64,000 nucleotides of DNA, taken from the IMG/VR virus record IMGVR_UViG_3300042542_005523. The stretch is one strand, 5' to 3'. Every line of letters starts with the position of its first letter. Within the stretch, counting starts at the first letter, position 1. This DNA comes from a virus. Lineage: Duplodnaviria > Caudoviricetes. Under the pieces are notes generated by a model. That model worked only from the letters and a program-made list of their open reading frames with translations, was not told the DNA's origin and ran no database searches. The position numbers and the translations under genes are program-made. Below are positions 1 to 64,000 of this stretch, piece by piece.

Positions 1-1
1 A

Positions 2-313
2 AAAGAGGTTGGGAACCTTCAGAAGAAAGGTAAGAATCTTAAAACAATTCAGAAGATCCAGGAGTTATTGAATAATTACTTAGAAAAACCAATTAAGGCA
101 GATGGACTTTACGGCGAAGGCACTGAAAAAGCTATCGCGGAGGTATCTAAAGCACTATCTCTAATTGAGCCAGAAGTAAAAAGCGACGGTAAAGTAATGT
201 CACCTCTTTTGCAAGCTATGCTTATGAAAATCGAAGAGAAAGGTGGAAAGGAAAAAGTTAAACAAGCATTCGATAAGGTTTCTAAAGAAGGTGCCGATAC
301 GGAAAAAAAGTAA
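2..313 (+). CDS. C-terminal part of a protein with a peptidoglycan-binding (PG_binding_1-like) motif; 5' end lies outside the window
   Basis: Frame is open from base 2 (KEVGNLQKKGKNLKTIQKIQELLNNYLEKPIKADGLYGEGTEKAI), so the TTG at 68 is not the true start. IQELL...DGLYGEGTEKAI matches the PG-binding LQxxL...DGxFGxxTxxA pattern. Confidence 0.55.
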   Translation, partial: KEVGNLQKKGKNLKTIQKIQELLNNYLEKPIKADGLYGEGTEKAIAEVSKALSLIEPEVKSDGKVMSPLLQAMLMKIEEKGGKEKVKQAFDKVSKEGADTEKK

Positions 314-327
314 ATTAAAGATATCTA

Positions 328-2112
328 ATGAAAATACTGAGCTTCTCAGATTATCTAATTGAAAAGGAGGATCCCAATGAGGGATCCTTCTCTTCTGATG
401 AATTTACTTTTAGAAACGGTATATTCGGAGGGACTAGATTCAAATCTAACAAAAAAATGGATCTCATAGATATCTCAGGAGACACTAAGCTAATGCCCAA
501 GGACGATAAAGCAGTATTGGGGATTAGAAATTGGGAAAGAATATCAGGAATAGATTCCAAAAGGAAAAAAGGATCAGAGGATCAGTATAAATGGATAGAA
601 CTAGAAAATAAAGGTGCGACTAAGAGATATCAGGAAGGCGATCAGGAATTTGATGCAGCGGTGAGATTCATAAATAGATTAATCAATCAACTATATTCCC
701 AAAGTACCAAGGGGGGTGATTCTGAAACTGGTAAGGATATTAGTGCAGACGATTCTATCTATAGGCTATTATTGGATAAAGCTCTTTCAGCATTAGTCAT
801 GATGAGAGCTATTCTACCGGTGAACGCAGAGGGTAAGCCGAAGATAAAAGACCTTCTAGATGACTTTAATATCTACACTAGCATAATAGGTATTCTAAGA
901 CAGGTAAAGCCAGATAAGGCTTCGCATAAAAAAATGTGGGGCGATATAAAGAATCTGGGATCAGAGAGTGAGAAGTACATAGAGGAATTCGGTGAAGTAT
1001 GGGGTGAATTAGAGAAAGCACCAGAGGGAGGAGAGACAAGGCCAGAAATGTTGAATAGAGGGTCTTTGGATTTTAAGAACGCTAAAGAAAAATATAGTGC
1101 CACCGGAAACGGGGCTTCTACTTTTATAAAAGCTGGTATAGATAGTTATGCTAACGGTGGTTTAAATCTATTGGATAGCAACGGAATTGATCTAAACTCT
1201 TTGCAAAAAGTTTTTCCAGAGATCATAAAAAAATACGAGGAAAAAGAAGCGGGAGGAGCAGTTAATGAATCCTATATTAATCTAAAAAATAGATCAGATC
1301 TATTCGAGAGAAAAAAATCAGACGATACTTCCACAGCTCAGATGCAGGAAGCTTCCTACTCAACTCTATTAAATCAAGTAATATCTCTAGCTGGAATCAT
1401 AGATAGCTTCATAGATTTCTTTATAGGATCTCCGTTTGAAACAGAAATCAGAGCTTCAGCCGCTAAGTACCAAAAACCACTTCAGCAGGCTGCACAGTTT
1501 TTATCATCTAATAACTTCTCACAAATAAGAGGAAGTAGTGCAGGTGGCGATAAGATTAAGGAGATAACTGACAACTTAGAAAAGCTATCCGCACAAAACG
1601 GAGAGTTGAGTATCGCTGAGTGGAAAAATAAATCATTAGAAAAATACGGGAACGCTCAGATTTCTAACGACTTTCTTAAAGATGGTGATGAAAAAATAGC
1701 AAGAGCTCAAGGCATAGTAAACGATATGGTTAAGCTGTCTTCTCTTAAACAGAAAGCAGCTTCAACCGAACTTCAAAACGTAATAGCTGATATTGCTAAC
1801 GTAAACACAATGGGTGATCCTAAGATTGATAGAATAGGCGGAGGCGATGGCGTGACAGACGGAGCACCCACCTCTAAAGCAGATATAGAAGAGCTTCAGA
1901 AGGAAATATCTAATATATTGGGTACACCCAAATCTGCTACAGATAAAGTAACACCAGAGGAGGTATTGGAAATAGCTAGATATCTTTCACTGCTAACAGG
2001 AAAGACATATAAAACTGCTAACGGTACCACAGACACAGCGGAGATTAATAAGGACATACGTATATTCCTAGAAAAAAGAGGGGATATAAAGAAAGAGCTA
2101 TACGTTAATTGA
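328..2112 (+). CDS. Hypothetical protein, possibly an internal head protein
   Basis: 594-aa ORF. The N-terminus MKILSFSDYLIE resembles the T4 capsid-targeting sequence (MKTYQEFIAE); internal VNES. Confidence 0.5.
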   Translation: MKILSFSDYLIEKEDPNEGSFSSDEFTFRNGIFGGTRFKSNKKMDLIDISGDTKLMPKDDKAVLGIRNWERISGIDSKRKKGSEDQYKWIELENKGATKRYQEGDQEFDAAVRFINRLINQLYSQSTKGGDSETGKDISADDSIYRLLLDKALSALVMMRAILPVNAEGKPKIKDLLDDFNIYTSIIGILRQVKPDKASHKKMWGDIKNLGSESEKYIEEFGEVWGELEKAPEGGETRPEMLNRGSLDFKNAKEKYSATGNGASTFIKAGIDSYANGGLNLLDSNGIDLNSLQKVFPEIIKKYEEKEAGGAVNESYINLKNRSDLFERKKSDDTSTAQMQEASYSTLLNQVISLAGIIDSFIDFFIGSPFETEIRASAAKYQKPLQQAAQFLSSNNFSQIRGSSAGGDKIKEITDNLEKLSAQNGELSIAEWKNKSLEKYGNAQISNDFLKDGDEKIARAQGIVNDMVKLSSLKQKAASTELQNVIADIANVNTMGDPKIDRIGGGDGVTDGAPTSKADIEELQKEISNILGTPKSATDKVTPEEVLEIARYLSLLTGKTYKTANGTTDTAEINKDIRIFLEKRGDIKKELYVN

Positions 2113-2290
2113 TAATAAATAGTTTTTTTTGTAAAATTATTTATTATTTTGAAACAATTCGTAATTTAACAGCTAAGACTATTACTTGTAATCACCCGGG
2201 GTAATATCATACTAAGACATATAAGAGCCCCAATCTTAGCTTTACAAAGGCCAAATCTAAAACATAAATCCCAATCATAAAATTCTAAAA

Positions 2291-2319
2291 GAAACCTCTT
2301 GCTGTTTTCCGAGTATAAT
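2291..2319 (+). promoter_or_regulatory. Candidate middle promoter GAAAC-N18-TATAAT upstream of uvsX
   Basis: GAAAC 2291-2295, exactly 18 nt, TATAAT 2314-2319. The same spacing recurs at four other gene starts. Confidence 0.7.
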
Positions 2320-2342
2320 ATAGAAAACATTTCTATTTAATT

Positions 2343-3530
2343 ATGGCTAAAACTACATCGGAAAAAGGGAAAGGCTTTTCTTTCCTATCACTGGATAAAG
2401 AGCTTTCAAAGATATCCGGGTTTGAGACGGGGTCTATTCTTTCAGAAAACTCTTTCAGTGAGGTTGACGAGTGGATTTCCACTGGTAACTATCTTCTTAA
2501 TGCCCAAATATCGGGAACCCTATTTGGGGGAATACCAAATACAAGATCGCTAGGTGTCATGGGAGACCCGGGAACGGGTAAATCTTTTTTCTGTCTAAAC
2601 GTCGTTAGAGAGGCACAGAAGCAAGGATACGATGTCATATATTGTGACACAGAGGGTGCTATTGATAAAAGCAGCGCTAAAAACTTCGGTATTGATCTAA
2701 ACAAGATTAGATACCAGCCTATTCAAACTGTTTCACAATTCCAAACATTTGTATCTAATATATTAGATCTTGTTAAGAAATCCAAAAGTGAGGGCGAAAA
2801 TCCAAAGATCTTATTGATACTTGATTCTTTAGGTATGCTTAGTACGGATAAGGAACTAGCCGATGCTCTAAAAGGGCATAATGCAGCAGATATGGGGGCT
2901 AAAGCTAAGGAGCTTAGAAAGCTATTTAGAGTTATTACACTAGACCTAACTGCAGCTAAGATCCCTTTGATCTGTACAAACCACGTTTATACCGGAGGTG
3001 GCTACATGCCGACCAAAGAAAGCTCAGGTGGCGATGGACCAATCTTCGCTATGTCTGCTGTTGCGTTTCTTTCTAAGGCTCAGCTGAAAGATGGTGCAGG
3101 CACTAAGACTGGTATAGTTGTTACCTCCAATCTTAAGAAAAGTAGATTCACTGTCCCTGAAATGATCAAGTTTCATATATCATTTGCTAATGGTATGAAT
3201 CCATATGTTGGATTACAGGACTATGTTTCTTGGGATGTTTGCGGTATAGAAAGAGGTAAATTCGAGGAAGTAAAGAACGCTGAAGGTAAAAAAGAAATGG
3301 TTTTTAAGCCTAACGCATCGGCAGTTAGATGGGGCGTTAAACATCTAGGAAAGACCATAGCATCTACGGAGTTATTCTCACCCAATATTTTCACTGATGA
3401 GGTTTTAAAAAATATTGACGAGCGCGTAATCCAGCCTAAATTCAAATTGCCAGATCTATCCGATCCTACTGAAATTTTAGATGAATTGGAAATGGGCGGA
3501 AATGAGGTAGACGACAATGGAGAGGAATAA
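2343..3530 (+). CDS. uvsX: RecA/UvsX-like recombinase
   Basis: Walker A GDPGTGKS, YCDTEGA, Walker B LILDSLGML, ICTNHVY, SGGDG; T4-like context. Confidence 0.9.
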   Translation: MAKTTSEKGKGFSFLSLDKELSKISGFETGSILSENSFSEVDEWISTGNYLLNAQISGTLFGGIPNTRSLGVMGDPGTGKSFFCLNVVREAQKQGYDVIYCDTEGAIDKSSAKNFGIDLNKIRYQPIQTVSQFQTFVSNILDLVKKSKSEGENPKILLILDSLGMLSTDKELADALKGHNAADMGAKAKELRKLFRVITLDLTAAKIPLICTNHVYTGGGYMPTKESSGGDGPIFAMSAVAFLSKAQLKDGAGTKTGIVVTSNLKKSRFTVPEMIKFHISFANGMNPYVGLQDYVSWDVCGIERGKFEEVKNAEGKKEMVFKPNASAVRWGVKHLGKTIASTELFSPNIFTDEVLKNIDERVIQPKFKLPDLSDPTEILDELEMGGNEVDDNGEE

Positions 3531-3819
3531 GATCGAGTTTAAGTATTTGATGGGCTTGTGGAAAACTCTACCCGACTACCCTACTAAGAAAGATATAACA
3601 TACGAATTAAGCGTTTATCTTTTAAAGGACGGCAGGCCAAACGGTGAGTTTTCACACCAGACCTTCAATTCTGCCTTTGGCTCGGATTGGGAAAAGACCG
3701 AACACAAAAGAATAGTAGATGAAATGATTAAAGATGGTGACTTCGAGGAAACCTCTAAGTCATCTGTCACTAAGAGATGGTATAGAATTAAAAATAACCC
3801 TTATTATAACAGGAAATAG
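3517..3819 (+). CDS. Hypothetical protein
   Basis: 100-aa ORF overlapping the uvsX stop and abutting the helicase start. Confidence 0.7.
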   Translation: MERNKIEFKYLMGLWKTLPDYPTKKDITYELSVYLLKDGRPNGEFSHQTFNSAFGSDWEKTEHKRIVDEMIKDGDFEETSKSSVTKRWYRIKNNPYYNRK

Positions 3820-5121
3820 ATGGATTTAAGTTACTCTGAAAATATTATCATCAAGAACATTCTAGAAGACAAGTCTTATCTAGAAGTTGTAAAATCTGAT
3901 TTTTTTAAGAACGAGGGATTTAAAACCATAGTAGAGGTAGCCAAGGATTTCTGGGAGAGATATAAGGAATCGCCAACTAGAGAGCAGATAAAAGAGGCTC
4001 TTAAGATATCTGGCAGAATAGATAGTGTATCAATAAGCGAGATTGATAGCATATATGACGTTGATCTAAATAAATACGACTCCGATTGGCTCATAGAGAC
4101 CACCCAGTTTTTTATTGAATATAAGAATCTGACAAAGTCAGCTGTTGATGCGGTTAAGTATCTACAGAGCACGCCTGTTACTTCTGAAAATATAAAGTCT
4201 GTTATTGAGACTTTTAAGAGTATAGTAAACGATAGAAATAATCTAGATTTCTCTTTCGATGAGGGATTAGATTTCTTTAATGCTGAGAATCACAAGCAAC
4301 CCACTACCAACACATTCTCTAGCGGTTATACTTTTATAGATACCGTATTAGGAGGTGGATTTTCAGCTAAGGCATTATATGTTTTCATGGGTATGCCTAA
4401 GGTAGGTAAAAGTTTATGGCTCGGAAACATAGCTGCTCAAGCAGTTAGATCTGGTCATAATGTAGGTATCATTTCCCTGGAAATGAGTGATCGAAAATAT
4501 GTGAAGAGATTAGGTGCTAATATCTTAGGTATACCCGTTGGTGAATACAACGATAGGGCCGAGGATGACCAACTAATAAAGAAGAAAATTCAGTCTGTAG
4601 CTTTTGATAATCTGCAAATCCCTGGTAAATTGTTTGTCAAGGAATTTCCAACATCACAAGCATCAGTACATGATGTTGAGAGATATTTAAGAAAAATTGA
4701 GGAAAGTAAGGGTATAAAATTTAAGGTTGTTATTGTGGATTATATTAACATTATGAAGAATTGGCGAAATCCGAATTCAGAGAACACCTACATGAAGATT
4801 AAGCAGATTGCAGAGGATTTAAGAGGAATTGCCATGGCGAATGAATGGTCCATAATTACAGCAACACAAACCAAACAATCTGATTTTGATTCATCGGATT
4901 TGAGTATCAACTCAGCTGCCGAATCATCAGGTCTAGTAGCTACCGTTGATGGTATGTTTGGCATCATTCAAGATCCCATGATGTACGCAAATAGGGAGTA
5001 TAAATTGAAGATATTGGCAAACCGTGATGACGGTTATAAAAATGCACATAAGATTTTCAACGTCGATTACAAGTTCATGAGAATAGTAGAAGACACGAAT
5101 ACACCCATGCACACAGAATAA
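3820..5121 (+). CDS. gp41: DnaB-like replicative helicase (T4 gp41-like)
   Basis: Walker A GMPKVGKS, ISLEMS, VIVDYINIM, EDLRGIA, ITATQT, AAESSGL motifs. Confidence 0.9.
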   Translation: MDLSYSENIIIKNILEDKSYLEVVKSDFFKNEGFKTIVEVAKDFWERYKESPTREQIKEALKISGRIDSVSISEIDSIYDVDLNKYDSDWLIETTQFFIEYKNLTKSAVDAVKYLQSTPVTSENIKSVIETFKSIVNDRNNLDFSFDEGLDFFNAENHKQPTTNTFSSGYTFIDTVLGGGFSAKALYVFMGMPKVGKSLWLGNIAAQAVRSGHNVGIISLEMSDRKYVKRLGANILGIPVGEYNDRAEDDQLIKKKIQSVAFDNLQIPGKLFVKEFPTSQASVHDVERYLRKIEESKGIKFKVVIVDYINIMKNWRNPNSENTYMKIKQIAEDLRGIAMANEWSIITATQTKQSDFDSSDLSINSAAESSGLVATVDGMFGIIQDPMMYANREYKLKILANRDDGYKNAHKIFNVDYKFMRIVEDTNTPMHTE

Positions 5122-5130
5122 AAAAATAGC

Positions 5131-5595
5131 ATGGTAGAAAAAAAAGAAGAAGAACAGCCAAATAAAAAACTTGGCGATAAAATATTCGGTGCACATAATA
5201 ATCCAACAAAGGACTCTGATTACAGTGATAACTTTGATGTTGATTTTTCGCACGTGATAATAGAGGATCGATACGACGAGGAGGAGTATCTCTATAAAAA
5301 AAAACTGGAGGAAGCAGTGTATGTTGCTTTCCAGAATTCACGCTGGCATCCGCTTAGCTATAAGAAGAAAATACCAAAGGATCTTATACCCCACTTATTC
5401 CATGAGATATTGGAGCAAATGGAAGAAACTGAATTTAACTTCATAGAGAAGTTTGTCAGCATATGTGATTTTGTATCTCTTTCGTATACTAAAGCATATG
5501 ATGTGATTCCGACTAAATATAAAGAAAAAATAGTCAACGAGTTGGAGATAAAGTATAGCGTTTTATCAAAAAGAAACATAAGTAAATTGTTTTAA
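5131..5595 (+). CDS. Hypothetical protein
   Basis: 154-aa ORF tightly packed between the helicase and the nuclease. Confidence 0.7.
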   Translation: MVEKKEEEQPNKKLGDKIFGAHNNPTKDSDYSDNFDVDFSHVIIEDRYDEEEYLYKKKLEEAVYVAFQNSRWHPLSYKKKIPKDLIPHLFHEILEQMEETEFNFIEKFVSICDFVSLSYTKAYDVIPTKYKEKIVNELEIKYSVLSKRNISKLF

Positions 5596-5604
5596 TCACT
5601 ATAA

Positions 5605-6708
5605 ATGGTAGAGAATAAGGAAGCTAAAAGAGTTTGGTTTATTACAGATACCCACCTGGGGGTAAGAAACAATTCTAACGAGTGGATAGATTATATAAGA
5701 TCTTATTTCTTTGATTGGTTTTTTCCACTTGTGAAACAGCACTGGAAACCAGGAGACGTTCTGCTACATCTTGGTGATTATTACGACTCTAGACAGAGTG
5801 TCAATCTTAAAGTTTTAAACATGGGAGTTGAAGTAGCTGAGGAGCTATCTAGACTATTTCCGGATGGAATTTATTTTATAATAGGTAACCATGATATTTG
5901 GGGGGTCTCCAATAATGGGGTCAATTCTTTGAAGTCAATAAAATGGGTACCCGGTATTACTATTTTCGAAGAACCTGAAACACTTGTACTTTCTGACAAG
6001 AGATTTTATATGATGCCTTGGAGAAAGAATCATGACGAGGAGGAGGCCACCCTTGAAGGTGCTGAACCCCATGATTATCTATGCTGTCATACAGATATAA
6101 GGGGACTTAAGTTTAATAGAGCAGTACATATCGAGAATGGCGCTAACATAGATAAATTCAGAAAATTTGATCGAGTTTACTCTGGCCATATACACTATTC
6201 ACAGACGGTTGATAATATTAAGATGCTAGGATCTCCCTATGAGATAACAAGATCCGATATGGGTAATCCTAAAGGAATAACTCTTCTTGATTTATCCAAC
6301 GGCGGGGAAACGTATTTTCCTAATGAATTTTCTCCTAAGTTCAAAAAACTTTATTTTGACGAGATCCTGGATATGAATTCTTTGGAGGTCGAGGAGCTGT
6401 TCAGGAATAACTTTGTTGATATAATGATAGATCCAAGAATGGCTCTAAAAGCACCACTGAATATCATAACAGACACAATACAGTCACAAAGAAAATTAAG
6501 TTTTCATCCATACGATCCAGAGCAAGCAAACCCTCTCTCCGTACAGATAATGGAAACTGACGGAAAGCAGTTCAATGTTTTGGATTTCATAGGTGAATAT
6601 GTGAGAACTATCGAAACAGATGAAGACACCAAAGATAAAATAAAGAGAAGTTTAGGTAAACTGTATCAAACAGTCGTAGAAAAGGATCAGGAAAACAGAG
6701 AGCTATGA
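5605..6708 (+). CDS. gp47: Mre11/SbcD-like metallophosphoesterase nuclease (gp47-like)
   Basis: DTHLG, HLGDYYD, GNHD, CHTDI, SGHIH metallophosphoesterase motifs; directly upstream of an SMC ATPase. Confidence 0.9.
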   Translation: MVENKEAKRVWFITDTHLGVRNNSNEWIDYIRSYFFDWFFPLVKQHWKPGDVLLHLGDYYDSRQSVNLKVLNMGVEVAEELSRLFPDGIYFIIGNHDIWGVSNNGVNSLKSIKWVPGITIFEEPETLVLSDKRFYMMPWRKNHDEEEATLEGAEPHDYLCCHTDIRGLKFNRAVHIENGANIDKFRKFDRVYSGHIHYSQTVDNIKMLGSPYEITRSDMGNPKGITLLDLSNGGETYFPNEFSPKFKKLYFDEILDMNSLEVEELFRNNFVDIMIDPRMALKAPLNIITDTIQSQRKLSFHPYDPEQANPLSVQIMETDGKQFNVLDFIGEYVRTIETDEDTKDKIKRSLGKLYQTVVEKDQENREL

Positions 6709-8372
6709 AGATAAAGAAAGTAGAGTGGAAAAATTTTGCTTCATATGGCAATAGAAAGCAGATTCTTGAATTTCCCGATGAACCCTCACTTTTTCAGGTT
6801 ATAGGAGAAAATGGATCGGGCAAGTCATCTATATCCCAGGTTATAACATTTGCTTTCTATGGTAAAGTAGAGGGTAAGAAATTAGGTGATATTCCTAATA
6901 GAATAAACGGAAATGCGTGGGTTCGTGTTGAATTTGAATCTGATGGCAGAAATATAGCCGTTGAAAGAGGACTAGAGCCTAGCTTATTTGACCTGTATAT
7001 TGATGGCATGAAGTACGATCAAGCTGGTCAAAGAACTGTACAGGAGTATTTATCAGATGATATTTTGGGAATACCGTATTATGTTTTCAATAATACAATC
7101 TTACTCTCCATTAATGACTTTAAGAGTTTTATTAAAATGAGTGTTCAGGACAAAAGGGCAATCGTTGATAAAATATTCGGATTCCACATATTGAACCAAA
7201 TGAGGGATGCCCTCAAAGAGGAATCTAAGAAAATAAAGGAATCGATGGATAATCTGTCCGGGCAGATGATCTCAATTAAAAACTCAATAGAGAAGTCGCA
7301 TTATGAAATGGAATCTCTTGCTTCTGAAATAGAAGAAAAGTCAAAGGAAAGACTAGGATCTCTTAACGAATCTCTTGAAGCTTTCATCAAGCTGCAGGAA
7401 ATACATTCTCAAAAAATAACAGATTTTAAAAAAATTGAGACTGAGTTTAATTCCAGCAATCTTAGTGCAAACCAATCACTGACTGAAGCAAGAACTAAGA
7501 TGAAGGATATTTTAAGAAGATTGTCCCTGTATGAATCTGATAAATGTCCCACATGCGAGTCACCCCTAGATACTGATTTTCATAGTGATGTCAAAAATGG
7601 TCTAGAGGTTGAATCTAAAAAAATGGAAAGCAATCTTAGTGAAATTGAATCCCTGATTTTAGACCTTAGAAAAAAAGAGGCAGACATAAATTCAACAAAA
7701 TCAGATCTGAGGGACAAAGGAAATAAAATATCTGCTAAGATCATAGAGGTAAATAGGGAAATAGAGTCTCTATCTCATAAGAGCGGCAGGGATGAACAGC
7801 TTGGTGCGTTAAAGAGGATAATAGATAATCTGGAGAGCGACAGCCAATCGATACAATCTGAGTCTTTTAAGGTGGAGGAAAAATCTAACTGGATAAAGAC
7901 TTTGGATGATATATTAGGGGAGAAGGGTGTTAAACAATTGGCTATACGAACCATACTTCCATCACTCAATTCTGAAATATTGGATCTTCTTGGACAAATG
8001 CACCTTGATTATCAAGTAGTGTTTGATGAGGAGTTTAAAGCTACCATATATCACATGGGGATAGAGATACCAGTTCAGACCCTTAGCACCGGTGAAATGA
8101 AGAAGGTCGATTTTGTTGTTCTTGTGGCGATAATGAAGCTAATGAAACTTAAATTTTCATCCATAAATCTACTATTCCTCGACGAGCTTTTTAGTTCCGT
8201 CGACCCGGATGGGATTTACTCTATATTAAAAATATTACAGAAGGTAACTAGAGAACTTGGCCTTAATATATTTGTGATTAATCACGCTCCAATGCCGCAT
8301 GAGATATTCGATTGGAAGCTTGAGGTTAAAAAGATGAACAACTTCTCTACTATAACCATAGACAAGTTCTAA
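6705..8372 (+). CDS. gp46: Rad50/SbcC-like SMC ATPase (gp46-like)
   Basis: Walker A GENGSGKS, coiled coil with zinc hook CPTC, signature LSTGE, Walker B LFLDE, INH. Confidence 0.92.
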   Translation: MKIKKVEWKNFASYGNRKQILEFPDEPSLFQVIGENGSGKSSISQVITFAFYGKVEGKKLGDIPNRINGNAWVRVEFESDGRNIAVERGLEPSLFDLYIDGMKYDQAGQRTVQEYLSDDILGIPYYVFNNTILLSINDFKSFIKMSVQDKRAIVDKIFGFHILNQMRDALKEESKKIKESMDNLSGQMISIKNSIEKSHYEMESLASEIEEKSKERLGSLNESLEAFIKLQEIHSQKITDFKKIETEFNSSNLSANQSLTEARTKMKDILRRLSLYESDKCPTCESPLDTDFHSDVKNGLEVESKKMESNLSEIESLILDLRKKEADINSTKSDLRDKGNKISAKIIEVNREIESLSHKSGRDEQLGALKRIIDNLESDSQSIQSESFKVEEKSNWIKTLDDILGEKGVKQLAIRTILPSLNSEILDLLGQMHLDYQVVFDEEFKATIYHMGIEIPVQTLSTGEMKKVDFVVLVAIMKLMKLKFSSINLLFLDELFSSVDPDGIYSILKILQKVTRELGLNIFVINHAPMPHEIFDWKLEVKKMNNFSTITIDKF

Positions 8373-8386
8373 TTTTTATTTTATAG

Positions 8387-8395
8387 AATATATAG
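8387..8395 (+). promoter_or_regulatory. Candidate late promoter (A/G)ATATATAG
   Basis: AATATATAG precedes the structural block; the same motif precedes several other structural genes. Confidence 0.5.
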
Positions 8396-8418
8396 GATAG
8401 AAAAATCTCTATTCAATA

Positions 8419-9312
8419 TTGGCACAATCCGGAAGAAAAAGAATCCTAAGAGCTACCCAAGCTACAACCCCTCAATCTCAGACCAAGAAAATTGATCAGA
8501 ATAAAAAGAAGGCTGGGCTGGGTAATATACCTAGCACATATTTTGAGCCGGGATTAAGTGGGGGTATACCAGGTGTAGGATTACTGAAACCTAGACCAGT
8601 TTCCACACAAAACTATCAGCCGGTTACGAATAATCAAAATAGACCAGTATATAGTACAAATACAATAGCTAAGTACAGTTACTTCTTTGTAGAATATGAC
8701 AACATATACACCCCTCTAAGAGATGGCGTTTTGTATACTTTTGTTGTTATTATAACCCTTTCCCCGCAGACCGATAATAATGTGGCTATCATGTTAGGAA
8801 AGATTAAAAAGAGGATAACCCCTTTAACGGCAGATACTTACAAAAATGGATCGTTTAATCATCCGACATACGTAAATCAAAATGGAGATCCTTTATCGTT
8901 TAGATACGCGGAAATTCCTTTAGTGGTTCAAAAAACACCTGGAAGATTGGATAATGTTCCTATAGGATATCCTAACTTCGATTCAACACCAAGCCCAATT
9001 AGTACATCTCAAGGGCCATTTCCGTCTGCCCCTATTGTTAATTTCACAACAGCAACAGGTGCAACCTCAGGTGTTACTATTTCTGCAGGCGGTACGGTTT
9101 ATTTTATCGATGCCTCTGTTCAAAGTCCTTCCGCATATAGACCACTTGGCTGGACCTGGAATTTTGGTGCAACAGCATCACCCACCGGGTCCACAGACAG
9201 AAAACAGATAGTTACATACGGGGCTACTGGAGTATATAGCGTTACCCTTACTGCTTATAATGCAGGGGGAACCGGATCAAAAACAAAATCTACATTTGTA
9301 ACTGTAACTTAA
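8419..9312 (+). CDS. Virion protein with C-terminal PKD (Ig-like) domain
   Basis: C-terminal PIVNFT...VYFIDAS...WTWNFG...TYGATGVYSVTLTAYN is a typical PKD pattern. TTG start is uncertain. Confidence 0.7.
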   Translation: MAQSGRKRILRATQATTPQSQTKKIDQNKKKAGLGNIPSTYFEPGLSGGIPGVGLLKPRPVSTQNYQPVTNNQNRPVYSTNTIAKYSYFFVEYDNIYTPLRDGVLYTFVVIITLSPQTDNNVAIMLGKIKKRITPLTADTYKNGSFNHPTYVNQNGDPLSFRYAEIPLVVQKTPGRLDNVPIGYPNFDSTPSPISTSQGPFPSAPIVNFTTATGATSGVTISAGGTVYFIDASVQSPSAYRPLGWTWNFGATASPTGSTDRKQIVTYGATGVYSVTLTAYNAGGTGSKTKSTFVTVT

Positions 9313-9313
9313 T

Positions 9314-10063
9314 ATGAGCGGATTTTTAGAAAAATACAACACCGACGAGGTATTCTTAAGAAACCTTATCATATCTTTTATTAGATCGCTGAATGATAAA
9401 CTAACCTATATACAGGTAAACGATCAGCAGCAAACACTAGAGGTTTTTGTTCCCTTTTTTTATTCGATGACTGGAGACGAGAGCTTTTTGCAAGACTTCT
9501 TTATAGAATATAAAAACTGTCTTACTGACGAACCCCATGCTGAGGGTAACTATGACGTAGTCCCAAGAGGAATAGTTAAAATGACAGCTAGTAACATAGA
9601 TGTAGCTGGTATAATGAACCCCAATGTTAGAATGTCATACACGATGGAGGATCTAGACGGTAACATGAAAACATTCTCTGCTTATACTAAGCCGGTTCCT
9701 CTTACTGTTTCTTTTGACGTTAGTATAATAACAGATACTATGTTAGATGCTTTTAAAATCTACCAGTCTGTAATAACTACTTTCTATAAAACATATACTT
9801 TTGCTTTTGAGTTCCAGGGATTGAGAATACCCGCTATTGCTGGATTTCCAGAACAGATAACGAACGACAAGCAGTTTGAATTTACGTACGGTAGTTCTCA
9901 GAAGTTTATAACAAGCCAATTTTCAGTTGAGATTCAGACTTACTTCCCAGAAAAAGACCTAACCACGGAAAGGTTCAGGGGTAATTTGATGCAAGCTGGA
10001 ATCAGAGCAGTCCAAAAATTGGACGAAAGAAATGTTAATAGAGGAAATAATAGAATAGTCTAA
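9314..10063 (+). CDS. gp15: Tail terminator / sheath stabiliser (gp15-like)
   Basis: FLRNLIISF...VPFFY...VPRG...PVPLTVSFDVSI...DAFKIYQSV layout resembles T4-like gp15; structural context. Confidence 0.6.
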   Translation: MSGFLEKYNTDEVFLRNLIISFIRSLNDKLTYIQVNDQQQTLEVFVPFFYSMTGDESFLQDFFIEYKNCLTDEPHAEGNYDVVPRGIVKMTASNIDVAGIMNPNVRMSYTMEDLDGNMKTFSAYTKPVPLTVSFDVSIITDTMLDAFKIYQSVITTFYKTYTFAFEFQGLRIPAIAGFPEQITNDKQFEFTYGSSQKFITSQFSVEIQTYFPEKDLTTERFRGNLMQAGIRAVQKLDERNVNRGNNRIV

Positions 10064-10083
10064 TGTTCTATATTATCAACGCG

Positions 10084-10092
10084 GATATATAG
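10084..10092 (+). promoter_or_regulatory. Candidate late promoter GATATATAG upstream of the fibre operon
   Basis: Exact GATATATAG, also found at 35710, 40923, 53827 and 53857. Confidence 0.6.
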
Positions 10093-10115
10093 ATCAGATA
10101 AAATATTCGTGCCTC

Positions 10116-10409
10116 ATGAACAACTCACAGCTCCCATTTAATCCAGAAGAATTTGCAAATAGGATAATCGACGGTAGCAATAGTGAAACCCTCGATCAGC
10201 TTTATTTTGTGGGCAGTGCTAAATCATACATTAAAAAAGTTGACACAGGAAACTCATTAACCGTGAAAGCTTCTGGTAATTTCTTTAGTAATGTTGCGGG
10301 ACAGGAATTCAGGGACATATTAGACGGTGGAACGTCCACCCCAGGATCATATCAGTATTATGGTGTGATTGTAGGTGGTGTTTTCCCAACGGAAAAAAAT
10401 GGAATATAA
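10116..10409 (+). CDS. Hypothetical structural protein
   Basis: 97-aa ORF after the late-promoter motif. Confidence 0.6.
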   Translation: MNNSQLPFNPEEFANRIIDGSNSETLDQLYFVGSAKSYIKKVDTGNSLTVKASGNFFSNVAGQEFRDILDGGTSTPGSYQYYGVIVGGVFPTEKNGI

Positions 10410-10426
10410 AAATAGAAATATAAAAA

Positions 10427-11521
10427 ATGGCATTTAGAATTCAGATTAGAAGAGACACCTCTGTTAGGTGGGCAGTTAACAACCCAGTACTACTTTCAGC
10501 AGAGTTAGGTTATGAAACTGACACTGATCTCCTTAAGATTGGAGATGGCACTACCCTATGGAATGACCTTGATTACTGGAACGGTAATCTAACTATAGAA
10601 GTAAACGGCACGCAGGTTATACAAGGGGCTGGTACCCTTAACTTTACTGGTGGTGTTTCTGCTAGTGCCACAGGAGGAAGCGTAACACTCGACTTCTCTG
10701 GAGTTGGCGGGTTAACAGGACCAACAGGGCCTAGTGCTAATATTGGAGTTTTCGATGCTACTACATTTGTAGCAGGTGCAACAGGCATACAGTTCACTGG
10801 CGGTGGGGTTAGCGTATCTTCATCTGGAAATGTTGCTGTTGTTTCGGTAAGTGCTTTACAAAACTCACTTTATAACGAGACTGTAAGGTATCTAATCGAT
10901 AACACAACAGCTCAGTATTCAGGATCACCTATCATAGGAACAAATGATAAGATTACTATATGCTCTAGCGGTAACATTTATGCTAATAGATCCTGGACTA
11001 GATCTGGAACTACACTGACAGTAAACTCTACTTCTCATGGATTGTTAGCAGGTGATGGTGTTGTAATTAGAAATGGTGCTTCTACAGATAGCTACAATTT
11101 CTATATAGTCCAAACCGCAAGCGCTAATTCTTTTACTGTGACTGTTGCTAACTCCGGTGGTGCATCAGGAAGCGGATTGACATACATACCTAGCTTTTCT
11201 GTTACCTCCTGGTCGTCTGGAACATCTATGACCCTAAGCGCACCAACAGTTGGTAATGCCCAACTTCTTTCGGCTACTGTCTGTACTGTTATGAGCACTT
11301 CCTCTTTCTATGTTACAATAGACGGTGAGGGAATAAGCAATGGTGCTGGTGTTAATGCCTCGGTTAGAACAATGAATCCACCTGTTGTTTCTGCACAAAC
11401 TACCTCTAACGGTAATGATCTAGCAGCATCGTGTACTCTGGATGTAAATTCTCCGTATCAAACCTTTGTGTTGCAAAGTTTAACTGCAGCTGTTGAAAAT
11501 CTAGTAAAAATGGTATTCTAA
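10427..11521 (+). CDS. Tail-fibre-associated protein with Mtd-N/hyaluronidase-like N-terminal motif
   Basis: MAFRIQIRRDT..W...NPVL...ELGYETDT..LKIGDGTT.WNDLDY is the common phage fibre attachment motif; short GPTGP; Gly/Ser/Thr-rich beta region. Confidence 0.7.
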   Translation: MAFRIQIRRDTSVRWAVNNPVLLSAELGYETDTDLLKIGDGTTLWNDLDYWNGNLTIEVNGTQVIQGAGTLNFTGGVSASATGGSVTLDFSGVGGLTGPTGPSANIGVFDATTFVAGATGIQFTGGGVSVSSSGNVAVVSVSALQNSLYNETVRYLIDNTTAQYSGSPIIGTNDKITICSSGNIYANRSWTRSGTTLTVNSTSHGLLAGDGVVIRNGASTDSYNFYIVQTASANSFTVTVANSGGASGSGLTYIPSFSVTSWSSGTSMTLSAPTVGNAQLLSATVCTVMSTSSFYVTIDGEGISNGAGVNASVRTMNPPVVSAQTTSNGNDLAASCTLDVNSPYQTFVLQSLTAAVENLVKMVF

Positions 11522-11527
11522 AAATTA

Positions 11528-14500
11528 ATGCTTACGGATAACCTGTTTAGTGGAATTGTAGATTTTACCGACGGTAGCTTAAGCAGCTTAGTTGGTATCA
11601 CAGGTAGTGCGACATACGGGTCCAGTGTGATAACTGGAGTTGATAGCACGATCATACCTGGATTAACTGCTGGCCTTTCGGTTAGAGCACTACCAGAAGG
11701 AATTCTCAATCCCTCTACAACGATAGTTTCTTTGGGCTCTAACACGGTAGAGTTTTCTAACCCGGTAGGTTACACCGGATCCGCTAATTTTTATATAGAA
11801 CTAAGCAGCGGCAATTATCTTTTAAACAACGCTTTATTTGTTGACGTTAACAACATCTATAATGTTGGTGATATACCAGACTATCAAATAGGAGCCACTG
11901 GAGGATTGGTAATTTCTCCTTTTGCGATCTATACTCAGGGAAGATATAACGATCAGAAGAATCTTAAAGCCATATATGAAAAGTACATAATAACAAAAGT
12001 ACTTTCAAGGAACACAGTAACAAATAGATTTAGCGCTATAGTTACTTGGGGTTTTTCAGGATCTGCACCGACGAGTGTTAATACTGGACAGACAGTTCTA
12101 CCTATAACTCAGCTATCCCCGAATAATTTATTGCCTCCCATAATAGACTATAGAGCATTTTCTTATAAGAATCTTCCGGAAGGACAGCCATTTAATCAGG
12201 AGATATTAAAGGTCTTAGATTCTGGAGGAAGCGGAGGAAGCGGAGGAAGCGGAACTTCAGGAACAAGTGGTAGTTCAGGATCTTCAGGAACTTCAGGAAC
12301 AAGTGGTAGTTCAGGCACTAGCGGCACAGACGGTTCATCGGGAACTAGCGGTACAGATGGTTCAAGTGGAACTTCAGGAACTAGCGGTACGGATGGTTCA
12401 TCAGGAACTTCAGGAACATCAGGATCCAGTGGTTCTTCAGGTGAATCGGGTTCAAGTGGTTCATCAGGTGAATCGGGAACTTCAGGATCCAGTGGTTCAT
12501 CAGGTGAATCAGGTTCAAGTGGTTCTTCAGGTGAATCAGGAACTTCAGGAACTTCAGGATCGAGTGGAACATCGGGATCCAGTGGAACATCAGGTGAATC
12601 GGGATCCAGTGGAACATCAGGTGAATCAGGAACTTCAGGAACTTCAGGATCGAGTGGAACTTCGGGATCCAGTGGAACATCAGGTGAATCAGGAACAAGT
12701 GGTTCTTCAGGTGAATCAGGAACTTCAGGATCGAGTGGAACTTCGGGATCCAGTGGAACATCAGGTGAATCAGGAACAAGTGGTTCTTCAGGTGAATCAG
12801 GAACTTCAGGATCGAGTGGAACATCGGGATCCAGTGGAACATCAGGTGAATCAGGAACTTCAGGAACTTCAGGATCAAGTGGAACATCAGGATCCAGTGG
12901 TTCTTCAGGTGAATCGGGAACAAGTGGTTCTTCAGGGACATCTGGTTCAAGTGGTAGTGCGGGTTCATCTGGTTCAACGGGTACTTCAGGTTCTTCTGGA
13001 ACAGGAGGTTCATCAGGTAGCTCTGGTTCAAGTGGAAGTTCAGGTAGTACAGGTTCCTCAGGTTCAAGTGGTAGTTCAGGAACATCTGGCTCAACAGGTA
13101 CTTCAGGAACTTCAGGTTCAAGTGGGTCTTCAGGTAGTTCAGGAAGTAGCGGAACATCTGGTTCTAGTGGAAGTGTTGGAACTTCTGGTACATCAGGTTC
13201 ATCAGGTAGTGTAGGTACTAGTGGAACATCAGGTACATCAGGTACATCAGGTAGTGTAGGTACTAGTGGTACATCTGGTAGTTCAGGTTCTAGCGGTTCG
13301 TCAGGTAATAGTGGAAGTTCAGGTACAAGTGGAACATCAGGTACTTCTGGCTCTAGTGGAAGTGTTGGAACTTCTGGTACATCAGGAAGTTCAGGTTCTT
13401 CAGGTACTAGTGGTAGTTCTGGCTCTACTGGCACATCGGGTACTAGTGGCTCATCAGGAAGTGTAGGTACAAGTGGAAGTTCAGGTTCTAGCGGTTCATC
13501 AGGAAGTTCAGGTATTAGTGGTTCTTCAGGTTCTAGCGGAAGCGCTGGAAGCTCAGGAAGTACAGGTACATCAGGAACTAGTGGAACTTCAGGTAGTTCT
13601 GGTTCAGTAGGAACTTCAGGTACATCAGGTAGTTCTGGTTTATCGGGAAGCAGTGGTTCTTCAGGAAGTACTGGAACATCAGGAAGTACTGGAACTTCAG
13701 GTTCAAGTGGTAGTGTTGGGACTAGTGGTACATCGGGTTCAAGTGGTTCTTCAGGAAGTGTTGGTACGTCTGGTTCATCTGGAAGTGCAGGTACATCAGG
13801 AACTTCAGGGTCATCAGGAAGTTCAGGTACAAGCGGAACATCAGGAACTGGAGGAACTTCAGGTTCAAGTGGTAGTGTTGGGACTAGTGGTACATCAGGA
13901 ACAAGTGGTTCTTCAGGTACATCAGGTAGTTCAGGTTCAAGTGGTTCATCGGGAAGTTCAGGTTCAAGTGGTTCATCGGGTACATCAGGTAGTACTGGTA
14001 CTAGTGGTAGTAGTGGAACAAGCGGAACGTCGGGTTCATCAGGTTCTGCGGGAAGTAGTGGTTCATCAGGTAGTGTTGGAACATCTGGTTCAAGTGGTAG
14101 TTCAGGTAGTTATGGTTCATCAGGTACATCTGGCTCAAGTGGTAGCTCTGGTTCAACAGGTTCGTCAGGTAGTAGTGGTATAACTGGGTCTTCAGGTACG
14201 AGTGGTAGTTCTGGCACATCAGGTTCATCTGGTAGTTCAGGTTCTTCAGGTAGTACTGGTTCATCAGGAACTAGCGGAACATCAGGAACATCAGGTACAA
14301 GTGGTAGTTCAGGTTCTACAGGAACATCGGGTTCTACAGGAACATCGGGTTCATCAGGTAGTAGTGGCTCAAGTGGAAGTTCAGGATTGACAGGTTCATC
14401 AGGAACATCGGGTTCATCAGGGACATCGGGTTCATCAGGTAGTTCTGGTTCAAGTGGTAGTAGCGGAAGTACAGGGTCTTCGGGCACAAGTGGTAGTTCT

Positions 14501-17500
14501 GGTACATCAGGTTCATCAGGAAGTTCAGGTTCATCGGGTTCTAGCGGTAGTGTTGGAACTTCGGGAACAAGTGGTTCAAGTGGAAGTTCAGGTTCTTCAG
14601 GAAGTGTAGGAACATCAGGTACAAGTGGTAGTTCAGGTTCGTCTGGCTCAAGTGGAAATACAGGTTCAAGTGGAACGAGTGGTTCATCAGGTACATCTGG
14701 CTCAAGTGGTAGTTCAGGTTCGTCTGGCTCAAGTGGTTCAAGTGGAACGAGTGGTTCATCAGGTACATCTGGCTCAAGTGGTAGTTCAGGTTCGTCTGGC
14801 TCAAGTGGTTCAAGTGGAAGTTCAGGTTCTTCAGGAAGTGTAGGAACATCAGGTACAAGTGGTAGTTCAGGTTCTTCAGGTAGTTCAGGTGTTAATGGTT
14901 CTTCAGGGACTAGTGGTAGTTCGGGAACATCTGGTTCTTCAGGAAGTTCGGGTTCATCAGGTTCTAGTGGTAGTTCAGGAACATCTGGCTCAAGCGGGTC
15001 TTCTGGTTCAAGTGGAAGTACTGGTTCTTCAGGAAGTGCAGGTACATCGGGTAGTGTAGGAACTAGCGGTAGTTCTGGTTCATCTGGTTCTTCAGGTAGT
15101 ACTGGCTCAAGTGGTACTTCAGGTTCATCAGGTAGTGTAGGTACTAGTGGTTCATCAGGTAGTTCTGGTTCAAGTGGTAGTAGCGGAAGTACAGGGTCTT
15201 CTGGTACAAGTGGGAACTCAGGAACATCTGGTACAAGCGGAAGTACAGGGTCTTCTGGTACAAGCGGTTCATCAGGTAGTACTGGGTCAAGTGGAAGTTC
15301 AGGAAGTAGTGGTAGTGTAGGAACAAGTGGTTCTTCAGGGACATCTGGCTCAACAGGTACTTCAGGAACATCAGGTTCAAGTGGGTCTTCAGGTAGTTCG
15401 GGTTCATCAGGAAGTTCAGGTACAAGCGGAACATCAGGTTCAGTAGGAACAAGTGGTTCATCGGGAAGTTCAGGGTCAACAGGAACTTCAGGTTCAAGTG
15501 GGTCTTCAGGTAGTTCAGGAAGTAGCGGAACATCTGGTTCTAGTGGAAGTGTTGGAACTTCTGGCACATCAGGAACAAGTGGTTCATCGGGAAGTTCTGG
15601 TTCTGCCGGTACAAGTGGAAGTGTAGGAACAAGTGGTACTTCAGGTTCATCTGGCTCAAGTGGAAGTTCAGGTTCAACAGGTAGTTCAGGTACTAGCGGT
15701 TCATCTGGAAGTTCTGGTTCTGCAGGTACAAGTGGAAGTTCTGGTTCTTCAGGTAGTACGGGTTCAAGAGGAACTAGCGGAACATCAGGAAGTTCTGGTT
15801 CTGTTGGAACTAGTGGAACGTCTGGTTCAGTAGGAACTAGCGGAACATCTGGAACAAGTGGTTCATCAGGTTCTAGCGGTAGCGCTGGAAGCTCAGGAAG
15901 TGTAGGTACTTCAGGTACTAGTGGAAGCTCAGGAAGTGTAGGAACATCTGGTTCAAGTGGTACTACTGGTACCTCAGGAACATCAGGTAGTTCAGGTTCA
16001 TCTGGTAGTGTTGGTACATCAGGAACTTCGGGTACTAGCGGAACATCAGGTTCTAGCGGTTCGTCAGGAAATAGTGGAAGTTCAGGTACAAGTGGAACAT
16101 CGGGTTCAACTGGGTCTTCAGGCTCAAGTGGTAGTTCGGGAAGTGTTGGTACATCAGGAAGTAGTGGTTCTTCAGGTTCTAGTGGTAGTACTGGAAGCTC
16201 AGGAAGTACAGGTACATCGGGTTCAAGTGGAACTTCAGGTTCTTCAGGTACTAGCGGAACATCGGGAACTAGTGGTAGTTCAGGTTCAGTTGGTACATCA
16301 GGAACTTCGGGTTCAAGTGGTAGTTCTGGTTCTACTGGTACATCGGGTACTAGCGGTTCTTCAGGTTCTAGCGGTAGCGCTGGAAGCTCAGGAAGTACAG
16401 GTACATCAGGTACTAGTGGTAGTTCTGGTAGCGTAGGAACATCGGGTACATCAGGTAGTTCTGGTTCATCGGGTAGTTCTGGCTCAACAGGCTCGTCAGG
16501 TAGTAGTGGAACTTCTGGTTCATCTGGCTCAAGCGGAAGTGTTGGAACATCTGGTTCGTCAGGAAGTACTGGCTCAAGTGGTTCATCAGGAAGTACAGGA
16601 ACATCAGGTAGTGCTGGTTCTTCTGGCTCAAGTGGTAGTTCAGGTTCAAGTGGAAGTACTGGAACATCAGGTAGTAGTGGAACATCAGGTTCATCAGGTT
16701 CTAGCGGTAGTACTGGAAGCTCAGGAACGTCAGGTTCTGTAGGTACAAGCGGGACATCAGGAACTTCGGGAAGTACTGGTTCTAGTGGAAGTTCAGGAAC
16801 AAGTGGTTCATCTGGAAGTTCAGGGTCATCAGGAAGTACTGGTACATCAGGAACATCTGGTTCTTCAGGTAGTTCAGGTTCTAGCGGAAGTTCAGGTTCA
16901 AGTGGAACTAGTGGTAGTTCAGGAAGTTCTGGTTCATCGGGTAGTACAGGTTCTTCAGGTAGTTCAGGTTCTAGCGGAAGTTCAGGTTCAAGTGGAACTA
17001 GTGGTAGTTCAGGAAGTTCTGGTTCATCGGGTAGTACAGGTACTTCAGGAAGCTCAGGTTCAAGTGGAACTAGTGGTTCTTCAGGGTCTAGCGGTTCATC
17101 GGGTTCTAGTGGAAGTTCAGGGTCATCTGGTAGTACAGGTTCAAGAGGAACTAGCGGTTCTTCAGGAACATCAGGTACTAGTGGTACATCAGGAAGTGTT
17201 GGGACAAGTGGTACGTCAGGAAGTACTGGAACATCAGGTTCAAGTGGTAGTGTAGGTACATCGGGAACTTCAGGTTCATCTGGAAGTACGGGTAGTTCAG
17301 GTACTAGCGGTAGTAGTGGTTCATCAGGAAGTTCTGGCTCGACTGGTAGTTCAGGAAGTTCTGGAACTTCAGGTTCTAGTGGTAGTTCGGGAACATCAGG
17401 GTCATCAGGTAGCGTAGGTACTAGCGGTTCTTCTGGTTCAAGTGGAAGTTCAGGTTCTAGCGGAAGTACAGGGTCAAGCGGAACTAGTGGAAGTTCAGGT

Positions 17501-20500
17501 TCATCTGGAAGTGTAGGAACAAGTGGAACCTCAGGTTCAGTAGGTACAAGTGGTACATCAGGAAGTTCAGGCTCAAGTGGTAGTACGGGTTCATCTGGTA
17601 CTAGCGGCTCTTCGGGAAGTACTGGGTCATCTGGAAGTTCAGGTTCAACAGGAACTAGCGGTTCTTCAGGAACATCAGGTAGTAGCGGTTCTAGTGGTAG
17701 TGCTGGTAGTTCAGGTTCTGCGGGTACAAGTGGAAGTGTAGGAACATCTGGGACTTCTGGTTCAAGTGGGTCATCAGGTTCTAGTGGGAGTGTTGGAACT
17801 TCTGGTACATCAGGAACAAGTGGTTCGTCAGGTTCTAGCGGTAGTGCTGGAAGCTCAGGAAGTACTGGTTCATCAGGTTCTGCGGGAAGTGCTGGTACAT
17901 CAGGGGTTAATGGTTCTTCAGGAACATCAGGTTCTGCTGGCTCAAGTGGAAGTTCAGGTTCTTCAGGTAGTGTTGGTACTTCTGGTACAAGCGGAACTTC
18001 AGGTTCATCAGGTAGTGCTGGCTCGTCGGGGTCTAGCGGTTCTGTTGGTACTTCAGGTAGTAGTGGAACATCTGGAAGCTCTGGCTCAAGTGGTAGTGCG
18101 GGGTCATCAGGGAGTACTGGTACAAGTGGAAGTTCGGGTTCAACTGGTACTTCAGGTAGTTCAGGAACATCTGGTACTTCAGGTTCAAGTGGAAGTAGTG
18201 GCTCATCAGGTTCTTCAGGAAGTGCTGGTACAAGTGGAACATCTGGCTCATCAGGTTCAACGGGTAGTTCAGGAAGTGCTGGTACAAGTGGAACATCAGG
18301 TTCTAGTGGAAGTAGTGGTAGTTCAGGGTCATCTGGTTCTGCGGGTACATCAGGAAGTAGTGGAAGTACAGGTTCTTCTGGTTCAAGTGGGACATCAGGT
18401 TCAACGGGTAGTTCAGGAAGTAGTGGAACAAGTGGTTCATCTGGTACTTCAGGTTCATCTGGCTCAAGTGGTAGTACGGGTTCTTCAGGAAGCTCAGGCT
18501 CAAGCGGAAGTTCTGGTTCAACAGGTTCTAGAGGAACAAGTGGAACTTCTGGTTCGTCAGGAACTAGCGGAACGTCAGGAACATCTGGTTCATCAGGAAG
18601 TTCGGGTTCAAGTGGTTCGTCTGGGTCTACAGGAACAAGTGGTTCGGCTGGTACATCAGGAAGTAGTGGAAGTTCAGGGTCTAGTGGTAGTGCTGGAAGT
18701 TCAGGGTCTAGTGGTAGTGCTGGAAGTTCAGGTTCAGTAGGTACAAGTGGTTCTTCAGGAACATCAGGTTCTAGTGGGTCTTCAGGAAGTTCTGGTAGTT
18801 CAGGTTCAGCTGGTACAAGTGGAAGTGTAGGAACATCTGGTTCTTCAGGAAGTTCTGGTTCAAGTGGTTCATCAGGAAGTTCAGGTTCTACAGGTTCAAG
18901 AGGAACATCGGGTACTAGTGGTACATCAGGTAGTAGTGGTTCTAGTGGTAGTGCTGGTACTTCAGGTTCAGTAGGGACAAGTGGCTCTTCAGGAAGTGCT
19001 GGTAGTTCAGGTTCATCGGGTAGTAGCGGAACATCAGGTTCGTCAGGAACAAGTGGTTCGTCAGGGTCTAGCGGTAGTACTGGAAGTTCAGGAAGTTCTG
19101 GCTCTGTTGGTACATCAGGTAGTTCGGGGTCATCCGGAAGCTCAGGAAGTAGTGGTTCATCAGGTACATCGGGAGCTAACGGAAGTTCAGGAACATCTGG
19201 GTCTAGTGGAAGTTCAGGAAGTAGTGGTTCATCAGGCTCAAGTGGGTCTGCTGGTACTTCAGGTGCTAACGGAAGTTCAGGAACAAGTGGTTCGTCAGGT
19301 TCTAGCGGAAGTGCTGGAAGCTCAGGAAGTTCGGGAACATCAGGTAGTAGTGGTAGTTCAGGGTCCTCAGGGAGTACAGGTTCAAGAGGAACAAGCGGTT
19401 CTTCAGGTACATCAGGAACCTCAGGAAGTGCTGGTTCATCAGGTTCTTCAGGTTCAAGTGGAAGTGTAGGAACAAGTGGTAGTTCTGGTTCTGCGGGTTC
19501 TAGTGGAACTTCAGGTTCAACAGGAACATCAGGTAGTTCAGGTTCAAGTGGAGTAACTGGTTCTTCAGGTACTAGCGGTTCTTCAGGAAGTTCTGGGTCA
19601 TCAGGGTCTAGTGGAAGTGTTGGAACTAGCGGTTCATCTGGTACAAGTGGTTCATCAGGTAGTTCAGGAAGTTCGGGTTCAAGCGGTAGTAGTGGAAGTT
19701 CAGGGTCAACAGGTTCAAGAGGAACATCAGGAAGTACTGGTACAAGTGGTTCGGCTGGTACCTCAGGTTCAAGTGGAAGTTCAGGTAGTAGTGGATTAAG
19801 TGGTGTTGATGGTACTAATGGAACATCTGGAAGTTCTGGTTCAAGTGGTGTTAACGGAAGTTCAGGAAGTAGTGGTACATCTGGTTCTAGTGGAAGTTCT
19901 GGCTCTGCTGGTAGTTCAGGTTCTGCAGGTACAAGTGGAAGTGTTGGAACATCAGGTTCTTCAGGGAGTTCTGGTTCAAGTGGTTCTTCAGGAAGTTCTG
20001 GCTCAACAGGTTCAAGAGGAACAAGTGGTTCTTCAGGGACTTCAGGAAGTTCAGGTTCAAGTGGAAGTAGTGGAAGTTCAGGGTCATCAGGTGTTAGTGG
20101 TTCTTCAGGGACATCAGGTTCAAGTGGAAGTTCAGGTTCTTCTGGTTCAAGTGGAAGTTCAGGAACATCTGGCTCAACAGGAACTTCAGGGTCATCAGGT
20201 TCTAGTGGAAGTACTGGTACTTCAGGTAGTTCAGGAACATCAGGGTCTAGCGGTAGTTCGGGGTCATCTGGAAGCTCAGGAAGTAGTGGTTCATCAGGTA
20301 CATCGGGAGCTAACGGAAGTTCAGGTACAAGTGGTTCTTCAGGAAGTAGTGGTAGTTCAGGGTCATCTGGCTCTGCTGGTACATCAGGTGCTAATGGAAG
20401 TTCAGGAACATCTGGTTCAAGTGGTAGTGCTGGAAGCTCAGGAAGTAGTGGTAGTTCTGGTTCCGTTGGAACTTCAGGTTCTAGCGGTTCATCAGGAAGT

Positions 20501-23500
20501 GCTGGTACGAGTGGAAGTTCAGGAAGTAGTGGCTCATCAGGTTCTTCAGGAAGTACAGGTTCAAGAGGAACATCAGGTACTTCGGGAACATCAGGTACAT
20601 CAGGTGCCAATGGAAGTAGTGGAACATCAGGTAGTAGTGGTTCTAGCGGAAGTGCTGGAAGCTCAGGAAGTTCAGGTTCAACTGGAACATCTGGTTCTTC
20701 AGGAAGTAGTGGTTCTAGTGGTAGTTCAGGAAGTACAGGTTCTTCTGGTTCAAGTGGAACATCAGGTTCGTCAGGAAGTTCCGGCTCATCAGGATCAAGT
20801 GGGTCTGCTGGAACTTCAGGGGCTAACGGAAGTTCAGGAACAAGTGGTTCTTCAGGTTCTAGTGGTAGTGCTGGAAGCTCAGGAAGTTCTGGTACATCGG
20901 GTGCTAACGGAAGTTCAGGAACATCAGGTAGTAGTGGTTCTAGTGGAAGTGCTGGTTCATCAGGAAGTTCAGGTTCAACTGGTACATCTGGTTCTTCAGG
21001 AAGTAGTGGTTCTAGTGGAAGCGCTGGTTCATCAGGAAGTACAGGTTCAAGAGGAACATCAGGTACATCAGGAACATCAGGAAGTGCTGGTTCATCAGGT
21101 TCAAGTGGAAGTTCAGGAACATCAGGAGCTAACGGAAGTTCGGGAACATCCGGTACAAGTGGAAGTTCAGGTTCTTCGGGAAGTAGTGGTAGTTCTGGCT
21201 CTGCTGGTACATCAGGTGCTAATGGAAGTAGCGGAACATCAGGTAGCTCCGGTTCATCTGGCTCAAGTGGAAGTAGTGGTAGTTCAGGTTCATCAGGAAC
21301 AAGTGGGGCTAATGGAAGTTCAGGTACAAGTGGTAGTTCTGGAACATCGGGCTCAAGTGGGTCGTCAGGTAGTTCAGGCTCAAGTGGAAGTTCTGGAATT
21401 AACGGTTCATCAGGAACTTCAGGTTCAAGTGGTAGCACAGGGTCTAGTGGTAGTAGTGGTTCTTCAGGTAGTTCAGGAACATCAGGAAGTAGTGGGACAT
21501 CGGGAAGTTCTGGTTCAAGCGGAAGTTCTGGTTCATCAGGAAGCACAGGTTCAAGAGGAACAAGTGGTTCTTCAGGAACATCAGGAAGTGCTGGTTCATC
21601 AGGTTCAAGTGGTAGTACTGGAAGCTCGGGTACTTCTGGTTCATCAGGAAGTTCTGGCTCAAGCGGATTAACAGGTTCTTCAGGAACAAGCGGTTCGAGT
21701 GGTTCTTCAGGAAGTACAGGTTCTAGCGGAAGTGCTGGAAGCTCAGGAAGTTCAGGTACATCAGGTGCTAATGGAAGCAGTGGAACCTCTGGGTCAAGTG
21801 GTTCATCAGGAAGTGCTGGCTCATCAGGAAGTTCAGGTTCAACTGGTTCTTCGGGAAGTAGTGGTTCTAGTGGAAGCGCTGGTTCATCAGGAAGTACAGG
21901 TTCAAGAGGTACTAGTGGTACATCAGGGACATCAGGGACATCAGGAAGTGCTGGTTCATCAGGTACATCAGGTGCTAATGGAAGCAGTGGAACCTCTGGG
22001 TCAAGTGGTTCATCAGGAAGTGCTGGCTCATCAGGTTCAAGTGGAAGTTCAGGAACATCGGGAAGTGCTGGCTCATCAGGTTCTAGTGGAAGTTCAGGAA
22101 CATCAGGAACAAGTGGAAGTTCAGGTTCATCAGGAAGTTCTGGAATTACTGGTTCATCGGGAACTTCAGGTTCTAGCGGAAGTGCTGGCAGCTCAGGAAG
22201 TGGAGGTTCATCGGGAACATCAGGTTCTTCGGGAACAAGTGGAAGTGCTGGTTCATCAGGAAGTTCTGGAATTACTGGTTCATCAGGTACTTCTGGTTCA
22301 TCGGGTAGTTCAGGTTCAGCAGGAAGTTCAGGAACATCAGGTTCATCAGGAAGTGCAGGTTCAAGTGGGATATCAGGAAATGACTCTTCTAACTCAGGTA
22401 GATGGGGTTACGCATCAGGTGGAGGGGTTCCTGGTTCGGGAAGATTTAGCGCAAGTAGTTCGACACTTTCATCTGTAATTGGTTTTGCAGTTAATGACCT
22501 TGATATTAATTCTACCGATTACGATGAATGGTGGTTAACAGCTGAGGGGTTAGTATCTGGAGGAAATGGGATATACTTACAAGTAACTCAAGTAGGCAGT
22601 AATAATATAATAGGTCTTTATTCAGTTTCCGCGATAAATGATAATACCACATATTGGTCAATAACAGTTAAATTCATAGCTGGGAGTGGTTCTATGACCA
22701 ATGCCGAAAATTATACAATATCTTGGGTTTACAATGGTGCTGATGGTCCTTCTGGTTCAAGTGGAACATCAGGTTCAAGCGGAAGTTCTGGAAGTTCAGG
22801 CTCTAGTGGTATTGCTGGTAGTTCGGGAACATCTGGTTCTTCAGGTTCAAGCGGAAGTTCTGGAAGTTCAGGTTCAAGTGGTATTGCTGGTAGTTCGGGA
22901 ACATCTGGTTCTTCAGGAAGTAGTGGTTCTACAGGTTCAAGAGGAACTAGCGGTTCTTCAGGTTCAAGTGGAAGCTCAGGTTCAAGCGGTTCTACAGGTT
23001 CAAGAGGAACTAGCGGTTCTTCAGGTTCAAGTGGAACTAGCGGTTCTTCAGGTTCAAGTGGAAGCTCAGGTTCAAGCGGTTCTACAGGTTCAAGAGGAAC
23101 TAGTGGGACATCTGGAACATCAGGTTCATCTGGAACATCATCAACGGTTTATGTGGGTAATGCTAATGGTGCAGGTATTACTAATGGTGCTAGAGGTTCT
23201 ATTTATTTAGGGGGAACACCTGTTGCCATGGTTGCGGTTACCGCAGGTGATTACGGAGGTGGTGCAACTGATTTTATGCCAGGATACCCAATGCCTGCAG
23301 GAACTGCAAGTAAAATGAGAGTTATTACAAGAAGTGCCAATCCTGCTCTAAATAGTTTAGAGGTCTATGTTGCTAATGCTACTACATCAACATTAGGTGC
23401 TAAAGTTACAATAGCCGCTGGGTCAGCCGCAGGAGTTTACACTACAGATGACGGAACAACAGTTACGTACTCAGTTGGTGATAGATTATATTGTATTGCT

Positions 23501-23575
23501 AAAAATCCTAATGTGGGGGGAGGAGCGACTTCCGCACAAATAACTACAGTATCATTTAATTTTACACCTAGCTAA
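11528..23575 (+). CDS. Giant (4015-aa) Ser/Thr-rich Gly-X-Y repeat fibre protein
   Basis: About 230-aa unique N-domain, about 3400 aa of G-(S/T)-(S/T/V/A) triplets, an embedded ~120-aa globular domain (~22375-22740), a further short repeat, and a ~140-aa C-terminal domain. Confidence 0.85.
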   Translation: MLTDNLFSGIVDFTDGSLSSLVGITGSATYGSSVITGVDSTIIPGLTAGLSVRALPEGILNPSTTIVSLGSNTVEFSNPVGYTGSANFYIELSSGNYLLNNALFVDVNNIYNVGDIPDYQIGATGGLVISPFAIYTQGRYNDQKNLKAIYEKYIITKVLSRNTVTNRFSAIVTWGFSGSAPTSVNTGQTVLPITQLSPNNLLPPIIDYRAFSYKNLPEGQPFNQEILKVLDSGGSGGSGGSGTSGTSGSSGSSGTSGTSGSSGTSGTDGSSGTSGTDGSSGTSGTSGTDGSSGTSGTSGSSGSSGESGSSGSSGESGTSGSSGSSGESGSSGSSGESGTSGTSGSSGTSGSSGTSGESGSSGTSGESGTSGTSGSSGTSGSSGTSGESGTSGSSGESGTSGSSGTSGSSGTSGESGTSGSSGESGTSGSSGTSGSSGTSGESGTSGTSGSSGTSGSSGSSGESGTSGSSGTSGSSGSAGSSGSTGTSGSSGTGGSSGSSGSSGSSGSTGSSGSSGSSGTSGSTGTSGTSGSSGSSGSSGSSGTSGSSGSVGTSGTSGSSGSVGTSGTSGTSGTSGSVGTSGTSGSSGSSGSSGNSGSSGTSGTSGTSGSSGSVGTSGTSGSSGSSGTSGSSGSTGTSGTSGSSGSVGTSGSSGSSGSSGSSGISGSSGSSGSAGSSGSTGTSGTSGTSGSSGSVGTSGTSGSSGLSGSSGSSGSTGTSGSTGTSGSSGSVGTSGTSGSSGSSGSVGTSGSSGSAGTSGTSGSSGSSGTSGTSGTGGTSGSSGSVGTSGTSGTSGSSGTSGSSGSSGSSGSSGSSGSSGTSGSTGTSGSSGTSGTSGSSGSAGSSGSSGSVGTSGSSGSSGSYGSSGTSGSSGSSGSTGSSGSSGITGSSGTSGSSGTSGSSGSSGSSGSTGSSGTSGTSGTSGTSGSSGSTGTSGSTGTSGSSGSSGSSGSSGLTGSSGTSGSSGTSGSSGSSGSSGSSGSTGSSGTSGSSGTSGSSGSSGSSGSSGSVGTSGTSGSSGSSGSSGSVGTSGTSGSSGSSGSSGNTGSSGTSGSSGTSGSSGSSGSSGSSGSSGTSGSSGTSGSSGSSGSSGSSGSSGSSGSSGSVGTSGTSGSSGSSGSSGVNGSSGTSGSSGTSGSSGSSGSSGSSGSSGTSGSSGSSGSSGSTGSSGSAGTSGSVGTSGSSGSSGSSGSTGSSGTSGSSGSVGTSGSSGSSGSSGSSGSTGSSGTSGNSGTSGTSGSTGSSGTSGSSGSTGSSGSSGSSGSVGTSGSSGTSGSTGTSGTSGSSGSSGSSGSSGSSGTSGTSGSVGTSGSSGSSGSTGTSGSSGSSGSSGSSGTSGSSGSVGTSGTSGTSGSSGSSGSAGTSGSVGTSGTSGSSGSSGSSGSTGSSGTSGSSGSSGSAGTSGSSGSSGSTGSRGTSGTSGSSGSVGTSGTSGSVGTSGTSGTSGSSGSSGSAGSSGSVGTSGTSGSSGSVGTSGSSGTTGTSGTSGSSGSSGSVGTSGTSGTSGTSGSSGSSGNSGSSGTSGTSGSTGSSGSSGSSGSVGTSGSSGSSGSSGSTGSSGSTGTSGSSGTSGSSGTSGTSGTSGSSGSVGTSGTSGSSGSSGSTGTSGTSGSSGSSGSAGSSGSTGTSGTSGSSGSVGTSGTSGSSGSSGSSGSTGSSGSSGTSGSSGSSGSVGTSGSSGSTGSSGSSGSTGTSGSAGSSGSSGSSGSSGSTGTSGSSGTSGSSGSSGSTGSSGTSGSVGTSGTSGTSGSTGSSGSSGTSGSSGSSGSSGSTGTSGTSGSSGSSGSSGSSGSSGTSGSSGSSGSSGSTGSSGSSGSSGSSGSSGTSGSSGSSGSSGSTGTSGSSGSSGTSGSSGSSGSSGSSGSSGSSGSTGSRGTSGSSGTSGTSGTSGSVGTSGTSGSTGTSGSSGSVGTSGTSGSSGSTGSSGTSGSSGSSGSSGSTGSSGSSGTSGSSGSSGTSGSSGSVGTSGSSGSSGSSGSSGSTGSSGTSGSSGSSGSVGTSGTSGSVGTSGTSGSSGSSGSTGSSGTSGSSGSTGSSGSSGSTGTSGSSGTSGSSGSSGSAGSSGSAGTSGSVGTSGTSGSSGSSGSSGSVGTSGTSGTSGSSGSSGSAGSSGSTGSSGSAGSAGTSGVNGSSGTSGSAGSSGSSGSSGSVGTSGTSGTSGSSGSAGSSGSSGSVGTSGSSGTSGSSGSSGSAGSSGSTGTSGSSGSTGTSGSSGTSGTSGSSGSSGSSGSSGSAGTSGTSGSSGSTGSSGSAGTSGTSGSSGSSGSSGSSGSAGTSGSSGSTGSSGSSGTSGSTGSSGSSGTSGSSGTSGSSGSSGSTGSSGSSGSSGSSGSTGSRGTSGTSGSSGTSGTSGTSGSSGSSGSSGSSGSTGTSGSAGTSGSSGSSGSSGSAGSSGSSGSAGSSGSVGTSGSSGTSGSSGSSGSSGSSGSAGTSGSVGTSGSSGSSGSSGSSGSSGSTGSRGTSGTSGTSGSSGSSGSAGTSGSVGTSGSSGSAGSSGSSGSSGTSGSSGTSGSSGSSGSTGSSGSSGSVGTSGSSGSSGSSGSSGSSGTSGANGSSGTSGSSGSSGSSGSSGSSGSAGTSGANGSSGTSGSSGSSGSAGSSGSSGTSGSSGSSGSSGSTGSRGTSGSSGTSGTSGSAGSSGSSGSSGSVGTSGSSGSAGSSGTSGSTGTSGSSGSSGVTGSSGTSGSSGSSGSSGSSGSVGTSGSSGTSGSSGSSGSSGSSGSSGSSGSTGSRGTSGSTGTSGSAGTSGSSGSSGSSGLSGVDGTNGTSGSSGSSGVNGSSGSSGTSGSSGSSGSAGSSGSAGTSGSVGTSGSSGSSGSSGSSGSSGSTGSRGTSGSSGTSGSSGSSGSSGSSGSSGVSGSSGTSGSSGSSGSSGSSGSSGTSGSTGTSGSSGSSGSTGTSGSSGTSGSSGSSGSSGSSGSSGSSGTSGANGSSGTSGSSGSSGSSGSSGSAGTSGANGSSGTSGSSGSAGSSGSSGSSGSVGTSGSSGSSGSAGTSGSSGSSGSSGSSGSTGSRGTSGTSGTSGTSGANGSSGTSGSSGSSGSAGSSGSSGSTGTSGSSGSSGSSGSSGSTGSSGSSGTSGSSGSSGSSGSSGSAGTSGANGSSGTSGSSGSSGSAGSSGSSGTSGANGSSGTSGSSGSSGSAGSSGSSGSTGTSGSSGSSGSSGSAGSSGSTGSRGTSGTSGTSGSAGSSGSSGSSGTSGANGSSGTSGTSGSSGSSGSSGSSGSAGTSGANGSSGTSGSSGSSGSSGSSGSSGSSGTSGANGSSGTSGSSGTSGSSGSSGSSGSSGSSGINGSSGTSGSSGSTGSSGSSGSSGSSGTSGSSGTSGSSGSSGSSGSSGSTGSRGTSGSSGTSGSAGSSGSSGSTGSSGTSGSSGSSGSSGLTGSSGTSGSSGSSGSTGSSGSAGSSGSSGTSGANGSSGTSGSSGSSGSAGSSGSSGSTGSSGSSGSSGSAGSSGSTGSRGTSGTSGTSGTSGSAGSSGTSGANGSSGTSGSSGSSGSAGSSGSSGSSGTSGSAGSSGSSGSSGTSGTSGSSGSSGSSGITGSSGTSGSSGSAGSSGSGGSSGTSGSSGTSGSAGSSGSSGITGSSGTSGSSGSSGSAGSSGTSGSSGSAGSSGISGNDSSNSGRWGYASGGGVPGSGRFSASSSTLSSVIGFAVNDLDINSTDYDEWWLTAEGLVSGGNGIYLQVTQVGSNNIIGLYSVSAINDNTTYWSITVKFIAGSGSMTNAENYTISWVYNGADGPSGSSGTSGSSGSSGSSGSSGIAGSSGTSGSSGSSGSSGSSGSSGIAGSSGTSGSSGSSGSTGSRGTSGSSGSSGSSGSSGSTGSRGTSGSSGSSGTSGSSGSSGSSGSSGSTGSRGTSGTSGTSGSSGTSSTVYVGNANGAGITNGARGSIYLGGTPVAMVAVTAGDYGGGATDFMPGYPMPAGTASKMRVITRSANPALNSLEVYVANATTSTLGAKVTIAAGSAAGVYTTDDGTTVTYSVGDRLYCIAKNPNVGGGATSAQITTVSFNFTPS
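12221..23140 (+). repeat. Low-complexity 9-nt-period (Gly-X-Y) coding repeat
   Basis: Units such as ggttcaagt, ggaacatca, ggtagttca with shuffled synonymous codons; interrupted only by the unique domain at ~22375-22740. Confidence 0.95.
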
Positions 23576-23820
23576 TGGAATACACATACAAACAAATAGA
23601 AAATGGCGATTGGCAATTACTTGTTATTGTAAATGAAATACCTATTGTGTTCATTCTATCTGAAGACCTTATAGGTACTGAAGATACACCTCCTAGGGGT
23701 TTACCTGAACATATACAAATGATACAAGATTTTAAAGATGTTTCTAAACTAGAATATTTTATTCAACTTTTAATAGATAACCCTGGTACAGCATTTTCTA
23801 TATATAATAATTTTGAATGA
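23575..23820 (+). CDS. Small hypothetical protein (possible fibre chaperone)
   Basis: 81-aa ORF; its ATG overlaps the fibre stop (TAATG). Confidence 0.6.
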   Translation: MEYTYKQIENGDWQLLVIVNEIPIVFILSEDLIGTEDTPPRGLPEHIQMIQDFKDVSKLEYFIQLLIDNPGTAFSIYNNFE

Positions 23821-23844
23821 TTCTGAAGTACTATAAAACTATAA

Positions 23845-24240
23845 TCTAAGATAAATAATAATATTATAACTTATAGAGGTTTTGGATACCAATATTGGTC
23901 TTATGAAAAGATTGATGATATGTGTGTTCATATCTATATGTGAGATGGAATATATGCATTTATGGGTAATAATACTATAATTAATAAGGTACTTTGTATA
24001 AATTCAGACGAGATAATAAGTTATCTACCGTAATATAGCATAGCAACATTAAGATCCTTCGCATATAATACTGTTTCAACAATAGGTACTGATGTAGAGG
24101 ATATTGCAGGATTGGATGTGAAGATAAGAGCGGATAACACAAACGATTCATTGAAAATAGAGGCTAAAGGAGCGGGTGAGGATATAAGATGGACCGCTTA
24201 TATAGAGGGTGTTGGGATAGCGGTTTCTATAGTTCAGTAA
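23845..24240 (+). pseudogene. Degraded frame ending in a phage fibre C-terminal-like domain remnant
   Basis: One frame with stops at 23941 (TGA) and 24031 (TAA). The distal part reads AYNTVSTIGTDVEDIAGLDVKIRADNTNDSLKIEAKGAGEDIRWTAYIEGVGIAVSIVQ* with no ATG start; it resembles the TIGTDxED...ADxTN..L.I....IRW fibre-end motif. Confidence 0.55.
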
Positions 24241-24245
24241 CAAAC

Positions 24246-24274
24246 GAAACAAAGATACCTCTTAATTGTATAAT
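24246..24274 (+). promoter_or_regulatory. Candidate middle promoter GAAAC-N18-TATAAT upstream of the glycosylation cluster
   Basis: GAAAC 24246-24250, TATAAT 24269-24274. This places the real start at GTG 24290 rather than TTG 24266. Confidence 0.7.
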
Positions 24275-24289
24275 AAGGAAAGGTACTTC

Positions 24290-27052
24290 GTGAAGAAATT
24301 ATTGATAATAACCCCCCACCTATCGACTGGGGGATTACCGCAAGTTACGACAAACAAAATCCAACTTCTAAAGGATGATTACATCATTAAATGTATAGAA
24401 TACGGATGTTATTCATGGGATTTTGTTGTTCAGAAGAACCGTATCAAGAATTTGATCGGTGAGGAAAATCTTATTACATTATGGGATGATAAGAATGTTT
24501 TGATTAATGTTATTGACGAATTCCAACCTGATATTATATCTATGGAGGAATTCCCTGAATTTTTCATGGATAGCAATATCACAAGACAAATCTATAAAAA
24601 GGATCGCCAGTATAAAATCTTTGAAACCACACACGACTCAAGTTTCAACCCAAGATCTAAAGTTTGGCTCCCCGATAAGTTTATCTTCGTTAGTGTGTTT
24701 AATGCTATACAGTATTCAATGTTTGATGTACCTTATGATGTCATTGAATACCCTATTGAAAACAGGGAGAAGAGGAAGGACTTGTTCCAAGAAAAACTTG
24801 GGTTAGATAAGGGATGGAAACATGTTGTTAATGTTGGGTTATTCACTGAAAGGAAGAATCAAAAATACATTTTTGAAATTGCTCGTAAGTTAGAAAATGC
24901 TAAAATTAAATTTCATTTTATTGGTAATCAGGCGGATAACTTTAAGAGTTATTGGGAACCATTGATGAATAATAAACCTGAAAACTGTATTGTTTGGGGC
25001 GAAAAAGATAATGTATCTGAATTTTTGGAAGCGTCTGATTTATTCATGTTCCCATCAAAAGGAGATAGAGATAATAAGGAGTTAAACCCAATTGCTATTA
25101 AGGAAGCCATTGAATATGGTATTCCGATGATGATGTATAATCTTGATGTGTATTGTGGGAAATATGATAAACTATCCCATGTTAAATTTTTGACTGGTGA
25201 TATAGATAATGACGTAAATAATATGATTGATATTTTAAATGTGGGAGGTGTTGATTCACCAGGTGTTGATTCACCAGGTGTTGATTCACCATTCAGTTTT
25301 GTATTTAATAGTGATAATAATGAGATTATCATAAATTATACAGGTAATGAAAAGTTAAATCTTAGTGTTAGTGATTTAAATAATATTATGAATATTTTAA
25401 ATGTGGCAGATATCTATTCCCTATTCAATTTTGGATTCGATGGGGAAACTAATCAGGTTACCATAAATTATACAGGTAATGAAAAGTTAAACTTTAATGT
25501 TAGTATTAGGGACATGACATCAAGGGCTCCTATGTACTGGTTTAATCTACCCTTGGAGTACCCAATATTTTATTGGACAATACCTATACCAATTCACATT
25601 AAGAAATTTAAAGACAATCCTAATTTTAGAGGATTTTTGGTTGAGTTTTATGATGGGGAAACAAACGAATTGGTTTTTGACCACGACTTAATTGTTAATA
25701 GTAATTTCTTCCCAAAAATACCTGAGTTTAAATTCAAACCTTTGGATTGTAACTACATTAATTATTGTGAGTTCTTTGTTGATAGATGTTTTGATGATTT
25801 GAGATTAGAAAATCTTGACACAGTAATTGATATTGGGGCTAATGTTGGACTGTTTGCTAAGTATATGTATTCTGTGAACGCTAAGAAGGTTATCTTAGTT
25901 GAGGCTAATCCATACCTAAGAGAAAGTATTGAATACCATTTAGATACGGATTTAGAAAAATCAGTTATCTATATGAATCCAGTTTATAAAGAACACACTA
26001 AAATTGATTTTAGATTCTCAACGGAAAACTCAACAATTGGTTCAAATGTTTTTGATAGTAACGTGGGAGAATACGGACAACTTAGTAATTTAATCAGTTG
26101 TGACACTATCACTATTGATGATATCTACAAGGATAACGACTATGGTAGAATATCATTATTTAAATGCGATATTGAAGGTGGTGAATATCCTATTTTTGAA
26201 TCAATTACTGATGAACAGATTGGACTAGTTGATAGATTTATGGTTGAGTTCCACGAAAATACCGATGGACAGATTAATATTATACTTGAGAAATTAGATA
26301 GAAATAATTTTGAGTATGACATTATTGTTTATGAGATGGGTCGGAAAATTAGAGCAGATAGAAATTCTAAACATGGTGTTATCTTTGCTAAACCGAAAAA
26401 TGTTAAATTAAGGAAACCAGGTACTTTATCATCATCAGTTTATGATGTTACAAAAAGTTTTGAAGAACGATTGGCGGAATATACAGGAGCACCATATGCG
26501 GTTACTATTGATAACCAAAGTAACGCTCTGTTCTTGGCTTTGTATTATGAAAAGATTACAGGTAAAACAATTAAAATACCAAGTAGAACATATCCTTCGG
26601 TTCCTTGTGAGGTTATCCACGCTGGGGGTAAGGTTGAATTTGAACCTGTTTATGGGTCAACATTAAAAGGACCTTATCAGTTATCACCGACAAATGTATG
26701 GGATTCAGCATTAAGGTTTACTACCGACATGTATATACCAGGAACACATATGTGTTTATCATTTACAGGTCCATACAAACACCTAAAACTTGGTAAGGGT
26801 GGAGCAATCTTAACTGACGACTTTGAGGCTTATAAGTGGTTTAAGAGAGCTAGATATTCAGGTAGAAATGAAGTTTCGTATCATGATGATAATTTTGATA
26901 TGTTAGGATGGAATTTTTATATGATGCCTGAAATTGCGTCAAGAGGATTGTTACTTATGAACCAATTTTATAATATGGACGGGACACCTAAACATAATGA
27001 GGATTTGGAATTACCATACCCTGACTTATCAAAATTTGATGTTTATAAATGA
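24290..27052 (+). CDS. Fusion: GT4 (GT-B) glycosyltransferase + FkbM methyltransferase + DegT-type PLP aminotransferase
   Basis: GT4: LLIITPHLSTGG, VNVGLFTERKNQ, LFMFPS, ELNPIAIKEAIEYG. FkbM: VIDIGANVGLF, FKCDIEGGE. DegT: FEERLAEYTGAPYAV..., WDSA, SFTGPYKHLKLGKGGAILTDD. Confidence 0.8.
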   Translation: MKKLLIITPHLSTGGLPQVTTNKIQLLKDDYIIKCIEYGCYSWDFVVQKNRIKNLIGEENLITLWDDKNVLINVIDEFQPDIISMEEFPEFFMDSNITRQIYKKDRQYKIFETTHDSSFNPRSKVWLPDKFIFVSVFNAIQYSMFDVPYDVIEYPIENREKRKDLFQEKLGLDKGWKHVVNVGLFTERKNQKYIFEIARKLENAKIKFHFIGNQADNFKSYWEPLMNNKPENCIVWGEKDNVSEFLEASDLFMFPSKGDRDNKELNPIAIKEAIEYGIPMMMYNLDVYCGKYDKLSHVKFLTGDIDNDVNNMIDILNVGGVDSPGVDSPGVDSPFSFVFNSDNNEIIINYTGNEKLNLSVSDLNNIMNILNVADIYSLFNFGFDGETNQVTINYTGNEKLNFNVSIRDMTSRAPMYWFNLPLEYPIFYWTIPIPIHIKKFKDNPNFRGFLVEFYDGETNELVFDHDLIVNSNFFPKIPEFKFKPLDCNYINYCEFFVDRCFDDLRLENLDTVIDIGANVGLFAKYMYSVNAKKVILVEANPYLRESIEYHLDTDLEKSVIYMNPVYKEHTKIDFRFSTENSTIGSNVFDSNVGEYGQLSNLISCDTITIDDIYKDNDYGRISLFKCDIEGGEYPIFESITDEQIGLVDRFMVEFHENTDGQINIILEKLDRNNFEYDIIVYEMGRKIRADRNSKHGVIFAKPKNVKLRKPGTLSSSVYDVTKSFEERLAEYTGAPYAVTIDNQSNALFLALYYEKITGKTIKIPSRTYPSVPCEVIHAGGKVEFEPVYGSTLKGPYQLSPTNVWDSALRFTTDMYIPGTHMCLSFTGPYKHLKLGKGGAILTDDFEAYKWFKRARYSGRNEVSYHDDNFDMLGWNFYMMPEIASRGLLLMNQFYNMDGTPKHNEDLELPYPDLSKFDVYK
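25247..25291 (+). repeat. Perfect 15-bp tandem repeat x3 (GVDSP)
   Basis: ggtgttgattcacca at 25247, 25262 and 25277. Confidence 0.95.
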
Positions 27053-27675
27053 TAGTTGGATTCAATGAATATAAACACAAGTATCAATTTAATGTTATAG
27101 GTGTAATTCATGTTGGGGCTCATGTTGGTCAAGAATATAATGAATATATTGAAACATTTGGTTTAATCCCTACATATTGGTTTGAACCAATACCACATGT
27201 TTATAAAGAACTATCAAAAAATTTAGATGGGAAACCTAACACATTTTATTATAATGTTGCGATAGGTGAAAAAATTGGTATACATAAAATGTATCTTGAT
27301 GATGGTAACGGACAACAAAGTTCATCGTTATTAAAACCAAAAGAACATCAAAATTTTTATCCCCATATCAAATTTAGTGAAGAAAACACTATTAATATTA
27401 CCTTGAATACATTAGATTTTTATGGTATAGATAGTTGTAATGTTTTAGTTTTAGATACTCAGGGGTATGAGTTAAATGCTCTTAAGGGTTCAATTAATAC
27501 CTTAAAGAATATTGATTATATATTCACAGAATTTAATGATATTGAAATGTATGATGGTTGTCCATCAATTGAACAACTTGATGAATTTTTACAACCTTTT
27601 GGGTTTTACAGACAAGAAACATGGAATGTTGATGGAGTATGGGGTGATGCATTTTACTTAAAAAAATATGATTAA
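27049..27675 (+). CDS. FkbM-family methyltransferase
   Basis: GVIHVGAHVGQE, WFEP, NVAIG, LVLDTQGYEL, IFTEF motifs. Confidence 0.85.
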   Translation: MIVGFNEYKHKYQFNVIGVIHVGAHVGQEYNEYIETFGLIPTYWFEPIPHVYKELSKNLDGKPNTFYYNVAIGEKIGIHKMYLDDGNGQQSSSLLKPKEHQNFYPHIKFSEENTINITLNTLDFYGIDSCNVLVLDTQGYELNALKGSINTLKNIDYIFTEFNDIEMYDGCPSIEQLDEFLQPFGFYRQETWNVDGVWGDAFYLKKYD

Positions 27676-28255
27676 AAAAGCTTTTATCGGTAATGGGGGA
27701 CATTTGAGAGAGGTAATCGCTCATACGAGATATGATGTTACTAGATTTGTTGAAGACGAATACTTCAACGGGGAACATAATACATTACCGTTATCGCAAT
27801 TCGATCCAAAAGAGTATTCTATTATGATTGCAATTGCTGACAGTCAGGTTAGAGCAAGAATTCAAAAATCATTGCCCGAAGACACCAGATATTTTTCATT
27901 CATCGATCCATCGGCAATTCTTTTGGATAGAAATATTGTAATCGGTGAAGGTTCATTTATTGGTGCAAATTGTGTAATAACTACTAATGTTAGTATTGGT
28001 AATCATTCAATTTTAAATAGAAATGTTAATATCGGACATGATTCGGTAATAGGTGATTTTTTTAGTGCTATGGCGGGGTCCGTAGTGTCAGGGAACGTTT
28101 CAATTGGCAATAATTGTTATATGGGTAACAATTCATCAATCCGTGAAAAAACAACTATTTGTGATGATGTGGTAATTGGGATGAATGGAAGTGTTGTTAA
28201 GAATATCGATAAACCTGGAACTTATGTTGGAGTTCCTGTTAATAAAATTAAATAA
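27668..28255 (+). CDS. Sugar O/N-acyltransferase, NeuD/PglD-like (hexapeptide repeat)
   Basis: FIGNGGHLREV, IAIAD...R, then hexapeptide repeats (IGEGSFIGANCVIT, IGNHSILN, IGHDSVIGD). Confidence 0.85.
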   Translation: MIKKAFIGNGGHLREVIAHTRYDVTRFVEDEYFNGEHNTLPLSQFDPKEYSIMIAIADSQVRARIQKSLPEDTRYFSFIDPSAILLDRNIVIGEGSFIGANCVITTNVSIGNHSILNRNVNIGHDSVIGDFFSAMAGSVVSGNVSIGNNCYMGNNSSIREKTTICDDVVIGMNGSVVKNIDKPGTYVGVPVNKIK

Positions 28256-29991
28256 TGGAAAAATTACTTTCGGTTATAGTTCCGGCATATAATTTTGAAA
28301 AATACCTTGAAGAGTGTATAGATTCAATTTACAACCAAAAAATTATCTACGGATATGAGGTAATTGTTAGAGATGATTGTTCAAAAGATAATACTAAAGA
28401 TGTTTTAGTTAAACTAAAAGAAAAATACACCGATTTAAGAGTATTAAATGGTGATGTTAATTTGGGAGCGTTAGAAAATATAAGAACTTTATTAGATGCT
28501 TGTACGACAAAATATATCGCATATATTGATGGTGATGATTATTTTGACAATTATACAATTTTGAATGAAGAGGTTGAATTTTTAGAGAATAGCCCAAATT
28601 ATAGTATGGTATGTACCGGAACTAGATATTTGTATCCTAACGGGGCAAGAGTACCAGTAGTAACTGAGTTATTTATTAGCTCATTTCTTGACGATGTTAC
28701 AACGGATGACTTACTTACAATCAATCACGCTTCATTTGCGAGAGTGTTTAGAAACATACCAAATTTAATAAAAGATTACTTCAAAAATCTACCCTATGTT
28801 GATTGGCCACTTAACTATGAAATTAGTAAACATGGTTTAATTAAATGTATTCATAAGTGTGGTGGAATTTATAGAATATCTAATGATGGTATGTTCTCAA
28901 ATGTGTCTGAAGAGGAAAAAAACAAAAAAAATTCAATAGTTATTAATGAACTTAAAAGACAACATCTTAAAAATGATTTCAAAACAATAACTATAGTTGA
29001 TTGTTTTATTCATAATGAAAACGTTTTAGGTAAATTGGAGTTATGTATAAATAACTTAAAAAAATATAATCATACAATACTTTTGGTATCTAATACAATT
29101 GTGCCTGAACATATAATAAAAAATGTTGATTATCATCTATATAATTCTAATAATATTCTTTTTGAGGGTGAGTATACTGATTCAGAGCCAGTTGTATTTT
29201 GGAAAAAAGTCAATGGATTAACAATTTACGAAGTTATTAATACAATACAAAAACATGGATTACCTGTTATGGTTAATCTATTTAATTCATTGGACTTATG
29301 TAAATCACTTGGATTTACTCACTTCCAAAGAATCGAAGTTGATGATTTATATACTGACGAAGGTTATGAACATATGAGAAGTGTTCCTTTGATTTGTTCT
29401 GAGAAAAATAAAAAGGGTGTGTTCTATTTTAATGAAGGTAAAGATGTATCATTTCACTATTTTTATTGCGAGATAGAGTATTTCCAACAGATAATAAATA
29501 GAGTTAGTTGTGAAGAAGATTATAAAAATTATTTATTAACTCACGGATATGGTACTGATTTCATAAATGTTGAAAAATATCTATACGATAACATAAACAG
29601 GAATGATCCCGGTTTATTAATAAGAAAGGATGGTGAGGAAGAAATGAACTCTGATTTTTACGGAACATTATGGAATACAGAAACTACAGGTAGTAACGTA
29701 TCGTCTAAATTTAGAGGATGTTCAAGTAAACTTTATAAGATATTAGGACAAGAGCCTATAATGTTATTATCTTATAATTATAATAATTTTAGGTCCGAGA
29801 GAAAAATAATTGTAAATTACGTGGATAATACTTCTGGAGTGTTTTATCACGGTTTAGATAATTACGGACATTGGTCATTTAATATTTTTGAAAATGAAAT
29901 TGAAAAAATATTAGTATACGATAGTCAAACTGACGAATTTTTATATGAAATAATAAACGAAAACATTGTTGATTATATCGTTTTTTTATGA
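28255..29991 (+). CDS. GT2 glycosyltransferase with additional C-terminal domain
   Basis: LSVIVPAYNFEKYLEECIDSI, VRDDCSKD, YIAYIDGDDY. Confidence 0.85.
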   Translation: MEKLLSVIVPAYNFEKYLEECIDSIYNQKIIYGYEVIVRDDCSKDNTKDVLVKLKEKYTDLRVLNGDVNLGALENIRTLLDACTTKYIAYIDGDDYFDNYTILNEEVEFLENSPNYSMVCTGTRYLYPNGARVPVVTELFISSFLDDVTTDDLLTINHASFARVFRNIPNLIKDYFKNLPYVDWPLNYEISKHGLIKCIHKCGGIYRISNDGMFSNVSEEEKNKKNSIVINELKRQHLKNDFKTITIVDCFIHNENVLGKLELCINNLKKYNHTILLVSNTIVPEHIIKNVDYHLYNSNNILFEGEYTDSEPVVFWKKVNGLTIYEVINTIQKHGLPVMVNLFNSLDLCKSLGFTHFQRIEVDDLYTDEGYEHMRSVPLICSEKNKKGVFYFNEGKDVSFHYFYCEIEYFQQIINRVSCEEDYKNYLLTHGYGTDFINVEKYLYDNINRNDPGLLIRKDGEEEMNSDFYGTLWNTETTGSNVSSKFRGCSSKLYKILGQEPIMLLSYNYNNFRSERKIIVNYVDNTSGVFYHGLDNYGHWSFNIFENEIEKILVYDSQTDEFLYEIINENIVDYIVFL

Positions 29992-30755
29992 TCGGATTAA
30001 CTATAACCACCTGTAAAAGAATTGATTTGTTTGAAAAGACAATATTAACATTTGTAAGTGAATGTGAAGATTGTAATTCAATTGATGTCATAATTCATTA
30101 CGATGATTCATCATCTTTGGATGATAGAAATAAAATGTTTACATTATTGAATACATTATTTACTGACACTTTAATAATATCTAAAAGATTTAATCCAAAT
30201 TCGTTTAACACTAATCGAAGACATTTAGAGATAATGAAAAAATGGAAAGAAGACATAAAATTTTTTAATGTGGATTATGTTTTTCATTTAGAAGATGACT
30301 GGTTATTTGAAAACAAATTTAGTATCCAAGAGGGTGTTGAATTATTAAAGAATAATGATGAAATTGCTATGGTTGGATTTTCATGGAAAAGAAAGATATT
30401 CCCGAAAGAATTATTTGAACCAAGGATTATTGGTAATTTTTGGGAGTGGTATTATTCTGATAAACATTATCTGAATGAACCTTTGTTTAATGATACGGTT
30501 GAAGAAACTTTACACGCAGATAAAGGAATGTGGATTAAATATATTAATTGGCCTTACTTCGGATTTAGACCGGCAATACATGATGTTAATAAATTAAATC
30601 AAATTGAAAATTTTAACGATAATATGGATTCTTTTGAGTTGGAATTTGCAATAAGGTTTGCAAAAAAATTCAAATCGTTTTTACATTTGGAAAAAATTTG
30701 TTATCATATTGGTGATGAAAATTCATCATATAATTTAAATAATTCTTTAAGATAA
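29988..30755 (+). CDS. GT-A fold glycosyltransferase (GT2-like)
   Basis: ITTCKR, HYDDSS, YVFHLEDDW (DxD-like), HIG motif. Confidence 0.7.
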   Translation: MIGLTITTCKRIDLFEKTILTFVSECEDCNSIDVIIHYDDSSSLDDRNKMFTLLNTLFTDTLIISKRFNPNSFNTNRRHLEIMKKWKEDIKFFNVDYVFHLEDDWLFENKFSIQEGVELLKNNDEIAMVGFSWKRKIFPKELFEPRIIGNFWEWYYSDKHYLNEPLFNDTVEETLHADKGMWIKYINWPYFGFRPAIHDVNKLNQIENFNDNMDSFELEFAIRFAKKFKSFLHLEKICYHIGDENSSYNLNNSLR

Positions 30756-31327
30756 TGGATTATAATTTTTTATGGGTACCTAAGACCACTTATCATAGGT
30801 CAGCACAAAGTCAGTTTGTTGTTGATGTTTTTCCTAAAATATTAAAAAATTTTGAATTGATAATTGAAATTGGAACATTTACAGGAGCGTTCACTTTATG
30901 GTTGTCTGAAAATAACTCTGATAGTTGTAAAATAATCTCTTACGATATTAATCCTGATTATTGTGAAGTTAATAATCTTAAAGATACCGAATTAAGAATT
31001 GGAGATTGTTTTGATATTGATGTTATGAAAGATATTCGTGATCTAATTAACAATTCGGGTAGAACTCTTTTTTTATGTGACGGAGGGGATAAGGAACTTG
31101 AGTTTAGATTATATTCAAAGTACTTGAAAAAGGATGATGTTATAATGCTCCACGATTATTCACATAGTGATGAAGAGTATAATATTATTAAACAAAAAAT
31201 AAACTGGCCAACAAATTCAGAATCACACTATAAGAATATTGAAAGATACTTACCTGAACTTAATTTAAGTACATATATGTATGATGATTTTAAACAAGTT
31301 TTATGGGGTTCGTTTATAAAAAATTGA
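30755..31327 (+). CDS. Class I SAM-dependent methyltransferase
   Basis: IIEIGTFTGA, ISYDI, IGDC, LFLCDGGDK, IMLHDY. Confidence 0.7.
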   Translation: MDYNFLWVPKTTYHRSAQSQFVVDVFPKILKNFELIIEIGTFTGAFTLWLSENNSDSCKIISYDINPDYCEVNNLKDTELRIGDCFDIDVMKDIRDLINNSGRTLFLCDGGDKELEFRLYSKYLKKDDVIMLHDYSHSDEEYNIIKQKINWPTNSESHYKNIERYLPELNLSTYMYDDFKQVLWGSFIKN

Positions 31328-31328
31328 T

Positions 31329-32048
31329 ATGAATTATAAGATTAAATTAGTTCATTTACAGACAACACAGAATGAACATAGAGAAAAACTATCACGAAAA
31401 TCTATACAACAAGTAATACCTTATGGCATTGAATATGTTTTGCATCAGAACGAGCTGTATACCTCCTTACCTCCAGTTCATACAAGTGTTAGACCACATA
31501 ATGTTAGGATCGGTAAGTATGAAGATGTTAATGACCCTGAATATGGGAACGCATTAACTCCAGCTCACTACGGATGCTTTGAGGCTTTTAAAATTGGTAT
31601 CCTATCAGAATTTGATAATGATTTAGATTTCTTAATTGTCTGTGAGGGTGATTGTATAATAGAAGTACCCATTGAAGAATTTATAGATAAAGTTAATTGT
31701 GTATGTGGTATTGTTAATCAGGAAGATGTTTCTTATTTTTCATTTGGGGATACCAAAACTTTAGATTATGGGTGGCATCAATCAGATGTTGTTAGAGAAA
31801 TACCAAATCAGGATTTATTGTTTATTACTAATAAAATAATTGGTTTACAATGTGTTATGTTTTCAAAAAAATCACGTAAAATAATTATGGATCAATTAAG
31901 AACACATAGATGGGATTGTGCTGACACATTTTTTAATATGATATGTGGTGAACAAAGATTAACTATGGGTATTTTGAAAAAGAGAATAACAACACAAGTG
32001 GACGGAGAATCATTCATTGATAAAGAGTATAAAGTTTTTACAAAATAA
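31329..32048 (+). CDS. Probable glycosyltransferase (GT25-like/GT-A)
   Basis: AHYGCFEAF...LIVCEGDC resembles the GT25 GCxxSH...xEDD layout; cluster context. Confidence 0.5.
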   Translation: MNYKIKLVHLQTTQNEHREKLSRKSIQQVIPYGIEYVLHQNELYTSLPPVHTSVRPHNVRIGKYEDVNDPEYGNALTPAHYGCFEAFKIGILSEFDNDLDFLIVCEGDCIIEVPIEEFIDKVNCVCGIVNQEDVSYFSFGDTKTLDYGWHQSDVVREIPNQDLLFITNKIIGLQCVMFSKKSRKIIMDQLRTHRWDCADTFFNMICGEQRLTMGILKKRITTQVDGESFIDKEYKVFTK

Positions 32049-32049
32049 T

Positions 32050-32595
32050 ATGGCACACGAACAACAAAAGAATTTTTTTAAGAGGGTTAAAGATAAATAC
32101 CCAAGATATTTCACGGATGTAAAAGTTTTAGATATTGGTTCTTTGGATATAAATGGTTCAATAAGAGATTTATTTAATTACCCATTTTATTACGTTGGAT
32201 TAGATCTGGCACCTGGGAAAAATGTTGATGTGATTTGTCCTGGACATTTATATGATTCTGGATTTCAGTTTGATGTTGTTTCATCGGGTGAATGTTTTGA
32301 ACATGATATGTATTACGCAAGAACTATACAGAATATGGTTAGACTCCTTAAGTCTGGTGGTTTAATGGTTTTTACTTGTGCGTCAACAGGGAGACATGAG
32401 CATGGTACATTAAGAACTACTCCTGATAACGCACCTTTCTTGGGTGATATTAGTGAAAAGTGGGCAAATTACTATAAGAATTTAACTGAAGATGATATTA
32501 GGTCAGTTATTGATGTTAATGATATTTTCAATGACTTTGGATTTGAATATGAACCAGTAACTTGTGATTTATATTTTTGGGGGATTAAAAAATGA
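32050..32595 (+). CDS. SAM-dependent methyltransferase (type 11-like)
   Basis: VLDIGSLDING, VGLDLAPGKNVD, FDVVSSGECFEHD, LLKSGG. ATG 32050 (MAHEQQ) is preferred over 32017. Confidence 0.85.
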   Translation: MAHEQQKNFFKRVKDKYPRYFTDVKVLDIGSLDINGSIRDLFNYPFYYVGLDLAPGKNVDVICPGHLYDSGFQFDVVSSGECFEHDMYYARTIQNMVRLLKSGGLMVFTCASTGRHEHGTLRTTPDNAPFLGDISEKWANYYKNLTEDDIRSVIDVNDIFNDFGFEYEPVTCDLYFWGIKK

Positions 32596-33287
32596 TTGAT
32601 ATAGATGTTATTTGTCTTACAAATACTATTTCCGATGACTTATATTGGATGACTCGTCGAACATTAATGACCATACATGATTCTGAAAAAGATTATAAAT
32701 TTCATATTCATTTAATAGAAACAAATTCTGAAAGTGGTTACGATTATTTAGATATTGTTGAAAATTATGTAAAACCAAATGAAAAATTTAATTACAATAG
32801 ATTTTTAAATCATTCCTATCCGTATGTTAAACACGATTGGGTTATTATAACTAATAATGATGTGAGATATGAACGAGGTTGGTTTTCAAAAATAATTGAT
32901 GTATATACTAAAAGACCTGATGTTGAATCTTTTTCACCTAAATGTCCGATACTTTATTCAAAATATTTTTTTGATGATTTTTTAGGAGGTGATTTAGATT
33001 TTCATGAGAGTGTTGGAACTAGCGTACATCTAATGGGTTGGTCGTTAATTATGAAAAAAAGAGTATTTGATATTGTTTATCCTTGGGATGAAAACTTTGA
33101 CATGTACTACCAAGATAATGATTATGCTGAAATTTTATTAAAAAATAACATTAAACACGGTTTGGTTAGGGACTCAATAGCGACTCATTTAGAATCACAA
33201 ACTATAAAATATAAATTTAATTCAAATACAATTGATAATCTTAGAGTAAAAAATTATTTTTACAATAAATGGGGAAAAGAAATTTAA
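32592..33287 (+). CDS. GT2 glycosyltransferase
   Basis: FNYNRFLN, VIITNNDV, WDENFDMYYQDND, ATH motifs. Confidence 0.8.
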   Translation: MIDIDVICLTNTISDDLYWMTRRTLMTIHDSEKDYKFHIHLIETNSESGYDYLDIVENYVKPNEKFNYNRFLNHSYPYVKHDWVIITNNDVRYERGWFSKIIDVYTKRPDVESFSPKCPILYSKYFFDDFLGGDLDFHESVGTSVHLMGWSLIMKKRVFDIVYPWDENFDMYYQDNDYAEILLKNNIKHGLVRDSIATHLESQTIKYKFNSNTIDNLRVKNYFYNKWGKEI

Positions 33288-33288
33288 T

Positions 33289-35424
33289 ATGAAAATTACA
33301 CAAGTAACACCAGGAATTATTACGATACCTCCAAACGGTTGGGGGGCAGTTGAAAAAGTTATATGGGAATATTATAACAACATTAAAGAATTAGGACACG
33401 AATGCGATATAAGATATCTTAATGATACTAAGGGTAGTAATAGTGATATTGTTCACATTCATATGGCTAATTTGGCAATTGAAGCTGCTAATCAAGGGAT
33501 ACCCTATATTTTTTCATTACATGACCACCACGTTGTTTATTATGGTAAGAAGTCATCTAACTACCAACAAAATTTAGAAGCGATTAAAAGATCAGTAATA
33601 TCTTTTACACATGCTGAGATTTTGGTAGACTATTTTGATGAAACAGATAAGTTGTTCTATCTATCCCATGGTGTTAATACCGGGTTCTTTAAAAATAATA
33701 ATCCAAAAAGAACTGAACATAAACTATTGTGCTTGGCAAATAATGGTATCGGAGGTGATTCAACGTATGATAGAAAAGGATTTAGGTATGCTATCGAAGC
33801 GGCAATAAAATTGGATTTACCAATTACGGTTGCTGGTCCGGAAAACAATAGAATATTCTTTGAACACCACAATGACTTATTAAATTATGATAAGCTAACT
33901 TTAATGTTTTCAAATCCAAACGAAGAACAGATATTAGAACTTTATAAAAGTCATTCTATATTCTTACACCCGTCTATATTGGAGGCAGGACATCCAAACC
34001 TTACATTACTTGAAGCGGTATCTTGTAATATGCCAGTTGTTGGTACTTACTCGGGTTCACAAAAAATTGAAGGAATGGTTGTGGTTGAAAGGGATGTAAA
34101 TCAAATTGTTAATGGAGTTAAACAAGTAATTGATAATTATGATTTATATCTAAATAACACTGAATTAGATAGACAAAAATACGATTGGAGTGTTATTACA
34201 AAGAGAATGGTTAGAATTTATGGAGACCTTATGGATAGTAAGAAAAATTTAAATAGTCTTGAAACCAAACAAAAATTTGATAGAGTGTTTGAAAATACAG
34301 AAATTAAACCAGTGGAAATGGTTGAAAAAATTGAGATAATTAACCACTATATAAACGGAGCGTTAGTTGAAATTAAAGGAAATACCGATAAAAAATATTT
34401 GGTTGAGTTTTGGAACCAAAATGGTGAATGTGAATATCGTGAGGAGATTGGTTGTAATATGTGGGTTAAACTAAACAAGAAATATTTTGATGAGTATACT
34501 TTAAAAGTTTATTCTGACGGTCACTTGATTAGTGAAAAGAAATATAATGCTGAGAATAAAAGAGTTTATATTGCCTTAGATTCGAAATCTTTGGGAGACA
34601 CTTTTGCTTGGGTCCCATACGCTGAGGAATTTAGAAAGAAACATAACTGTAAGGTTGTTTGTTCAACATTCTTTAATGATTTATTTGTTAAACAATATCC
34701 TGAAATACATTTTGTTCACCCTGGTAGTATTGTTGATAACCTATATGCGATGTATGAGATAGGTTGGTTTTATGACGGTGATAATGTTAAAATGGATAGA
34801 CATCCAAGTGATTTTAAATTAGGTCCGTTACAAAAAACTGCCACAGATATTTTAGGGTTGGAATATAAAGAAGTTAAACCTTTAATTAAAAATCCTAACA
34901 AGTTAAAGAAAAAAAGAGTTGGATTAGGCATTCATTCAACTGCTCAGTCTAAGTATTGGAATAATCCAAAAGGCTGGCAAGATGTTACTGATTATTTGAT
35001 TTCACTTGGATATGAGGTGATTATCTACTCAAAAGAAGAAGATGGGTATATGGGTAATTTTTATCCAAAAGGTGCTAAACAAAACCCTCCTGACTCAATC
35101 TATAAACTTATTGAAGAACTGTCAACATGTGAATTCTTTATAGGTATATCAAGTGGTATTTCATGGGTGACCTGGGCGTTAGACATACCGACAGTATTGA
35201 TTTCTGGATTTACTGAAGAGTTTAATGAACCTTATGAGAATGTGTATAAGGTTAGTGCTCCTGAAAATACTTGTAGAGGATGTGCAAATAAGTTTAGATT
35301 AGACCCAGGTGATTGGAACTGGTGTCCTGTAAATAAGGGAAATGAAAAGATGTTTGAATGTTCTAAAAAGATAACATCTGAAATGGTGATAAATGTAATT
35401 AAAAGAGAGGGATTAGCAAAATGA
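33289..35424 (+). CDS. Fusion: GT4 glycosyltransferase + TibC/AAH-like (autotransporter O-heptosyltransferase family) protein glycosyltransferase
   Basis: N-half: IPPNGWGAVE, RKGF, FLHPSILEAGHPNLTLLEAVSC (GT4). C-half: YIALDSKSLGDTFAW, FIGISSGISWVTWA, LISGFT, CRGC...WCP...FECSKKI four-Cys metal site. Confidence 0.8.
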   Translation: MKITQVTPGIITIPPNGWGAVEKVIWEYYNNIKELGHECDIRYLNDTKGSNSDIVHIHMANLAIEAANQGIPYIFSLHDHHVVYYGKKSSNYQQNLEAIKRSVISFTHAEILVDYFDETDKLFYLSHGVNTGFFKNNNPKRTEHKLLCLANNGIGGDSTYDRKGFRYAIEAAIKLDLPITVAGPENNRIFFEHHNDLLNYDKLTLMFSNPNEEQILELYKSHSIFLHPSILEAGHPNLTLLEAVSCNMPVVGTYSGSQKIEGMVVVERDVNQIVNGVKQVIDNYDLYLNNTELDRQKYDWSVITKRMVRIYGDLMDSKKNLNSLETKQKFDRVFENTEIKPVEMVEKIEIINHYINGALVEIKGNTDKKYLVEFWNQNGECEYREEIGCNMWVKLNKKYFDEYTLKVYSDGHLISEKKYNAENKRVYIALDSKSLGDTFAWVPYAEEFRKKHNCKVVCSTFFNDLFVKQYPEIHFVHPGSIVDNLYAMYEIGWFYDGDNVKMDRHPSDFKLGPLQKTATDILGLEYKEVKPLIKNPNKLKKKRVGLGIHSTAQSKYWNNPKGWQDVTDYLISLGYEVIIYSKEEDGYMGNFYPKGAKQNPPDSIYKLIEELSTCEFFIGISSGISWVTWALDIPTVLISGFTEEFNEPYENVYKVSAPENTCRGCANKFRLDPGDWNWCPVNKGNEKMFECSKKITSEMVINVIKREGLAK

Positions 35425-35690
35425 AAAGCGTAAATTTACCAGAGGAAATCCTGTTAGAAATTCAGGATTTATTAGCTAGAATTAACTATTCTAAAATGGA
35501 TTTAGGTGAAGCCCACCTAGCAGTTTCTAATTTTGAAAAAGAATTGGAAAATTTAAAATCGGAGAGAGAAAAAAAGATAGCTGTCTGTGTAGATCTAGAA
35601 GAGGAGAAGACCAGGCTAGTGATGAGAATAGTCGAGACCTACGGGGAAGGAGATCTTGATCTTAACAGTGGCAAGTATTTCGTAAAGTAA
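35421..35690 (+). CDS. Small coiled-coil hypothetical protein
   Basis: 89 aa, heptad-like core, C-terminal YGEGDLDLNSG. Confidence 0.65.
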   Translation: MKSVNLPEEILLEIQDLLARINYSKMDLGEAHLAVSNFEKELENLKSEREKKIAVCVDLEEEKTRLVMRIVETYGEGDLDLNSGKYFVK

Positions 35691-35709
35691 ATTGGCAACT
35701 CCGGAGGGT

Positions 35710-35718
35710 GATATATAG
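35710..35718 (+). promoter_or_regulatory. Candidate late promoter GATATATAG
   Basis: Exact motif 31 nt before the neck-gene ATG. Confidence 0.6.
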
Positions 35719-35748
35719 AGAAATCACTATCAAATAAGACCAGAGCCA

Positions 35749-38256
35749 ATGAGTTTCAATCCGGAGGATAGGCTACCCAAGCCAATTAATAAAGTTCTGA
35801 ATACTAACGGTGAGCAATACGATCTCACTAACCCTAGATTCACAACTGCTGATGGGCTGGAGAATACTACGAAAATCCCTTTCTCTTCAACTGATGACTA
35901 TTTTTCAACACAGGAAGCTGCTGAAGCTAGAGCACAGCAGATAGGATGCGGGGGATATCACACTGTCATCGTAGAGGGTAAGCTTTATTATAGACCCTGT
36001 GAAACCGCTAATTACTATTCTATTAGAAAGCAGCAGTTAGATTCTGCTCTTAATTTTCAGTACATTGGTAACTATAGAGTTTTAACGTGGGACACTCCTT
36101 TTTTTGGCGTTAGAAAATACAAGGGGTGGATAATAGATGCTTCGTATAGCAATAATACAGGACCTAGTATAAACCCTAATGACGTTCTTGTTGAGTTTAG
36201 GTATTCCATAGATGGTGAATCTTGGTCTCTTTGGTCAACTGTAGGTACAGCAATGAACAATTTCTCCAATACGGAGGCTGCTATTTTCGAAATAAGCCTG
36301 GATCCTGCAGATAAATTCTATCCGGAGTTTAGGTTTACCTCGGTTCTAATTAATCCCGACGGAACACTGGGGTATGAGTCTAATGAGCCAGTGGATCCTA
36401 ACGTAACCATAGTGGATTTTCAATTGGATATTGAATATGATCTAGACTATTTGTCAAATGCATCATTGGATAATAAAGTTATAGCTCCTGCTCTGAGATG
36501 CTCTAATGAGTATACAAATAGACCAGTAGTATTTGACGATTGCAGATTCACTTTTAATCCTTATGCTGTTAATAGAGCGCTTAACCTTTATCAGGATCTA
36601 AGTAAAATAGTAAATAAGGTATTTGGGCTTGATGTTAACTATTATTCTGTGCAACCTCAGGCTAGGGGTAAGGATGTGATACTAAAGGAATATACGCTGT
36701 TCAACGTTGTCGATGAGAAGTGTATAAAAGTTCTAGTTAACCAGAACCAATTTCCGGACAATAAAATTAACTACGATCCATTTGGTTTACAGTTCGATGA
36801 GCCCTTTGAGATACAGATAGACAGAAGGTATTTCGAGGGAATATTTGGAAATGGATCACAGCCTAGAAAAAGAGATATTATTTATTTCCCAATAACTAAT
36901 AGAATCTATGAGATAAATTCGACATATCTTTTCAGGGATTTCATGAATGCTCCCGTTTATTATAAGATCGAGCTAAAGAAATACCAGCCAAAGAGCAACA
37001 CATATTTCCAAGATCCAGCATACAAAGAGGAATTGGATGGCATTGCACTTACAACCCAGGAATTGTTTGGTGCTGAAGTAACTAGTGAGGAAGAAAAAGT
37101 AACAAAGAGGCAGCAATACAACGAGACAACATATGTTAGATCACAGGATCCCATTAGATCATACATCTATTACAATTTAGCTATCATTGGATATGATCTT
37201 AATAATAACTGGACGATAGTTCTTAATAACTATTATGACCTTGAATCTTCATTCGTTGACAATTCAGAATTTACATCCGATCCATTTAAATACAGGAATG
37301 CCATAAGATATAAGGACCTGCCTAAGCTTGGGCCTAAGGAAGAATTATCCCTAACAGCCTGGTGGAATTTGAGAAATGCTTACGATGATACAAAGCTTAG
37401 AAAGATAGGCTTCCCTGTTATAAATGTGAATGTTTCTTCCTATACTGAATCGTATGTTGTTTATTCTACCTATCCAATAAAGCACAATCTTACGGCATGG
37501 AACAGTTACGCCGATAACCCTAATGGATATGTTGCAATACAGGGTGATTCTGCACACAGTGGGGGATATCTAGTAAGAAGTGTAATAGACGAATACACAT
37601 TCACCACAATAAATCAAAGCGTTGAATTTGACCCTGGAGTTACGGTATGGAAAATGCAAAAGGCTCAATCCCGTAACTTTCTTAGCGGACTTTATATGGA
37701 AGGCTTAGAATACAGGGGATTCAGGTTTGACCTAATCCACTCTGGATCGATTGAGCAAGATGTCACTAACTATATCCAGCAGGGTAGCTTCTATCTTAGA
37801 CTTAATAATGGCATAGAGATAAACTCCCCACTTCAATTCACAGCAAAACATGGTGAATGGTATTCTGTTGTGGTGAACGTTTCTAATAAGTATAAACAGA
37901 TTTCAATAAATGCTTGGCAAATGTCATATGACCCGGTGAACCCTCAATCACAATCCAGTGAATTGATCAAGGTACATGAATACGTGCAAAGTTTGGATGC
38001 ACCCGTTATATTCGATGCGCCTTCTAACATAGTAACAGATGTCAGCAGTCCTTTCTATGGAACAGATCAGAATTCCTATAAGGTGTTTACTTCCCCACTA
38101 TATTTGTCAAATATAAGATTGTTCAAGAATATGATAGATATAGATAATCAATCAACCGTCTTAAATCAGAATATTGTAAGAGACACACAGCTTGCACACA
38201 TTATAGATAACGCTAAACCGCTTCTGAACGTTCCTAGATTTGTTCGTAGCCGTTAA
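35749..38256 (+). CDS. Neck / head-closure protein (gp14-like core) with N- and C-terminal extra domains
   Basis: Central VFGLDVNYY...DVILKEY...FPDN...PFGLQFDEPFEIQIDRRYF...PRKRDIIYFPITNRIYEI...YKIELKKY resembles T4 gp14. Confidence 0.6.
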   Translation: MSFNPEDRLPKPINKVLNTNGEQYDLTNPRFTTADGLENTTKIPFSSTDDYFSTQEAAEARAQQIGCGGYHTVIVEGKLYYRPCETANYYSIRKQQLDSALNFQYIGNYRVLTWDTPFFGVRKYKGWIIDASYSNNTGPSINPNDVLVEFRYSIDGESWSLWSTVGTAMNNFSNTEAAIFEISLDPADKFYPEFRFTSVLINPDGTLGYESNEPVDPNVTIVDFQLDIEYDLDYLSNASLDNKVIAPALRCSNEYTNRPVVFDDCRFTFNPYAVNRALNLYQDLSKIVNKVFGLDVNYYSVQPQARGKDVILKEYTLFNVVDEKCIKVLVNQNQFPDNKINYDPFGLQFDEPFEIQIDRRYFEGIFGNGSQPRKRDIIYFPITNRIYEINSTYLFRDFMNAPVYYKIELKKYQPKSNTYFQDPAYKEELDGIALTTQELFGAEVTSEEEKVTKRQQYNETTYVRSQDPIRSYIYYNLAIIGYDLNNNWTIVLNNYYDLESSFVDNSEFTSDPFKYRNAIRYKDLPKLGPKEELSLTAWWNLRNAYDDTKLRKIGFPVINVNVSSYTESYVVYSTYPIKHNLTAWNSYADNPNGYVAIQGDSAHSGGYLVRSVIDEYTFTTINQSVEFDPGVTVWKMQKAQSRNFLSGLYMEGLEYRGFRFDLIHSGSIEQDVTNYIQQGSFYLRLNNGIEINSPLQFTAKHGEWYSVVVNVSNKYKQISINAWQMSYDPVNPQSQSSELIKVHEYVQSLDAPVIFDAPSNIVTDVSSPFYGTDQNSYKVFTSPLYLSNIRLFKNMIDIDNQSTVLNQNIVRDTQLAHIIDNAKPLLNVPRFVRSR

Positions 38257-38268
38257 TTTTTTTAATTT

Positions 38269-39048
38269 ATGCCACGTAGAAAACCAAAGATGAGCAAGGT
38301 CGTCGAGGAAAAAATCAAAGAAACCCTCGATTCAATAATACTTGATGAGAATTTAGATTCAGTAGAAACTGGAACTGGAGAATTACCGAGATTAAAAACA
38401 ACGGTGCAGATGGATTTTGAGGAGGAAAAAATATCCGCTGCAAGGGATGCCAAGTCTTTGCTGGATTCCTTAGCCATGTTCTACCTTGATGATTCTGGTG
38501 AAGATAATAACCCTTATCTTGAATACCGTAAGAAAATAGATTCTATGAACATCTCTTCTATGACATTTCAGCTTAAGAGTGCACAGCATGCTATAACTAA
38601 GTTATTGGAAGAAATAGACATGGGTAATATGACACCTAGACTTTTCGAGGTTTTAGCTCAGCTACAGGGACAGGTTATCCAGATATCTAAAGATCACCAG
38701 GCTTATCTTGATAAAATGGAAAAAAGCTACAAGGTAATGAAGGGGGACATTGATCAGAAGAATTACAACGGAGCTGTTAGAATAGGGCCAGACGGGAATT
38801 ACACAGAACCAGCGAAAGGATTAGGTGACGGATCAGGAATTAAGGTACGAGGAACAAGAGGATTGATGGAGAATCTGAGAGATCTAATAGGTGCTGAAAT
38901 AGTAGACGTTAAACCAGAGGAGATCAAGCCAGGAGCTGTTGTTAATGCTAGAGATAAGATAAGGATGGACGCCGAAGAGAAGGGATACGAGGGTGAAATA
39001 CCAGAGGGCGGGGACGATCTTCAGATAGAGGATGATCTTTTTAATTAA
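38269..39048 (+). CDS. Terminase small subunit (gp16-like)
   Basis: TPRLFEVLAQL resembles gp16 HPRAYEVAGQL; immediately precedes the large terminase. Confidence 0.6.
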   Translation: MPRRKPKMSKVVEEKIKETLDSIILDENLDSVETGTGELPRLKTTVQMDFEEEKISAARDAKSLLDSLAMFYLDDSGEDNNPYLEYRKKIDSMNISSMTFQLKSAQHAITKLLEEIDMGNMTPRLFEVLAQLQGQVIQISKDHQAYLDKMEKSYKVMKGDIDQKNYNGAVRIGPDGNYTEPAKGLGDGSGIKVRGTRGLMENLRDLIGAEIVDVKPEEIKPGAVVNARDKIRMDAEEKGYEGEIPEGGDDLQIEDDLFN

Positions 39049-39053
39049 TTTTT

Positions 39054-40898
39054 ATGGCGGAAGAAACAAACAAGAATCAGCCGGAGCTAAATGATGGTAA
39101 TTATTGGAGCACGGCTAAAGTTAACGAGTTACTCAGAAAAGCAGACGAGGAAGGGCTAGATTTCAAGAGTGTAGATAATCCTTTCCATGACAATAATCCT
39201 GAGCTAAGAAGATCTAATGTACTATTCGAGTACACACAGGAGGAGATAATAGAAATTGACAAGTGCGCAAGGGACGTTATCTACTTTTCAAAATATTGTC
39301 AGGTTGTGACCGATACGGGTCTTGCTTATATTACTCTGAGGGAATACCAAGAATCGGTATTAAGAGAATATCAGGCCAATAGATTTAATATATTTCTAGC
39401 ACCCCGGCAGGTTGGTAAATCCATAATGTCCGCTGTTTTTCTGGTGTGGTTTTTACTTTTCAACCACGATAAAAATGCGATGATCCTGGCAAACGTTGGT
39501 GACACAGCAGAGGAATTGATGGATAAGATAAAGGCCATAATAAAAGGATTGCCTTTCTTTCTGAAGCCCGGAATGATGGTCAATAATGTAATGTCTGTGC
39601 GTTTTGATAACGGCTGTAGGGTTATTGCTAAAACGACCACTAAGACATCCGGTATCGGTTTTACTATTCATTTTTTATACATGGACGAGTTTGCTCACAT
39701 TAACTCATCCTTTATGGAAGCTTTCTTCAGGTCTACGTACCCCACGGTATCTTCCTCGAAGGTGTCCCGAATCATTATAACATCTACACCAAATGGAATG
39801 AATAAGTTCTATGAGATGTATATGAGCGCTGTTAAGAAAGAGAACACGTTCAATCCAATTAGGGTTGATTGGTGGCAGGTACCTGGTAGGGACGATGTGT
39901 GGAAACAGAATGAAATATCTAACCTTGGATCCGAGGAGCTATTTAATCAGGAGTACGGTAATCAGTTCTTAAGCTCCTCTACTTTGCTACTTGGATCACA
40001 GGAGTTACAGAAGATAAAAAGAAACGAGGTAGAGTATTTATGGAGGGAGATTGATGAATTTCATTACTCTGACGTAAATTATGAGAATTTTCTATGGCAT
40101 CCTAAATTTGATATAGATAGTGCTGCAGAAGGGAATAAAAAATATGTTGTATCCGTAGATCTCTCAGGTGGAAACAAGGGTGATTTTACAGTCATTAATG
40201 TTTTTAAGGTCTCTCCTCTTCCAAAGAAAGTGATAGAAAGAATAGGAGAATTTGAGGACGAGGGTGATTTCTTTGGCCTTATTCAGGTTGGTATATTAAG
40301 GGACAACGAGATAAAACTGGAGGATGTAGTTAAGATACTTAGAATACTGGTAAAGAATGTACTAGGTGTCGAATCTGTGAAAATAGCTCTTGAGATAAAT
40401 TACAAGGGAGAGCTTCTGGTTGATAAGTTTCTTGCTGACGAGGATCTTTTTGAGGAAATTTTTGTTTACACTAAGCATTCTGAATCTGCTAGATCTTCTA
40501 AAGCTGGTATAAAATACAATGAAAAGAACAAGATGAAAAACTGTGAGCAGCTCAGAACACTTGTTAGAGCAGACAGAATATTGGTGAATGATAAGAAATG
40601 GACAGTACCTGAGCTATTCACATTCGGGCTGAATTCAAGAGGAACATATTCCAGCCAAACAGGTCATGATGACGTTGCTATGTCCCTGGTTAATCTCTCC
40701 TCTGCTTTTGAAAGTGGCGATTTCTACCAACTGGTCGGAGAACTTTTTGATGCGATGGAAACCCCATATAAAGGATTAATATTAAATAAAATGGGGGAAA
40801 CCGGGCAATCCCAATCTTCTGATGAATTTGGATTCGGAAACCAAGGTCCTTCTACCAAGGACGGAAAAAGCTTTAGGGACTTTAGTTCCATGATGTAG
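39054..40898 (+). CDS. gp17: Terminase large subunit
   Basis: APRQVGKS Walker A, LYMDEFAHI Walker B, ITSTPNG, VDWWQVPGRD, VSVDLSGG, GHDDVAMS nuclease motifs. Confidence 0.95.
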   Translation: MAEETNKNQPELNDGNYWSTAKVNELLRKADEEGLDFKSVDNPFHDNNPELRRSNVLFEYTQEEIIEIDKCARDVIYFSKYCQVVTDTGLAYITLREYQESVLREYQANRFNIFLAPRQVGKSIMSAVFLVWFLLFNHDKNAMILANVGDTAEELMDKIKAIIKGLPFFLKPGMMVNNVMSVRFDNGCRVIAKTTTKTSGIGFTIHFLYMDEFAHINSSFMEAFFRSTYPTVSSSKVSRIIITSTPNGMNKFYEMYMSAVKKENTFNPIRVDWWQVPGRDDVWKQNEISNLGSEELFNQEYGNQFLSSSTLLLGSQELQKIKRNEVEYLWREIDEFHYSDVNYENFLWHPKFDIDSAAEGNKKYVVSVDLSGGNKGDFTVINVFKVSPLPKKVIERIGEFEDEGDFFGLIQVGILRDNEIKLEDVVKILRILVKNVLGVESVKIALEINYKGELLVDKFLADEDLFEEIFVYTKHSESARSSKAGIKYNEKNKMKNCEQLRTLVRADRILVNDKKWTVPELFTFGLNSRGTYSSQTGHDDVAMSLVNLSSAFESGDFYQLVGELFDAMETPYKGLILNKMGETGQSQSSDEFGFGNQGPSTKDGKSFRDFSSMM

Positions 40899-40922
40899 AC
40901 CCTTCTTTTTCTAATTTGGTTT

Positions 40923-40931
40923 GATATATAG
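40923..40931 (+). promoter_or_regulatory. Candidate late promoter GATATATAG
   Basis: Exact motif 30 nt before the sheath ATG. Confidence 0.6.
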
Positions 40932-40960
40932 ACAAAGAAGAAAAAAATCATAAAGAAATA

Positions 40961-43900
40961 ATGGCACAAAAAATTAAAATCGACTATTCACAATTTAGAG
41001 CATCGGGCGTTTACACCCTGGAATTTGACAGTTCCGCTAGTGTTATATTAACGTCTACCACTATAAGATTGGTAGTTGGATTCTCTAACAAGGGCCCATT
41101 CAACACACCGGTTTACATACCGGATGCATCTACAATGATCTCGATTTTTGGTGATATTGATAGATCACTAGAAAATAGAGGATCTTTCTTCCAAAGATCT
41201 ATACTAACCTGCTTGAATGCGGGACCAGTTTTTGCTTTAAATTTATTGAAGCTTAATGATGATTTAGACAGTGCTACTCCTGATGTTGTTGATTACAGAT
41301 CTTATTCTGTTGACACTGAACAATTTAATGGTATTTTAACAAGTAAACTATACTCGTCTTTTTATAACAAAGAGAGATTTTGGTTTGCTTCAACTGAATA
41401 CTTCTTGGCCACATTGAGCTTACTAGATCAAGGAAGATTACTTAACCTTGTTAATCTTGGTCAACAGCCAATGAGTGTTATCATAAGAAAGTCCACTGAC
41501 TCGACAACGCCAATAAAGGGATATAATATCTTCGCTATAGATTGGTATGGTGCTGATAATGTGCCTAGTTTTATGCACCCTTATGATTACATTCAGGATT
41601 ATTTCATTGATGTTATTGCAGTTTCTGGTAGTTGGACTAATTACCCGCAGCTTTCTGTGGATCCTCAATGGAGCCAATATTTTACAGCCAATGGATTTAT
41701 TAAGAGCCAGATGGATAATTTCCTTAATAATCCTAATGTTCAGCTTCTTGTTTATCAAACAGGATGTATTATACCTGATTTTACCGATTTGAATGGAGTT
41801 AATCAGTACATCCAAACGTTGGTTAATAGTGATACTGCTTCAACCGGTTTATTCTGTGCCGTAGACGAAAAGGCATTTGATGATATTTGTAATAATGTTT
41901 ATAGGATAGATCTTGTAGGTAATAACCTTATCGACGAATTAACATCAGATAGAGACCTACTAAGCCCAAGACTTGATTTCTTAAGTTACGATCAAGCTTT
42001 ATTGGCTGATTATTTATACACTGAAGCAAATTACGGAGTTACTGGTGCATCCGGTGCAACTGGTGGTAATATGTACGTTGGCACTTTATTCGATCCGATC
42101 ACATTTGGAGCTACCGGTGGTACAACAGACAAGGGTCTTTACGCAAATACATTCCAGGCTTACGATCCGAATTCATTTGATGGTGGATATCACTATATCA
42201 TTACAGGTACAGGGGGAGCACCTCCTTTAACGACATCTCAGAAATCTTCTCTTAAAACATTCTGTGATATTTCTTCTTCGGCTGATCAGAAATTTATTAT
42301 AGGTAAAGCTACTATACCTGCTGGTGTAACGGGATCTGTTCCTTCAAGTTTCGGAGGTCCAAACACAACCCAACTAGTTAAGCTTAAGATAGCTTTAACT
42401 AAGACTTCTAATTCGGAAGTTAAAATTCTATGGCAACATCCGTTAGATACTGCTTTCTATAGATCTCAAGGTATTACAGTTGAGCCTTGGTCTTACCTGC
42501 AACAAGTTCCTATTGATCCTGATATTGCATTTCTAAATTCCGGTGTTGGTGTATATCAATTTGGATGGGCTGATAGAGTAGGTGAGGAGGCTATACTAAA
42601 CCCAGACGGAGCAGGAGTAACAGGATCAGGATTCCCGAATGGATATTCTAACTCTTTGATAGCGTATTCTATGTCTAACCCTTATATCGATTTCCAATAT
42701 AATGAGACCGCAGATGGCGATATTATTTGGAAAAATTCAGACGGAACTGACATTCAATATCTGGATTACCAAAGCTTGGTTGATGTAGATGGATTTCCTT
42801 ATGTAGCGGTTAGATCTTTTAGTAATACTTCTAGAGACATTACTAGCCTAGAAGATATTGCTGCCTTTGGTGCTTCTTATGCCTCAGATAATGTAGGCCT
42901 CCCAGTTTCTGCAGATAAGCTAGACATCATATCACAAAATGGAAACATAAACGAATACCTTAATGTTATAACTAGGGTAGATGCCACAACGTTTACTATA
43001 GGTTTAGACGCTCTTGGCAACGTTCCTTTAGCAGTGGGTGATTGGATAGTTTCTACTGACCTTAACATATGTTTAGATGATGCGGGGACAAGGCAGTCTA
43101 GATTAGGAAAGATCACTACAGTTTCTGCTACAACAACTAGCGGTGTCTATAGAGTAACTTGTGCTAGACCAGTACTTTATTACTCAGGAACACCCCTAAG
43201 AGTTCAGAAGTTCACATCGATTGAGGATTTCACTACATCTTTTGATTTCACATACTTCCAAGGTTTCACTATGACCGAAAGGCATAGACCAAATGGAACT
43301 GATGCTAGACTAACTGAGATACTAGATGTACTTTACAATACAGATCTTGCTATAGCGCTTGCTAATAAGGACGCTATAACTTACAGATACATTATTGATA
43401 CATTCGGTGGACAAATACTTCCTAATTCTAAGTATCAATTGAGTAAGTTGGCGATGATGAGACAGCAATCTCTTGCTATCATCAATGCGCCTTCTACTGC
43501 TCAATTCCAGGCTTCTACAGATCCTAGATTTACTGATGCACCTACAGCTACTAATCCTAAGCCTCTGTTAAACACTGCTTATATAGCTTCCGGAGGTAAT
43601 CTATCCTTGAATCCTACATATACATTCAGTCTTCCTTCCGAAGCTGATGGAGCTAAATTCTGTGCATTCTACTCACCTTACATCACTATAAGGGAGTCAA
43701 ACAGAAACGTAAACGTTCCACCGGCAGCTTTAGTTTCTAATAATTTCATTAGAAAATTTGCGACAGGTGAGCCTTATGCAATAGTAGCAGGCCAAAAAAG
43801 AGGGGTTCTTTCAGGACAAACTATAGTAGGTGTTGAATATGATTATAGTGATGCAGACAGAGGAAATTTAGAGCCATTCGGGATAAATCCTATCATCAGA

Positions 43901-44302
43901 AGAAAAGGGATTGGTGTAGTTATATTCGGTAACGGAACTGCTTATCAACAAGTTAACTCTGCATTCAGCCTTGTTCACGTTAGAGATTTGCTCATCAGCA
44001 TTGAAACTGACACCAATCAAATTCTTTCTAACTATCTGTTTGACTTCAACGAGGATTCAATCAGACTTGAAATTAAGACTTTGGTTGATAATTACTTAGA
44101 CGGAGTAAGAGCAGGAGGTGGTATTTATGCTTATAAGACCATCATGGATGCTACTAACAATACACCAGCGATCATTGATATGAACATGGGGGTTATTGAC
44201 ATCATCATCGAGCCTGCAAGAGGTATACAGAAATTCATAAACAGAATCACTGTAACTAGAACAGGCGGTATAGCTGCTGGCGGATTCATACAGTTTGTAT
44301 AA
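40961..44302 (+). CDS. gp18: Contractile tail sheath protein (1113 aa)
   Basis: SGVYTLE...VGFSNKGPFNTP N-terminus; C-terminal VPPA...AGQKRG...GINPI...VHVRDLLI...FDFN...IIEPARGIQKFINRITV. Confidence 0.9.
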   Translation: MAQKIKIDYSQFRASGVYTLEFDSSASVILTSTTIRLVVGFSNKGPFNTPVYIPDASTMISIFGDIDRSLENRGSFFQRSILTCLNAGPVFALNLLKLNDDLDSATPDVVDYRSYSVDTEQFNGILTSKLYSSFYNKERFWFASTEYFLATLSLLDQGRLLNLVNLGQQPMSVIIRKSTDSTTPIKGYNIFAIDWYGADNVPSFMHPYDYIQDYFIDVIAVSGSWTNYPQLSVDPQWSQYFTANGFIKSQMDNFLNNPNVQLLVYQTGCIIPDFTDLNGVNQYIQTLVNSDTASTGLFCAVDEKAFDDICNNVYRIDLVGNNLIDELTSDRDLLSPRLDFLSYDQALLADYLYTEANYGVTGASGATGGNMYVGTLFDPITFGATGGTTDKGLYANTFQAYDPNSFDGGYHYIITGTGGAPPLTTSQKSSLKTFCDISSSADQKFIIGKATIPAGVTGSVPSSFGGPNTTQLVKLKIALTKTSNSEVKILWQHPLDTAFYRSQGITVEPWSYLQQVPIDPDIAFLNSGVGVYQFGWADRVGEEAILNPDGAGVTGSGFPNGYSNSLIAYSMSNPYIDFQYNETADGDIIWKNSDGTDIQYLDYQSLVDVDGFPYVAVRSFSNTSRDITSLEDIAAFGASYASDNVGLPVSADKLDIISQNGNINEYLNVITRVDATTFTIGLDALGNVPLAVGDWIVSTDLNICLDDAGTRQSRLGKITTVSATTTSGVYRVTCARPVLYYSGTPLRVQKFTSIEDFTTSFDFTYFQGFTMTERHRPNGTDARLTEILDVLYNTDLAIALANKDAITYRYIIDTFGGQILPNSKYQLSKLAMMRQQSLAIINAPSTAQFQASTDPRFTDAPTATNPKPLLNTAYIASGGNLSLNPTYTFSLPSEADGAKFCAFYSPYITIRESNRNVNVPPAALVSNNFIRKFATGEPYAIVAGQKRGVLSGQTIVGVEYDYSDADRGNLEPFGINPIIRRKGIGVVIFGNGTAYQQVNSAFSLVHVRDLLISIETDTNQILSNYLFDFNEDSIRLEIKTLVDNYLDGVRAGGGIYAYKTIMDATNNTPAIIDMNMGVIDIIIEPARGIQKFINRITVTRTGGIAAGGFIQFV

Positions 44303-44326
44303 AATTTGATCACTCAGAAGCAAATA

Positions 44327-44335
44327 GATAAATAG
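44327..44335 (+). promoter_or_regulatory. Candidate late promoter GATAAATAG
   Basis: T4 TATAAATA-like variant before tube gene 1. Confidence 0.5.
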
Positions 44336-44342
44336 TTAGTAT

Positions 44343-44897
44343 ATGGCAGGCTTACCACATTTTTCAAACTCGATCTCATCGATGAATAACTTTGAACCGG
44401 TTTACTTAAACCAGTTTGAGGTAGTAATAAATCCACCAGCTGCTGTAGCTGGTGGACCTATTCTTTTACAGCACGTAACCAAGGTTTCTGGTATGGATGT
44501 AGATAAAAATCCAGCGCCTGTAGCTCAGAAGTACAAGTTTGCAAAAAGAAACTACGCGGGAGCTAAACCAGATACTACTGGAATGACTCTTTCCATGAGT
44601 TTCACTGTTAACTTGAACGATGCTAATTCTATGTATGTTTTTAAAACACTAAGACAATGGACGGATCTTATTTATAATCCTCTAACTGGAGCAATGGGTG
44701 TTAAGAACGACTACGTAGGATCAATAGTTATCTCAATCTTTAATAAAAACGGTGACGTTTTTAAAAGAGTAGTTTGTAAAGACTGTTTCCCTGTGAGTTT
44801 TATTTCCCCAATGAATCTAAGCTATGCAGCAGAAGAGGTTTGGAAGATAGATAATTTGGAATGGGCAGTGGATTATTGGGAAGATCTATTCCTATAA
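44343..44897 (+). CDS. gp19: Tail tube protein, paralog 1
   Basis: Follows the sheath; NQFEV, YAG, TLRQW.DLIYNPLTG, FNKNG, W..DYW. Confidence 0.85.
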   Translation: MAGLPHFSNSISSMNNFEPVYLNQFEVVINPPAAVAGGPILLQHVTKVSGMDVDKNPAPVAQKYKFAKRNYAGAKPDTTGMTLSMSFTVNLNDANSMYVFKTLRQWTDLIYNPLTGAMGVKNDYVGSIVISIFNKNGDVFKRVVCKDCFPVSFISPMNLSYAAEEVWKIDNLEWAVDYWEDLFL

Positions 44898-44912
44898 AAA
44901 AATTAAGAAGAA

Positions 44913-45488
44913 ATGTCAGGATTACCACACTATACTAATTCTCAAGCTGCTATACAGCTTTACGAGCCAGTTTATCTTAACCAGTTCGAGGTTATTATTA
45001 ATACCCCTGCGGGTGTTCAGCAGTTACCCGGTTTAAATGGTGAATTGATACTTACCCAACAGGTTAAATCTGTATCAGGTATGGCCGTTGATATACAGCC
45101 ATCTGGACCAGTTGAACAGTTCTATAAGTTCGCTACTAGAAGATATGCAGGGGGTGAGCCTTCTCAGACTGACATGGATTTAACCCTGGAATTTGAGGTT
45201 AACCTTAACGAATCCAATTCGATGACTGTGTATAGGACTCTTAGACAATGGTCGGATCTTATCTATAACCCATTGACTGGTGCTATGGGACTTAAGCGTG
45301 ATTATGTTGGATCTATGGTTATATCCATATTCAATAAGCAGGGTGATGTTTTTAGAAGAATAAGAATACCGGTTTGCTTTATAAGTGCCCCAATAACACC
45401 TTTGGAGCTAGATTATGATCAGGGAGCTAGTATCTATAGTATCAGTATTCAATGGAAATGTGATTACTGGGAAGATCTTTTCTTATAA
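44913..45488 (+). CDS. gp19: Tail tube protein, paralog 2
   Basis: Aligns end to end with paralog 1 (EPVYLNQFEV, TLRQWSDLIYNPLTGAMG, DYWEDLFL). Confidence 0.85.
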   Translation: MSGLPHYTNSQAAIQLYEPVYLNQFEVIINTPAGVQQLPGLNGELILTQQVKSVSGMAVDIQPSGPVEQFYKFATRRYAGGEPSQTDMDLTLEFEVNLNESNSMTVYRTLRQWSDLIYNPLTGAMGLKRDYVGSMVISIFNKQGDVFRRIRIPVCFISAPITPLELDYDQGASIYSISIQWKCDYWEDLFL

Positions 45489-45507
45489 AATAAAGGAACT
45501 TAAAGGG

Positions 45508-45537
45508 AAAGGACACTATAAATTGTGTCCTTTTTTT
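45508..45537 (+). terminator. Intrinsic terminator after the tube genes
   Basis: aaaggacac-tataaatt-gtgtccttt followed by a T run. Confidence 0.8.
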
Positions 45538-45577
45538 GTGGACCGTTATATAATTTATAACATAAGACCTTAATATT

Positions 45578-46696
45578 ATGAAGAATTTATCGCCCGAGGA
45601 AATCCTCAGAAATAAAGAAGCAGCTAGTGGATTCGTCTATGACGATCCTAAAGATGAAGTAACTGTAACAAATACCGAGAATCCGGTTACACTAAACGAG
45701 AATGCTTACGCCTCGCAGGAACCAGCTCTCCCTAAATCACCTATTGAGGAGCAGCCTGCCCAGAACCCTCCTAATTCGTTAGGCAGGATCGAAAGAAAAC
45801 CCGCTTATCCCCAGCAGGAAGCTCAATCTACTCAGCCCCATAATAGTGCTCAAAAACAGCCTGGTGAGTTAGGCTGGAAGAATATACCAATGGGCATACT
45901 TCCATCAAAGGGTATGTACTACCCAGATGGCACTAGAATAGCTATTAGAGCTGCGGAGGTAAAGGAAATCAGACATTTCTCAACGATAGACGACGAGGAT
46001 AGAATAGACATAGAGGAAAAATTAGGCTATATCCTAGATAAGTGTATGAGAATGGATTTTCCGACACAGGGTATAGTTTCTTATCAAGACCTAAAATCCG
46101 AGGATAGATTTTTCATAACATTAGCAATAAGAGATCTAACTTTTACTAGAGGTGAGAATAGTGTAATATTGATCCCTAATAATCCCTGTGAATTTAAGGA
46201 ATGCCCGGTAAGGGACGGATTTGAGCTTAGAACCGGTGTTTTGTCAATGTATGAAATTGAAGATAAAATACTGGAATATTATGACAGCGAAAGAAGATGT
46301 TTTTCTTTTGATATAAAGAAGCTGGATAAAAATATTAAGATGTTTGTTCCTAGTATAGGAGTTACTAAAAGAATATCAGATTTTATAATATCCCTTGCCA
46401 AGAGGGGAGTTGAAATAGATGATGCTTTTGTACAGATATCCCCTTTCATATTTGAGGATTGGAGAACTCTAACTGAAGGGTCATTCCAGGCAAGATTGAA
46501 AGACAGTGATTCCTGGTCAAAAGAGGAATTCAGCTTACTGTTTGAATTATCTGAAAAAATAAAAATAGGTACAAAGTCCAAGGCATTGGTAAATTGCCCT
46601 AAGTGCGGTGGAAGGGAGGTCACCGCCGACATTACCTTTCCCAAAGGGCTTAGATCACTTTTCGTTATTTCAGATATCATTGGAGAACTTCTTTGA
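45578..46696 (+). CDS. Baseplate hub / tail assembly protein (gp26-like)
   Basis: LPSKGMYY...VKE, DRFFITLAIRDLTF, CEFKEC and CPKCG Cys pairs, FPKGLRSLF end; located after the tubes. Confidence 0.65.
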   Translation: MKNLSPEEILRNKEAASGFVYDDPKDEVTVTNTENPVTLNENAYASQEPALPKSPIEEQPAQNPPNSLGRIERKPAYPQQEAQSTQPHNSAQKQPGELGWKNIPMGILPSKGMYYPDGTRIAIRAAEVKEIRHFSTIDDEDRIDIEEKLGYILDKCMRMDFPTQGIVSYQDLKSEDRFFITLAIRDLTFTRGENSVILIPNNPCEFKECPVRDGFELRTGVLSMYEIEDKILEYYDSERRCFSFDIKKLDKNIKMFVPSIGVTKRISDFIISLAKRGVEIDDAFVQISPFIFEDWRTLTEGSFQARLKDSDSWSKEEFSLLFELSEKIKIGTKSKALVNCPKCGGREVTADITFPKGLRSLFVISDIIGELL

Positions 46697-46868
46697 TCTG
46701 AAGTTTAGACTATGGAAGGAGCACGGCCTCGATCCTGAATGGGTAGAGGGAATACCCTATTACGAATACCAGATGTGGATAGATAAGCTCAATCTCGCTA
46801 TCGAGGTCGATAATCAAGAAGTACTTGCAGATTCAGGAAAGAAAACAGTTTTCTCTTTTAGGAAGTAA
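46680..46868 (+). CDS. gp51-like hub assembly protein (start uncertain, possible frameshift product)
   Basis: SLENFFDLKFRLWKEH...IPYYEYQMW resembles the gp51 SLExYYxxNF...PWER pattern. Only TTG/GTG starts exist; the frame overlaps the upstream gene in +1. Confidence 0.5.
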   Translation: MENFFDLKFRLWKEHGLDPEWVEGIPYYEYQMWIDKLNLAIEVDNQEVLADSGKKTVFSFRK

Positions 46869-46880
46869 AATTGCAACTAA

Positions 46881-46889
46881 AATATATAG
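46881..46889 (+). promoter_or_regulatory. Candidate late promoter AATATATAG
   Basis: Motif 22 nt before ATG 46911. Confidence 0.5.
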
Positions 46890-46910
46890 AAATAAAGAAT
46901 TATTTCATAA

Positions 46911-48368
46911 ATGTCATCTACCGAAAGTGAAAAACAGTTCATTGACCTATCGAGAAGTTTAGAGGGTCTCGTTGGTGAATTGAAAAAAATGAACATATCG
47001 TCTATCAAGGACGATATTAAGAAACAGGGTGATGTTATAGAGAGATCACTGGGTAACGTAAAGGGTAGCTTTAGAAGAGGCGGTAAAACTAAGGATGATG
47101 GAAACTATTTAGTTGGTGAGAATGGACCAGAAGTGGTTTCGCTTCCTACCGGATCCTCAATAATACCTTTAGATGTTTCAGATTTAATAGAGGGATTAAA
47201 AAACGTTTCGCAACTCAAAGGTGATCTTGATGATAAGATTTTAAACTATGACAAATCTAATAATGTTGTAGTTACGCCAACGGGTGATTACGATATTGGT
47301 TTTATAAAAAAACAACTCGAAAAGCAAATAGCTGAGGATGCTGCTATGGATGTTTCTGATGGTGGTAAAAGTGCAGAAGCTGTAGTTGCTCTTGAAAAAT
47401 TACAGGATAAGATAAAAAATGCTAAACCTGAAAGCAAAGAGGGAAGCATGGATGAAAAAATTGCTAAATCAGCGGGCCCGAGTGCAGAGGAAATAAAAGC
47501 GGAGAGAGAAAGATTATTAGCAGAAGACTATGAATTCTATACCGAATACCCTAAAAGCCTACAGGATGATCTAGATTCTTATATAAGTAGCTACAATTCT
47601 GGACCTGGCTCTTCCCTTAATAAAACTGCGGAACCAGCATTATCGGAGAAGGAAAAGCCTAATTCTAAAGAGGAAAGAGAGGGAAAGGAAAAGGATAATT
47701 CAAAAGAGGAAAGCACAGAGAAGACCTCAAAAAAGAAAAATAAAAAAGAAAAAAAAGAAAAAGAGGGGACTGGAGAAGGTCTATTTTCTAAAGGAAAGTC
47801 AACCGAGCGTAAGGAAAACGCAAAGAGTAGTGCTATAGGTATGGGTCTTTCTATTCTGGAAAAAAAATCAGGACTAACAGATAAAGCTGTTAACTTGGGA
47901 TCCAAATTTGGTATATCAGGGGATAAAACTGAAAAGTTAATCGGCACTGCTAAACAGAAAGCTGTAAGTAAAGTTCAGGATTTGGGTAAAAAATCACCCA
48001 AGGAAAATGAAGATAAGGAAGATACCAAAAGCAAAGCAGTAAACGAGAAGCCTGAATTAAATCCACCGCCTAAGCCAGCGCCACCACCCGAGCCCAAGCC
48101 GGCTCCAACCGCAGCCCCTGCCCCGGAGAAGAGCAAATCAGCAAACCCGGAGGCTAGCTCAAAATCAGAAACTACTGAGACAGCTAGCAAATCAGGGACA
48201 GCTGAGCCCGCGTCTAGTGGAGCTTCTAGTTCTTCCTCTGGTGCATCTCTGTCTAATGAGGATGCTAAAGACATTAAAAGCCTTCTTAGTAAGATAGCAA
48301 ATACACTAGCTGGACCACTAAATATTAGTTCACCTGATCCTTTTAGACCAGATTCTAGAAGAATTTAA
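46911..48368 (+). CDS. Tape-measure-like / tail protein with Lys/Glu- and Pro-rich low-complexity regions
   Basis: GGKTKDDGNYLVGENGPEVVSLPTGSSIIP is the GG...VGExGPE...P motif common in tape-measure proteins; position after hub/chaperone genes. Confidence 0.45.
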   Translation: MSSTESEKQFIDLSRSLEGLVGELKKMNISSIKDDIKKQGDVIERSLGNVKGSFRRGGKTKDDGNYLVGENGPEVVSLPTGSSIIPLDVSDLIEGLKNVSQLKGDLDDKILNYDKSNNVVVTPTGDYDIGFIKKQLEKQIAEDAAMDVSDGGKSAEAVVALEKLQDKIKNAKPESKEGSMDEKIAKSAGPSAEEIKAERERLLAEDYEFYTEYPKSLQDDLDSYISSYNSGPGSSLNKTAEPALSEKEKPNSKEEREGKEKDNSKEESTEKTSKKKNKKEKKEKEGTGEGLFSKGKSTERKENAKSSAIGMGLSILEKKSGLTDKAVNLGSKFGISGDKTEKLIGTAKQKAVSKVQDLGKKSPKENEDKEDTKSKAVNEKPELNPPPKPAPPPEPKPAPTAAPAPEKSKSANPEASSKSETTETASKSGTAEPASSGASSSSSGASLSNEDAKDIKSLLSKIANTLAGPLNISSPDPFRPDSRRI

Positions 48369-48403
48369 TTTAAAACCCTCGGGTTTCCTGCGGATTTTTG
48401 TAT

Positions 48404-48411
48404 TACATTTG
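48404..48411 (+). promoter_or_regulatory. Possible Bacteroidota-type -7 promoter element TAnnTTTG
   Basis: TACATTTG before dCMP deaminase and the ECF sigma; no clear -33 TTTG at canonical spacing. Confidence 0.4.
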
Positions 48412-48428
48412 AGGTATATTAAACTGGA

Positions 48429-48977
48429 ATGCCTATGTCAGAAAAGATACTCTTTAAAGATCTATCTTTCATAAATGAAGAATTTATAGAAAAAAACATC
48501 TCCTGGAGAGTTATACCACAGTCAGATTCAACGTATTTACTTTTAACTGGCGATAACTTATATTTAAACGAAAAAGAGGAGAGAATGGATTCCGTGTATC
48601 TCGAGATGGCTGAATCCTGGGGAAAGAATTCCCATTGTAAAAGAGCACAGGTTGGATGTTTAATGGTTAAAAATAAGTCTATTATATCGGATGGGTATAA
48701 CGGATCACCAACGGGATTTCCTAATGTATGTGAGGATGAGAAAGGTGATACGCTATCCTGGGTTTTGCATGCGGAGGCAAACGCTATAACAAAGTTAGCT
48801 AAGAGCACTCAGAGCTCCGATGGCTCTACGATTTACGTAACTCTTTCCCCTTGCTTCGAATGCTCAAAACTAATCATTCAATCCGCTATAAAGAGAGTAG
48901 TTTTTACCGAGCTATATAGGAAGCATGATTCGTTGTCCTTTCTTTTAAGAGGCGGGATTGAATTAATGAAATTATAA
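48429..48977 (+). CDS. cd: dCMP deaminase
   Basis: SHCKRAQVGC, DGYNGSP, HAEANAI, SPCFEC zinc motifs. Confidence 0.92.
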   Translation: MPMSEKILFKDLSFINEEFIEKNISWRVIPQSDSTYLLLTGDNLYLNEKEERMDSVYLEMAESWGKNSHCKRAQVGCLMVKNKSIISDGYNGSPTGFPNVCEDEKGDTLSWVLHAEANAITKLAKSTQSSDGSTIYVTLSPCFECSKLIIQSAIKRVVFTELYRKHDSLSFLLRGGIELMKL

Positions 48978-48997
48978 TTTGTAAATATATTTATATA

Positions 48998-49612
48998 ATG
49001 ATAGAACAGAAAGAGAAGGTTGAGAAAAACATCCAAAAACTTGCAGGGAATTTCCTATTCGAGAAGAACGAGAAATCATTCAAAGAACTTTTTGAGAGAT
49101 TGAGACCCGGTGTATTGAATCACTGCTACGTTATTCTAAAAGACAGGGAATTAGCGGAGGATGCTTTCATTAACACAATGACCAAGATCTGGACTAAAAT
49201 AGATCAATATGACGATGAGAGAGGTAATTTCTCTACGTGGTGTTATAATATTGCACGTAATGAGAGCTTATTGCTAATTAAATCTAGGAACAAATACGTT
49301 TCACAGAATGAAAAGGAATTGGATTTTCATTCAATTAAGCATGATTCAATCATGGGCGAGCATTATGTTCTAGAAAATTCAATTGATTATGCTTTTTTCA
49401 ATGAAGAGAACACTGTTGATGCCGTATATGAGGCGGTCATAGACGAAATAAGAACATTACCTGAACTCTACCGAGACATTATGGTAGACCGAGAGATAAA
49501 TGGTATGAAATACAAGGACATAGCGATCAAATATGGTATCAAGAAAAGATCCATAGCTACGAGAATAAGAAGAGCAAGAGCTAAGATCAAGAAAAAAATG
49601 GGGAAACCTTAA
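48998..49612 (+). CDS. ECF-type sigma-70 factor
   Basis: Region 2 AEDAFINTMTKIWTKIDQYD..RGNFSTWCYNIARN; region 4 LPELYRDIM...GMKYKDIA...IATRIRRAR. Confidence 0.9.
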   Translation: MIEQKEKVEKNIQKLAGNFLFEKNEKSFKELFERLRPGVLNHCYVILKDRELAEDAFINTMTKIWTKIDQYDDERGNFSTWCYNIARNESLLLIKSRNKYVSQNEKELDFHSIKHDSIMGEHYVLENSIDYAFFNEENTVDAVYEAVIDEIRTLPELYRDIMVDREINGMKYKDIAIKYGIKKRSIATRIRRARAKIKKKMGKP

Positions 49613-49631
49613 TGGAATAATACGATATAAA
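49603..49631 (+). promoter_or_regulatory. Candidate middle promoter GAAAC-N18-TATAAA
   Basis: GAAAC 49603-49607, TATAAA 49626-49631. Confidence 0.65.
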
Positions 49632-49646
49632 TTAAAAGTTAACATC

Positions 49647-50060
49647 ATGTTTGGAGCACTAAAGGAATTTTACATCTACCTTAAATATCGTAAGATGGTC
49701 AAGAGCGAGGCTGCAAGCGATATAATTTGGACCAGAAGGGGACTTAGATACGATTGGCTTTGCAGAATTTACACGGTGGTTAATCTTCCACCGCAGGTGA
49801 CACTATCAAAGGATTTGCCTCTGGAGTCTAGACCATCTTTTGTTTTTGAAACGATTAAGCCTATTAATGAATATTTAGGAAAGGTTGGGCTGGAAGAGAT
49901 GATATCTGTTTCACTTGATCCTATCCAGACAACTAACAATGAATCATACCTTGTCGTGTATTATTTTGTTTTCCGTAAGCTGACTTGGTTTTGGTTTATT
50001 TTTTATTCCATACTTTTGCCTGTTTCATCAATTTGGGCCATAATTCACTTTCTCTTTTAA
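49647..50060 (+). CDS. Hypothetical membrane-anchored protein
   Basis: 137 aa with a hydrophobic C-terminal segment. Confidence 0.65.
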   Translation: MFGALKEFYIYLKYRKMVKSEAASDIIWTRRGLRYDWLCRIYTVVNLPPQVTLSKDLPLESRPSFVFETIKPINEYLGKVGLEEMISVSLDPIQTTNNESYLVVYYFVFRKLTWFWFIFYSILLPVSSIWAIIHFLF

Positions 50061-50071
50061 ATTATAATACC

Positions 50072-50878
50072 ATGAAAGAAATACTGCTAAAAGAGAAAGA
50101 TGAAATAGAGAAGAGACTTAAAGTGTTTAATGATGCTAATTTTATTTTTGACGAACCTTCACATACCTACACATACTCTGGTAAAAAATTCGATTCAGTT
50201 ACAACTTTCCTGAAGAATTTTAAAGAACCGTTCCAGAGGGATTATTGGGTAAGAGAAAAAGCAAGACAGAGAGGAGTTGACCCATCTGTCATAGAGAACG
50301 AGTGGAAGGAAAAAGCTGACAAATCTACTATTCTCGGTACAAACGTACATAAATGGATAGAGGATTTTTGGACTGGCCTTAATCCAGAAATGCCTGCACC
50401 AGGGGAGGAGATGGAGAGAGTTTTGAAGTTTAAGGAATTGTACGAGCAAAAATTAAAAGATCTAGTTCCACTGCCTTCTGAGCTAAAAATATTTTCTAAG
50501 AAATGGAGATTAGCTGGAACTATAGATCAGCCATTTCTAATGTGGGACGAGAAGAGAAATAAGATTTTAATTTTAATAGGCGACTGGAAAACAAACAAGG
50601 AATTTAAGCACGACGATCATCCAAAGGGAAGATATAAAAAATTGCTTAGACCTTTTCATACTCTTTACGAGAATCAGCATAATGAATATTCTATACAGCT
50701 TTCCATGTATAGACTGATACTAGAGGAAGCTATTGGTTTGGAGACCGAAAGCGGATTCCTAGTTCATATAGGACCAGATGGACCCGCTAGAATATTTCCA
50801 GCGAGAGATCTTCGAGCTCCTCTTAGAGCCTACCTAGATCAAAATAGAGCAGAGTCTGATATCTTCGATATTGAATAA
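50072..50878 (+). CDS. PD-(D/E)XK (Cas4/RecB-like) exonuclease
   Basis: FDEPSHTY, SVTT, GTNVHKWIE, SELKI, LAGTID, IGDWKT, YSIQLSMY. ATG 50072 is preferred over 49985. Confidence 0.8.
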   Translation: MKEILLKEKDEIEKRLKVFNDANFIFDEPSHTYTYSGKKFDSVTTFLKNFKEPFQRDYWVREKARQRGVDPSVIENEWKEKADKSTILGTNVHKWIEDFWTGLNPEMPAPGEEMERVLKFKELYEQKLKDLVPLPSELKIFSKKWRLAGTIDQPFLMWDEKRNKILILIGDWKTNKEFKHDDHPKGRYKKLLRPFHTLYENQHNEYSIQLSMYRLILEEAIGLETESGFLVHIGPDGPARIFPARDLRAPLRAYLDQNRAESDIFDIE

Positions 50879-50884
50879 AATAGT

Positions 50885-50912
50885 GAAACTTATTACTAAA
50901 AAGAAGTATAAA
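50885..50912 (+). promoter_or_regulatory. Candidate middle promoter GAAAC-N17-TATAAA
   Basis: Spacing variant of the recurrent motif. Confidence 0.45.
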
Positions 50913-50928
50913 TTAAAAAAATAACAAA

Positions 50929-51465
50929 ATGGCTAGACAAAAGGAAAAAAACGAAGAATTGAATTTAGCATCCCCAGCTAATTTAGATAGATTACCGGGT
51001 GAGATTGAAACTATGGAATTTGGGGGTATGCATATTTCGGTTGATGAAGAAAAAGTTCAAAGAATTGAAAAAGAACTAGAGGAAAAAATAGAGGAGTCCA
51101 GAAAAAAAGTATATGCTGTTTCTATGGATACCGAAGCATTCCAAGCTTTTAAAAAATACATAACCGAGAGTGCTGAATGGAGCTCCACCGAGTCTATTGG
51201 TATTGTAGAGATTAGCAAATCTATCTCTAAGATTGAAAAAGAAGGAATTAAAGACAACATGGTTTATATGAGCTCTTTGACTCTTGAGGCTAGTCACTAT
51301 TTCATTTCTAAGTCAAGAGGTAAAGGACTAGATGAAGCAAAGAACTTCATTAAGCTATACAAGCCTATTGATATTGCATTAAATGATGTAAAAGAGGACA
51401 ATAGAAATATCGAGGAGATTAGAAAAAGATTAAACGCAGCTCAACAAGGTATAGAGCTAGTGTAA
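50929..51465 (+). CDS. Hypothetical coiled-coil protein
   Basis: 178-aa ORF followed by a terminator. Confidence 0.7.
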   Translation: MARQKEKNEELNLASPANLDRLPGEIETMEFGGMHISVDEEKVQRIEKELEEKIEESRKKVYAVSMDTEAFQAFKKYITESAEWSSTESIGIVEISKSISKIEKEGIKDNMVYMSSLTLEASHYFISKSRGKGLDEAKNFIKLYKPIDIALNDVKEDNRNIEEIRKRLNAAQQGIELV

Positions 51466-51486
51466 TTAATTTTTAAATAGCATCTA

Positions 51487-51513
51487 AAAAAGCCGGGTTT
51501 CCGGCTTTTTCTT
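51487..51513 (+). terminator. Intrinsic terminator (possibly bidirectional)
   Basis: aaaaagccgg-gttt-ccggcttttt. Confidence 0.85.
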
Positions 51514-51570
51514 TTTCCAAAATAATATTAGATAAATACTTAGTACTTTAAAACAATAAAACAATAAAAC

Positions 51571-51864
51571 ATGAAAACATTAGAAAAAATTAAGGAATAT
51601 TCCTGGGCAATTACCCTTTTCTTACTTTTAGTTGTATTTTTAAAACAATGTGGAGTAAACAGAGAGGTTGATAGAATAGATAAAGAGATTAAGAAAATAA
51701 CACAATCCACCGATTCTATACAAGAGTCACTTATAACTAAGGATCAGATGGATAATGCTCTTAAGCAGAATATGTTCAATTTTCTTATTTACGAAGACGA
51801 TTTCGATAAAGGAAAAACCTCTTTGTCTGATATAAAATCCAAGATAGAAAATTCTAATAAGTAA
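51571..51864 (+). CDS. Small membrane-anchored coiled-coil protein
   Basis: Hydrophobic WAITLFLLLVVFL then KQC and a coiled coil; GATAAATA at 51531. Confidence 0.65.
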   Translation: MKTLEKIKEYSWAITLFLLLVVFLKQCGVNREVDRIDKEIKKITQSTDSIQESLITKDQMDNALKQNMFNFLIYEDDFDKGKTSLSDIKSKIENSNK

Positions 51865-51868
51865 TCGT

Positions 51869-52627
51869 ATGGAGAAAGGATGGCTAAAATACTTTATAAT
51901 AGGAACTTTTGTTTCCCTTTACCTTGTAGTGTCCGTAATCTCTACGATACACGTTATTCAATTCTTTGATCTTACAAATCCAAAGTGGCTTTCAGTGTCA
52001 CTTGCTATAGCTTTTGAACTCGGTGCAGCTGCTTCCCTTGCTTCCCTTATAGCTCTAGATAAGATGAATAAATTCCTAGTTTGGATACTTTTTATAACGC
52101 TTACTGCTATGCAAGCCATGGGAAATACCTACTATGCATATACAAACATACAGGATTTCCAGGGATGGAGCGAGCTATTTGGCTTAATAGAAGAGGATAT
52201 TATATTTCAAAAACGTATATTGTCGATAATCAGCGGTGCAATACTGCCTCTTGTAGCTCTGGGCTTTATAAAATCTCTAGTTGATTACATAAAGCCAGAG
52301 GATCCGGAGCAGATATTGAAACCCGACCCGATCGTGGAAGAAGATGATGCTTTACCTAGTGAGGAACTAGAGATCGTGGCATCTGGCGATAAACCTGAGG
52401 TTCCTTTGGAAAATAATGTAGATGTTATAAGTATATCTGAGATGAAAGAGGAGGATCCTGCTATCAAAATTGAGGAAGCTAGTGATCTACCAGATTTGCA
52501 GTATGTAAACGTTGGACAGGAACATGCTGAAGCTAACAATCAGAATTTACCACAGACTTTCAACGAAATAAAGAACGCTAACTCCAACAGGAAATCACTG
52601 AAGCAAGGCGTTCCACCTTTCATATAA
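51869..52627 (+). CDS. Multi-pass membrane protein with acidic tail
   Basis: About four hydrophobic segments in the first 140 aa, then a Glu/Asp-rich tail. Confidence 0.7.
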   Translation: MEKGWLKYFIIGTFVSLYLVVSVISTIHVIQFFDLTNPKWLSVSLAIAFELGAAASLASLIALDKMNKFLVWILFITLTAMQAMGNTYYAYTNIQDFQGWSELFGLIEEDIIFQKRILSIISGAILPLVALGFIKSLVDYIKPEDPEQILKPDPIVEEDDALPSEELEIVASGDKPEVPLENNVDVISISEMKEEDPAIKIEEASDLPDLQYVNVGQEHAEANNQNLPQTFNEIKNANSNRKSLKQGVPPFI

Positions 52628-52648
52628 GGATAAATAAAAGAATAAGAA

Positions 52649-53338
52649 ATGGCAGATTACCCACAGATCCAACAGGAGTCAAATAACTTAAATTACGACG
52701 GAGGAGGTAGTACAGGCGGTACATATACCCAAACTGTACAGGGTGGATCTACTAGTGCGCCAGTTTTCACACCTGGTGCTTGTACTTTTACTGCTAGATA
52801 CACTAACGTTGCTCGAACAAGGGAAGCATTACCGCTGATAGATTGGACGTTTAAGTATAAGAACCAACCTGCTTTTTTTAAATACTTCAAGTCCTCTTTT
52901 AATGTGTGCCTGCAGTCAAATGTGATGGATACTCTGAGCTTAGCTTCTTTTTTTCATCCTTTTCTTTCTTTCTCTAGTTACCAAAAGCAAACATTTGTAA
53001 TAGCTCCGGATACTTCAATCGATGTAGATACTGGTAATTTTGCCAACACATTAAACGAGGTTAGCTTTATATTGGCAAGAGCTTATTATCTACCGACACA
53101 AAAGGGAGCTGCTAGAGTATTATTTTGGGACTACGACGGAAACACTAGATACCCGATGGGTGAAATAATGGTTTTAACCGGCGCTGTAAAAGAGGATCAG
53201 AATTGGAAGGGGTGGAATATAAGTTCTTTCTCTAATATAGGTCACACAGGTCCTGTATCCAATCCTAGTTTGGGTGGCATCACCTTTACAAACCCAACCG
53301 AATCGCCAGTTAAACTGGTAGTAATAACAGCAAACTAA
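52649..53338 (+). CDS. Hypothetical late protein, paralog of the next gene
   Basis: VSFILARAYY...FWDYDG...PMGEIMVLTG...GWN...GGITFTNP; GATAAATA at 52629. Confidence 0.7.
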   Translation: MADYPQIQQESNNLNYDGGGSTGGTYTQTVQGGSTSAPVFTPGACTFTARYTNVARTREALPLIDWTFKYKNQPAFFKYFKSSFNVCLQSNVMDTLSLASFFHPFLSFSSYQKQTFVIAPDTSIDVDTGNFANTLNEVSFILARAYYLPTQKGAARVLFWDYDGNTRYPMGEIMVLTGAVKEDQNWKGWNISSFSNIGHTGPVSNPSLGGITFTNPTESPVKLVVITAN

Positions 53339-53339
53339 T

Positions 53340-53825
53340 ATGGCAACAAGACCCGTTATATGTCCCTATATAGAACCAGAGGGATTGAAATTCGAAAGAA
53401 CTAACCTGGTTATAGATTCAAACAGCATGATGAATCCTCAAATAGTGCTTATGTTAGAGGATTTGTTATTTGATGTTCCTGCATATTCAAAATCCACAAT
53501 AAATCTTAGAGCTGAATCCTGCGCACTGATAAGCCAGTCGGACATAGCGGATCCTGGAGGGTACGTTAGCTTTATAGCTATTAAAGCAGTATACCCAGCT
53601 GGGACTTTAGAAAAAGACAAGTTCATTACATGGGAGTACAGGGGCAATGAATATTTTATGGGCGAACTTACTGTATTGAGCGGTGTTAATATCACAACTT
53701 TTGATTCTGAGCAATATGGATGGAATCTGGCTAAACCTGGACCAGTATACCAGGACGGAGGCATAACGGTGTGTAATCCCCACTTAGATAAAAGGGTAAT
53801 TTTAGAGATATTGGTTTGCAGATAA
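53340..53825 (+). CDS. Hypothetical late protein, paralog of the previous gene
   Basis: VSFIAIKAVY...TWEYRG...FMGELTVLSG...GWN...GGITVCNP. Confidence 0.7.
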   Translation: MATRPVICPYIEPEGLKFERTNLVIDSNSMMNPQIVLMLEDLLFDVPAYSKSTINLRAESCALISQSDIADPGGYVSFIAIKAVYPAGTLEKDKFITWEYRGNEYFMGELTVLSGVNITTFDSEQYGWNLAKPGPVYQDGGITVCNPHLDKRVILEILVCR

Positions 53826-53826
53826 T

Positions 53827-53865
53827 GATATATAGACCAAAAAGTACTCTGAAAAAGATATATAG
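53827..53865 (+). promoter_or_regulatory. Two tandem candidate late promoters GATATATAG
   Basis: Exact motif at 53827-53835 and 53857-53865. Confidence 0.6.
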
Positions 53866-53887
53866 AATACAAAAAAATTATTAACTC

Positions 53888-56482
53888 ATGGACTTCATTA
53901 ACAAAGTACAAAAATTAAAAGAAACTACTACCTCACCGGAGGTTAAATCTCTGTGTGAGAACTTCTTAAACGAGGCATCAAATAAAAATACCCTTATAGA
54001 GGGACTTAAAAATTCCAATGATGTTGAGGTTTCTGGTTTCTTAAGAGAAAATACATCAAACATCTGGAATGATTTCAGAAATCAAGAAATGGAAGCTTCC
54101 AAAAGAGCAGCTTCTTCACTTTTGGAATCTTGGAGCCAGAATACATCTAAAGGAGATAATTCCGGAACTTGGATTACGCCTTCTAAAGAAAAATCAGGTG
54201 ATAAAGAGATGAGTTCTTTAAACGAGTCCCTTTCTCACATAAAAGGTGATAAATCTGTTAATTCTTTTTTAACTTCTGAGTCTATTAAAAATCTAGGTGT
54301 TCTTGAGTCTGTTAAGTCTCTTCTTAGTTCACCTGTTGCCGAGCACATGAAGGCTAAGATCATGTTAGAGAATTATAAAAATATCCTTGTTAATAAGAAT
54401 ATCCCAGAGTATGCAGTTATTGAAAATTTTGTTAATGATTTAAGCCAATTGACATGGGATGCTAAATCTAAGGAGGTCTTTGAATCACTTCTAGGTAAAG
54501 CTAATACTTACAACAGAGAGATATACGTTTCTAAAGTGATAGATTCTATTAAGGGATCTGGATCTAGAGAATTTTACTCTGATCTTTATGAGTGTTTAAA
54601 TGAGTGGATGGTATCTAAAGACAAGTCAAACGGTCTCCTAGTTAATCAAATCTCTAAATATTCTTTCAATCCTGTAGTTAAAAACCTTATAAACTATTTG
54701 AATCTTAACGAAAGTCGAAAAGATTCAAGCAGACTTTCTATCCCTGAAACTAATCAAGGTGAATCATACGTAGAGAGAGCTTATTCCGCAATGGCAACTA
54801 ATGAGGATCAAAATTTCGCATTTGGCCTTGGTGGATTTATTTTCGAAGCAACAGAGAATGGCGTACAGAGAATAGACGCTAAGACTGCAGCTTCTTCATA
54901 CGGTAATACATTTGTTAATCTATTGGGAATTACTTCTAGACCCGATGTTAAGATAAATGAAGCGGGTGTTCATTTCTCAATCGGCAAGAAGGTAGTTAGT
55001 ATAACAGAAGGAACGGAGAATAATCCTAATGTATTTGTTGGTAGAAATAAATTAGCTTTCTCTAATGTTAACGAAATGGCTAAGATAATAGGATTGGAAG
55101 TATCCTCTTATATGGGATATAATGATATGTCTCTTGTAAAAGATATAGCTACCGTTTATGAAAATTACAATTCTTTCGTGGAGCTTGATTTTGCTAAGTC
55201 GATCGTATCTAGAATTTACGAGGGACTTTCTGTTAATCTGTTCAAATGGAACGATAAGATCTACCTTCAAAGAATAAATGAAGCTATGAGAGAGAATTCA
55301 ATATTCTCTGTTAATAGCATGCAAGCTGTTAAGTTAGTAAAAGACACATTAAGATATGATATTTCTGAAGGTCTAAGCGAATTCTTGGTTGGTGAATTAA
55401 GAACTAAATCGGTTCTTCTAAATGACAGATCTAGTCTTCTTGAAAACATACAAAATGTTGAGGAACAGTTGGCCAAAGTTCAATCCTTGATAGAAAATCC
55501 TAACTACTCGCATTCGTCTGAGCTTAAAGAAGCAGAGAAAATGCTAAAAAGGGAATTGAAGGTTTTAAGAAATAAATGGGCTAGCATCAACGAGGAGATC
55601 GAGAAAATTGAAAATGTTGATTTAGATCCTAGCATGTACCTTATAGAGGATGCTAAATTTAATATAGGAGACTATGTTAAAATAAAAGAATCAGGAGAAA
55701 CCGGTAAAATCGTTTCAATAGACGGTACTTCGGGAAGATATACAATTTTAACCGATGCGGGTAGAACAGAGGATCATAGAGTAAATGATATTCAAGATTT
55801 AGAGGAAGCTATGTCAGATGCAGCAGAAAAAAATGCTGAAAAGACAAGTGATTTCGATAAAGACTATTTCGACAATGATCCTGCTAGTGATATAGAAAGT
55901 GACGAGTCTGAAGAAGAGGATGGCACCGAGGAAGTAAAGGAATCAAATACTACTTTATCTAAAGCACCTACGAGAACTAAAAATGTTAAAGAAAAGCAAT
56001 CACAGCCAACATATGCTAAAGCTCCTAGATCTAAGGATCAGGAGAAACCAATGGCTCACGACCTAAAGAATCCTAAAGCTGCCCATTATGCGGAAGGAAT
56101 TAAAGGACAAAAGCCAACAGATTTCGATGTTGCTGGATATGCTATTGGTTATAATATCGACGAAGCTAGCGAAGTAGAAGATAGATCTCAAGGATTAGCA
56201 GAAGCTCCTAATTTCGGTAAAATTGAGAGAACGCACGATAAAAATGCTTTAGCTGGTATGGCACAGAAACACGGATATGCGAAAGCTCCAGGAAGCAATG
56301 ACAAAATAGATCTTTCACTGGATTTGCTGCATGGATATAGAAAGGTAGAAGAAGGAGTGGCTACTAAATCGGGCCCAAATACTGCTACCTCTAGAAGCAA
56401 GCACAGAGATGCTATAGACTTTGGAGTAAATGACAAGCTCAGATATAACTTAGAAGAATCTGAATTGCAAAAAAAAAAGTAA
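53888..56482 (+). CDS. Probable head core / scaffold-like protein with KOW-like motif
   Basis: Many (L/I)xE sites (FLNE, LIE, LLES, SLNES, LNLNES, KINE, ITE, RINE); FNIGDYVKIKESGETGKIV (KOW-like); repeated AKAP; double late promoter. Confidence 0.5.
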   Translation: MDFINKVQKLKETTTSPEVKSLCENFLNEASNKNTLIEGLKNSNDVEVSGFLRENTSNIWNDFRNQEMEASKRAASSLLESWSQNTSKGDNSGTWITPSKEKSGDKEMSSLNESLSHIKGDKSVNSFLTSESIKNLGVLESVKSLLSSPVAEHMKAKIMLENYKNILVNKNIPEYAVIENFVNDLSQLTWDAKSKEVFESLLGKANTYNREIYVSKVIDSIKGSGSREFYSDLYECLNEWMVSKDKSNGLLVNQISKYSFNPVVKNLINYLNLNESRKDSSRLSIPETNQGESYVERAYSAMATNEDQNFAFGLGGFIFEATENGVQRIDAKTAASSYGNTFVNLLGITSRPDVKINEAGVHFSIGKKVVSITEGTENNPNVFVGRNKLAFSNVNEMAKIIGLEVSSYMGYNDMSLVKDIATVYENYNSFVELDFAKSIVSRIYEGLSVNLFKWNDKIYLQRINEAMRENSIFSVNSMQAVKLVKDTLRYDISEGLSEFLVGELRTKSVLLNDRSSLLENIQNVEEQLAKVQSLIENPNYSHSSELKEAEKMLKRELKVLRNKWASINEEIEKIENVDLDPSMYLIEDAKFNIGDYVKIKESGETGKIVSIDGTSGRYTILTDAGRTEDHRVNDIQDLEEAMSDAAEKNAEKTSDFDKDYFDNDPASDIESDESEEEDGTEEVKESNTTLSKAPTRTKNVKEKQSQPTYAKAPRSKDQEKPMAHDLKNPKAAHYAEGIKGQKPTDFDVAGYAIGYNIDEASEVEDRSQGLAEAPNFGKIERTHDKNALAGMAQKHGYAKAPGSNDKIDLSLDLLHGYRKVEEGVATKSGPNTATSRSKHRDAIDFGVNDKLRYNLEESELQKKK

Positions 56483-56625
56483 GTCGTAACTATTATTTTG
56501 CTCCTGAGAATCCAGAACAAAATAAATCAGGTAAGCCTTTCGTAGATTCTCTAAAGGGAAAGTTCGCAAAGGCTCCAACTAAGCCGATAAACAAACACGT
56601 AGAGGACAGCGAGGAAGACGAGGCC

Positions 56626-56654
56626 GAAACAAACAAGTAAAAGCTTAATATAAA
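56626..56654 (+). promoter_or_regulatory. Candidate middle promoter GAAAC-N18-TATAAA upstream of the late sigma
   Basis: GAAAC 56626-56630, TATAAA 56649-56654. Confidence 0.65.
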
Positions 56655-56688
56655 GATAAATTCTAAAATTTAAGCACAAAGATAAAAT

Positions 56689-56724
56689 ATCCCCTGTTTC
56701 TAATAAGAATGGGGGATTTTTTTT
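56689..56724 (+). terminator. Terminator-like hairpin in the gp55 leader
   Basis: atcccc...ggggat stem followed by T8. Confidence 0.55.
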
Positions 56725-56745
56725 GCACATAAAAAACCCCGCAGA

Positions 56746-57105
56746 ATGGCAAAAGTTTATGTTAAAAACAGTGAGCTCCTTAGAGCCGTATCCGAATCTA
56801 AAGAGAAGGGTCAGCTAACAAGAGAGACAATCGATATGTTTACCCTCATGATAGAAGGTATTTCTAAGAAGATGGCTTACAAGGATCCTGACGATAAGGA
56901 CGATTGTATGGCTTTTGCCATGGAGGATCTTTGCAAATATTGGAATAGATTTGACCCTGCTAAATCTAACAATCCATTTGCCTACTTCACTCAGGTTGCA
57001 AAGAATGGATTTGCTAAGGGATGGAAGAAATTACACCCGCCAAAGAATCCTAAAACTATACCCTTCAGTTATATAACAGGGGAGGATAATAGTTACAACG
57101 TTTAA
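56746..57105 (+). CDS. gp55: Late-transcription sigma factor (gp55-like, compact)
   Basis: YVKNSELL, DDCMAFAMEDLCKYWNRFDPAKSNNPFAYFTQVAKNGF matches the gp55 FDP.KS.NPFAYFTQ signature. Confidence 0.85.
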   Translation: MAKVYVKNSELLRAVSESKEKGQLTRETIDMFTLMIEGISKKMAYKDPDDKDDCMAFAMEDLCKYWNRFDPAKSNNPFAYFTQVAKNGFAKGWKKLHPPKNPKTIPFSYITGEDNSYNV

Positions 57106-57106
57106 T

Positions 57107-57592
57107 ATGTCCATAAAAAAGGTTAAACCTAACGGAAAACACAAACATGGGCTTTATAGTCCACAGAATCCCGATAAGTACATAGGTGATATACATAATA
57201 TCATTTATAGATCTTCGTGGGAGCAGAGATTCTGTGCATATTGCGATAGAAACGAAAGGATAGTTAAATGGAGCTCTGAACCTCTTTTTATAGATTACTG
57301 GAATCCATTAGATAAGAAAATGCACAAATACTATGTGGATTTTTACATAAAGACTCTAAAAGAAGACGACACCTATCAGGAGTGGATAATAGAGGTTAAG
57401 CCAGAGTCACAAACTCAAAAGCCGATATACGAGGGTAAAAATATGACTCTTAAAAAACTAGAGAGCTATAACTATAATATGAAAATATGGATAACAAATC
57501 AGGCAAAATTTAAAGCTGCTAAAGAATGGGCTATCCAAAGAGGTTTTAGATTTGGCGTAGTTGACGAGAAATTTCTTTTTAATAGTAAATGA
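57107..57592 (+). CDS. gp4: Head completion nuclease (gp4-like, TnsA-type)
   Basis: KYIGD...IIYRSSWE...KWSSEP...YYVDF...EVKP...NQAKFKAA. Confidence 0.85.
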   Translation: MSIKKVKPNGKHKHGLYSPQNPDKYIGDIHNIIYRSSWEQRFCAYCDRNERIVKWSSEPLFIDYWNPLDKKMHKYYVDFYIKTLKEDDTYQEWIIEVKPESQTQKPIYEGKNMTLKKLESYNYNMKIWITNQAKFKAAKEWAIQRGFRFGVVDEKFLFNSK

Positions 57593-58233
57593 GCTTTTCT
57601 GAAAAAATAAAATCATACAAGGACGGATTCATATCCCAATCTGAGACTGTTTCTAAAACTGACGAGTATTTTATAAGCTCCTATATAAAGTTATCGAACA
57701 GGGATTTTCGACCTGAAAAGTTCGACGGCCAATTTCTTCCCGGTAAGATCTATATTTTTAGATATAATCCTAAGCAGAAACCCGATGACGGTAAAAAAAA
57801 GGAGAAGGAGTTCATAAACAGACTACCGATAGTTTTAGCTTTTGATGTTAAGAAATCAAAAGATCTAAACAACATCCTATATGGATCGGATTTAATAGCT
57901 ACCCCACCTGATGAAAGAGTTAAGATATTGGAGAGGGTCTATGATTTTTCAGAGAGCATAATAGATTCTAATAAAAAATCGGGAAGCCAATCTCCCGTGA
58001 ACCTAAGTGGTGATAATGTAAAGTCTTTATTGAAAGGTACTGGGTATATTGGAAGCACTAAAGGATTCGATATTTCATCAATGTCTGAAGTCTATGTTAT
58101 AGGCTATGATGATTGGAAAAAAATACCATATCTTAGTGTAGCCCTTCTTCAAGGGTCTTCTCCGATTGAGATATATAATTCCTATAGATCGAAATTAAAA
58201 GATAATTCTGGTCTAGAAAATAAAAATAAGTAG
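57589..58233 (+). CDS. DNA end-protector protein (gp2-like)
   Basis: PGKIYIFRYNPK...LPIV...PPDERVKIL resembles gp2; adjacent to gp4. Confidence 0.55.
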   Translation: MSFSEKIKSYKDGFISQSETVSKTDEYFISSYIKLSNRDFRPEKFDGQFLPGKIYIFRYNPKQKPDDGKKKEKEFINRLPIVLAFDVKKSKDLNNILYGSDLIATPPDERVKILERVYDFSESIIDSNKKSGSQSPVNLSGDNVKSLLKGTGYIGSTKGFDISSMSEVYVIGYDDWKKIPYLSVALLQGSSPIEIYNSYRSKLKDNSGLENKNK

Positions 58234-58236
58234 TGA

Positions 58237-59811
58237 ATGGCTGGTTTTATAGATAACGAAAATGGTAATCCGGTATTTCAGAGGATTAGGGAATCTGTTA
58301 AGTCGATCTCTAAGTTCGGTATGAAATACGAGGACATGGTGATTAAGAACTCCATGGCTGTTGGCGCTACTGAAGCTGCTTTCATTAATCAGAACAAAAC
58401 AAACGTTCCTGATGAGAATATGATGTATAGTCTTGCGAAGCAAGATACTATGGTCAAACAGTATATCTCTTATTTCGACAAGGATTATAAGGGAAAGAGG
58501 GATTATCTTAGGAAATTCTCTCTTAACCCAGAGATAGAAGGAGTTCTTGATATTGTTTGTGACGAATCCATAAACTACGACCCTTCTAATTATTACGCAT
58601 ATCCCGATTTTCTAGATATAACTACTCTAAAAGAAAAAACAAGAGAAAAGGTTTATGACGTTTTTAGAAAAATATATGACATCTGGGGATTTAGCGATGA
58701 TATAACAGCATGGCAATTCTTTAGACAATTCATGGTGGACGGATTCCTTGCATTTGAAATAATCTGGGACAATAGGGGGAAAGAGATAATTGGATTTAAA
58801 GAATTGGACGCTACTTCTTTAATACCTAGCGTAGAAAAACAACCAGACGGAAGACATGTCAACGTTTGGATACAATTTCCGAATGACCCTAAAAAGACAA
58901 GAATGCTATATGACTCCCAGATCATATACATGTCTTATGCTAAGGGAAATTCAGTTTCCAGATTAAGTTATGTTGAGAGATTAATTAGACCTTATAATAC
59001 CCTAAGAATTATAGAATACACTAGGGTAATTTGGTCAGTGATGAATGCTTCATTCAAGCTTAAAATGACCGTTCCTGTTGGATCAAGATCACCTCAGAAA
59101 GCTATGCAGACCTTGGGTGAACTTATGAGTATCTATAAGGAGGATATTAGCTTGAGCGATGATACTGGTGAATTGCTAGTTGACGGAGCACCTAAGATAC
59201 AATTCTATAAGAATTATCTGATACCACAGGGCCAAAACGGTCAACCTACAATTGAGCCCTTGACAATGGAGGGACCGAACTTAAATGATCCTGCCCCTCT
59301 TGCATATTTCTACGATAGATTCATAGAGGAATCTAAAATACCTGCTACAAGATTTAAGGGGTTAGATGGATCTTCTAGTGCAACATATTCCAACACTGCG
59401 GATGGCCTGGACAAGGAAGAGGTAAGATTTAGTAAGTTCATAAGTAGATTGAGAACCAATTTTCAGGATATCATTATAAAGCCACTTTGGTTACAAATAT
59501 GTAAAGACAATCCGGAATTAGAAAAAGATCTAGTTTTTAAGAGCCAGCTTGGACTTAAGTACATCAGTGAGAACCCTTTTAGGGTAAACCAGGAGATGGA
59601 ATTGATCACCAAGAGAAAAGAAAGCGTAGATTCGCTAGCTCTTATAATGGAAGACGACGATAAACCTTATTTTTCGCAGACTTACTTAATTGAGAATTTT
59701 CTCGGACTTACACCTGCAGACATTAAAGCTAACAAGATAGCAAAAGAAAAGAATGCCAAGAAGAAAGAGAAGGAAGGCGGGGAGGAAGAAGCACCAGAAG
59801 TTACTTTATAA
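58237..59811 (+). CDS. gp20: Portal protein, paralog 1
   Basis: LRKFSLNPEIEGVLDIVCDE, FRQFMVDG, SYVERLIRPYNTLRIIE, IQFYKNYLIP, ESKIPATRF, EEVRFSKFISRLR (gp20 pattern); 524 aa. Confidence 0.88.
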   Translation: MAGFIDNENGNPVFQRIRESVKSISKFGMKYEDMVIKNSMAVGATEAAFINQNKTNVPDENMMYSLAKQDTMVKQYISYFDKDYKGKRDYLRKFSLNPEIEGVLDIVCDESINYDPSNYYAYPDFLDITTLKEKTREKVYDVFRKIYDIWGFSDDITAWQFFRQFMVDGFLAFEIIWDNRGKEIIGFKELDATSLIPSVEKQPDGRHVNVWIQFPNDPKKTRMLYDSQIIYMSYAKGNSVSRLSYVERLIRPYNTLRIIEYTRVIWSVMNASFKLKMTVPVGSRSPQKAMQTLGELMSIYKEDISLSDDTGELLVDGAPKIQFYKNYLIPQGQNGQPTIEPLTMEGPNLNDPAPLAYFYDRFIEESKIPATRFKGLDGSSSATYSNTADGLDKEEVRFSKFISRLRTNFQDIIIKPLWLQICKDNPELEKDLVFKSQLGLKYISENPFRVNQEMELITKRKESVDSLALIMEDDDKPYFSQTYLIENFLGLTPADIKANKIAKEKNAKKKEKEGGEEEAPEVTL

Positions 59812-59825
59812 ATAAAAAAATAGAA

Positions 59826-61475
59826 ATGGCAGGATTTATAGATCCCATACAACCAAATAGTGCATTCGGAACGATACTGAGAAGTCTTTCTCAGATATCT
59901 AGGTTTGGTATGAAGTACGAGGATATGGTTGTTAGGAATTCACAGGCCATAGGTAAAACCGAATCTGAATTCTTCAATGAGCAGGGAACAGGATTTACAG
60001 AAAGTGATGCTTTTTATTGGACGGTTTCTCATTCTGATACGAAGGTAAGAAAGTACATAGCTTATTTTGATAAGGATTACATAGACAAAAGAAACTTTCT
60101 TAGGAAGTTTTCGCTAAACGGTGAGATTGAGTTTATACTCGATACGGTAACTGATGAAGCTGTGGTTTACGACGAGAAGAATTATTTTGCATATCCTGAG
60201 ATCAAGAATTTGGACGTAAGCGATAAGGTAAAAGATAAACTGATGGAGAATTTTTACCGGATCTATCATCTTTTCAATTTTCAGGAAAGTATATTAGCTT
60301 GGCAGGTATTTAGGCAGCTCCTAATTGATGGGTTTCTAGCTTATGAGATAATCTACGATAGCAGAGGCAAGCAAGTCATTGGATTTAAAGAACTCGATGC
60401 AACATCACTTCAGCCTATGGTTGAAAAAGTTGGCGAAAATGATTTTCAGCAGGTTTGGGTTCAGTATCCAAAGAATCCCCAGATGACAAGAAAGCTTAAG
60501 AATGAGCAGGTTATCTACATATCATATGCTAAAGGTAATTCAATTTCCAGGGTAAGTTATGTTGAGAGATTAGTTAGATCCTATAACATCCTGAAAATAA
60601 TGGAGAACAGTAGGATTATATGGAATGTCATGAACGCTTCATATAGATTGAAGTTTGTTATACCTATAGGTACACAGTCACCACAAAAGGCCATGCAAAC
60701 GCTAGGACAAATAATGTCTTATCATAAAGAGGAGATATCTATAAACGACAATTCAGGGGAATTGACTGTTAACGGAAGACCAAAAATTCAGTTCTATAAA
60801 AACTATCTTTTCCCTGAGAAGGATGGTGTTTCCCCTACCATAGAAACACTAAATGCAGCTGGACCTGATTTTAATATCATGGACAACGTGCTTTACTTCT
60901 TCAATAAACTAAAGCAAGATTCTAAAATACCGTATGCGAGATTTGCTTATAGAGGTGGAACACCTGCAAACAACCAAATTAGCATTGATTCTTTAGAAAG
61001 AGATGAGATAAGGTTCGAGAAGTTTCTTTCCAGATTGAGATCGATTTATCAGGAAATCATAGTTAAGCCTCTTTATATACAAATGTGTCTTGATTATCCT
61101 GAGCTTGTAAAAGATAGAAGCTTTAAAACTAATCTTGGAATTAATTTCGTAAGGGAAAGCGAATTCAACGATCTGGTTGAACTTGCTAATCTAGTTAAAA
61201 GAGGGGATTTTATAAAATCTCTTGCTGACATGAAAGTTAAAGTTGGTGAAGAAGAGCAGCCTTATTTTGATAAAGATTTCCTTGTTCAGAGATTTTTAGG
61301 TCTAACACCGGAGCAGATAGAGGGCAATGCTTCATACAAAGAGCTCGAAGCTAAATCTGCTAAAAAGGAAAGCTCTACTAGCGGAGCTGAGGGCGAGGCA
61401 GCTCCAGCGGAAGAAGAAGCGGCAGCTCCAGCGGAAGAAGAAGCGGCAGCACCCGCTGAGGAAAAGACTGCATAG
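59826..61475 (+). CDS. gp20: Portal protein, paralog 2
   Basis: Colinear with paralog 1 (FGMKYEDMV, LRKFSLN, GFKELDATSL, SPQKAMQTLG, IQFYKNY, DEIRFEKFLSRLR); 549 aa; TATAAATA at 59807. Confidence 0.88.
   Translation: MAGFIDPIQPNSAFGTILRSLSQISRFGMKYEDMVVRNSQAIGKTESEFFNEQGTGFTESDAFYWTVSHSDTKVRKYIAYFDKDYIDKRNFLRKFSLNGEIEFILDTVTDEAVVYDEKNYFAYPEIKNLDVSDKVKDKLMENFYRIYHLFNFQESILAWQVFRQLLIDGFLAYEIIYDSRGKQVIGFKELDATSLQPMVEKVGENDFQQVWVQYPKNPQMTRKLKNEQVIYISYAKGNSISRVSYVERLVRSYNILKIMENSRIIWNVMNASYRLKFVIPIGTQSPQKAMQTLGQIMSYHKEEISINDNSGELTVNGRPKIQFYKNYLFPEKDGVSPTIETLNAAGPDFNIMDNVLYFFNKLKQDSKIPYARFAYRGGTPANNQISIDSLERDEIRFEKFLSRLRSIYQEIIVKPLYIQMCLDYPELVKDRSFKTNLGINFVRESEFNDLVELANLVKRGDFIKSLADMKVKVGEEEQPYFDKDFLVQRFLGLTPEQIEGNASYKELEAKSAKKESSTSGAEGEAAPAEEEAAAPAEEEAAAPAEEKTA
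61398..61445 (+). repeat. 24-bp tandem repeat x2 (AAPAEEEA) in the portal-2 tail
   Basis: gcagctccagcggaagaagaagcg at 61398 and 61422. Confidence 0.85.
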
Positions 61476-61520
61476 TCCAGCCTAACACTCTAATACGTAA
61501 TTACATTTATCATTCTCCAT

Positions 61521-61548
61521 AAACCGTCGGAATACCTACGGTTTTTTT
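61521..61548 (+). terminator. Intrinsic terminator after the portal genes
   Basis: aaaccgt...acggttt followed by a T run. Confidence 0.7.
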
Positions 61549-61551
61549 ATT

Positions 61552-61559
61552 TATATTTG
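61552..61559 (+). promoter_or_regulatory. Possible Bacteroidota-type -7 element TAnnTTTG
   Basis: TATATTTG 24 nt before the ligase ATG. Confidence 0.4.
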
Positions 61560-61582
61560 TATTATAACTAAATAGAAGTAAA

Positions 61583-62905
61583 ATGATTAAAGAACTAAGA
61601 ATCTTAAAGGAATTAGAGGAACTTACTGGAGAGGGATCACAGAAGAAAAAGCAGGAGATAATCAAACAAAATTGGACCTCTGAATTAGCTTACGTTTTTG
61701 ACGTGTGCTTCAATCCATTTGTTACTACCAAGCTACATAAGCTTAATTTTTCAGAGGATCCGAGCGATTCTTTTGGACTGGATAACTTCAAAGAGCTCGT
61801 TGAAAAATTAAAATCAGCTCCTGCAGCTAATAATTCTATAAGGTTAGAAGCTAATCAGATGGTAAACACCAGAATTACCGATGATAGTGACGACGCTGAC
61901 CTTAGAAAGATTCTAATGAAGGTGCTAACCAAGAGAATGAACGTTGGCGTTGGTGCGAAGCTGATCAACAAGGCTATTGGTAGAGAGGTGATACCTGATC
62001 CATCCGTTATGTTAGCAACCGACGACCAAGATTCGCTTCTAAGCTGGGATAAGATCTATTGTGAGGAAAAGTATGATGGCGTAAGAGTAATAGCTATTTA
62101 TAAGGAAGGTGGATTTAGTTACTTTACCAGAGCTTTTAATGAACTTGATGCAGATAAGCTGCACAAGATTACATTTTCTCTTAAACAGATAATGAACTTT
62201 TCAGGATTGAAAGGCTCTTGGTTCTTTGATGGTGAATTAACAGATCACAATAGGAAATCAGTAAGTGGTAAGGTTACGCAGATACTAAAGGGGACTGCCC
62301 CTGACAATATTGGGGACAGTATTATATTTAATGTATTTGATCTTGAAGAATATGATACGCTAAGAGCCGGTGTAGGTATCATACCTTACTCAGTAAGAAG
62401 ACAGACGCTAGAATCTGTTATGAAAAACGTCGAAGAGAGTGAGCCAGTGAAATTAGCTACAATGCGGGAACTTGAAGATCCCTCTCAGATTGCTTCGGTA
62501 TACCAAAAAATAGTGGATGCAGGGGGAGAGGGAGTTATATGCAAGAATGATCATCTGTACGAATGTAAAAGATCAAAAAGCTGGGTGAAATTCAAGGAGG
62601 TTAACGAATGTGATCTTGTCATCCGTGGATGGTACGCAGGAGAGGGTAAAAGGGAGGGCTTCATAGGTGGACTTGTATGCACGGACCTATCTGAAACCTT
62701 GCATGTTAAAATAGGATCAGGTTTTACCGACGAGGACCTTAAATCATTGAGTGCTAACCCAGATGCCCTTCGAGGGAAGATATGTGCTGTGCAATACAAC
62801 GTTACAATTACTGACAAGTTTGATAATAGATCACTATTTTTGCCTAGATTCGTAGAGATAAGAAACGATAAGTCAGAGGCTGATGATTTATCATCCAAAT
62901 TTTGA
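61583..62905 (+). CDS. lig: ATP-dependent DNA ligase
   Basis: EEKYDGVR (KxDG), FDGEL, FDL, EGVICK, WVKFK, GSGFTD, FLPRF..IRNDK. Confidence 0.95.
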   Translation: MIKELRILKELEELTGEGSQKKKQEIIKQNWTSELAYVFDVCFNPFVTTKLHKLNFSEDPSDSFGLDNFKELVEKLKSAPAANNSIRLEANQMVNTRITDDSDDADLRKILMKVLTKRMNVGVGAKLINKAIGREVIPDPSVMLATDDQDSLLSWDKIYCEEKYDGVRVIAIYKEGGFSYFTRAFNELDADKLHKITFSLKQIMNFSGLKGSWFFDGELTDHNRKSVSGKVTQILKGTAPDNIGDSIIFNVFDLEEYDTLRAGVGIIPYSVRRQTLESVMKNVEESEPVKLATMRELEDPSQIASVYQKIVDAGGEGVICKNDHLYECKRSKSWVKFKEVNECDLVIRGWYAGEGKREGFIGGLVCTDLSETLHVKIGSGFTDEDLKSLSANPDALRGKICAVQYNVTITDKFDNRSLFLPRFVEIRNDKSEADDLSSKF

Positions 62906-62934
62906 GAAACAGTTTCGTTAATTTCTAATATAAT
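62906..62934 (+). promoter_or_regulatory. Candidate middle promoter GAAAC-N18-TATAAT
   Basis: GAAAC 62906-62910, TATAAT 62929-62934. Confidence 0.7.
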
Positions 62935-62939
62935 ACAAT

Positions 62940-63890
62940 ATGATGCAGGAATTATTAACAGAGAAATTAAGGCCCAAGGAAATTAGGCATATGATATTGC
63001 CTCAGAGAATAAGAAAGATCTTTGAGACTAACGGGCTCAATCATAATGTTCTTTTATCGGGTAGCCCTGGTAGCGGTAAGACCACGCTTGCTAAAATATT
63101 AGCAGCACCCTACCCGCACCTTTTTATAAATGTTTCGGATGAGAGTTCTGTTGAGACGATACGTACTAAAATTAATGATTTTTGTTCAACAATGTCGATT
63201 ATGGACGGTGCTTCTTCAAAGAAAGTGGTTGTATTGGATGAGTTCGACGGTGCATCAGATCAGTTCTATAAGGCTTTAAGAGGAACTGTAGAGAAGTTTG
63301 CATCTAATACAAGATTCATTGCTACTTGTAACTGGATCAACAAGGTTCCTGATGCAATTCAGAGCAGATTTGAGGTGATTGACTTTGATCCTGTTTCTTC
63401 AGAGGAGGAGAACGAAGTAAAATCAGAATGGAGAAAGAGAATAAACCTTATCCTGAATAAGGTTTCTATTGAAATAGACGAAGAATCTCTTCTGGAATTT
63501 GAAAGAAACTTCTATCCTGATTTGAGATCCTCCCTTAACAAGATCCAAACCTGGATGCTAGAGGGAACTAATAAGGTTGATCTAGCAAAAGTTAGAGAAA
63601 TAGGATGGAGTTACGAGTCACTCTACAATTTACTTTTTTCTCCACCGGACCCAATTGGTAACTATCAGAACTTAGTTGGAGAATATAACGGAAAGACCGA
63701 CGACATAATGAGTGCCTTAGGAGATGAATTCGTACAGTGGGTTATTAAAAACAAAAAATCACATTCTAAGATTATCCCTGGTGTGATAGTTCTAGTGGCT
63801 GAACATCAGGCACAAAGACTTCAGGTTATCGACCCGATGGTTTCTCTTCTTTCCCTATTTTTCCAGATACAAAAACTTATACAGCCATGA
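62940..63890 (+). CDS. gp44: Sliding-clamp loader ATPase subunit (gp44/RFC-like)
   Basis: EKLRP, GSPGSGKTT, INVSDE, VVLDEFD, FIATCN, IQSRF, PDLR. Confidence 0.92.
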   Translation: MMQELLTEKLRPKEIRHMILPQRIRKIFETNGLNHNVLLSGSPGSGKTTLAKILAAPYPHLFINVSDESSVETIRTKINDFCSTMSIMDGASSKKVVVLDEFDGASDQFYKALRGTVEKFASNTRFIATCNWINKVPDAIQSRFEVIDFDPVSSEEENEVKSEWRKRINLILNKVSIEIDEESLLEFERNFYPDLRSSLNKIQTWMLEGTNKVDLAKVREIGWSYESLYNLLFSPPDPIGNYQNLVGEYNGKTDDIMSALGDEFVQWVIKNKKSHSKIIPGVIVLVAEHQAQRLQVIDPMVSLLSLFFQIQKLIQP

Positions 63891-64000
63891 AAGAATTAGC
63901 AGAAGTTATTAATAGAAACGGATACATCTATAAACAATTAAAGAGGACGGATAAAGCTGCCATGTATTCTCAATCTGATGCGGAAGATCTGGAAGCAGAT
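63887..64000 (+). CDS. Hypothetical protein, truncated by the window end
   Basis: ATGA overlap with the clamp-loader stop; MKELAEVINRNGYIYKQLKRTDKAAMYSQ... open to the end. Confidence 0.55.
   Translation, partial: MKELAEVINRNGYIYKQLKRTDKAAMYSQSDAEDLEAD

What the first reader, a model, noticed from the sequence alone, without database searches (positions are those of the whole stretch)
11528..35424. Candidate phage-encoded protein O-glycosylation system: giant Ser/Thr fibre next to its own glycan-building cluster
Seen: a 4015-aa protein carrying roughly two thousand Ser/Thr sits directly upstream of nine contiguous genes for GT4, GT2 and GT25-like transferases, four methyltransferase domains, a DegT aminotransferase, a NeuD/PglD-like acyltransferase, and a TibC/AAH-type enzyme. 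All lie between tail and neck genes. Known: TibC/AAH enzymes put sugars on Ser residues of proteins; DegT plus PglD-like enzymes make N-acylated amino sugars; FkbM-type enzymes O-methylate glycans. Inference: the phage builds a mucin-like glycosylated fibre or coat, comparable to giant-virus fibril glycans. It could serve adhesion, host-surface mimicry, protease shielding or anti-aggregation. No nucleotide-sugar synthases are visible in the window, so donors would be host-derived or encoded elsewhere.
Basis: partly seen in the sequence, partly recalled or inferred. Interest (0 to 1): 0.92.

Follow-up and report, generated by a model that had tools for sequence, protein, structure and literature searches.

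The report
Phage collagen-like giant fibre with glycosylation genes
A lake-water jumbo phage encodes a 4015-residue, proline-free collagen-like fibre made almost only of Gly-Ser/Thr triplets. Beside it lies an operon of sugar-transferring enzymes ending in a TibC/Aah-type protein O-glycosyltransferase, so the phage very probably sugar-coats its own fibre, though nothing has been tested at the bench.

Summary
The 4015-aa ORF (11528-23575) is not mucin-like. It is a strict collagen-like protein with 1129 uninterrupted Gly-X-Y triplets, 92-97% Ser/Thr in X and Y and one Pro. A second block of 45 triplets and a C-terminal jelly-roll head follow. Downstream are ten tightly packed ORFs, not nine. 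They carry 5-7 glycosyltransferase domains, four methyltransferase domains, a truncated DegT-like domain and a NeuD/PglD-like acetyltransferase. The last ORF is a GT4 fused to a true TibC/Aah-family enzyme: TIGR04414 266 bits against a cut-off of 200, and E 3e-50 to TibC. The catalytic Asp, three sugar-binding residues and the four iron-finger Cys are kept; Arg286 is not.

In IMG/VR, 20 of 34 phage lineages with this enzyme have a Ser/Thr-rich Gly-X-Y gene within 10 kb, often under 1 kb away. In control loci only 2 of 16 lineages do, both kin of this phage. Relatives also carry sugar-nucleotide genes, GDP-mannose dehydratase-like and GmhA/HldE-like.

Self-glycosylation of the fibre is the best reading (about 0.6). 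No glycan, donor or acceptor site has been shown. This scan has noted the same theme on other DNA before, and I found no paper describing it.

The parts
9314..10063 (+). gp15-like tail sheath stabiliser, marking the structural (late) module upstream
   Evidence: Pfam PF16724 T4-gp15_tss, E 1.6e-6, 27.9 bits against a cut-off of 25
10427..11521 (+). Tail-fibre-like protein with an Mtd_N N-terminal domain. Its stop lies 6 nt before the giant gene's start.
   Evidence: Pfam PF18454 E 7.5e-13; 13 PHROG tail fibre/spike families
11528..12223 (+). N-terminal globular domain of the giant fibre (aa 1-232), the presumed virion-attachment end
   Evidence: Non-repetitive sequence. No Pfam, PHROG or word-index match. 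Identical in the second strain G007. The attachment role is inference.
12224..22384 (+). Uninterrupted collagen-like run of 1129 Gly-X-Y triplets (aa 233-3619). X is 96% Ser/Thr and Y is 88% Ser/Thr. This is the proposed O-glycan acceptor.
   Evidence: Script count; Pfam Collagen E 1.6e-94. The DNA repeats are degenerate, 64-99% matches with periods that are multiples of 9.
22385..22735 (+). Internal globular domain (aa 3620-3736)
   Evidence: Non-Gly-X-Y stretch; no family match
22736..23140 (+). Second collagen-like block of 45 triplets (aa 3737-3871)
23141..23575 (+). C-terminal head domain (aa 3872-4015), a jelly-roll beta-sandwich. Probable trimerisation or receptor-binding tip.
   Evidence: 29 homologues; where complete, the domain stands at the C-terminal end of the hit, on Ser/Thr-rich fibre-like proteins in the five read. 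AlphaFold model pLDDT 87. Best matches are TNF-family ligands (Z 8.4), the phage 1358 receptor-binding protein (Z 8.1) and the BclA head (Z 6.9-7.0).
23575..23820 (+). 81-aa ORF of unknown role between fibre and cluster
   Evidence: no family match
24266..27052 (+). 928-aa three-domain enzyme: GT4 (aa 173-292), FkbM methyltransferase (aa 522-684) and a truncated DegT-like PLP domain (aa about 720-928)
   Evidence: Pfam E 3e-11, 4e-12 and 3e-12. The DegT alignment keeps the Schiff-base Lys motif but lacks about 45 aa of the large domain and most of the small domain.
27049..27675 (+). FkbM-family methyltransferase
   Evidence: Pfam PF05050 E 7e-16; TIGR01444 52 bits, above its cut-off of 37.7
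27668..28255 (+). NeuD/PglD-like left-handed beta-helix sugar N-acetyltransferase
   Evidence: TIGR03570 E 3.7e-43, 147.5 bits against a cut-off of 160.8; Pfam Hexapep and PglD_N
28255..29991 (+). GT2 glycosyltransferase (aa 1-165) with a 410-aa C-terminal part of unknown fold
   Evidence: Pfam PF00535 E 9e-26; no match for the C-terminal part
29988..30755 (+). 255-aa protein of unknown family; a weak lead to a GT-A/GT2-like enzyme
   Evidence: No Pfam, NCBIfam or PHROG hit. Language-model neighbours are viral clusters, one with 20% GT2 members.
30755..31327 (+). Class I SAM methyltransferase
   Evidence: Pfam FtsJ E 2.3e-5, 24.8 bits against a cut-off of 24.1
31329..32048 (+). GT-A fold glycosyltransferase, GT25-like
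   Evidence: Model pLDDT 87. Best PDB match is human collagen galactosyltransferase COLGALT1, E 7e-8, TM 0.57-0.62. Three homologues are named GR25 family by JGI; atlas lead.
32017..32595 (+). SAM-dependent methyltransferase
   Evidence: phrog_32762 E 4e-56; Pfam Methyltransf_11 22.7 bits against a cut-off of 21.2
32592..33287 (+). GT2-like glycosyltransferase
   Evidence: phrog_22332 E 3e-10; atlas neighbours GT2 at 0.99; Pfam GT2 only E 0.04
33289..35424 (+). 711-aa fusion of a GT4 (aa about 1-320) with a TibC/Aah-family protein O-glycosyltransferase (aa 368-706). This is the proposed initiating enzyme on fibre Ser/Thr.
   Evidence: TIGR04414 E 4.9e-79, 266 bits against a cut-off of 200. phmmer to TibC 4rap, E 3.4e-50. 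D437, T551, K555, W626 and C662/665/679/691 are invariant in 35 phage representatives.
35749..38256 (+). gp14-like neck protein (835 aa), marking the structural module downstream
   Evidence: Pfam PF11649 E 2.6e-6; phrog_679 head closure E 8e-9

Best explanation
The phage glycosylates its own giant collagen-like fibre in the host cytoplasm before or during assembly.

Shown:
- The fibre is a 4015-aa protein with an N-terminal globular domain, 1129 unbroken Gly-Ser/Thr-Ser/Thr triplets, a small globular domain, 45 more triplets and a jelly-roll head.
- The adjacent operon ends in a true TibC/Aah-family enzyme, a family whose studied members O-glycosylate Ser on repetitive proteins.
- That enzyme family travels with Ser/Thr-rich Gly-X-Y genes across many phage lineages.

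Inferred:
- The TibC-like domain puts the first sugar on Ser/Thr side chains in the X and Y positions, which point outward in a triple helix. It does so on the unfolded chains.
- The fused GT4 and the other four to five glycosyltransferases extend the glycan.
- Four methyltransferases O-methylate it.
- A dehydratase (GDP-mannose 4,6-dehydratase-like, just upstream of the window in the sister strain), the DegT-like domain and the NeuD/PglD-like acetyltransferase supply a 4-acetamido-4,6-dideoxyhexose cap.
- Three chains then zip from the C-terminal head into a triple helix up to about 1 micrometre long (3387 residues at 0.286 nm). The glycans supply the hydration and stiffness that proline and hydroxyproline give in animal collagen.
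- The sugar-coated fibre serves for first contact with the host or particles, and for protection against proteases.

The donor of the first sugar is not settled. It may be ADP-heptose as in TibC, but the Arg286 sugar contact is lost.
For: 1. Enzyme identity. TIGR04414 scores 266 bits, above the cut-off of 200. The match to TibC PDB 4rap is E 3.4e-50 over TibC residues 62-384. TibC Asp110 (catalytic base), Thr226, Lys230, Trp305 and the iron-finger Cys339/342/358/370 are defined in PMC4358343. All are conserved here and invariant in 35 phage representatives.

2. Acceptor. The run of 1129 Gly-X-Y triplets holds 2072 of the protein's 2258 Ser/Thr, in positions that are solvent-exposed in a triple helix (the exposure is established collagen structure).

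3. Co-occurrence. Of 34 phage lineages with the TibC-like enzyme (80% identity clusters of 80 IMG/VR loci), 20 have a Ser/Thr-rich Gly-X-Y run of at least 15 triplets within 10 kb. With one exception these are on the same strand, and seven lie under 1 kb away. Control loci around a replicative helicase give 2 of 16 lineages, both kin of this phage (Fisher p 0.0024).

4. Within this phage's own group, G008 and G010 (complete, 373 and 348 kb) have both the enzyme and giant Ser/Thr collagen genes side by side. G009 (430 kb, complete) has neither the enzyme nor Ser/Thr-rich runs.

5. Gene context. The cluster sits on the same strand inside the late structural module, and its ORFs overlap by 1-8 nt. 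It contains no lipid-carrier priming transferase, flippase, polymerase or ligase.

6. Sugar supply. A Gmd-like gene (393 bits) lies about 4 kb upstream in the strain that is 97% identical. GmhA-like and HldE-kinase-like genes are present in G008.

7. Precedents. BclA, a collagen-like protein with a C1q/TNF-like head, carries O-glycans capped by a methylated 4-acylamino-4,6-dideoxyhexose (PMC6222408, PMC8968730). Mycobacteriophage virions are glycosylated by phage enzymes (Freeman et al. 2023, cited in PMC12619734).
Against: - No glycan, donor or modified residue has been observed; all the evidence is genomic.
- Known TibC/Aah acceptors are beta-helical autotransporter passengers, not Gly-X-Y chains.
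- The sugar-contact residue Arg286 of TibC is replaced by Leu here, and by Val, Leu, Ile or Thr across nearly all the phage clade.
- In relatives with a cluster about 90% identical in protein (G002-G004), the giant collagen gene is about 28-30 kb away, so adjacency is not required.
- 14 of 34 lineages show no Ser/Thr-rich Gly-X-Y gene within 10 kb, including most stand-alone 386-aa forms.
- The DegT-like domain is truncated.
- The cluster's G+C (28-32%) differs from the flanks (36-39%), as expected for a mobile module that could serve another purpose.
- That the ORF is a virion component rests on position and on its fibre-type C-terminal domain only.
- Hits in metatranscriptome contigs are sparse and could be DNA carry-over.
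Confidence: 0.6

Rival explanations
1. The cluster glycosylates virion proteins, but the main acceptors are proteins other than the giant collagen-like fibre. Candidates include the oversized sheath, the neck protein, the capsid, or beta-helical fibres nearer to the natural TibC acceptor type. Under this reading the fibre is merely a neighbour.
For: Known TibC/Aah acceptors are beta-helices (PMC4358343). In G002-G004 the cluster is about 28-30 kb from the collagen gene. 14 of 34 lineages lack a nearby Ser/Thr-rich Gly-X-Y gene. Mycobacteriophages glycosylate capsid and tail tube (Freeman et al. 2023, cited in PMC12619734).
Against: The association with Ser/Thr-rich Gly-X-Y genes is strong and often immediate, under 1 kb in seven lineages. 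All five checked relatives that carry the cluster also carry giant Ser/Thr collagen genes. The relative without the enzyme has only ordinary, short collagen runs that are not Ser/Thr-rich.
Confidence: 0.15
2. The cluster is an auxiliary metabolic module that remodels host envelope glycans (lipopolysaccharide, capsule or S-layer glycan) during infection, for example to block superinfection. It has nothing to do with the fibre.
For: GT2, GT4, GT25-like, FkbM, DegT and NeuD/PglD families are typical of O-antigen and capsule loci. The cluster has lower G+C than the flanks and sits in different genomic contexts in relatives, as a mobile cassette would. Glycosyltransferases in huge phages are commonly read as envelope-related (bioRxiv 10.64898/2026.10.24.761521).
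Against: The cluster has no undecaprenyl-phosphate priming transferase, flippase, polymerase or O-antigen ligase. The best-identified enzyme belongs to a family whose characterised members modify proteins in the cytoplasm. The position in the late structural module and the statistical link to Ser/Thr-rich collagen genes are not expected under this reading.
Confidence: 0.15
3. The glycosyltransferases and methyltransferases hypermodify the phage DNA.
For: Phage glycosyltransferases that decorate DNA bases are widespread (bioRxiv 10.1101/2023.12.21.572611). A dCMP deaminase gene lies in the window at 48429-48977.
Against: The window has no hydroxymethylase, TET/5mYOX-type or base-directed transferase signature. 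FkbM, DegT, NeuD and TibC families act on sugars or proteins. The cluster lies in the structural module.
Confidence: 0.03

Closest known systems
TibC/Aah bacterial autotransporter heptosyltransferases (BAHT family; PDB 4rap, 4rb4; PMC4358343)
   Same: The C-terminal 340 aa of the 711-aa protein match over nearly the whole enzyme (TIGR04414 positions 27-373 of 374). The catalytic Asp, Thr226, Lys230, Trp305 and the four-Cys iron finger are kept. The gene lies next to a long, repetitive, Ser-rich protein, as tibC lies next to tibA.
   Different: The enzyme is phage-borne and fused to an N-terminal GT4. The neighbouring repetitive protein is a Gly-X-Y collagen-like chain, not a beta-helical autotransporter passenger. 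Arg286, a heptose contact, is not conserved, and the position of Pro300, the stereoselectivity determinant, is Ser or Gly. Donor sugar and oligomeric state are unknown.
BclA and other Bcl collagen-like glycoproteins of the Bacillus exosporium and F-ENA tip fibrils
   Same: The architecture matches: an N-terminal attachment domain, a Gly-X-Y stalk rich in Thr, and a C-terminal TNF/C1q-like jelly-roll head. In BclA the stalk carries O-glycans capped by a methylated 4-acylamino-4,6-dideoxyhexose (anthrose; PMC6222408). The phage locus has the matching enzyme types: aminotransferase-like, acyltransferase, methyltransferases and a nearby 4,6-dehydratase.
   Different: BclA triplets are mostly Gly-Pro-Thr; this fibre has one Pro in 2258 X/Y positions. 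The collagen region here is 3387 residues, against 27-1158 reported for Bcl proteins (PMC8968730). The enzymes are unrelated to the BclA glycosylation enzymes so far as tested. The head similarity is at fold level only (Z about 7).
Mycobacteriophage virion glycosylation (Freeman et al. 2023, Cell Host Microbe; cited in PMC12619734)
   Same: Phage-encoded glycosyltransferases sit beside structural genes and decorate the phage's own virion proteins with O-linked glycans.
   Different: There the acceptors are the C-termini of capsid and tail-tube subunits, and the enzymes are not of the TibC family. Here the proposed acceptor is a micrometre-scale collagen-like fibre and the cluster is much larger. 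That system is experimentally shown; this one is not.
Giant-virus fibril glycosylation and Mimivirus collagen-like proteins (PMC9614988)
   Same: A virus-encoded, host-independent glycosylation toolkit builds methylated and N-acylated amino-deoxy sugars on surface fibrils. The GT25-like ORF's fold also matches Mimivirus R655.
   Different: Those are eukaryotic viruses. Mimivirus collagen is modified on hydroxylysine, and their fibril proteins are not Gly-Ser-Ser repeats. No TibC-type enzyme is known there.

Membership tests
BAHT (TibC/Aah O-heptosyltransferases, TIGR04414) | Sequence score above the curated family cut-off over the full catalytic region | tested here: met
   266 bits against a cut-off of 200, profile positions 27-373 of 374; phmmer to TibC E 3.4e-50
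BAHT (TibC/Aah O-heptosyltransferases, TIGR04414) | Catalytic base Asp110 | tested here: met
   D437 in the motif SLGDTFAW; invariant in 35 of 35 phage representatives. Residue role from PMC4358343.
BAHT (TibC/Aah O-heptosyltransferases, TIGR04414) | Four sugar-binding residues: Thr226, Lys230, Arg286, Trp305 | tested here: not met
   T551, K555 and W626 are conserved and invariant. Arg286 aligns to L607, and to Val, Leu, Ile or Thr in 34 of 35 representatives. Three of four are met, so the donor sugar may differ.
BAHT (TibC/Aah O-heptosyltransferases, TIGR04414) | Four-Cys 1Fe-0S iron finger (Cys339, 342, 358, 370) | tested here: met
   C662, C665, C679 and C691, invariant in 35 of 35. Iron binding itself was not tested.
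BAHT (TibC/Aah O-heptosyltransferases, TIGR04414) | Dodecameric ring | not testable with these tools
   Not modelled.
BAHT (TibC/Aah O-heptosyltransferases, TIGR04414) | Acceptor is a self-associating autotransporter passenger, encoded next to the enzyme | tested here: not met
   No autotransporter is in the window. The repetitive neighbour is a collagen-like fibre.
BAHT (TibC/Aah O-heptosyltransferases, TIGR04414) | ADP-heptose as donor | not testable with these tools
   There is only indirect evidence. GmhA-like and HldE-kinase-like genes are in one complete relative, G008, and absent from G010, G002, G003 and G009.
Collagen-like proteins (Pfam PF01391) | Gly at every third residue over a long, uninterrupted stretch | tested here: met
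   1129 and 45 triplets without a break; Pfam E 1.6e-94
Collagen-like proteins (Pfam PF01391) | Triple-helix formation, usually helped by Pro/Hyp or charged residues | not testable with these tools
   There is one Pro among 2258 X/Y positions and few charged residues. Helix formation would need circular dichroism or microscopy.
BclA-type glycosylated collagen-like fibre | C-terminal C1q/TNF-like trimerising head after the Gly-X-Y stalk | tested here: inconclusive
   Jelly-roll model with pLDDT 87. TNF-family ligands score Z 8.4 and BclA Z 6.9-7.0, but Z under 8 can be a common arrangement.
BclA-type glycosylated collagen-like fibre | O-glycans on Thr/Ser of the stalk | not testable with these tools
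   Needs mass spectrometry of the protein
   Strict period of 3 with Gly, and 0.5% Pro in the whole protein
GT25 (31329-32048) | Match to the family by sequence or by fold | tested here: inconclusive
   No Pfam PF01755 hit. The best fold match is COLGALT1 at E 7e-8, but other GT-A enzymes follow closely. JGI names three homologues GR25 family.
DegT/DnrJ/EryC1 sugar aminotransferases (aa 720-928 of 24266-27052) | Complete fold-type I PLP domain of about 360 aa with the Schiff-base Lys | tested here: not met
   Only about 210 aa are present. The Lys motif is kept, about 45 aa of the large domain are missing, and most of the small domain is missing.

The most novel reading that the evidence does not exclude
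A proline-free collagen exists whose triple helix, about one micrometre long, is made stable by dense O-glycosylation of nearly every X and Y residue. A phage-borne branch of the ring-shaped TibC enzyme family has been re-targeted from autotransporters to Gly-X-Y chains to do this. Under this reading, sugar-stabilised collagen fibres would be a widespread, undescribed class of phage appendage in lakes.
Probability: 0.3. Interest if true: 0.88.

Novelty: new variant of a known kind. Interest (0 to 1): 0.72.

Why it matters
Phage virion glycosylation has so far been shown only in mycobacteriophages. TibC/Aah enzymes are known only as modifiers of bacterial adhesins. Bacterial and phage collagen-like regions are reported up to about 1,160 residues.

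If the reading holds, it adds three things:
- a new acceptor class for a known protein O-glycosyltransferase family;
- the longest collagen-like stalks yet seen, 3,387 residues here and 3,504 in a relative;
- a natural test of whether sugars can replace proline and hydroxyproline in holding a triple helix together.

The pairing recurs in dozens of uncultured phage lineages, and this phage turns up in lake metagenomes from at least a dozen studies. It may therefore bear on how large freshwater phages find hosts, resist proteases or stick to particles. The enzyme-substrate pair would also be a compact tool for making glycosylated designer collagens in bacteria.

Tried and rejected
- Megablast of the cluster against 50,697 GenBank phage records found no match.
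- A complex prediction of the TibC-like domain with a 60-residue Gly-X-Y piece was not folded. 
- A word-index search with the fibre's N-terminal domain found no relatives. Pfam, PHROG and NCBIfam found nothing for the N-terminal and internal globular domains, the 81-aa ORF, the 255-aa ORF, or the C-terminal 410 aa of the GT2 protein.
- A profile of the GT25-like ORF against PDB sequences found nothing. Only the fold search did.
- The promoter and terminator scan of the cluster was no better than shuffled sequence.
- Laying metatranscriptome contigs on the locus gave a few short, exact pieces in cluster genes. These cannot be told apart from DNA carry-over, so I make no claim of expression.
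- The 2478-aa ORF on the minus strand (14110-21546) was rejected as a by-product of the repeats. The plus frame starts 6 nt after the upstream gene and has conserved non-repeat ends.
- The mucin-like reading was rejected because of the strict Gly periodicity.
- DNA hypermodification was rejected for lack of any base-directed enzyme signature.

Full report
**What the window is.**
- The 64-kb window carries a T4-like replication and morphogenesis set. It includes a UvsX-like recombinase, a gp41-like helicase, gp46/47-like nuclease subunits, a gp15-like tail protein, a gp14-like neck protein, large terminase, sheath, two tube paralogues, two portal paralogues, DNA ligase and a clamp-loader-like ATPase.
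- The terminase is only 33-39% identical to those of huge uncultured phages, Sphingomonas phage PAU and Tenacibaculum phage PTm1.
- Relatives with 73-76% identical helicase are IMG/VR contigs of 348-434 kb; the three checked (G008, G009, G010) are rated 100% complete. This is therefore a jumbo phage.
- Near-identical DNA occurs in lake-water metagenomes from more than a dozen studies.

**The observation.**
- ORF 11528-23575 encodes 4015 aa with 2258 Ser+Thr. Its start lies 6 nt after the stop of an Mtd_N-type fibre gene.
Residues 233-3619 form one run of 1129 Gly-X-Y triplets without a single break. X is 96% Ser/Thr, Y is 88% Ser/Thr, and there is one Pro in all X/Y positions.
- Then come a 117-aa globular piece, 45 more triplets and a 144-aa C-terminal domain. 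Pfam Collagen scores E 1.6e-94 on a 661-aa sample.
- At the DNA level the repeats are degenerate, with 64-99% matches and periods of 63-135 nt, all multiples of nine. The unbroken Gly register is therefore maintained by selection and is not a fresh amplification.
- At the canonical rise of 0.286 nm per residue, the main run would be about 970 nm long as a triple helix (my arithmetic).
- A review gives 27-1158 residues for Bcl collagen-like regions, and describes phage collagen motifs as being about 18 residues long (PMC8968730).

**The gene is real.**
- IMG/VR contig G007 is 97% identical in DNA over 13 kb upstream and 20 kb downstream. [quoted passage not shown]
- The fibre therefore varies between strains, as receptor-contact proteins often do.

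**The head.**
- A full HMMER scan with the C-terminal 144 aa found 29 representatives. Where it is complete, the domain stands at the C-terminal end of the hit; the five proteins I read are Ser/Thr/Gly/Asn-rich and fibre-like.
- A model built on 22 sequences has pLDDT 87. It is a jelly roll. The best matches are TNF-family ligands (Z 8.4), the receptor-binding protein of lactococcal phage 1358 (Z 8.1), and BclA and F-BclA heads (Z 6.9-7.0).
- The tool warns that Z under 8 may reflect only a common arrangement. I call the TNF/C1q-like assignment moderate.

**The cluster.**
- Ten ORFs (24266-35424) overlap or abut by 1-8 nt. Their G+C is 28-32%, against 36-39% in the flanks.
- Firm assignments:
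  - GT4 + FkbM + DegT-like (928 aa);
  - FkbM;
  - NeuD/PglD-like acetyltransferase;
  - GT2;
  - two class I methyltransferases;
  - GT4 + TibC/Aah (711 aa).
- The DegT-like domain keeps the Lys motif but is only about 210 aa.
- ORF 31329-32048 has no Pfam hit. Its model (pLDDT 87) matches human collagen galactosyltransferase COLGALT1 (GT25) best, at E 7e-8, closely followed by other GT-A enzymes including Mimivirus R655. This supports 'GT25-like' at fold level only.
- ORF 32592-33287 is GT2-like (phrog_22332 E 3e-10). ORF 29988-30755 stays unassigned.
- The cluster has no lipid-carrier priming transferase, flippase, polymerase or ligase.

**The key enzyme.**
- Residues 368-706 of the last protein score 266 bits on TIGR04414, the Aah/TibC equivalog model, whose cut-off is 200. 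They align to TibC (PDB 4rap) at E 3.4e-50.
- Residue roles come from the TibC structure paper (PMC4358343). The catalytic base Asp110, the sugar contacts Thr226, Lys230 and Trp305, and the four iron-finger cysteines are all present. All are invariant in 35 representatives of phage homologues.
- Arg286, the fourth sugar contact, is Leu here and hydrophobic or Thr in 34 of 35. The stereoselectivity position Pro300 is Ser or Gly.
- The fold and chemistry of the family are therefore kept, but the donor sugar is open.

**Does the enzyme go with the fibre?**
- A scan of IMG/VR returned 142 relatives of the TibC-like domain. The best 80 loci, with up to 10 kb of flank, fall into 34 clusters at 80% identity.
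- Twenty clusters have a Gly-X-Y run of at least 15 triplets with at least 60% Ser/Thr in the flank. With one exception these are on the same strand, and in seven clusters they lie under 1 kb from the enzyme gene.
- Forms fused to other domains are positive in 17 of 26 clusters. Stand-alone forms of about 386 aa are positive in 3 of 8.
- The window's own cluster counts as negative in that tally only because the fibre ends 10.7 kb from the domain.
- Control loci around the helicase gave 2 positive clusters of 16, both close kin of this phage with the same synteny. The other 14 clusters had none. Fisher's exact test gives p 0.0024 on clusters.
- Clusters are not fully independent, so this is support and not proof.
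- Within the phage's own group:
  - G008 and G010 have the enzyme and giant Ser/Thr collagen genes next to each other across the contig ends.
  - G009 has no such enzyme and only short collagen runs of 13-22 triplets with 28-57% Ser/Thr.
  - In G002-G005, whose cluster is about 90% identical in protein to the window's, giant collagen genes are present (up to 4772 aa, with 1168 unbroken triplets). Where both positions are known (G002, G004), they lie about 28-30 kb away from the cluster.
- The link is thus genome-wide rather than strictly positional.

**Sugar supply.**
- The window holds no nucleotide-sugar synthase.
- In strain G007 a GDP-mannose 4,6-dehydratase-like gene lies about 4 kb before the window's first base (TIGR01472 393 bits, cut-off 415).
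- A 4,6-dehydratase, a DegT-type aminotransferase and a PglD-like acetyltransferase are the three steps to a 4-acetamido-4,6-dideoxyhexose. This pathway logic is my inference from established sugar biochemistry.
- The variant cluster in G001 has two epimerase/dehydratase genes inside it.
- G008 has GmhA-like (239 bits) and HldE-kinase-like (301 bits) genes, the first steps to ADP-heptose. The other four relatives checked lack them.

**Mechanism proposed.** Only the identities and the co-occurrence are shown; everything below is inference.
- The TibC-like domain starts O-glycans on Ser/Thr of the still-unfolded chains. The review notes that in animal collagen such modifications cannot occur once the trimer has formed.
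- The other transferases extend the glycans and the methyltransferases cap them.
- The head then nucleates a three-chain helix whose outward-facing X/Y side chains carry the sugars.
- Glycosylated Thr is believed to aid the hydration network of BclA (PMC8968730). From my own knowledge, galactosylated Thr stabilises the hydroxyproline-poor cuticle collagen of a vent worm.

**Rivals.**
- Other virion proteins as the main acceptors: 0.15.
- Host envelope remodelling: 0.15.
- DNA modification: 0.03.

**Prior knowledge.**
- Searches of the paper library found the TibC structural work, BclA and giant-virus glycans, and mycobacteriophage virion glycosylation. I found no paper linking TibC-type enzymes to phage collagen-like fibres.
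- This scan's own earlier notes describe the same theme on at least eight other genomes. They are unchecked AI notes and do not count as independent evidence, but they agree with the survey made here.

**Verdict.** This is a new variant of a known kind. It is untested at the bench.

Noticed in passing
window 58237-59811 and 59826-61475: Two tandem T4-type portal (gp20) paralogues, 524 and 549 aa (Pfam PF07230 E 2e-56 and 4e-64). Two portal genes in one phage are unusual.
   Followed up: no
window 44343-44897 and 44913-45488: Two adjacent tail-tube paralogues, both matching phrog_32623 and phrog_45.
   Followed up: no
window 40961-44302 and 35749-38256: The tail sheath is 1113 aa, with only its C-terminal 360 aa matching sheath families. 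The gp14-like neck protein is 835 aa. Both are much longer than their T4 counterparts, so they carry large extra domains of unknown role.
   Followed up: no
window 57107-57592: A TnsA-like endonuclease N-terminal domain (PF08722 E 1.5e-17) sits between a sigma-like gene and a DNA-end-protector-like gene.
   Followed up: no
L179 (G007:C1:20500-33500), ORF 512-10759: The sister strain (97% DNA identity in the flanks) has the giant fibre at 3416 aa, with an extra 147-aa globular domain splitting the collagen run into 288 and 592 triplets. Only the last 4.5 kb aligns at 97% or more, so the stalk is hypervariable between strains.
   Followed up: partly
L192 (G007:C1:3629-7360), ORF 1489-2472: A GDP-mannose 4,6-dehydratase-like gene (TIGR01472 393 bits, cut-off 415) lies about 4 kb upstream of the window's first base in the sister strain. 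It would feed the DegT-like and acetyltransferase steps.
   Followed up: partly
L190 5687-6286 and L191 3128-4096 (G008, complete 373-kb relative): Phage-borne GmhA-like sedoheptulose-7-phosphate isomerase (239 bits) and HldE-domain-I-like heptose-7-phosphate kinase (301 bits). The kinase sits between a 538-aa ORF that I did not annotate and the DNA ligase gene; in the window, portal and ligase genes stand directly side by side with no kinase between them.
   Followed up: partly
window 21500-23260: In lake metagenome contigs the Gly-Ser/Thr repeat DNA piles up to summed word depths of 2500-5900. The unique cluster next to it reaches only about 5 in the same run. Such repeats are therefore very common in those communities, well beyond this phage.
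   Followed up: no
L001-L006, L031, L193 (G001, IMGVR_UViG_3300032309_002862): A variant of the cluster is 82-89% identical in most genes. It has a 4-kb insertion, two epimerase/dehydratase genes inside the cluster, and a TibC-like domain only 57% identical. The contig starts just after the collagen gene. The cluster is mosaic.
   Followed up: partly
window 25226-25795 (aa 320-510 of the 928-aa enzyme): The linker between the GT4 and FkbM domains holds three GVDSP repeats and a duplicated motif of about 60 aa (IINYTGNEKLN...). It matches no family.
   Followed up: no
window 24266-35424 against its flanks: G+C is 28-32% in the cluster, 36-39% in neighbouring phage genes and 47-49% in the collagen repeats. 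This is consistent with the cluster being an acquired, mobile module.
   Followed up: no

What the first reader, a model, noticed from the sequence alone, without database searches (positions are those of the whole stretch)
12221..23140. About 3400 residues of unbroken Gly-X-Y made almost only of Gly/Ser/Thr
Seen: Gly occupies every third position across the repeat, including odd triplets (G-L-S, G-V-D, G-A-N, G-S-R), with essentially no Pro or charge. Synonymous codons are heavily shuffled, which argues for a real, maintained sequence rather than an assembly loop. Inference: it is either a Pro-free collagen-like triple helix (about 0.29 nm per residue gives roughly 1 micrometre, far longer than a normal fibre) or a polyglycine-II helix bundle. 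The flanking globular N-, internal and C-domains suggest an anchored, trimerising fibre with a tip adhesin.
Basis: partly seen in the sequence, partly recalled or inferred. Interest (0 to 1): 0.75.

Follow-up and report, generated by a model that had tools for sequence, protein, structure and literature searches.

The report
Micrometre-long proline-free collagen-like phage fibre
An uncultured lake-water giant phage encodes a 4,015-residue fibre whose stalk is 1,129 unbroken Gly-Ser/Thr-Ser triplets, most likely a sugar-coated three-chain collagen-type rope about one micrometre long. It is inherited as one swappable block together with its own sugar-adding enzymes.

Summary
ORF 11528-23575 (+) encodes 4,015 aa. 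Gly sits at every third residue for 1,129 consecutive triplets (nt 12224-22384). A 117-aa globular domain, 45 more triplets and a 144-aa C-terminal knob follow. The main run has no Pro and 0.8% charged residues.

It is a real, selected coding repeat, not a simple loop: the longest exact DNA repeat is 107 bp. No record spans it, so the total length is unverified.

My reading is a collagen-type trimeric virion fibre:
- Orthologues with the same 232-aa N-terminal domain carry ordinary Pro-containing collagen stalks of 13-25 triplets, or unrelated distal modules.
- The knob models as a TNF/C1q-like jelly roll and is predicted to trimerise.
- A conserved 81-aa gene follows the knob.

Everything from the end of the N-domain to about 35390, that is the stalk, the knob and an 11-kb glycosylation island ending in a TibC-type protein O-glycosyltransferase, is one swapped cassette. 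A polyglycine-II bundle is unlikely.

Patches of the repeat DNA are 96-100% identical to fibres of an unrelated phage lineage. This points to exchange between phages or to assembly chimerism.

This scan has already found the same class (Pro-free Gly-Ser/Thr-Ser phage fibres with a TibC-like enzyme) on other DNA. This is the longest case.

The triple helix, the glycosylation, the attachment site and virion membership are inferred, not shown.

The parts
11528..23575 (+). Giant fibre gene, 4,015 aa (330.7 kDa unmodified, pI 4.7)
   Evidence: ORF list and translation. The start MLTDNLFSG matches the start of all N-domain homologues.
11528..12223 (+). N-terminal conserved domain (residues 1-232), the presumed virion anchor
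   Evidence: 20 homologues at 48-95% identity, all N-terminal, with swapped distal parts. The AF2 model is beta-rich with pLDDT 69.9. No Pfam or PHROG hit. The best fold match covers only residues 19-93: Z 8.9 to the phage Bridgette capsid decoration protein.
12224..22384 (+). Main Gly-X-Y run: 1,129 uninterrupted triplets (residues 233-3619); X = Ser 751 / Thr 330; Y = Ser 910; no Pro
   Evidence: It is regionally differentiated: GES only in the first 77 triplets, GSV mostly at triplets 105-650, and GAN and GSR mostly in the last third.
12937..19980 (+). Central hypervariable part of the run. It is not collinear with the near-identical relative and is patchily shared with unrelated phages' fibres.
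   Evidence: blastn against IMGVR_UViG_3300042569_002280. Patches of 172-859 bp at 95.8-100% identity occur in L012 and L014-L017. 20 lake-water runs hold 54-88% of its 31-mers.
22385..22735 (+). Internal globular domain (residues 3620-3736) between two collagen-like runs
   Evidence: No Pfam or PHROG hit. Homologous domains sit between collagen runs in P0006 (E 0.002), L012 and the G002 fibre. The nearest Atlas clusters are viral, one of them 85% PF01391.
22736..23140 (+). Second Gly-X-Y run, 45 triplets (residues 3737-3871), 1 Pro
   Evidence: Pfam Collagen PF01391 scores 67.1 bits against a cut-off of 27.2 on residues 3600-4015.
23141..23575 (+). C-terminal knob (residues 3872-4015): TNF/C1q-like jelly roll, predicted trimer
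   Evidence: AF2 pLDDT 86.4. Foldseek: 4-1BBL E 3.7e-4, F-BclA C-terminal domain 4.8e-4. VIA: Z 8.4 to 4-1BBL, 8.1 to phage 1358 RBP, 6.9 to BclA. Family of 29 representatives, always C-terminal on fibre-like proteins. Trimer prediction.
23575..23820 (+). 81-aa ORF overlapping the fibre stop (TAATG); conserved partner of the knob, candidate fibre chaperone or accessory
   Evidence: It follows the knob in every locus that has one, at 55-59% identity in L004-L007 and 40% in L002. No Pfam or PHROG hit.
24266..35424 (+). Glycosylation island, 10 ORFs: a GT4 + FkbM methyltransferase + DegT-like fusion, FkbM methyltransferase, hexapeptide acyltransferase, GT2, methyltransferases, and a GT4-TibC fusion
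   Evidence: Pfam and NCBIfam. GC 28-32% and GC3 0.22, against 0.33 for core genes. Present in the giant-fibre relative L003 at 97% identity and absent from the syntenic slot in L002 and L009.
33289..35424 (+). GT4 fused to a TibC/Aah-type protein O-glycosyltransferase (BAHT family)
   Evidence: TIGR04414 scores 266 bits (cut-off 200), E 4.9e-79. PDB 4RAP TibC E 3.4e-50.
10427..11521 (+). Mtd_N-type fibre gene ending 6 nt before the giant gene; conserved neighbour
   Evidence: PF18454 48.6 bits; PHROG tail fibre and spike families. Present in L002, L009 and L010.
35749..38256 (+). T4 gp13/14-like neck (head-closure) protein; the right-hand anchor of the variable slot
   Evidence: PF11649 and PHROG 679. 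Homology with relatives resumes at window 35380-35397.

Best explanation
The gene encodes a modular virion fibre of a distant T4-like lake phage.

Architecture:
- A conserved 232-aa N-terminal domain fixes it to the particle. The attachment site is unresolved: the gene sits where T4 has wac, next to the neck genes.
- The C-terminal TNF/C1q-like knob trimerises, probably helped by the 81-aa protein encoded right behind it. It would set the register from which three chains zip up, C to N, into a collagen-type triple helix.
- At 0.286 nm per residue the 1,129 + 45 triplets give about 1.0 micrometre.

Stabilisation: the stalk has no proline and almost no charge. I propose that the helix is stabilised and solubilised by dense O-glycosylation of its roughly 2,070 Ser/Thr. 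The enzymes would be those of the adjacent 11-kb island, led by a cytoplasmic TibC/Aah-type Ser-O-glycosyltransferase fused to a GT4.

Function: the knob, and possibly the glycan coat, would make first contact with the host or its envelope, so the long flexible tether enlarges the capture radius.

Shown here: the sequence pattern; homology and modular swapping; co-inheritance of the fibre and the island as one cassette; the enzyme's family membership.

Inferred: the triple helix, glycosylation of this substrate, trimer nucleation, virion location and function.
For: (1) Strict constraint. Gly is present in 1,174 of 1,174 triplets while Gly third-codon positions vary freely (GGT/GGA/GGG/GGC = 583/428/69/55). 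X and Y tolerate about 4% and 12% residues other than Ser/Thr.

(2) Same slot, ordinary collagen. Orthologues with 87-91% identical N-domains carry 13-25-triplet Pro-containing collagen runs that are PF01391-positive (P0006-P0009). The window's second run also passes PF01391 (67.1 bits against 27.2).

(3) Knob.
- AF2 pLDDT is 86.4 and the fold is a TNF/C1q/BclA-type jelly roll.
- Three copies of residues 3737-4015 gave ipSAE 0.79 against a best control of 0.00.
- That mark was reached by 21 of 30 proteins solved as pairs of one chain and by 0 of 23 solved as single chains.
- The runs agree in at least 63% of contacts and the partner pLDDT is at least 58.
- Confident contacts fall only within residues 3871-4014.
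- TNF-like trimers are solved structures, so this pass may come from memory.

(4) The knob plus 81-aa gene pair is conserved across 6 loci.

(5) Cassette. Relatives are collinear up to the end of the N-domain and again from window 35380-35397. The giant-fibre relative keeps the island at 97% identity, whereas L002 (394-aa fibre) and L009 (496-aa fibre) have none.

(6) The TibC-type enzyme scores 266 bits against a cut-off of 200, and PDB 4RAP gives E 3.4e-50. An unrelated lineage with a fibre that shares the repeat also has one: G004, 263.8 bits.

(7) Long tracts recur in independent assemblies. Two contigs have 658 and 656 triplets. L012 has 492 + 571 triplets around a single 1-nt frame break.

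(8) Structural context: gp15-like gene, Mtd_N fibre, neck protein, TerL, sheath.

(9) Literature. Glycosylating Thr turns the random-coil peptide (Gly-Pro-Thr)10 into a triple helix (as cited in PMC11923368). BclA is a glycosylated collagen-like protein (PMC8968730).
Against: - No proline and 0.8% charged residues. The stabilisers known for bacterial and phage collagens (Pro at X, salt bridges; PMC3368898, PMC11923368) are absent, so an unmodified helix may not be stable.
- No record spans the repeat. The only near-identical relative has a different middle part (288 + 592 triplets with an extra 146-aa domain).
- Patches of the middle part are 96-100% identical to fibres of an unrelated phage lineage, so the assembled path could be partly chimeric.
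- The N-domain has no identifiable family or clear fold match, so virion attachment is only assumed.
- TibC/Aah are known to act on beta-helical autotransporter repeats, not on Gly-X-Y.
Confidence: 0.6

Rival explanations
1. The fibre is real, but its length and order are partly an assembly product. The de Bruijn path through the repeat switched between co-occurring phages' fibre genes, so the true run is shorter or differently composed. This is not exclusive of the main explanation.
For: - Logan contigs of 4 runs break at 12284-12387 and 23074-23110, and only 130-515-bp pieces lie inside.
- The middle 7 kb is not shared with the otherwise 95-98% identical relative.
- Patches of 172-859 bp at 95.8-100% identity occur in contigs that lack this N-domain, this knob and any shared flanking protein.
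- A unitig inside a shared patch (15535-15895) has 1.5-1.6 times the flank depth.
Against: - About 88% of 31-mers are unique, the longest exact repeat is 107 bp, and no 127-mer repeats.
- Window-only interior unitigs match with 0 mismatches at flank-like depth in three runs: X1 28.3 and 28.7 against 27.5; X2 21.6 and 23.4 against 19.9.
- The reading frame and the Gly phase are never broken over 10.2 kb, which random path switching would often disturb by non-multiples of 9 nt.
- Two independent assemblies of another lineage agree on 658 and 656 triplets, and L012 shows more than 1,060.
Confidence: 0.25
2. The stalk is not a triple helix. It is an extended, intrinsically disordered, mucin-like Ser/Thr brush that is heavily O-glycosylated and acts as a hydrated, protease-resistant coat or spacer.
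For: - It is 61% Ser + Thr, has no Pro or charge pairs, and lies next to a glycosylation island.
- The complex prediction gave no confident contacts in the Gly-X-Y part.
Against: - A disordered brush has no reason to keep Gly at 1,174 of 1,174 third positions while X and Y vary.
- Orthologues have canonical collagen at the same place.
- A trimerising TNF-like knob lies directly C-terminal to the repeat, which is the standard collagen nucleation layout.
Confidence: 0.12
3. The repeat folds into a polyglycine-II helix bundle or sheet, as in snow-flea antifreeze protein or the phage S16 gp38 adhesin, rather than a collagen supercoil.
For: Tripeptide periodicity with small residues is compatible with PGII geometry. 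A relative lineage has PF21722 glycine-rich-domain proteins next to its fibre.
Against: - From my knowledge of those structures, PGII bundles need short strands joined by turns and Gly at more than one position per triplet on the packed faces.
- Here Gly is 33.5%, only 6 triplets have a second Gly, and no break or turn motif occurs in 3,387 residues.
- The Pfam Collagen model, not a glycine-rich-domain model, matches.
Confidence: 0.05
4. The protein is not a virion part. It would be made during infection for another purpose, for example a secreted or surface matrix protein or a decoy.
For: No proteomic evidence. The N-domain has no known family.
Against: - It is embedded in the late structural block between the gp15-like and neck genes and co-oriented 6 nt behind an Mtd_N fibre gene.
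- The knob family sits at the C-termini of typical tail-fibre-like proteins.
- No signal peptide-like N-terminus is evident in the sequence (by eye only).
Confidence: 0.05

Closest known systems
BclA / F-BclA collagen-like glycoproteins of Bacillus exosporium and endospore appendages (PDB 3TYJ, 9H38)
   Same: The layout is an N-terminal anchor, a collagen-like stalk of strain-variable length rich in hydroxy-amino acids and O-glycosylated by dedicated enzymes, and a C-terminal TNF/C1q-like trimeric knob. The knob here matches F-BclA (Foldseek E 4.8e-4) and BclA (Z 6.9).
   Different: BclA triplets are mostly Gly-Pro-Thr, and its stalk is tens of triplets long (my knowledge; PMC8968730). Here there is no Pro, Ser dominates, there are 1,129 triplets, the context is a phage, and the lead enzyme is TibC-type. 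There is no sequence homology.
Phage and prophage collagen-like tail fibres (Smith et al. 1998 'Bacteriophage collagen'; E. coli O157 EPclA-D, PMC3368898; P-SSM2 orf028, PMC1079782)
   Same: These are phage fibre proteins with Gly-X-Y stalks flanked by trimerisation modules. The collagen tracts lie in host-range genes that recombine.
   Different: EPcl collagen domains are Pro- and charge-rich, at most 322 aa, and were shown not to be glycosylated (PMC3368898). Here the run is 3,387 aa, Pro-free and nearly uncharged, with a linked glycosylation island.
TibC/TibA and Aah/AIDA-I autotransporter heptosylation (BAHT family, TIGR04414, PDB 4RAP)
   Same: The island's last gene is a member by score (266 bits against cut-off 200). 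It would be a cytoplasmic enzyme that loads many Ser residues of one repetitive adhesin encoded beside it.
   Different: The known substrates are 19-residue beta-helix repeats of secreted autotransporters. Here the presumed substrate is a Gly-X-Y stalk of a phage fibre, the enzyme is fused to a GT4, and it is accompanied by nine more sugar-modifying genes.
Glycosylation-stabilised collagen: Riftia cuticle collagen and (Gly-Pro-Thr(Gal))10 peptides (Bann et al. 2000, cited in PMC3368898 and PMC11923368)
   Same: The principle I invoke: O-glycans on hydroxy-amino acids replace hydroxyproline as the helix stabiliser.
   Different: Those sequences still have Pro at X and Thr at Y. Here X and Y are both Ser/Thr and nothing has been measured.
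T4 fibritin (wac) neck whiskers
   Same: The genomic position is directly beside the neck genes in a T4-like structural block. Both are trimeric fibres with a C-terminal folding nucleus.
   Different: Fibritin is an alpha-helical coiled coil of about 50 nm with a foldon. There is no sequence or fold similarity here (no Pfam hit).

Membership tests
Collagen triple-helix repeat proteins (PF01391 / IPR008160) | Gly at every third residue over many consecutive triplets | tested here: met
   1,129 + 45 triplets without exception.
Collagen triple-helix repeat proteins (PF01391 / IPR008160) | Match to the family HMM above its gathering score | tested here: met
   Residues 3600-4015 score 67.1 bits against 27.2, E 1.2e-18. 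The main run itself was not scanned on its own.
Collagen triple-helix repeat proteins (PF01391 / IPR008160) | Known sequence stabilisers of the helix (Pro/Hyp at X/Y, or Lys-Glu/Asp salt bridges) | tested here: not met
   0 Pro, 0 Lys and 28 charged residues in 3,387. This lowers the claim of a classical collagen, not the claim of a Gly-X-Y triple helix stabilised in another way.
Collagen triple-helix repeat proteins (PF01391 / IPR008160) | Adjacent trimerisation / nucleation domain | tested here: met
   In silico only. The knob is a TNF/C1q-like model. The three-copy prediction gave ipSAE 0.79 against a best control of 0.00. That mark was reached by 21 of 30 solved one-chain pairs and 0 of 23 single chains. 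Runs share at least 63% of contacts and pLDDT is at least 58. The pass may come from memory of solved TNF-like trimers.
Collagen triple-helix repeat proteins (PF01391 / IPR008160) | Triple-helical conformation (CD, melting, protease resistance, EM rods) | not testable with these tools
   Needs protein.
Polyglycine-II helix bundles (snow-flea AFP, S16 gp38 type) | Short PGII strands joined by turns; Gly at more than one position per triplet on packed faces | tested here: not met
   Gly is 33.5%, 6 triplets have a second Gly, and there is no interruption in 3,387 residues. The criteria are taken from my knowledge of those structures.
TNF / C1q-like trimeric jelly-roll heads (as in BclA, C1q, phage RBP heads) | Jelly-roll fold matching solved members over the whole domain | tested here: inconclusive
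   Foldseek E 3.7e-4 to 9e-4 with TM 0.44-0.52. VIA Z 8.4 (rmsd 3.2, 117 aligned) to 4-1BBL, 8.1 to phage 1358 RBP, 6.9 to BclA. CBMs and viral capsid jelly rolls score nearly as high.
BAHT protein O-heptosyltransferases (TIGR04414, TibC/Aah), for the island enzyme | Score above the curated equivalog cut-off; homology to solved TibC | tested here: met
   266 bits against 200; PDB 4RAP E 3.4e-50 over residues 391-705.
BAHT protein O-heptosyltransferases (TIGR04414, TibC/Aah), for the island enzyme | Acts on Ser of the neighbouring repetitive protein, with ADP-heptose as donor | not testable with these tools
   Only linkage is shown: fibre and island are gained and lost together, and a second lineage has both.
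T4 fibritin (wac) | Coiled-coil stalk with C-terminal foldon; Fibritin Pfam families | tested here: not met
   No Pfam family on the N-terminal, internal or C-terminal domains. The stalk is Gly-X-Y. Only the gene position resembles wac.

The most novel reading that the evidence does not exclude
This would be the longest uninterrupted collagen-type triple helix seen so far (1,129 triplets, about 1 micrometre). It would be held together not by proline or salt bridges but by phage-encoded O-glycosylation of Ser/Thr, and used as a 'fishing line' that multiplies a phage's capture radius. In addition, the Gly-Ser/Thr-Ser coding repeat would itself serve as common recombination substrate through which unrelated lake phages exchange stalk segments and whole fibre-plus-glycosylation cassettes.
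Probability: 0.3. Interest if true: 0.85.

Novelty: new variant of a known kind. Interest (0 to 1): 0.62.

Why it matters
Collagen folding theory holds that long helices need proline/hydroxyproline or salt-bridge 'clamps' (PMC11923368). A 3,387-residue helix with neither, paired with its own Ser/Thr glycosylation kit, would be a natural test of glycan-only stabilisation. It would also be a source of proline-free, sugar-tunable collagen materials.

For phage biology, it would extend virion glycosylation to a T4-like aquatic phage. Earlier notes in this scan say virion glycosylation has been published only for mycobacteriophages; I did not check that. It would also show a fibre an order of magnitude longer than T4's tail fibres (about 145 nm, from my knowledge).

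The 23-kb cassette (stalk + knob + chaperone-like gene + ten sugar genes) is swapped at a fixed junction behind a conserved anchor domain. This is a clear example of how host-range modules and their modifying enzymes travel together.

Tried and rejected
- Phage GenBank collection: no DNA match to window 1-11500 and no protein match to the N-domain or to residues 3620-4015. UvsX is at most 38% identical to any record.
- No whole genome is held for this window.
- Pfam and PHROGs: nothing for the N-domain, the internal domain, the knob or the 81-aa ORF. Pfam: nothing for the relative's extra 146-aa domain.
- The protein database search for 2,208-7,027-aa relatives of the N-domain found none. A search with the repeat itself found only proteins with runs of at most 67 triplets. 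Its sensitivity on low-complexity words is doubtful, so this is no proof of uniqueness.
- N-domain fold: no Foldseek PDB hit at E <= 0.001. BFVD and Atlas hits were weak (TM <= 0.41) and spread over collar, fibre, neck and baseplate proteins. BLASTP against the neck protein and the Mtd_N neighbour was negative. The attachment site therefore stays open.
- The complex prediction gave no confident contacts in the Gly-X-Y segment (3737-3870), so it says nothing about the helix.
- The T4 late-promoter motif TATAAATA is not enriched: 7 found against 7.4 expected, and none before the gene. No terminator-like site lies after the gene.
- No tRNA genes in the window.
- Logan contigs: no record spans the repeat, and parts without long pieces are uninformative.
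- dN/dS between the window and its relative: too few clean differences, because the differences cluster at the recombination borders.
- No higher-order periodicity of triplet types.
- The antisense ORF 14110-21546 (2,478 aa) and the other-frame ORFs inside the repeat are by-products of the composition.
- Literature searches for a TibC-type enzyme with phage collagen, or for proline-free phage collagen, found no description.

Full report
OBSERVATION

The window holds one ORF, 11528-23575 on the + strand, of 4,015 codons. Its layout is as follows:
- Residues 233-3619 (nt 12224-22384) have Gly at every third position for 1,129 consecutive triplets.
- A 117-residue non-repeat domain follows (nt 22385-22735).
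- Then come 45 more triplets (nt 22736-23140).
- A 144-residue C-terminal domain ends the protein.

The main run is 49.0% Ser, 33.5% Gly, 12.1% Thr, 2.0% Ala and 1.5% Val. It has no Pro, no Lys and 28 charged residues in all. GSS (564) and GTS (323) make up 79% of triplets.

'Unbroken' applies to 3,387 residues, and the quoted range also contains the internal domain.

IS IT A REAL, MAINTAINED SEQUENCE?

At the DNA level this is not a clean tandem array:
- Tandem Repeats Finder reports only short local arrays, mostly with 60-90% matches.
- The longest exact repeat is 107 bp.
- About 88% of 31-mer positions are unique, and no 127-mer recurs.

Gly codons vary freely at the third base (GGT 583, GGA 428, GGG 69, GGC 55) but never at the first two. 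Ser is written with both codon boxes. That is the signature of purifying selection on the protein pattern.

GC3 of the repeat is 0.11. The glycosylation island has 0.22 and the core genes 0.33.

EVIDENCE ON THE ASSEMBLED LENGTH

The evidence is mixed.

The 31-mers of the central 7 kb occur at 54-88% in 20 lake-water runs filed under 20 study codes. One of these may be the source, and they may belong to a few campaigns.

In three runs, Logan contigs cover the flanks and stop at 12284-12387 and 23074-23110. Inside the repeat there are only 130-515-bp pieces. These match with 0 mismatches, at depths close to the flanks. In X1, for example, they have 28.3 and 28.7 against 27.5. No record spans the repeat.

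A near-identical phage (IMGVR_UViG_3300042569_002280) is 95% identical over window 9001-12936 and 98% over 19981-26000. Its middle part, however, is different:
- It has 288 triplets, an extra 146-aa globular domain, then 592 triplets.
- The protein is 3,414 aa.

Unique 36-mers of the window's middle part recur in other contigs:
- L012 starts inside a repeat. It carries 492 + 571 triplets separated only by a 1-nt frame break. A domain homologous to the window's internal domain follows.
- Two IMG/VR contigs from different samples carry a 2,438-aa and a 2,432-aa fibre with 658 and 656 uninterrupted triplets.

So very long Gly-Ser/Thr-Ser tracts are reproducible across assemblies.

The IMG/VR contigs (those two plus a third of the same lineage) lack this N-domain and this knob. 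The fetched 20-kb region of one of them shares no flanking protein with the window. Even so, they share 172-859-bp patches at 95.8-100% identity with window 13916-18275. Either unrelated phages exchange stalk segments, or the assembly paths are partly chimeric.

My estimates: about 0.7 that the true gene has 1,000 or more uninterrupted triplets, and above 0.9 that it has more than 600.

CONTEXT

The contig is a distant T4-like phage. Its genes run as follows:
- UvsX, gp41-like helicase and the gp46/47-like nuclease;
- a PKD-domain protein;
- a gp15-like tail protein;
- an Mtd_N-type fibre gene;
- the giant gene, 6 nt further on;
- an 11-kb low-GC island of sugar enzymes;
- a gp13/14-like neck protein;
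- the large terminase and the sheath.

UvsX is at most 38% identical to anything in GenBank phages. The giant gene thus lies in the late structural block, next to the neck genes. In T4 that is the position of wac.

MODULAR ANATOMY

The first 232 residues form a conserved domain. Twenty homologues (48-95% identical) all carry it at the N-terminus, ending in ...VLDFGGSGG. After that point the proteins diverge completely:
- 655-657-aa forms have beta-rich domains.
- Forms of about 1,050 aa have Calx-beta domains.
- 393-496-aa forms have ordinary Pro-containing collagen repeats of 13-25 triplets (PF01391).

P0006 even has a collagen run, an internal domain and another collagen run, like the window, and the internal domains are weakly homologous.

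Syntenic loci are collinear with the window up to the end of the N-domain and again from window 35380-35397, just before the neck gene. Between these points the contents differ:
- L002 has a 394-aa fibre and nothing else.
- L009 has a 496-aa fibre and four unrelated small genes.
- The window and its close relative have the giant stalk, the knob, an 81-aa gene and the glycosylation island.

The stalk and its sugar enzymes are therefore one 23-kb cassette.

KNOB AND PARTNER

The C-terminal 144 residues belong to a small family of 29 representatives. It is always C-terminal, on fibre-like proteins of 179-798 aa.

The AF2 model (pLDDT 86.4) is a jelly roll. Its best matches are:

| Match | Score |
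|---|---|
| 4-1BBL | Foldseek E 3.7e-4; Z 8.4 |
| F-BclA tip domain | Foldseek E 4.8e-4 |
| Lactococcal phage 1358 receptor-binding head | Z 8.1 |
| BclA | Z 6.9 |
| C1q | Z 6.8 |

Carbohydrate-binding modules score nearly as high. The fold class is clear, but the family is not.

Three copies of residues 3737-4015 gave ipSAE 0.79 against a best control of 0.00:
- That mark was reached by 21 of 30 proteins solved as pairs of one chain and by 0 of 23 solved as single chains.
- The runs share at least 63% of contacts and the partner pLDDT is at least 58.
- Confident contacts lie only in residues 3871-4014.
- TNF-like trimers are well represented among solved structures, so this shows likeness rather than proof.

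An 81-aa ORF overlaps the fibre's stop codon (TAATG). It follows the knob in every locus that has one, at 55-59% identity, and at 40% after the divergent knob of L002. That is the usual place of a fibre chaperone or accessory protein.

COLLAGEN, PGII OR BRUSH?

Four points favour a collagen-type triple helix:
- the exact one-in-three Gly with no break over 3,387 residues;
- canonical collagen at the same slot in orthologues;
- a Pfam Collagen match on the second run (67.1 bits);
- a trimerising C-terminal knob in the classical nucleation position.

From my knowledge of their structures, PGII bundles use short strands, turns and more Gly. None of that is present here. A purely disordered mucin-like brush would not conserve Gly phase.

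The weak point is stability. The stabilisers documented for bacterial and phage collagens (Pro at X, charge pairs; PMC3368898, PMC11923368) are absent.

GLYCOSYLATION

The cassette's island encodes the following:
- a GT4-FkbM-DegT-like fusion;
- further methyltransferases;
- a hexapeptide acyltransferase;
- a GT2;
- a GT4 fused to a true BAHT enzyme (TIGR04414 266 bits against cut-off 200; TibC PDB 4RAP E 3.4e-50).

BAHT enzymes load many Ser residues of a repetitive adhesin in the cytoplasm. The independent fibre lineage also has such an enzyme (G004, 263.8 bits).

Glycosylated Thr converts (Gly-Pro-Thr)10 from a coil into a triple helix (cited in PMC11923368). BclA is a glycosylated collagen-like protein (PMC8968730). 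I therefore propose glycan-dependent stabilisation of the helix. This step is inferred.

HOW IT PROBABLY WORKS

1. Late in infection the 331-kDa chains are made and O-glycosylated in the cytoplasm.
2. Three knobs associate, possibly with help from the 81-aa protein.
3. The Gly-X-Y stalk zips up from the C-terminus to the N-terminus.
4. The N-domains dock on the particle.

At 0.286 nm per residue the two runs give about 970 + 39 nm. A rope this long is flexible, so it would act as a tether that enlarges the encounter radius, with the jelly-roll head and perhaps the glycans making first contact.

The attachment site is open. Synteny suggests the neck. The best fold match of N-domain residues 19-93 is the capsid decoration protein gp7 of phage Bridgette (Z 8.9, rmsd 2.0, 70 aligned residues; bioRxiv 10.1101/2022.09.09.507160). 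The same small barrel, however, occurs in tail and spike proteins.

COMPARISON AND NOVELTY

Collagen-like phage fibres have been known since 1998 (cited in PMC1079782). The studied examples are Pro- and charge-rich, have collagen domains of at most 322 residues, and are unglycosylated (PMC3368898). The prokaryotic collagen review I read does not mention serine at all.

The closest functional analogue is BclA/F-BclA: an anchor, a glycosylated collagen-like stalk of variable length, and a TNF-like head. There is no homology to it, and the chemistry differs.

Earlier notes of this scan report the same class on other genomes: Pro-free Gly-Ser/Thr-Ser phage fibres, often with a TibC-like enzyme. 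Another note reports the TibC-like gene of this genome. I checked only the enzyme assignment.

I rate this as a new variant of a known kind. It is the extreme in length, and it adds two findings: the fixed-junction 23-kb cassette, and repeat patches shared between unrelated phages.

LIMITS

Everything rests on metagenomic short-read assemblies and predictions. Helix formation, glycosylation of this substrate, virion membership, stoichiometry and host are all unknown.

Noticed in passing
window 23575-23820 (+): An 81-aa ORF overlaps the fibre's stop codon (TAATG). It is conserved directly after the knob domain in six loci of several phage lineages (40-59% identity) and has no Pfam or PHROG family. 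It is a candidate new fibre chaperone or accessory protein.
   Followed up: partly
window 13916-18275; L012, L014-L019: Patches of 172-859 bp of the Gly-Ser/Thr-Ser coding repeat are 95.8-100% identical to fibre genes of an unrelated phage lineage, which has a different N-terminus, C-terminus and flanking genes. This is either stalk-segment exchange between phages or assembly chimerism.
   Followed up: partly
window 12224-35390: A hypervariable slot lies between the conserved N-domain of the fibre and the neck gene. It is 0.8 kb in L002, 3.7 kb in L009 and 23 kb here. The left junction lies inside the fibre gene, right after ...VLDFGGSGG.
   Followed up: yes
L001 13271-13735 (IMGVR_UViG_3300042569_002280): The near-identical relative has an extra 146-aa globular domain inserted between two collagen-like runs, where the window has uninterrupted repeat. 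It has no Pfam family.
   Followed up: partly
L012 about 4420-4430 (Ga0114974_10000993): A single-base frame break lies inside an otherwise continuous run of more than 1,060 triplets. It may be a sequencing error or a real frameshift.
   Followed up: no
L019 13643-16352 and 2376-4052 (IMGVR_UViG_3300044611_001318): The 2,438-aa fibre of the other lineage is followed by three paralogous PF21722 glycine-rich-domain proteins and preceded by an HtrL_YibB-family protein.
   Followed up: no
window 12224-22384 versus 24266-35424 versus core genes: GC3 is 0.11 in the repeat, 0.22 in the glycosylation island and 0.33 in the core genes. The cassette has a codon style different from the rest of the phage.
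   Followed up: partly
window 35749-38256 (+): The T4 neck-protein homologue is 835 aa, far larger than the Pfam neck model of 278 positions, which matches only residues 335-391. The extra parts are unexplained.
   Followed up: no
window 14110-21546 (-): A 2,478-codon antisense open frame lies across the repeat. It is a by-product of the composition, not a gene.
   Followed up: partly
window 8419-9312 (+): A 297-aa protein with a C-terminal PKD (Ig-like) domain lies directly before the gp15-like gene. It is a possible decoration or adhesion protein.
   Followed up: no

Follow-up and report, generated by a model that had tools for sequence, protein, structure and literature searches.

Results

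A GT4-BAHT fusion gene at the end of a glycan cassette

The gene under study lies in the window (the whole stretch of viral DNA analysed, 64,000 nucleotides), inside the structural module and as the final gene of an 11-kb glycan cassette. An earlier note, made from the letters of the sequence, had placed it in a phage, and this is corroborated by the presence of UvsX, gp46/47, a gp15-like protein, a gp13/14-like neck protein, large terminase, sheath and portal. No match was obtained when the gene and 8 kb of backbone were compared with GenBank phages by megablast. The features referred to below are:

11528 to 23575, + strand: proposed acceptor, a 4,015-aa repeat protein (translation, composition and phase, Pfam Collagen)
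24266 to 32595, + strand: other cassette genes, encoding a GT4-FkbM-DegT(fragment) protein of 928 aa, an FkbM methyltransferase, a NeuD/PglD-type acetyltransferase, a GT2 of 578 aa, two proteins of no assigned function and two SAM methyltransferases (Pfam, PHROGs, NCBIfam)
24291 to 35401, no strand given: horizontally shared module, 86.5-90.6% nt identity to G002 211310-222256, flanks unrelated (blastn, tblastn)
32592 to 33287, + strand: 231-aa GT2-like glycosyltransferase, ending 1 nt before the fusion gene (phrog_22332; match to P0003)
33289 to 35424, + strand: GT4 + BAHT (TibC/AAH-like) fusion glycosyltransferase gene, 711 aa, ATG start (ORF; TIGR04414; Pfam GT1 and GT9 matches; AlphaFold)
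33289 to 34242, + strand: N-terminal GT4 domain (retaining GT-B), residues 1-318 (PF00534, PF13692; Foldseek; invariant alignment columns)
34327 to 34548, + strand: flattened β-barrel domain, residues ~347-420, equivalent to TibC residues 1-97 (model strands E348-418; TIGR04414 start; PMC4358343)
34549 to 35421, + strand: BAHT catalytic GT-B domain with thumb region and iron-finger insertion, residues ~421-711 (phmmer, Foldseek)
34597 to 34599, + strand: Asp437 codon, at the position of the TibC catalytic base D110 (alignment; 239/239 relatives)
35107 to 35109, + strand: Leu607 codon, at the position of TibC Arg-286, the adenine N1 contact (alignment of phage-type and classical BAHTs)
35272 to 35361, + strand: iron-finger cysteines C662, C665, C679 and C691, equivalent to TibC C339, C342, C358 and C370 (alignment, 238/239)

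The 711-aa protein begins with a GT4 domain, to which a complete TibC/AAH-type (BAHT) unit is fused. TIGR04414 matched the fusion with 266 bits (E 4.9e-79; the curated equivalog cutoff is 200 bits) over profile positions 27-373 of 374, position 27 falling on residue 368, and phmmer aligned TibC (4rap_A 62-384) with residues 391-705 (E 3.4e-50), identity between the BAHT unit and TibC/AAH being ~30%. The AlphaFold model (pLDDT 86.5) carries the BAHT protomer fold, i.e., an N-terminal β-barrel, a GT-B catalytic domain and an inserted iron-finger module, and Foldseek matched it to TibC chains over ~375 columns (E 5e-28, TM 0.80-0.83; 0.82 in the structural comparison with TibC). On the N-terminal half, Pfam Glycos_transf_1 (PF00534) scored 38.1 bits (gathering cutoff, 26.4), and Foldseek showed resemblance to BshA, MshA, PimA and PglA (E ~1e-13, TM 0.62-0.67). 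In the alignment of the relatives, R162-K163-G164 of this half is invariant, as are E232 and E242, which are spaced by x9, compared with x7 in the E-x7-E donor-binding motif. The TibC/AAH-like enzyme with a fused GT4 domain that the earlier note had recognized is thereby borne out. Hundreds of metagenomic proteins have conserved the same fusion, which is kept across the best 120 matches (52-90% identity), among which additional GT2 or FkbM fusions occur; BAHT-like genes lacking GT4 also exist as stand-alone genes.

The cassette is a horizontally shared module, with a GC content of 0.30 versus 0.37 for the backbone, and its counterpart G002 is a 240-kb phage that is otherwise unrelated to the phage of the window. 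The 231-aa glycosyltransferase encoded directly upstream forms an N-terminal third domain of the fusion enzyme in relatives, as it matches residues 5-203 of the 948-aa protein P0003 (36% identity, E 9e-34); the counterpart ORF in L001 has 950 aa. Several cassette ORFs had no Pfam or PHROGs match. Glycosyltransferases from the tail-fibre region of myophages have been interpreted as modifying the host surface (PMC7029224), and the GtrB-like GT2 in the cassette, together with a weak Pfam GT9 match (23.1 bits), would fit superinfection exclusion through remodelling of the host's LPS core, O-antigen or capsule, the C-terminal domain of the fusion being a lipid-linked heptosyltransferase. We regard this as improbable, because the LPS heptosyltransferase models gave E values of 0.13-0.14 versus 4.9e-79 for BAHT, because the β-barrel and iron finger, which are specific to protein-modifying BAHTs, are present, and because of the linkage to repeat proteins described below. 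An LPS-type GT9 heptosyltransferase as such was rejected, the best profile match being the BAHT equivalog and that to LPS heptosyltransferase I having an E of only 0.13.

Catalytic and metal-site residues

Residues D437, T551, K555, W626 and F689 are invariant in 239 relatives. D437, the Asp of SLGD that the earlier note had taken for catalytic, aligns with TibC D110 (the column is Ala in 4RB4, the D110A crystal variant), and T551, K555 and W626 correspond to the β-phosphate ligands Thr-226 and Lys-230 and the heptose-O4 ligand Trp-305 of TibC, all of which are thus kept. The domain architecture of TibC and the coordination of ferric iron by its four cysteines have been described (PMC4358343); all four are present here and aligned with TibC Cys339/342/358/370, and since they are conserved in 238 of the 239 relatives, a chance pattern of cysteines was rejected. 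Most of the motifs from which the family had originally been recognized were found as described, namely FIGISSGISW (residue 617, nt 35137), LISGFT (residue 637, nt 35197) and, at exactly the given coordinates, CRGC (residue 662, nt 35272), WCP (residue 678, nt 35320) and FEC (residue 689, nt 35353). SLGD(T) is present as well (residues 434-438), but begins at nt 34588 and not at ~34561, which was ~27 nt too early. TibC assembles into a dodecameric ring and has a thumb in the form of a β-hairpin with two hydrophobic tip residues, F265 and V266. The corresponding residues are Y587 and M588, also hydrophobic; 60 of the 239 relatives are gapped at the second position, and the model has no clean hairpin there.

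One ligand is replaced. R286 of TibC contacts N1 of the adenine, a contact stated to underlie the specificity for ADP-sugars, and the R286A exchange abolishes activity (PMC4358343). The phage enzyme has L607 at this position. Of 239 phage-type proteins, 237 have V, L, T or I there, and the Methylococcales/Polaromonas clade has I, V, M or L; the classical BAHTs, without exception, and the Arenicellales clade have retained Arg. As a residue required for the activity of TibC is absent, the donor may be other than ADP-heptose. This agrees with the earlier suggestion of a different donor sugar in this phage, as does a swap of the donor-binding lobe in the closest backbone relative; P0003 is a relative with a chimeric C-lobe. 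Neither GmhA (TIGR00441) nor RfaE domain II (TIGR02199) was found in five cassette-bearing phage records (≤82% complete), so that a heptose pathway encoded by these phages was not supported.

A giant Gly-X-Y repeat protein in cassette-bearing phages

The 4,015-aa protein is composed of 44% Ser, 31% Gly and 12% Thr, and contains 1,129 unbroken Gly-X-Y triplets between residues 233 and 3619, with X and Y varying (Ser/Thr), and 45 more between residues 3737 and 3871. From this periodicity and a Pfam Collagen match on its C-terminal part (PF01391, E 1.2e-18), the protein is collagen-like and may form a triple helix. Long antisense ORFs within the gene (e.g., 14110-21546, - strand) were treated as by-products of the repeat composition. 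The non-repeat termini had no Pfam or PHROGs match, so that the proposed location of the fibre in the virion is read only from gene order.

Matches to (G-S/T-S/T)6 were present by the hundreds, and on one strand, in all five cassette-bearing phage records tested (reversed control, 0), and G002 has a single S/T-rich Gly-X-Y gene in its 240 kb, with a product of 4,772 aa. The giant gene is 9.7 kb away from the enzyme gene in the window and 28 kb away from the cassette in G002, distances that make the linkage in phages one of co-occurrence, not adjacency. At the viral loci, an S/T-rich GXY gene was found within 10 kb in 24 of 75 cases and immediately adjacent in 7. This proportion, the position of the enzyme gene within the structural module and the precedent of phage glycosyltransferases that have capsids and tail tubes as their targets (Freeman et al, 2023, cited in PMC10877033) would all be compatible with other virion proteins (capsid, tail tube, other fibres) being the targets and the giant repeat protein being coincidental. 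We consider such a coincidence unlikely, given that a giant S/T-GXY gene accompanies the cassette in five of five records and is the only one of its kind in G002, and that cellular enzymes of the same clade adjoin the same type of repeat.

Cellular relatives are paired with repeat-protein genes

At an E value of ≤1e-10, the clade to which the phage enzyme belongs comprises more than 2,000 proteins (90% clustering), with viral contigs of up to 436 kb. In the tree, the classical BAHTs part from the GTS-linked and phage enzymes at the deepest split, which has 100% SH-aLRT support. A gene for a (GTS)n/(GSS)n protein was present within 1.5 kb of the enzyme gene at 24 of 42 same-clade cellular loci, compared with 1 of 38 classical BAHT loci (Fisher P 7.5e-8, with 28 genes observed versus 1.1 expected; the loci are phylogenetically related, and P overstates their independence). 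The distance is mostly 44-380 bp, and the pairs span at least five orders. About 40% of the same-clade cellular loci have no partner by the criterion used; some of these are truncated contigs and some have GTA/GTN repeats. The partners are small secreted proteins with Sec or lipoprotein signal peptides, in which they resemble the cytoplasmically heptosylated autotransporters. Gene neighbourhoods in unrelated bacteria thus lend strong support to the idea, contained in the earlier note, that Ser in a GSSGTS-like sequence is the acceptor, and the best reading of the sequences is that the acceptors of this subfamily are collagen-like proteins with Gly-(Ser/Thr)-Ser repeats rather than autotransporters.

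It could be argued that the enzyme is a classical BAHT, which heptosylates an AIDA-type autotransporter of the host with the host's ADP-heptose, as the TIGR04414 equivalog match above cutoff and the names assigned by automatic pipelines would have it. However, the enzyme belongs to the sister clade and lacks Arg-286; AIDA-I adjoins the enzyme gene at classical loci, and no autotransporter was seen among the annotated neighbours in the window (glycan enzymes and virion genes) or at same-clade cellular loci. This possibility is very remote, and the "autotransporter" of the family name does not fit this sister subfamily.

The cellular loci also bear on the order of action of the two domains. GtfA and SdgB are GT4-family protein O-glycosyltransferases acting on serine-rich and Ser-Asp repeats, and the staphylococcal SdgA/SdgB glycosylate SD repeats. 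The GT4 half of the fusion has invariant putative donor-binding motifs and a retaining GT-B fold, and the stand-alone BAHT-like genes imply that the two activities are separable. GT4 might therefore initiate, placing O-GlcNAc or a hexose on repeat Ser, and BAHT might follow with a second sugar, attached either to that glycan or to different Ser residues. We think this rather unlikely, because at the cellular loci a lone BAHT-like gene and a repeat-protein gene lie among housekeeping genes with no GT4 nearby, which argues that BAHT alone suffices, and because every BAHT characterized to date acts directly on protein Ser (PMC4358343). By NCBIfam, the neighbours of the cellular gene pairs are housekeeping genes only, with no sugar-nucleotide genes among them that would point to a donor.

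Discussion

The fusion enzyme, a relative of the one that covers adhesins of E. coli with heptose, most likely decorates the phage's own 4,015-aa fibre of Gly-Ser/Thr-Ser repeats. The analysis shows to which family the enzyme belongs, which residues are conserved, its fold and domain fusions, that the cassette is shared horizontally, and the linkage of neighbouring genes. Function throughout we infer, including the acceptor, the order in which the domains act, the donor, the oligomeric state and the place of the fibre in the virion. With a probability of roughly 0.7, the enzyme is a bifunctional cytoplasmic protein O-glycosyltransferase of a BAHT subfamily sister to the autotransporter heptosyltransferases, which modifies this fibre and whose glycan is then extended. 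During infection, the BAHT domain would transfer a nucleotide-activated sugar onto repeat Ser, with Asp437 as the base and Thr551 and Lys555 on the β-phosphate. The sugar would be expected to be a heptose by homology; nucleotide and sugar are uncertain, however, because the adenine-reading Arg is Leu and because the search of cassette-bearing phages for genes of a heptose pathway gave none. The fused GT4, the adjacent GT2 and other cassette enzymes (methyltransferases, acetyltransferase) would then extend and decorate the glycan, resulting in a heavily glycosylated fibre associated with neck or tail.

The enzyme shares with TibC/AAH (TIGR04414; PDB 4RAP, 4RB4) the β-barrel, the GT-B catalytic domain, the four-Cys iron finger, the catalytic Asp, the β-phosphate Thr and Lys, the heptose-O4 Trp and F368, and it probably also hyper-glycosylates, in the cytoplasm, the Ser residues of a repetitive acceptor; TibC itself is cytoplasmic and modifies Ser, not Thr (PMC4358343). 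It differs in belonging to the sister clade, in having Leu for Arg-286 and Ser/Gly at the P300 position, in being fused to GT4 (in relatives also to GT2 or FkbM) and encoded by a phage, and in its partner, a Gly-Ser/Thr-Ser collagen-like repeat protein instead of a β-helical autotransporter passenger. In the SgtA-BclA3 system of Clostridioides difficile, with which BclA glycosylation in the Bacillus exosporium can be grouped, a dedicated glycosyltransferase gene likewise adjoins the gene for a collagen-like (Gly-X-Thr) filament, and hydroxy-amino acids of the repeats are O-glycosylated, SgtA taking Ser as well as Thr (PMC7157674). Unlike the phage enzyme, SgtA is an unrelated glycosyltransferase that uses UDP-GlcNAc and acts on GPT rather than GSS/GTS repeats, and its substrate is on the spore surface and not a phage or Gram-negative secreted protein. 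Mycobacteriophages also encode glycosyltransferases that modify their own structural proteins (Freeman et al, 2023, cited in PMC10877033); enzyme families, targets (capsid, tail tube) and hosts are different, and neither a BAHT-type enzyme nor a giant repeat fibre is known to be involved. The GtfA/GtfB-SRRP and SdgA/SdgB-SDR systems of Gram-positive cocci have no known BAHT domain and no Gly-X-Y periodicity in their repeats, and are not known to be encoded by phages. What is modified there, and at which stage, invites comparison all the same: in both systems (for SdgA/SdgB, PMC3794999), GT4-family enzymes hyper-glycosylate long Ser-rich repeats in the cytoplasm before export.

A broader proposal is possible, though we hold it with considerable doubt: that large phages and several proteobacterial orders share an unrecognized O-glycosylation system, in which a TibC-like enzyme uses a donor other than ADP-heptose and the sugars stiffen the fibre. 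The enzyme of such a system would probably be ring-shaped and processive on Ser of (Gly-Ser/Thr-Ser)n collagen-like chains. Loss of the adenine-reading Arg and swappable donor lobes would fit another donor. The sugars might take the place of hydroxyproline, stiffening or stabilizing a proline-free virion fibre of up to ~1 µm.

To our knowledge, the only role so far described for BAHT enzymes is a virulence-associated one, the modification of autotransporter adhesins in Proteobacteria. No relevant paper came from literature searches in which BAHT/TibC was combined with phages or with collagen-like proteins, and the pairing of enzyme and repeat protein, in a phage and in several bacterial orders, has not been described previously. 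The family thus has a large sister clade, whose members are mislabelled as "autotransporter" enzymes by automatic pipelines, and genomic linkage assigns to this clade a new class of acceptor, the proline-free Gly-Ser/Thr-Ser collagen-like repeats. It also offers a testable account of the giant Ser-rich fibres and glycosyltransferase islands of large aquatic phages, hitherto read as serving host-surface modification. Since Methylobacter luteus IMV-B-3098 is culturable and has the minimal two-gene module (locus L097), in which the BAHT-like gene adjoins that of a GT(A/S)-repeat protein with a signal peptide, the hypothesis is directly testable. If true, it would add one more to the few known cases of virion glycosylation by phages, and enzyme and tag would make a compact pair for use in glyco-engineering.

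The fusion enzyme

The ORF at 33289..35424 had been proposed in the earlier note to encode a TibC/AAH-like autotransporter heptosyltransferase (BAHT) fused to a GT4 domain, and both units were recovered by profile searches. The NCBIfam equivalog TIGR04414 (autotransporter strand-loop-strand O-heptosyltransferase) matched residues 368-706 with 266 bits (cutoff 200; E 4.9e-79; profile positions 27-373 of 374). Pfam recognised Glycos_transf_1 (residues 162-287; 38.1 bits, cutoff 26.4) as well as a weak Glyco_transf_9 match at residues 536-663. TibC (4RAP, 4RB4) was the sole match among PDB sequences (phmmer, E 3.4e-50; residues 391-705 against TibC 62-384). A GT9 lipopolysaccharide (LPS) heptosyltransferase lacking the Cys site was rejected: the NCBIfam LPS heptosyltransferase I and RfaC models reached E 0.13-0.14 at best, against 4.9e-79 for TIGR04414, and all four cysteines are present. 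In an AlphaFold2 model built from 29 full-length homologues (mean pLDDT 86.5), residues 1-317 are predicted to form a GT-B domain that a helical linker joins to an eight-stranded barrel (residues 348-418), after which another GT-B domain runs up to the C-terminus. When this model was compared with known structures by Foldseek, all TibC chains came on top (E 5e-28; TM 0.80-0.83, TibC-normalised; ~375 columns); the retaining GT4 enzymes BshA, MshA, PimA and PglA came next, matching the N-terminal half (E ~1e-13). The motifs, recomputed from the translation, are placed as follows.

Fusion gene and its motifs
33289..35424, + strand: fusion gene, 711 aa, ATG start
34588, + strand: SLGD, residues 434-437
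35137, + strand: FIGISSGISW, from residue 617
+ strand: LISGFT, from residue 637
35272, + strand: CRGC, from residue 662
35320, + strand: WCP, from residue 678
35353, + strand: FEC, from residue 689

The Cys-motif coordinates read earlier (35272, 35320, 35353) were exact; SLGD was indeed present, but begins ~27 nt later than the ~34561 first reported.

Functional residues

In TibC, Asp-110 is the catalytic base, Thr-226 and Lys-230 contact the beta-phosphate, Trp-305 contacts heptose O4, and Cys-339, 342, 358 and 370 bind Fe(III); Phe-265 and Val-266 form the thumb tip, and Phe-368 has been defined as well (PMC4358343). When 239 retrieved phage/metagenome-type homologues were aligned with three bacterial BAHTs (one adjoining AIDA-I), D437, T551, K555, W626, F689 and all four cysteines of the window protein were invariant, so that the catalytic Asp of SLGD and the four-Cys arrangement at the TibC positions are conserved. 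Pro-300, which determines the D,D-heptose selectivity of TibC and is Ser in AAH (PMC4358343), is Ser in the window protein and Gly or Ser across the phage-type clade.

Position 286 behaves differently. Arg-286 of TibC lies on adenine N1 and is argued to be the source of ADP specificity; in R286A, activity was abolished or largely diminished (PMC4358343). The residue is kept in all three bacterial reference BAHTs, whereas it is Leu607 in the window protein and, among the 239 homologues, Val in 97, Leu in 75, Thr in 52, Ile in 12 and Arg in 2. A survey of one genome per prokaryotic species yielded 80 cellular loci with a BAHT-like gene. Those at least 40% identical to the window domain carry Ile, Val, Met, Leu or Thr at this position, whereas classical BAHTs (at most 39% identical) retain Arg; Thr or Ala takes its place in a few divergent homologues of low identity from MAGs (L121, L128, L129, L131, L166). 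Across the clade, a feature that defines BAHTs is thus absent.

The phage locus and its glycan cassette

The window derives from a distant T4-like phage, with a UvsX-like recombinase, gp47/gp46 (SbcCD), a gp15-like protein, a fibre-like protein with an Mtd_N domain, a gp13/14-like neck protein, large terminase, tail sheath and DNA ligase. Two adjacent portal-like genes (58237-59811 and 59826-61475; both phrog_213, E 2e-52 and 5e-62) are a tandem duplication. A giant ORF (11528-23575) and ten contiguous genes (24266-35424) separate the gp15-like gene from the neck gene.

Genes of the cassette, in order
1, 24266-27052: 928-aa GT4-FkbM-DegT(fragment) protein
2: FkbM methyltransferase
3: NeuD/PglD-type acetyltransferase
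4: 578-aa GT2
5: protein without assigned function
6: SAM methyltransferase
7: second protein without assigned function
8: second SAM methyltransferase
9: 231-aa GT2-like enzyme
10, 33289..35424, + strand: fusion enzyme

In the 928-aa protein, GT4 occupies residues 173-292 and the FkbM methyltransferase residues 522-684; its DegT/PseC-like aminotransferase match covers profile positions 23-90 of 360 alone, so that truncation or degeneration of this domain is possible. The fusion gene stop codon is overlapped by a predicted coiled-coil ORF of 89 aa (35421-35690). Since an ORF of equal length stands at the same position in a backbone relative (L001:3612-3881) and there is no match in G002, a 240-kb phage sharing the cassette, it is part of the backbone, not of the cassette.

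The giant protein (4,015 aa; 44% Ser, 31% Gly, 12% Thr) consists largely of 1,129 consecutive Gly-X-Y triplets with zero phase breaks, followed by 45 further triplets. X is Ser in 751 and Thr in 330; Y is Ser in 910, Thr in 81, Ala in 55 and Val in 46. The Pfam Collagen model matches, and no family was found for the termini. The repeats have diverged at the DNA level (60-90% matches) while Gly is constant throughout, which argues for selection on the triplet frame. The gene has a GC content of 0.47 (0.30-0.37 in its surroundings) and a strong G-over-C skew, and gives rise to spurious long ORFs, both antisense and in its other frames, e.g., 14110-21546 (−; 2,478 aa).

Mobility of the cassette

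By k-mers, G001 is the nearest IMG/VR record; its fusion orthologue is 72-74% identical, and 19 other viral contigs have one 92-93% identical. Of the latter, G002 (240,759 bp; ~82% complete) was compared in full. The match was limited to 24291-35401 (86.5-90.6% nucleotide identity), where all ten cassette genes are 87-98% identical at the amino acid level; other window ORFs had no counterpart or one of 24-31% identity. GC content is 0.30 in the cassette, 0.37 in the window backbone and 0.32 in G002 overall. The ten genes form a mobile module. The single Gly-X-Y protein in the 240 kb of G002 is an S/T-rich giant of 4,772 aa, 28 kb upstream of the cassette, and all five cassette-bearing records searched contain (G-S/T-S/T)6 matches (6-477, on one strand; 0 for the reversed-pattern control).

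The corresponding enzyme of G001, the 948-aa P0003 (L001:763-3615), is 76-98% identical to the window enzyme through residue 500 (GT4, barrel, N-lobe) versus 30-55% over residues 501-711, the nucleotide-sugar-binding C-lobe, where the thumb is missing and position 286 is Arg. The alignment resembles the outcome of a recombination event that replaced the donor-binding lobe; such exchange between lineages fits donor-sugar diversification. The N-terminal domain of P0003 is homologous to the 231-aa glycosyltransferase whose gene, in the window, stops 1 nt short of the fusion gene (36% identity, E 9e-34). Their fusion in P0003 is Rosetta-stone evidence for joint action of the GT2-like, GT4 and BAHT activities.

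Repeat genes beside cellular homologues

Cellular neighbourhoods are independent evidence on the acceptor class. Beside cellular BAHT-like genes, usually at a distance of 44-380 bp, lie genes for 100-330-aa proteins with the repeat of the phage giant (e.g., GTSGTSGTSGTS... or GSSGSSGSS...), each of them beginning with a signal peptide of Sec or lipobox type. Such pairs occur in Methylococcales (two isolates, Methylobacter luteus IMV-B-3098 and Methylobacter sp. sgz302048, among them), Polaromonas/Burkholderiaceae, Arenicellales, Acidiferrobacterales and one Binatia MAG. With a repeat gene defined by at least 8 triplets and a Ser/Thr share of at least 70% at X and Y, one was found within 1.5 kb at 24 of 42 loci (≥36.5% identity), whereas classical BAHT loci had one in 1 of 38 (Fisher P = 7.5e-8). 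Relatedness among the loci makes the P-values overstate independence, but the pattern covers several orders and two residue-286 states. In the 42-locus group, the 117 kb closest to the enzyme gene contained 28 repeat genes (1.1 expected from far-flank density) versus 5 in 534 kb farther away. Several repeat-negative loci are truncated contigs or have GTA/GTN triplets failing the 70% rule (L097, L101, L104).

As the neighbours are unrelated housekeeping genes (e.g., mfd, glcEF, bioC, thyA), the pairs are self-contained two-gene modules.

Two-gene modules (stand-alone BAHT-like enzyme plus repeat protein)
L097:8917-11116
L113:9983-12077
L099:9917-11909
L103:9959-11558
L123:8465-11847
and others

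Modules span Methylococcales, Burkholderiales, Arenicellales and Acidiferrobacterales, the partner being a small signal-peptide protein or lipoprotein; some Arenicellales loci have two or three (GTS)n/(GSS)n genes. In a maximum-likelihood tree of 102 domains, the deepest split (100% support) separates classical BAHTs (AAH, Salmonella, Paraburkholderia, Negativicutes, Acetobacteraceae; no GTS-linked members) from all phage-type and all GTS-linked enzymes. Among viral loci, an S/T-rich Gly-X-Y gene lies within 10 kb in 24 of 75 and is directly adjacent in 7 of 75.

Distribution, donor and host

Searched against 5.8 billion proteins, the fusion gave 1,692 matches at E≤1e-5. The best 120 of these were all full-length GT4+BAHT proteins (52-90% identity; contigs up to 354 kb), many with a third N-terminal domain, GT2 (PF00535) or FkbM (PF05050). 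The BAHT domain alone retrieved 2,193 proteins at E≤1e-10, some of which stand alone while others are fused to FkbM, Methyltransf_24 or PF19662. In GenBank phages, full-length GT4+BAHT was found only in the 735-kb metagenomic phages LR756501.1 and LR756503.1 (580156-582312; 42% identity). Microcystis phage Mel-JY01 (PP395634.1, 7330-8403) has a BAHT-like domain inside a gene annotated 'methyltransferase FkbM'.

By homology, the donor would be ADP-heptose. Caution is advisable because Arg-286 is lost and because GmhA and the RfaE adenylyltransferase domain were not found in the five cassette-bearing phage records, which are at most 82% complete. The loss of Arg-286 should not be over-read, since Methylococcales and Burkholderiales members lack it too, and these are Proteobacteria, which make ADP-heptose for LPS. 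Several near homologues lie on Bacteroidota-labelled MAG contigs. The cellular-genome matches nearest the phage enzyme are multi-domain ORFs of 727-960 aa (L094, L096, L093, L095; 50-58% identity) on contigs that look like mis-binned phage sequence; L094 is a 254-kb contig of a 'Bacteroidetes' MAG. Two of the four carry a Bacteroidota label, a possible hint at the phage host.

Proposed role

From sequence, fold and gene context, we infer the following function. The fusion enzyme would act in the cytoplasm of the infected cell, its BAHT domain O-glycosylating serines within the repeats of the giant fibre protein; TibC modifies Ser, not Thr, and the most conserved repeat residue of the giant protein is the Y-position Ser. 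GT4, GT2, methyltransferase and acetyltransferase activities would then elaborate the glycan, giving a glycan-coated, collagen-like fibre that, if a triple helix, could reach ~1 micrometre (our estimate, at 0.29 nm per residue). As its gene stands between those for the gp15-like and gp13/14-like proteins, the fibre may belong to the neck or the whiskers.

Functional analogues are SgtA-BclA3 (PMC7157674), mycobacteriophage virion glycosylation (as cited in PMC10877033) and the GT4 enzymes that act on serine-rich repeat adhesins. Glycosyltransferases in myophage fibre regions have been interpreted as modifiers of the host O-chain (PMC7029224). The closest family, BAHT (TibC/AAH), has the fold, catalytic apparatus and iron finger in common with the phage enzyme, but differs in clade, Arg-286 state, fusions, phage origin and proposed acceptor class. 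The family resemblance itself is not new, and the JGI pipeline annotation already gives such proteins the TIGR04414 name. A full-text literature search returned no link of BAHTs to phages or to collagen-like proteins; new here are the split into subfamilies, the phage system and the proposed class of acceptor.
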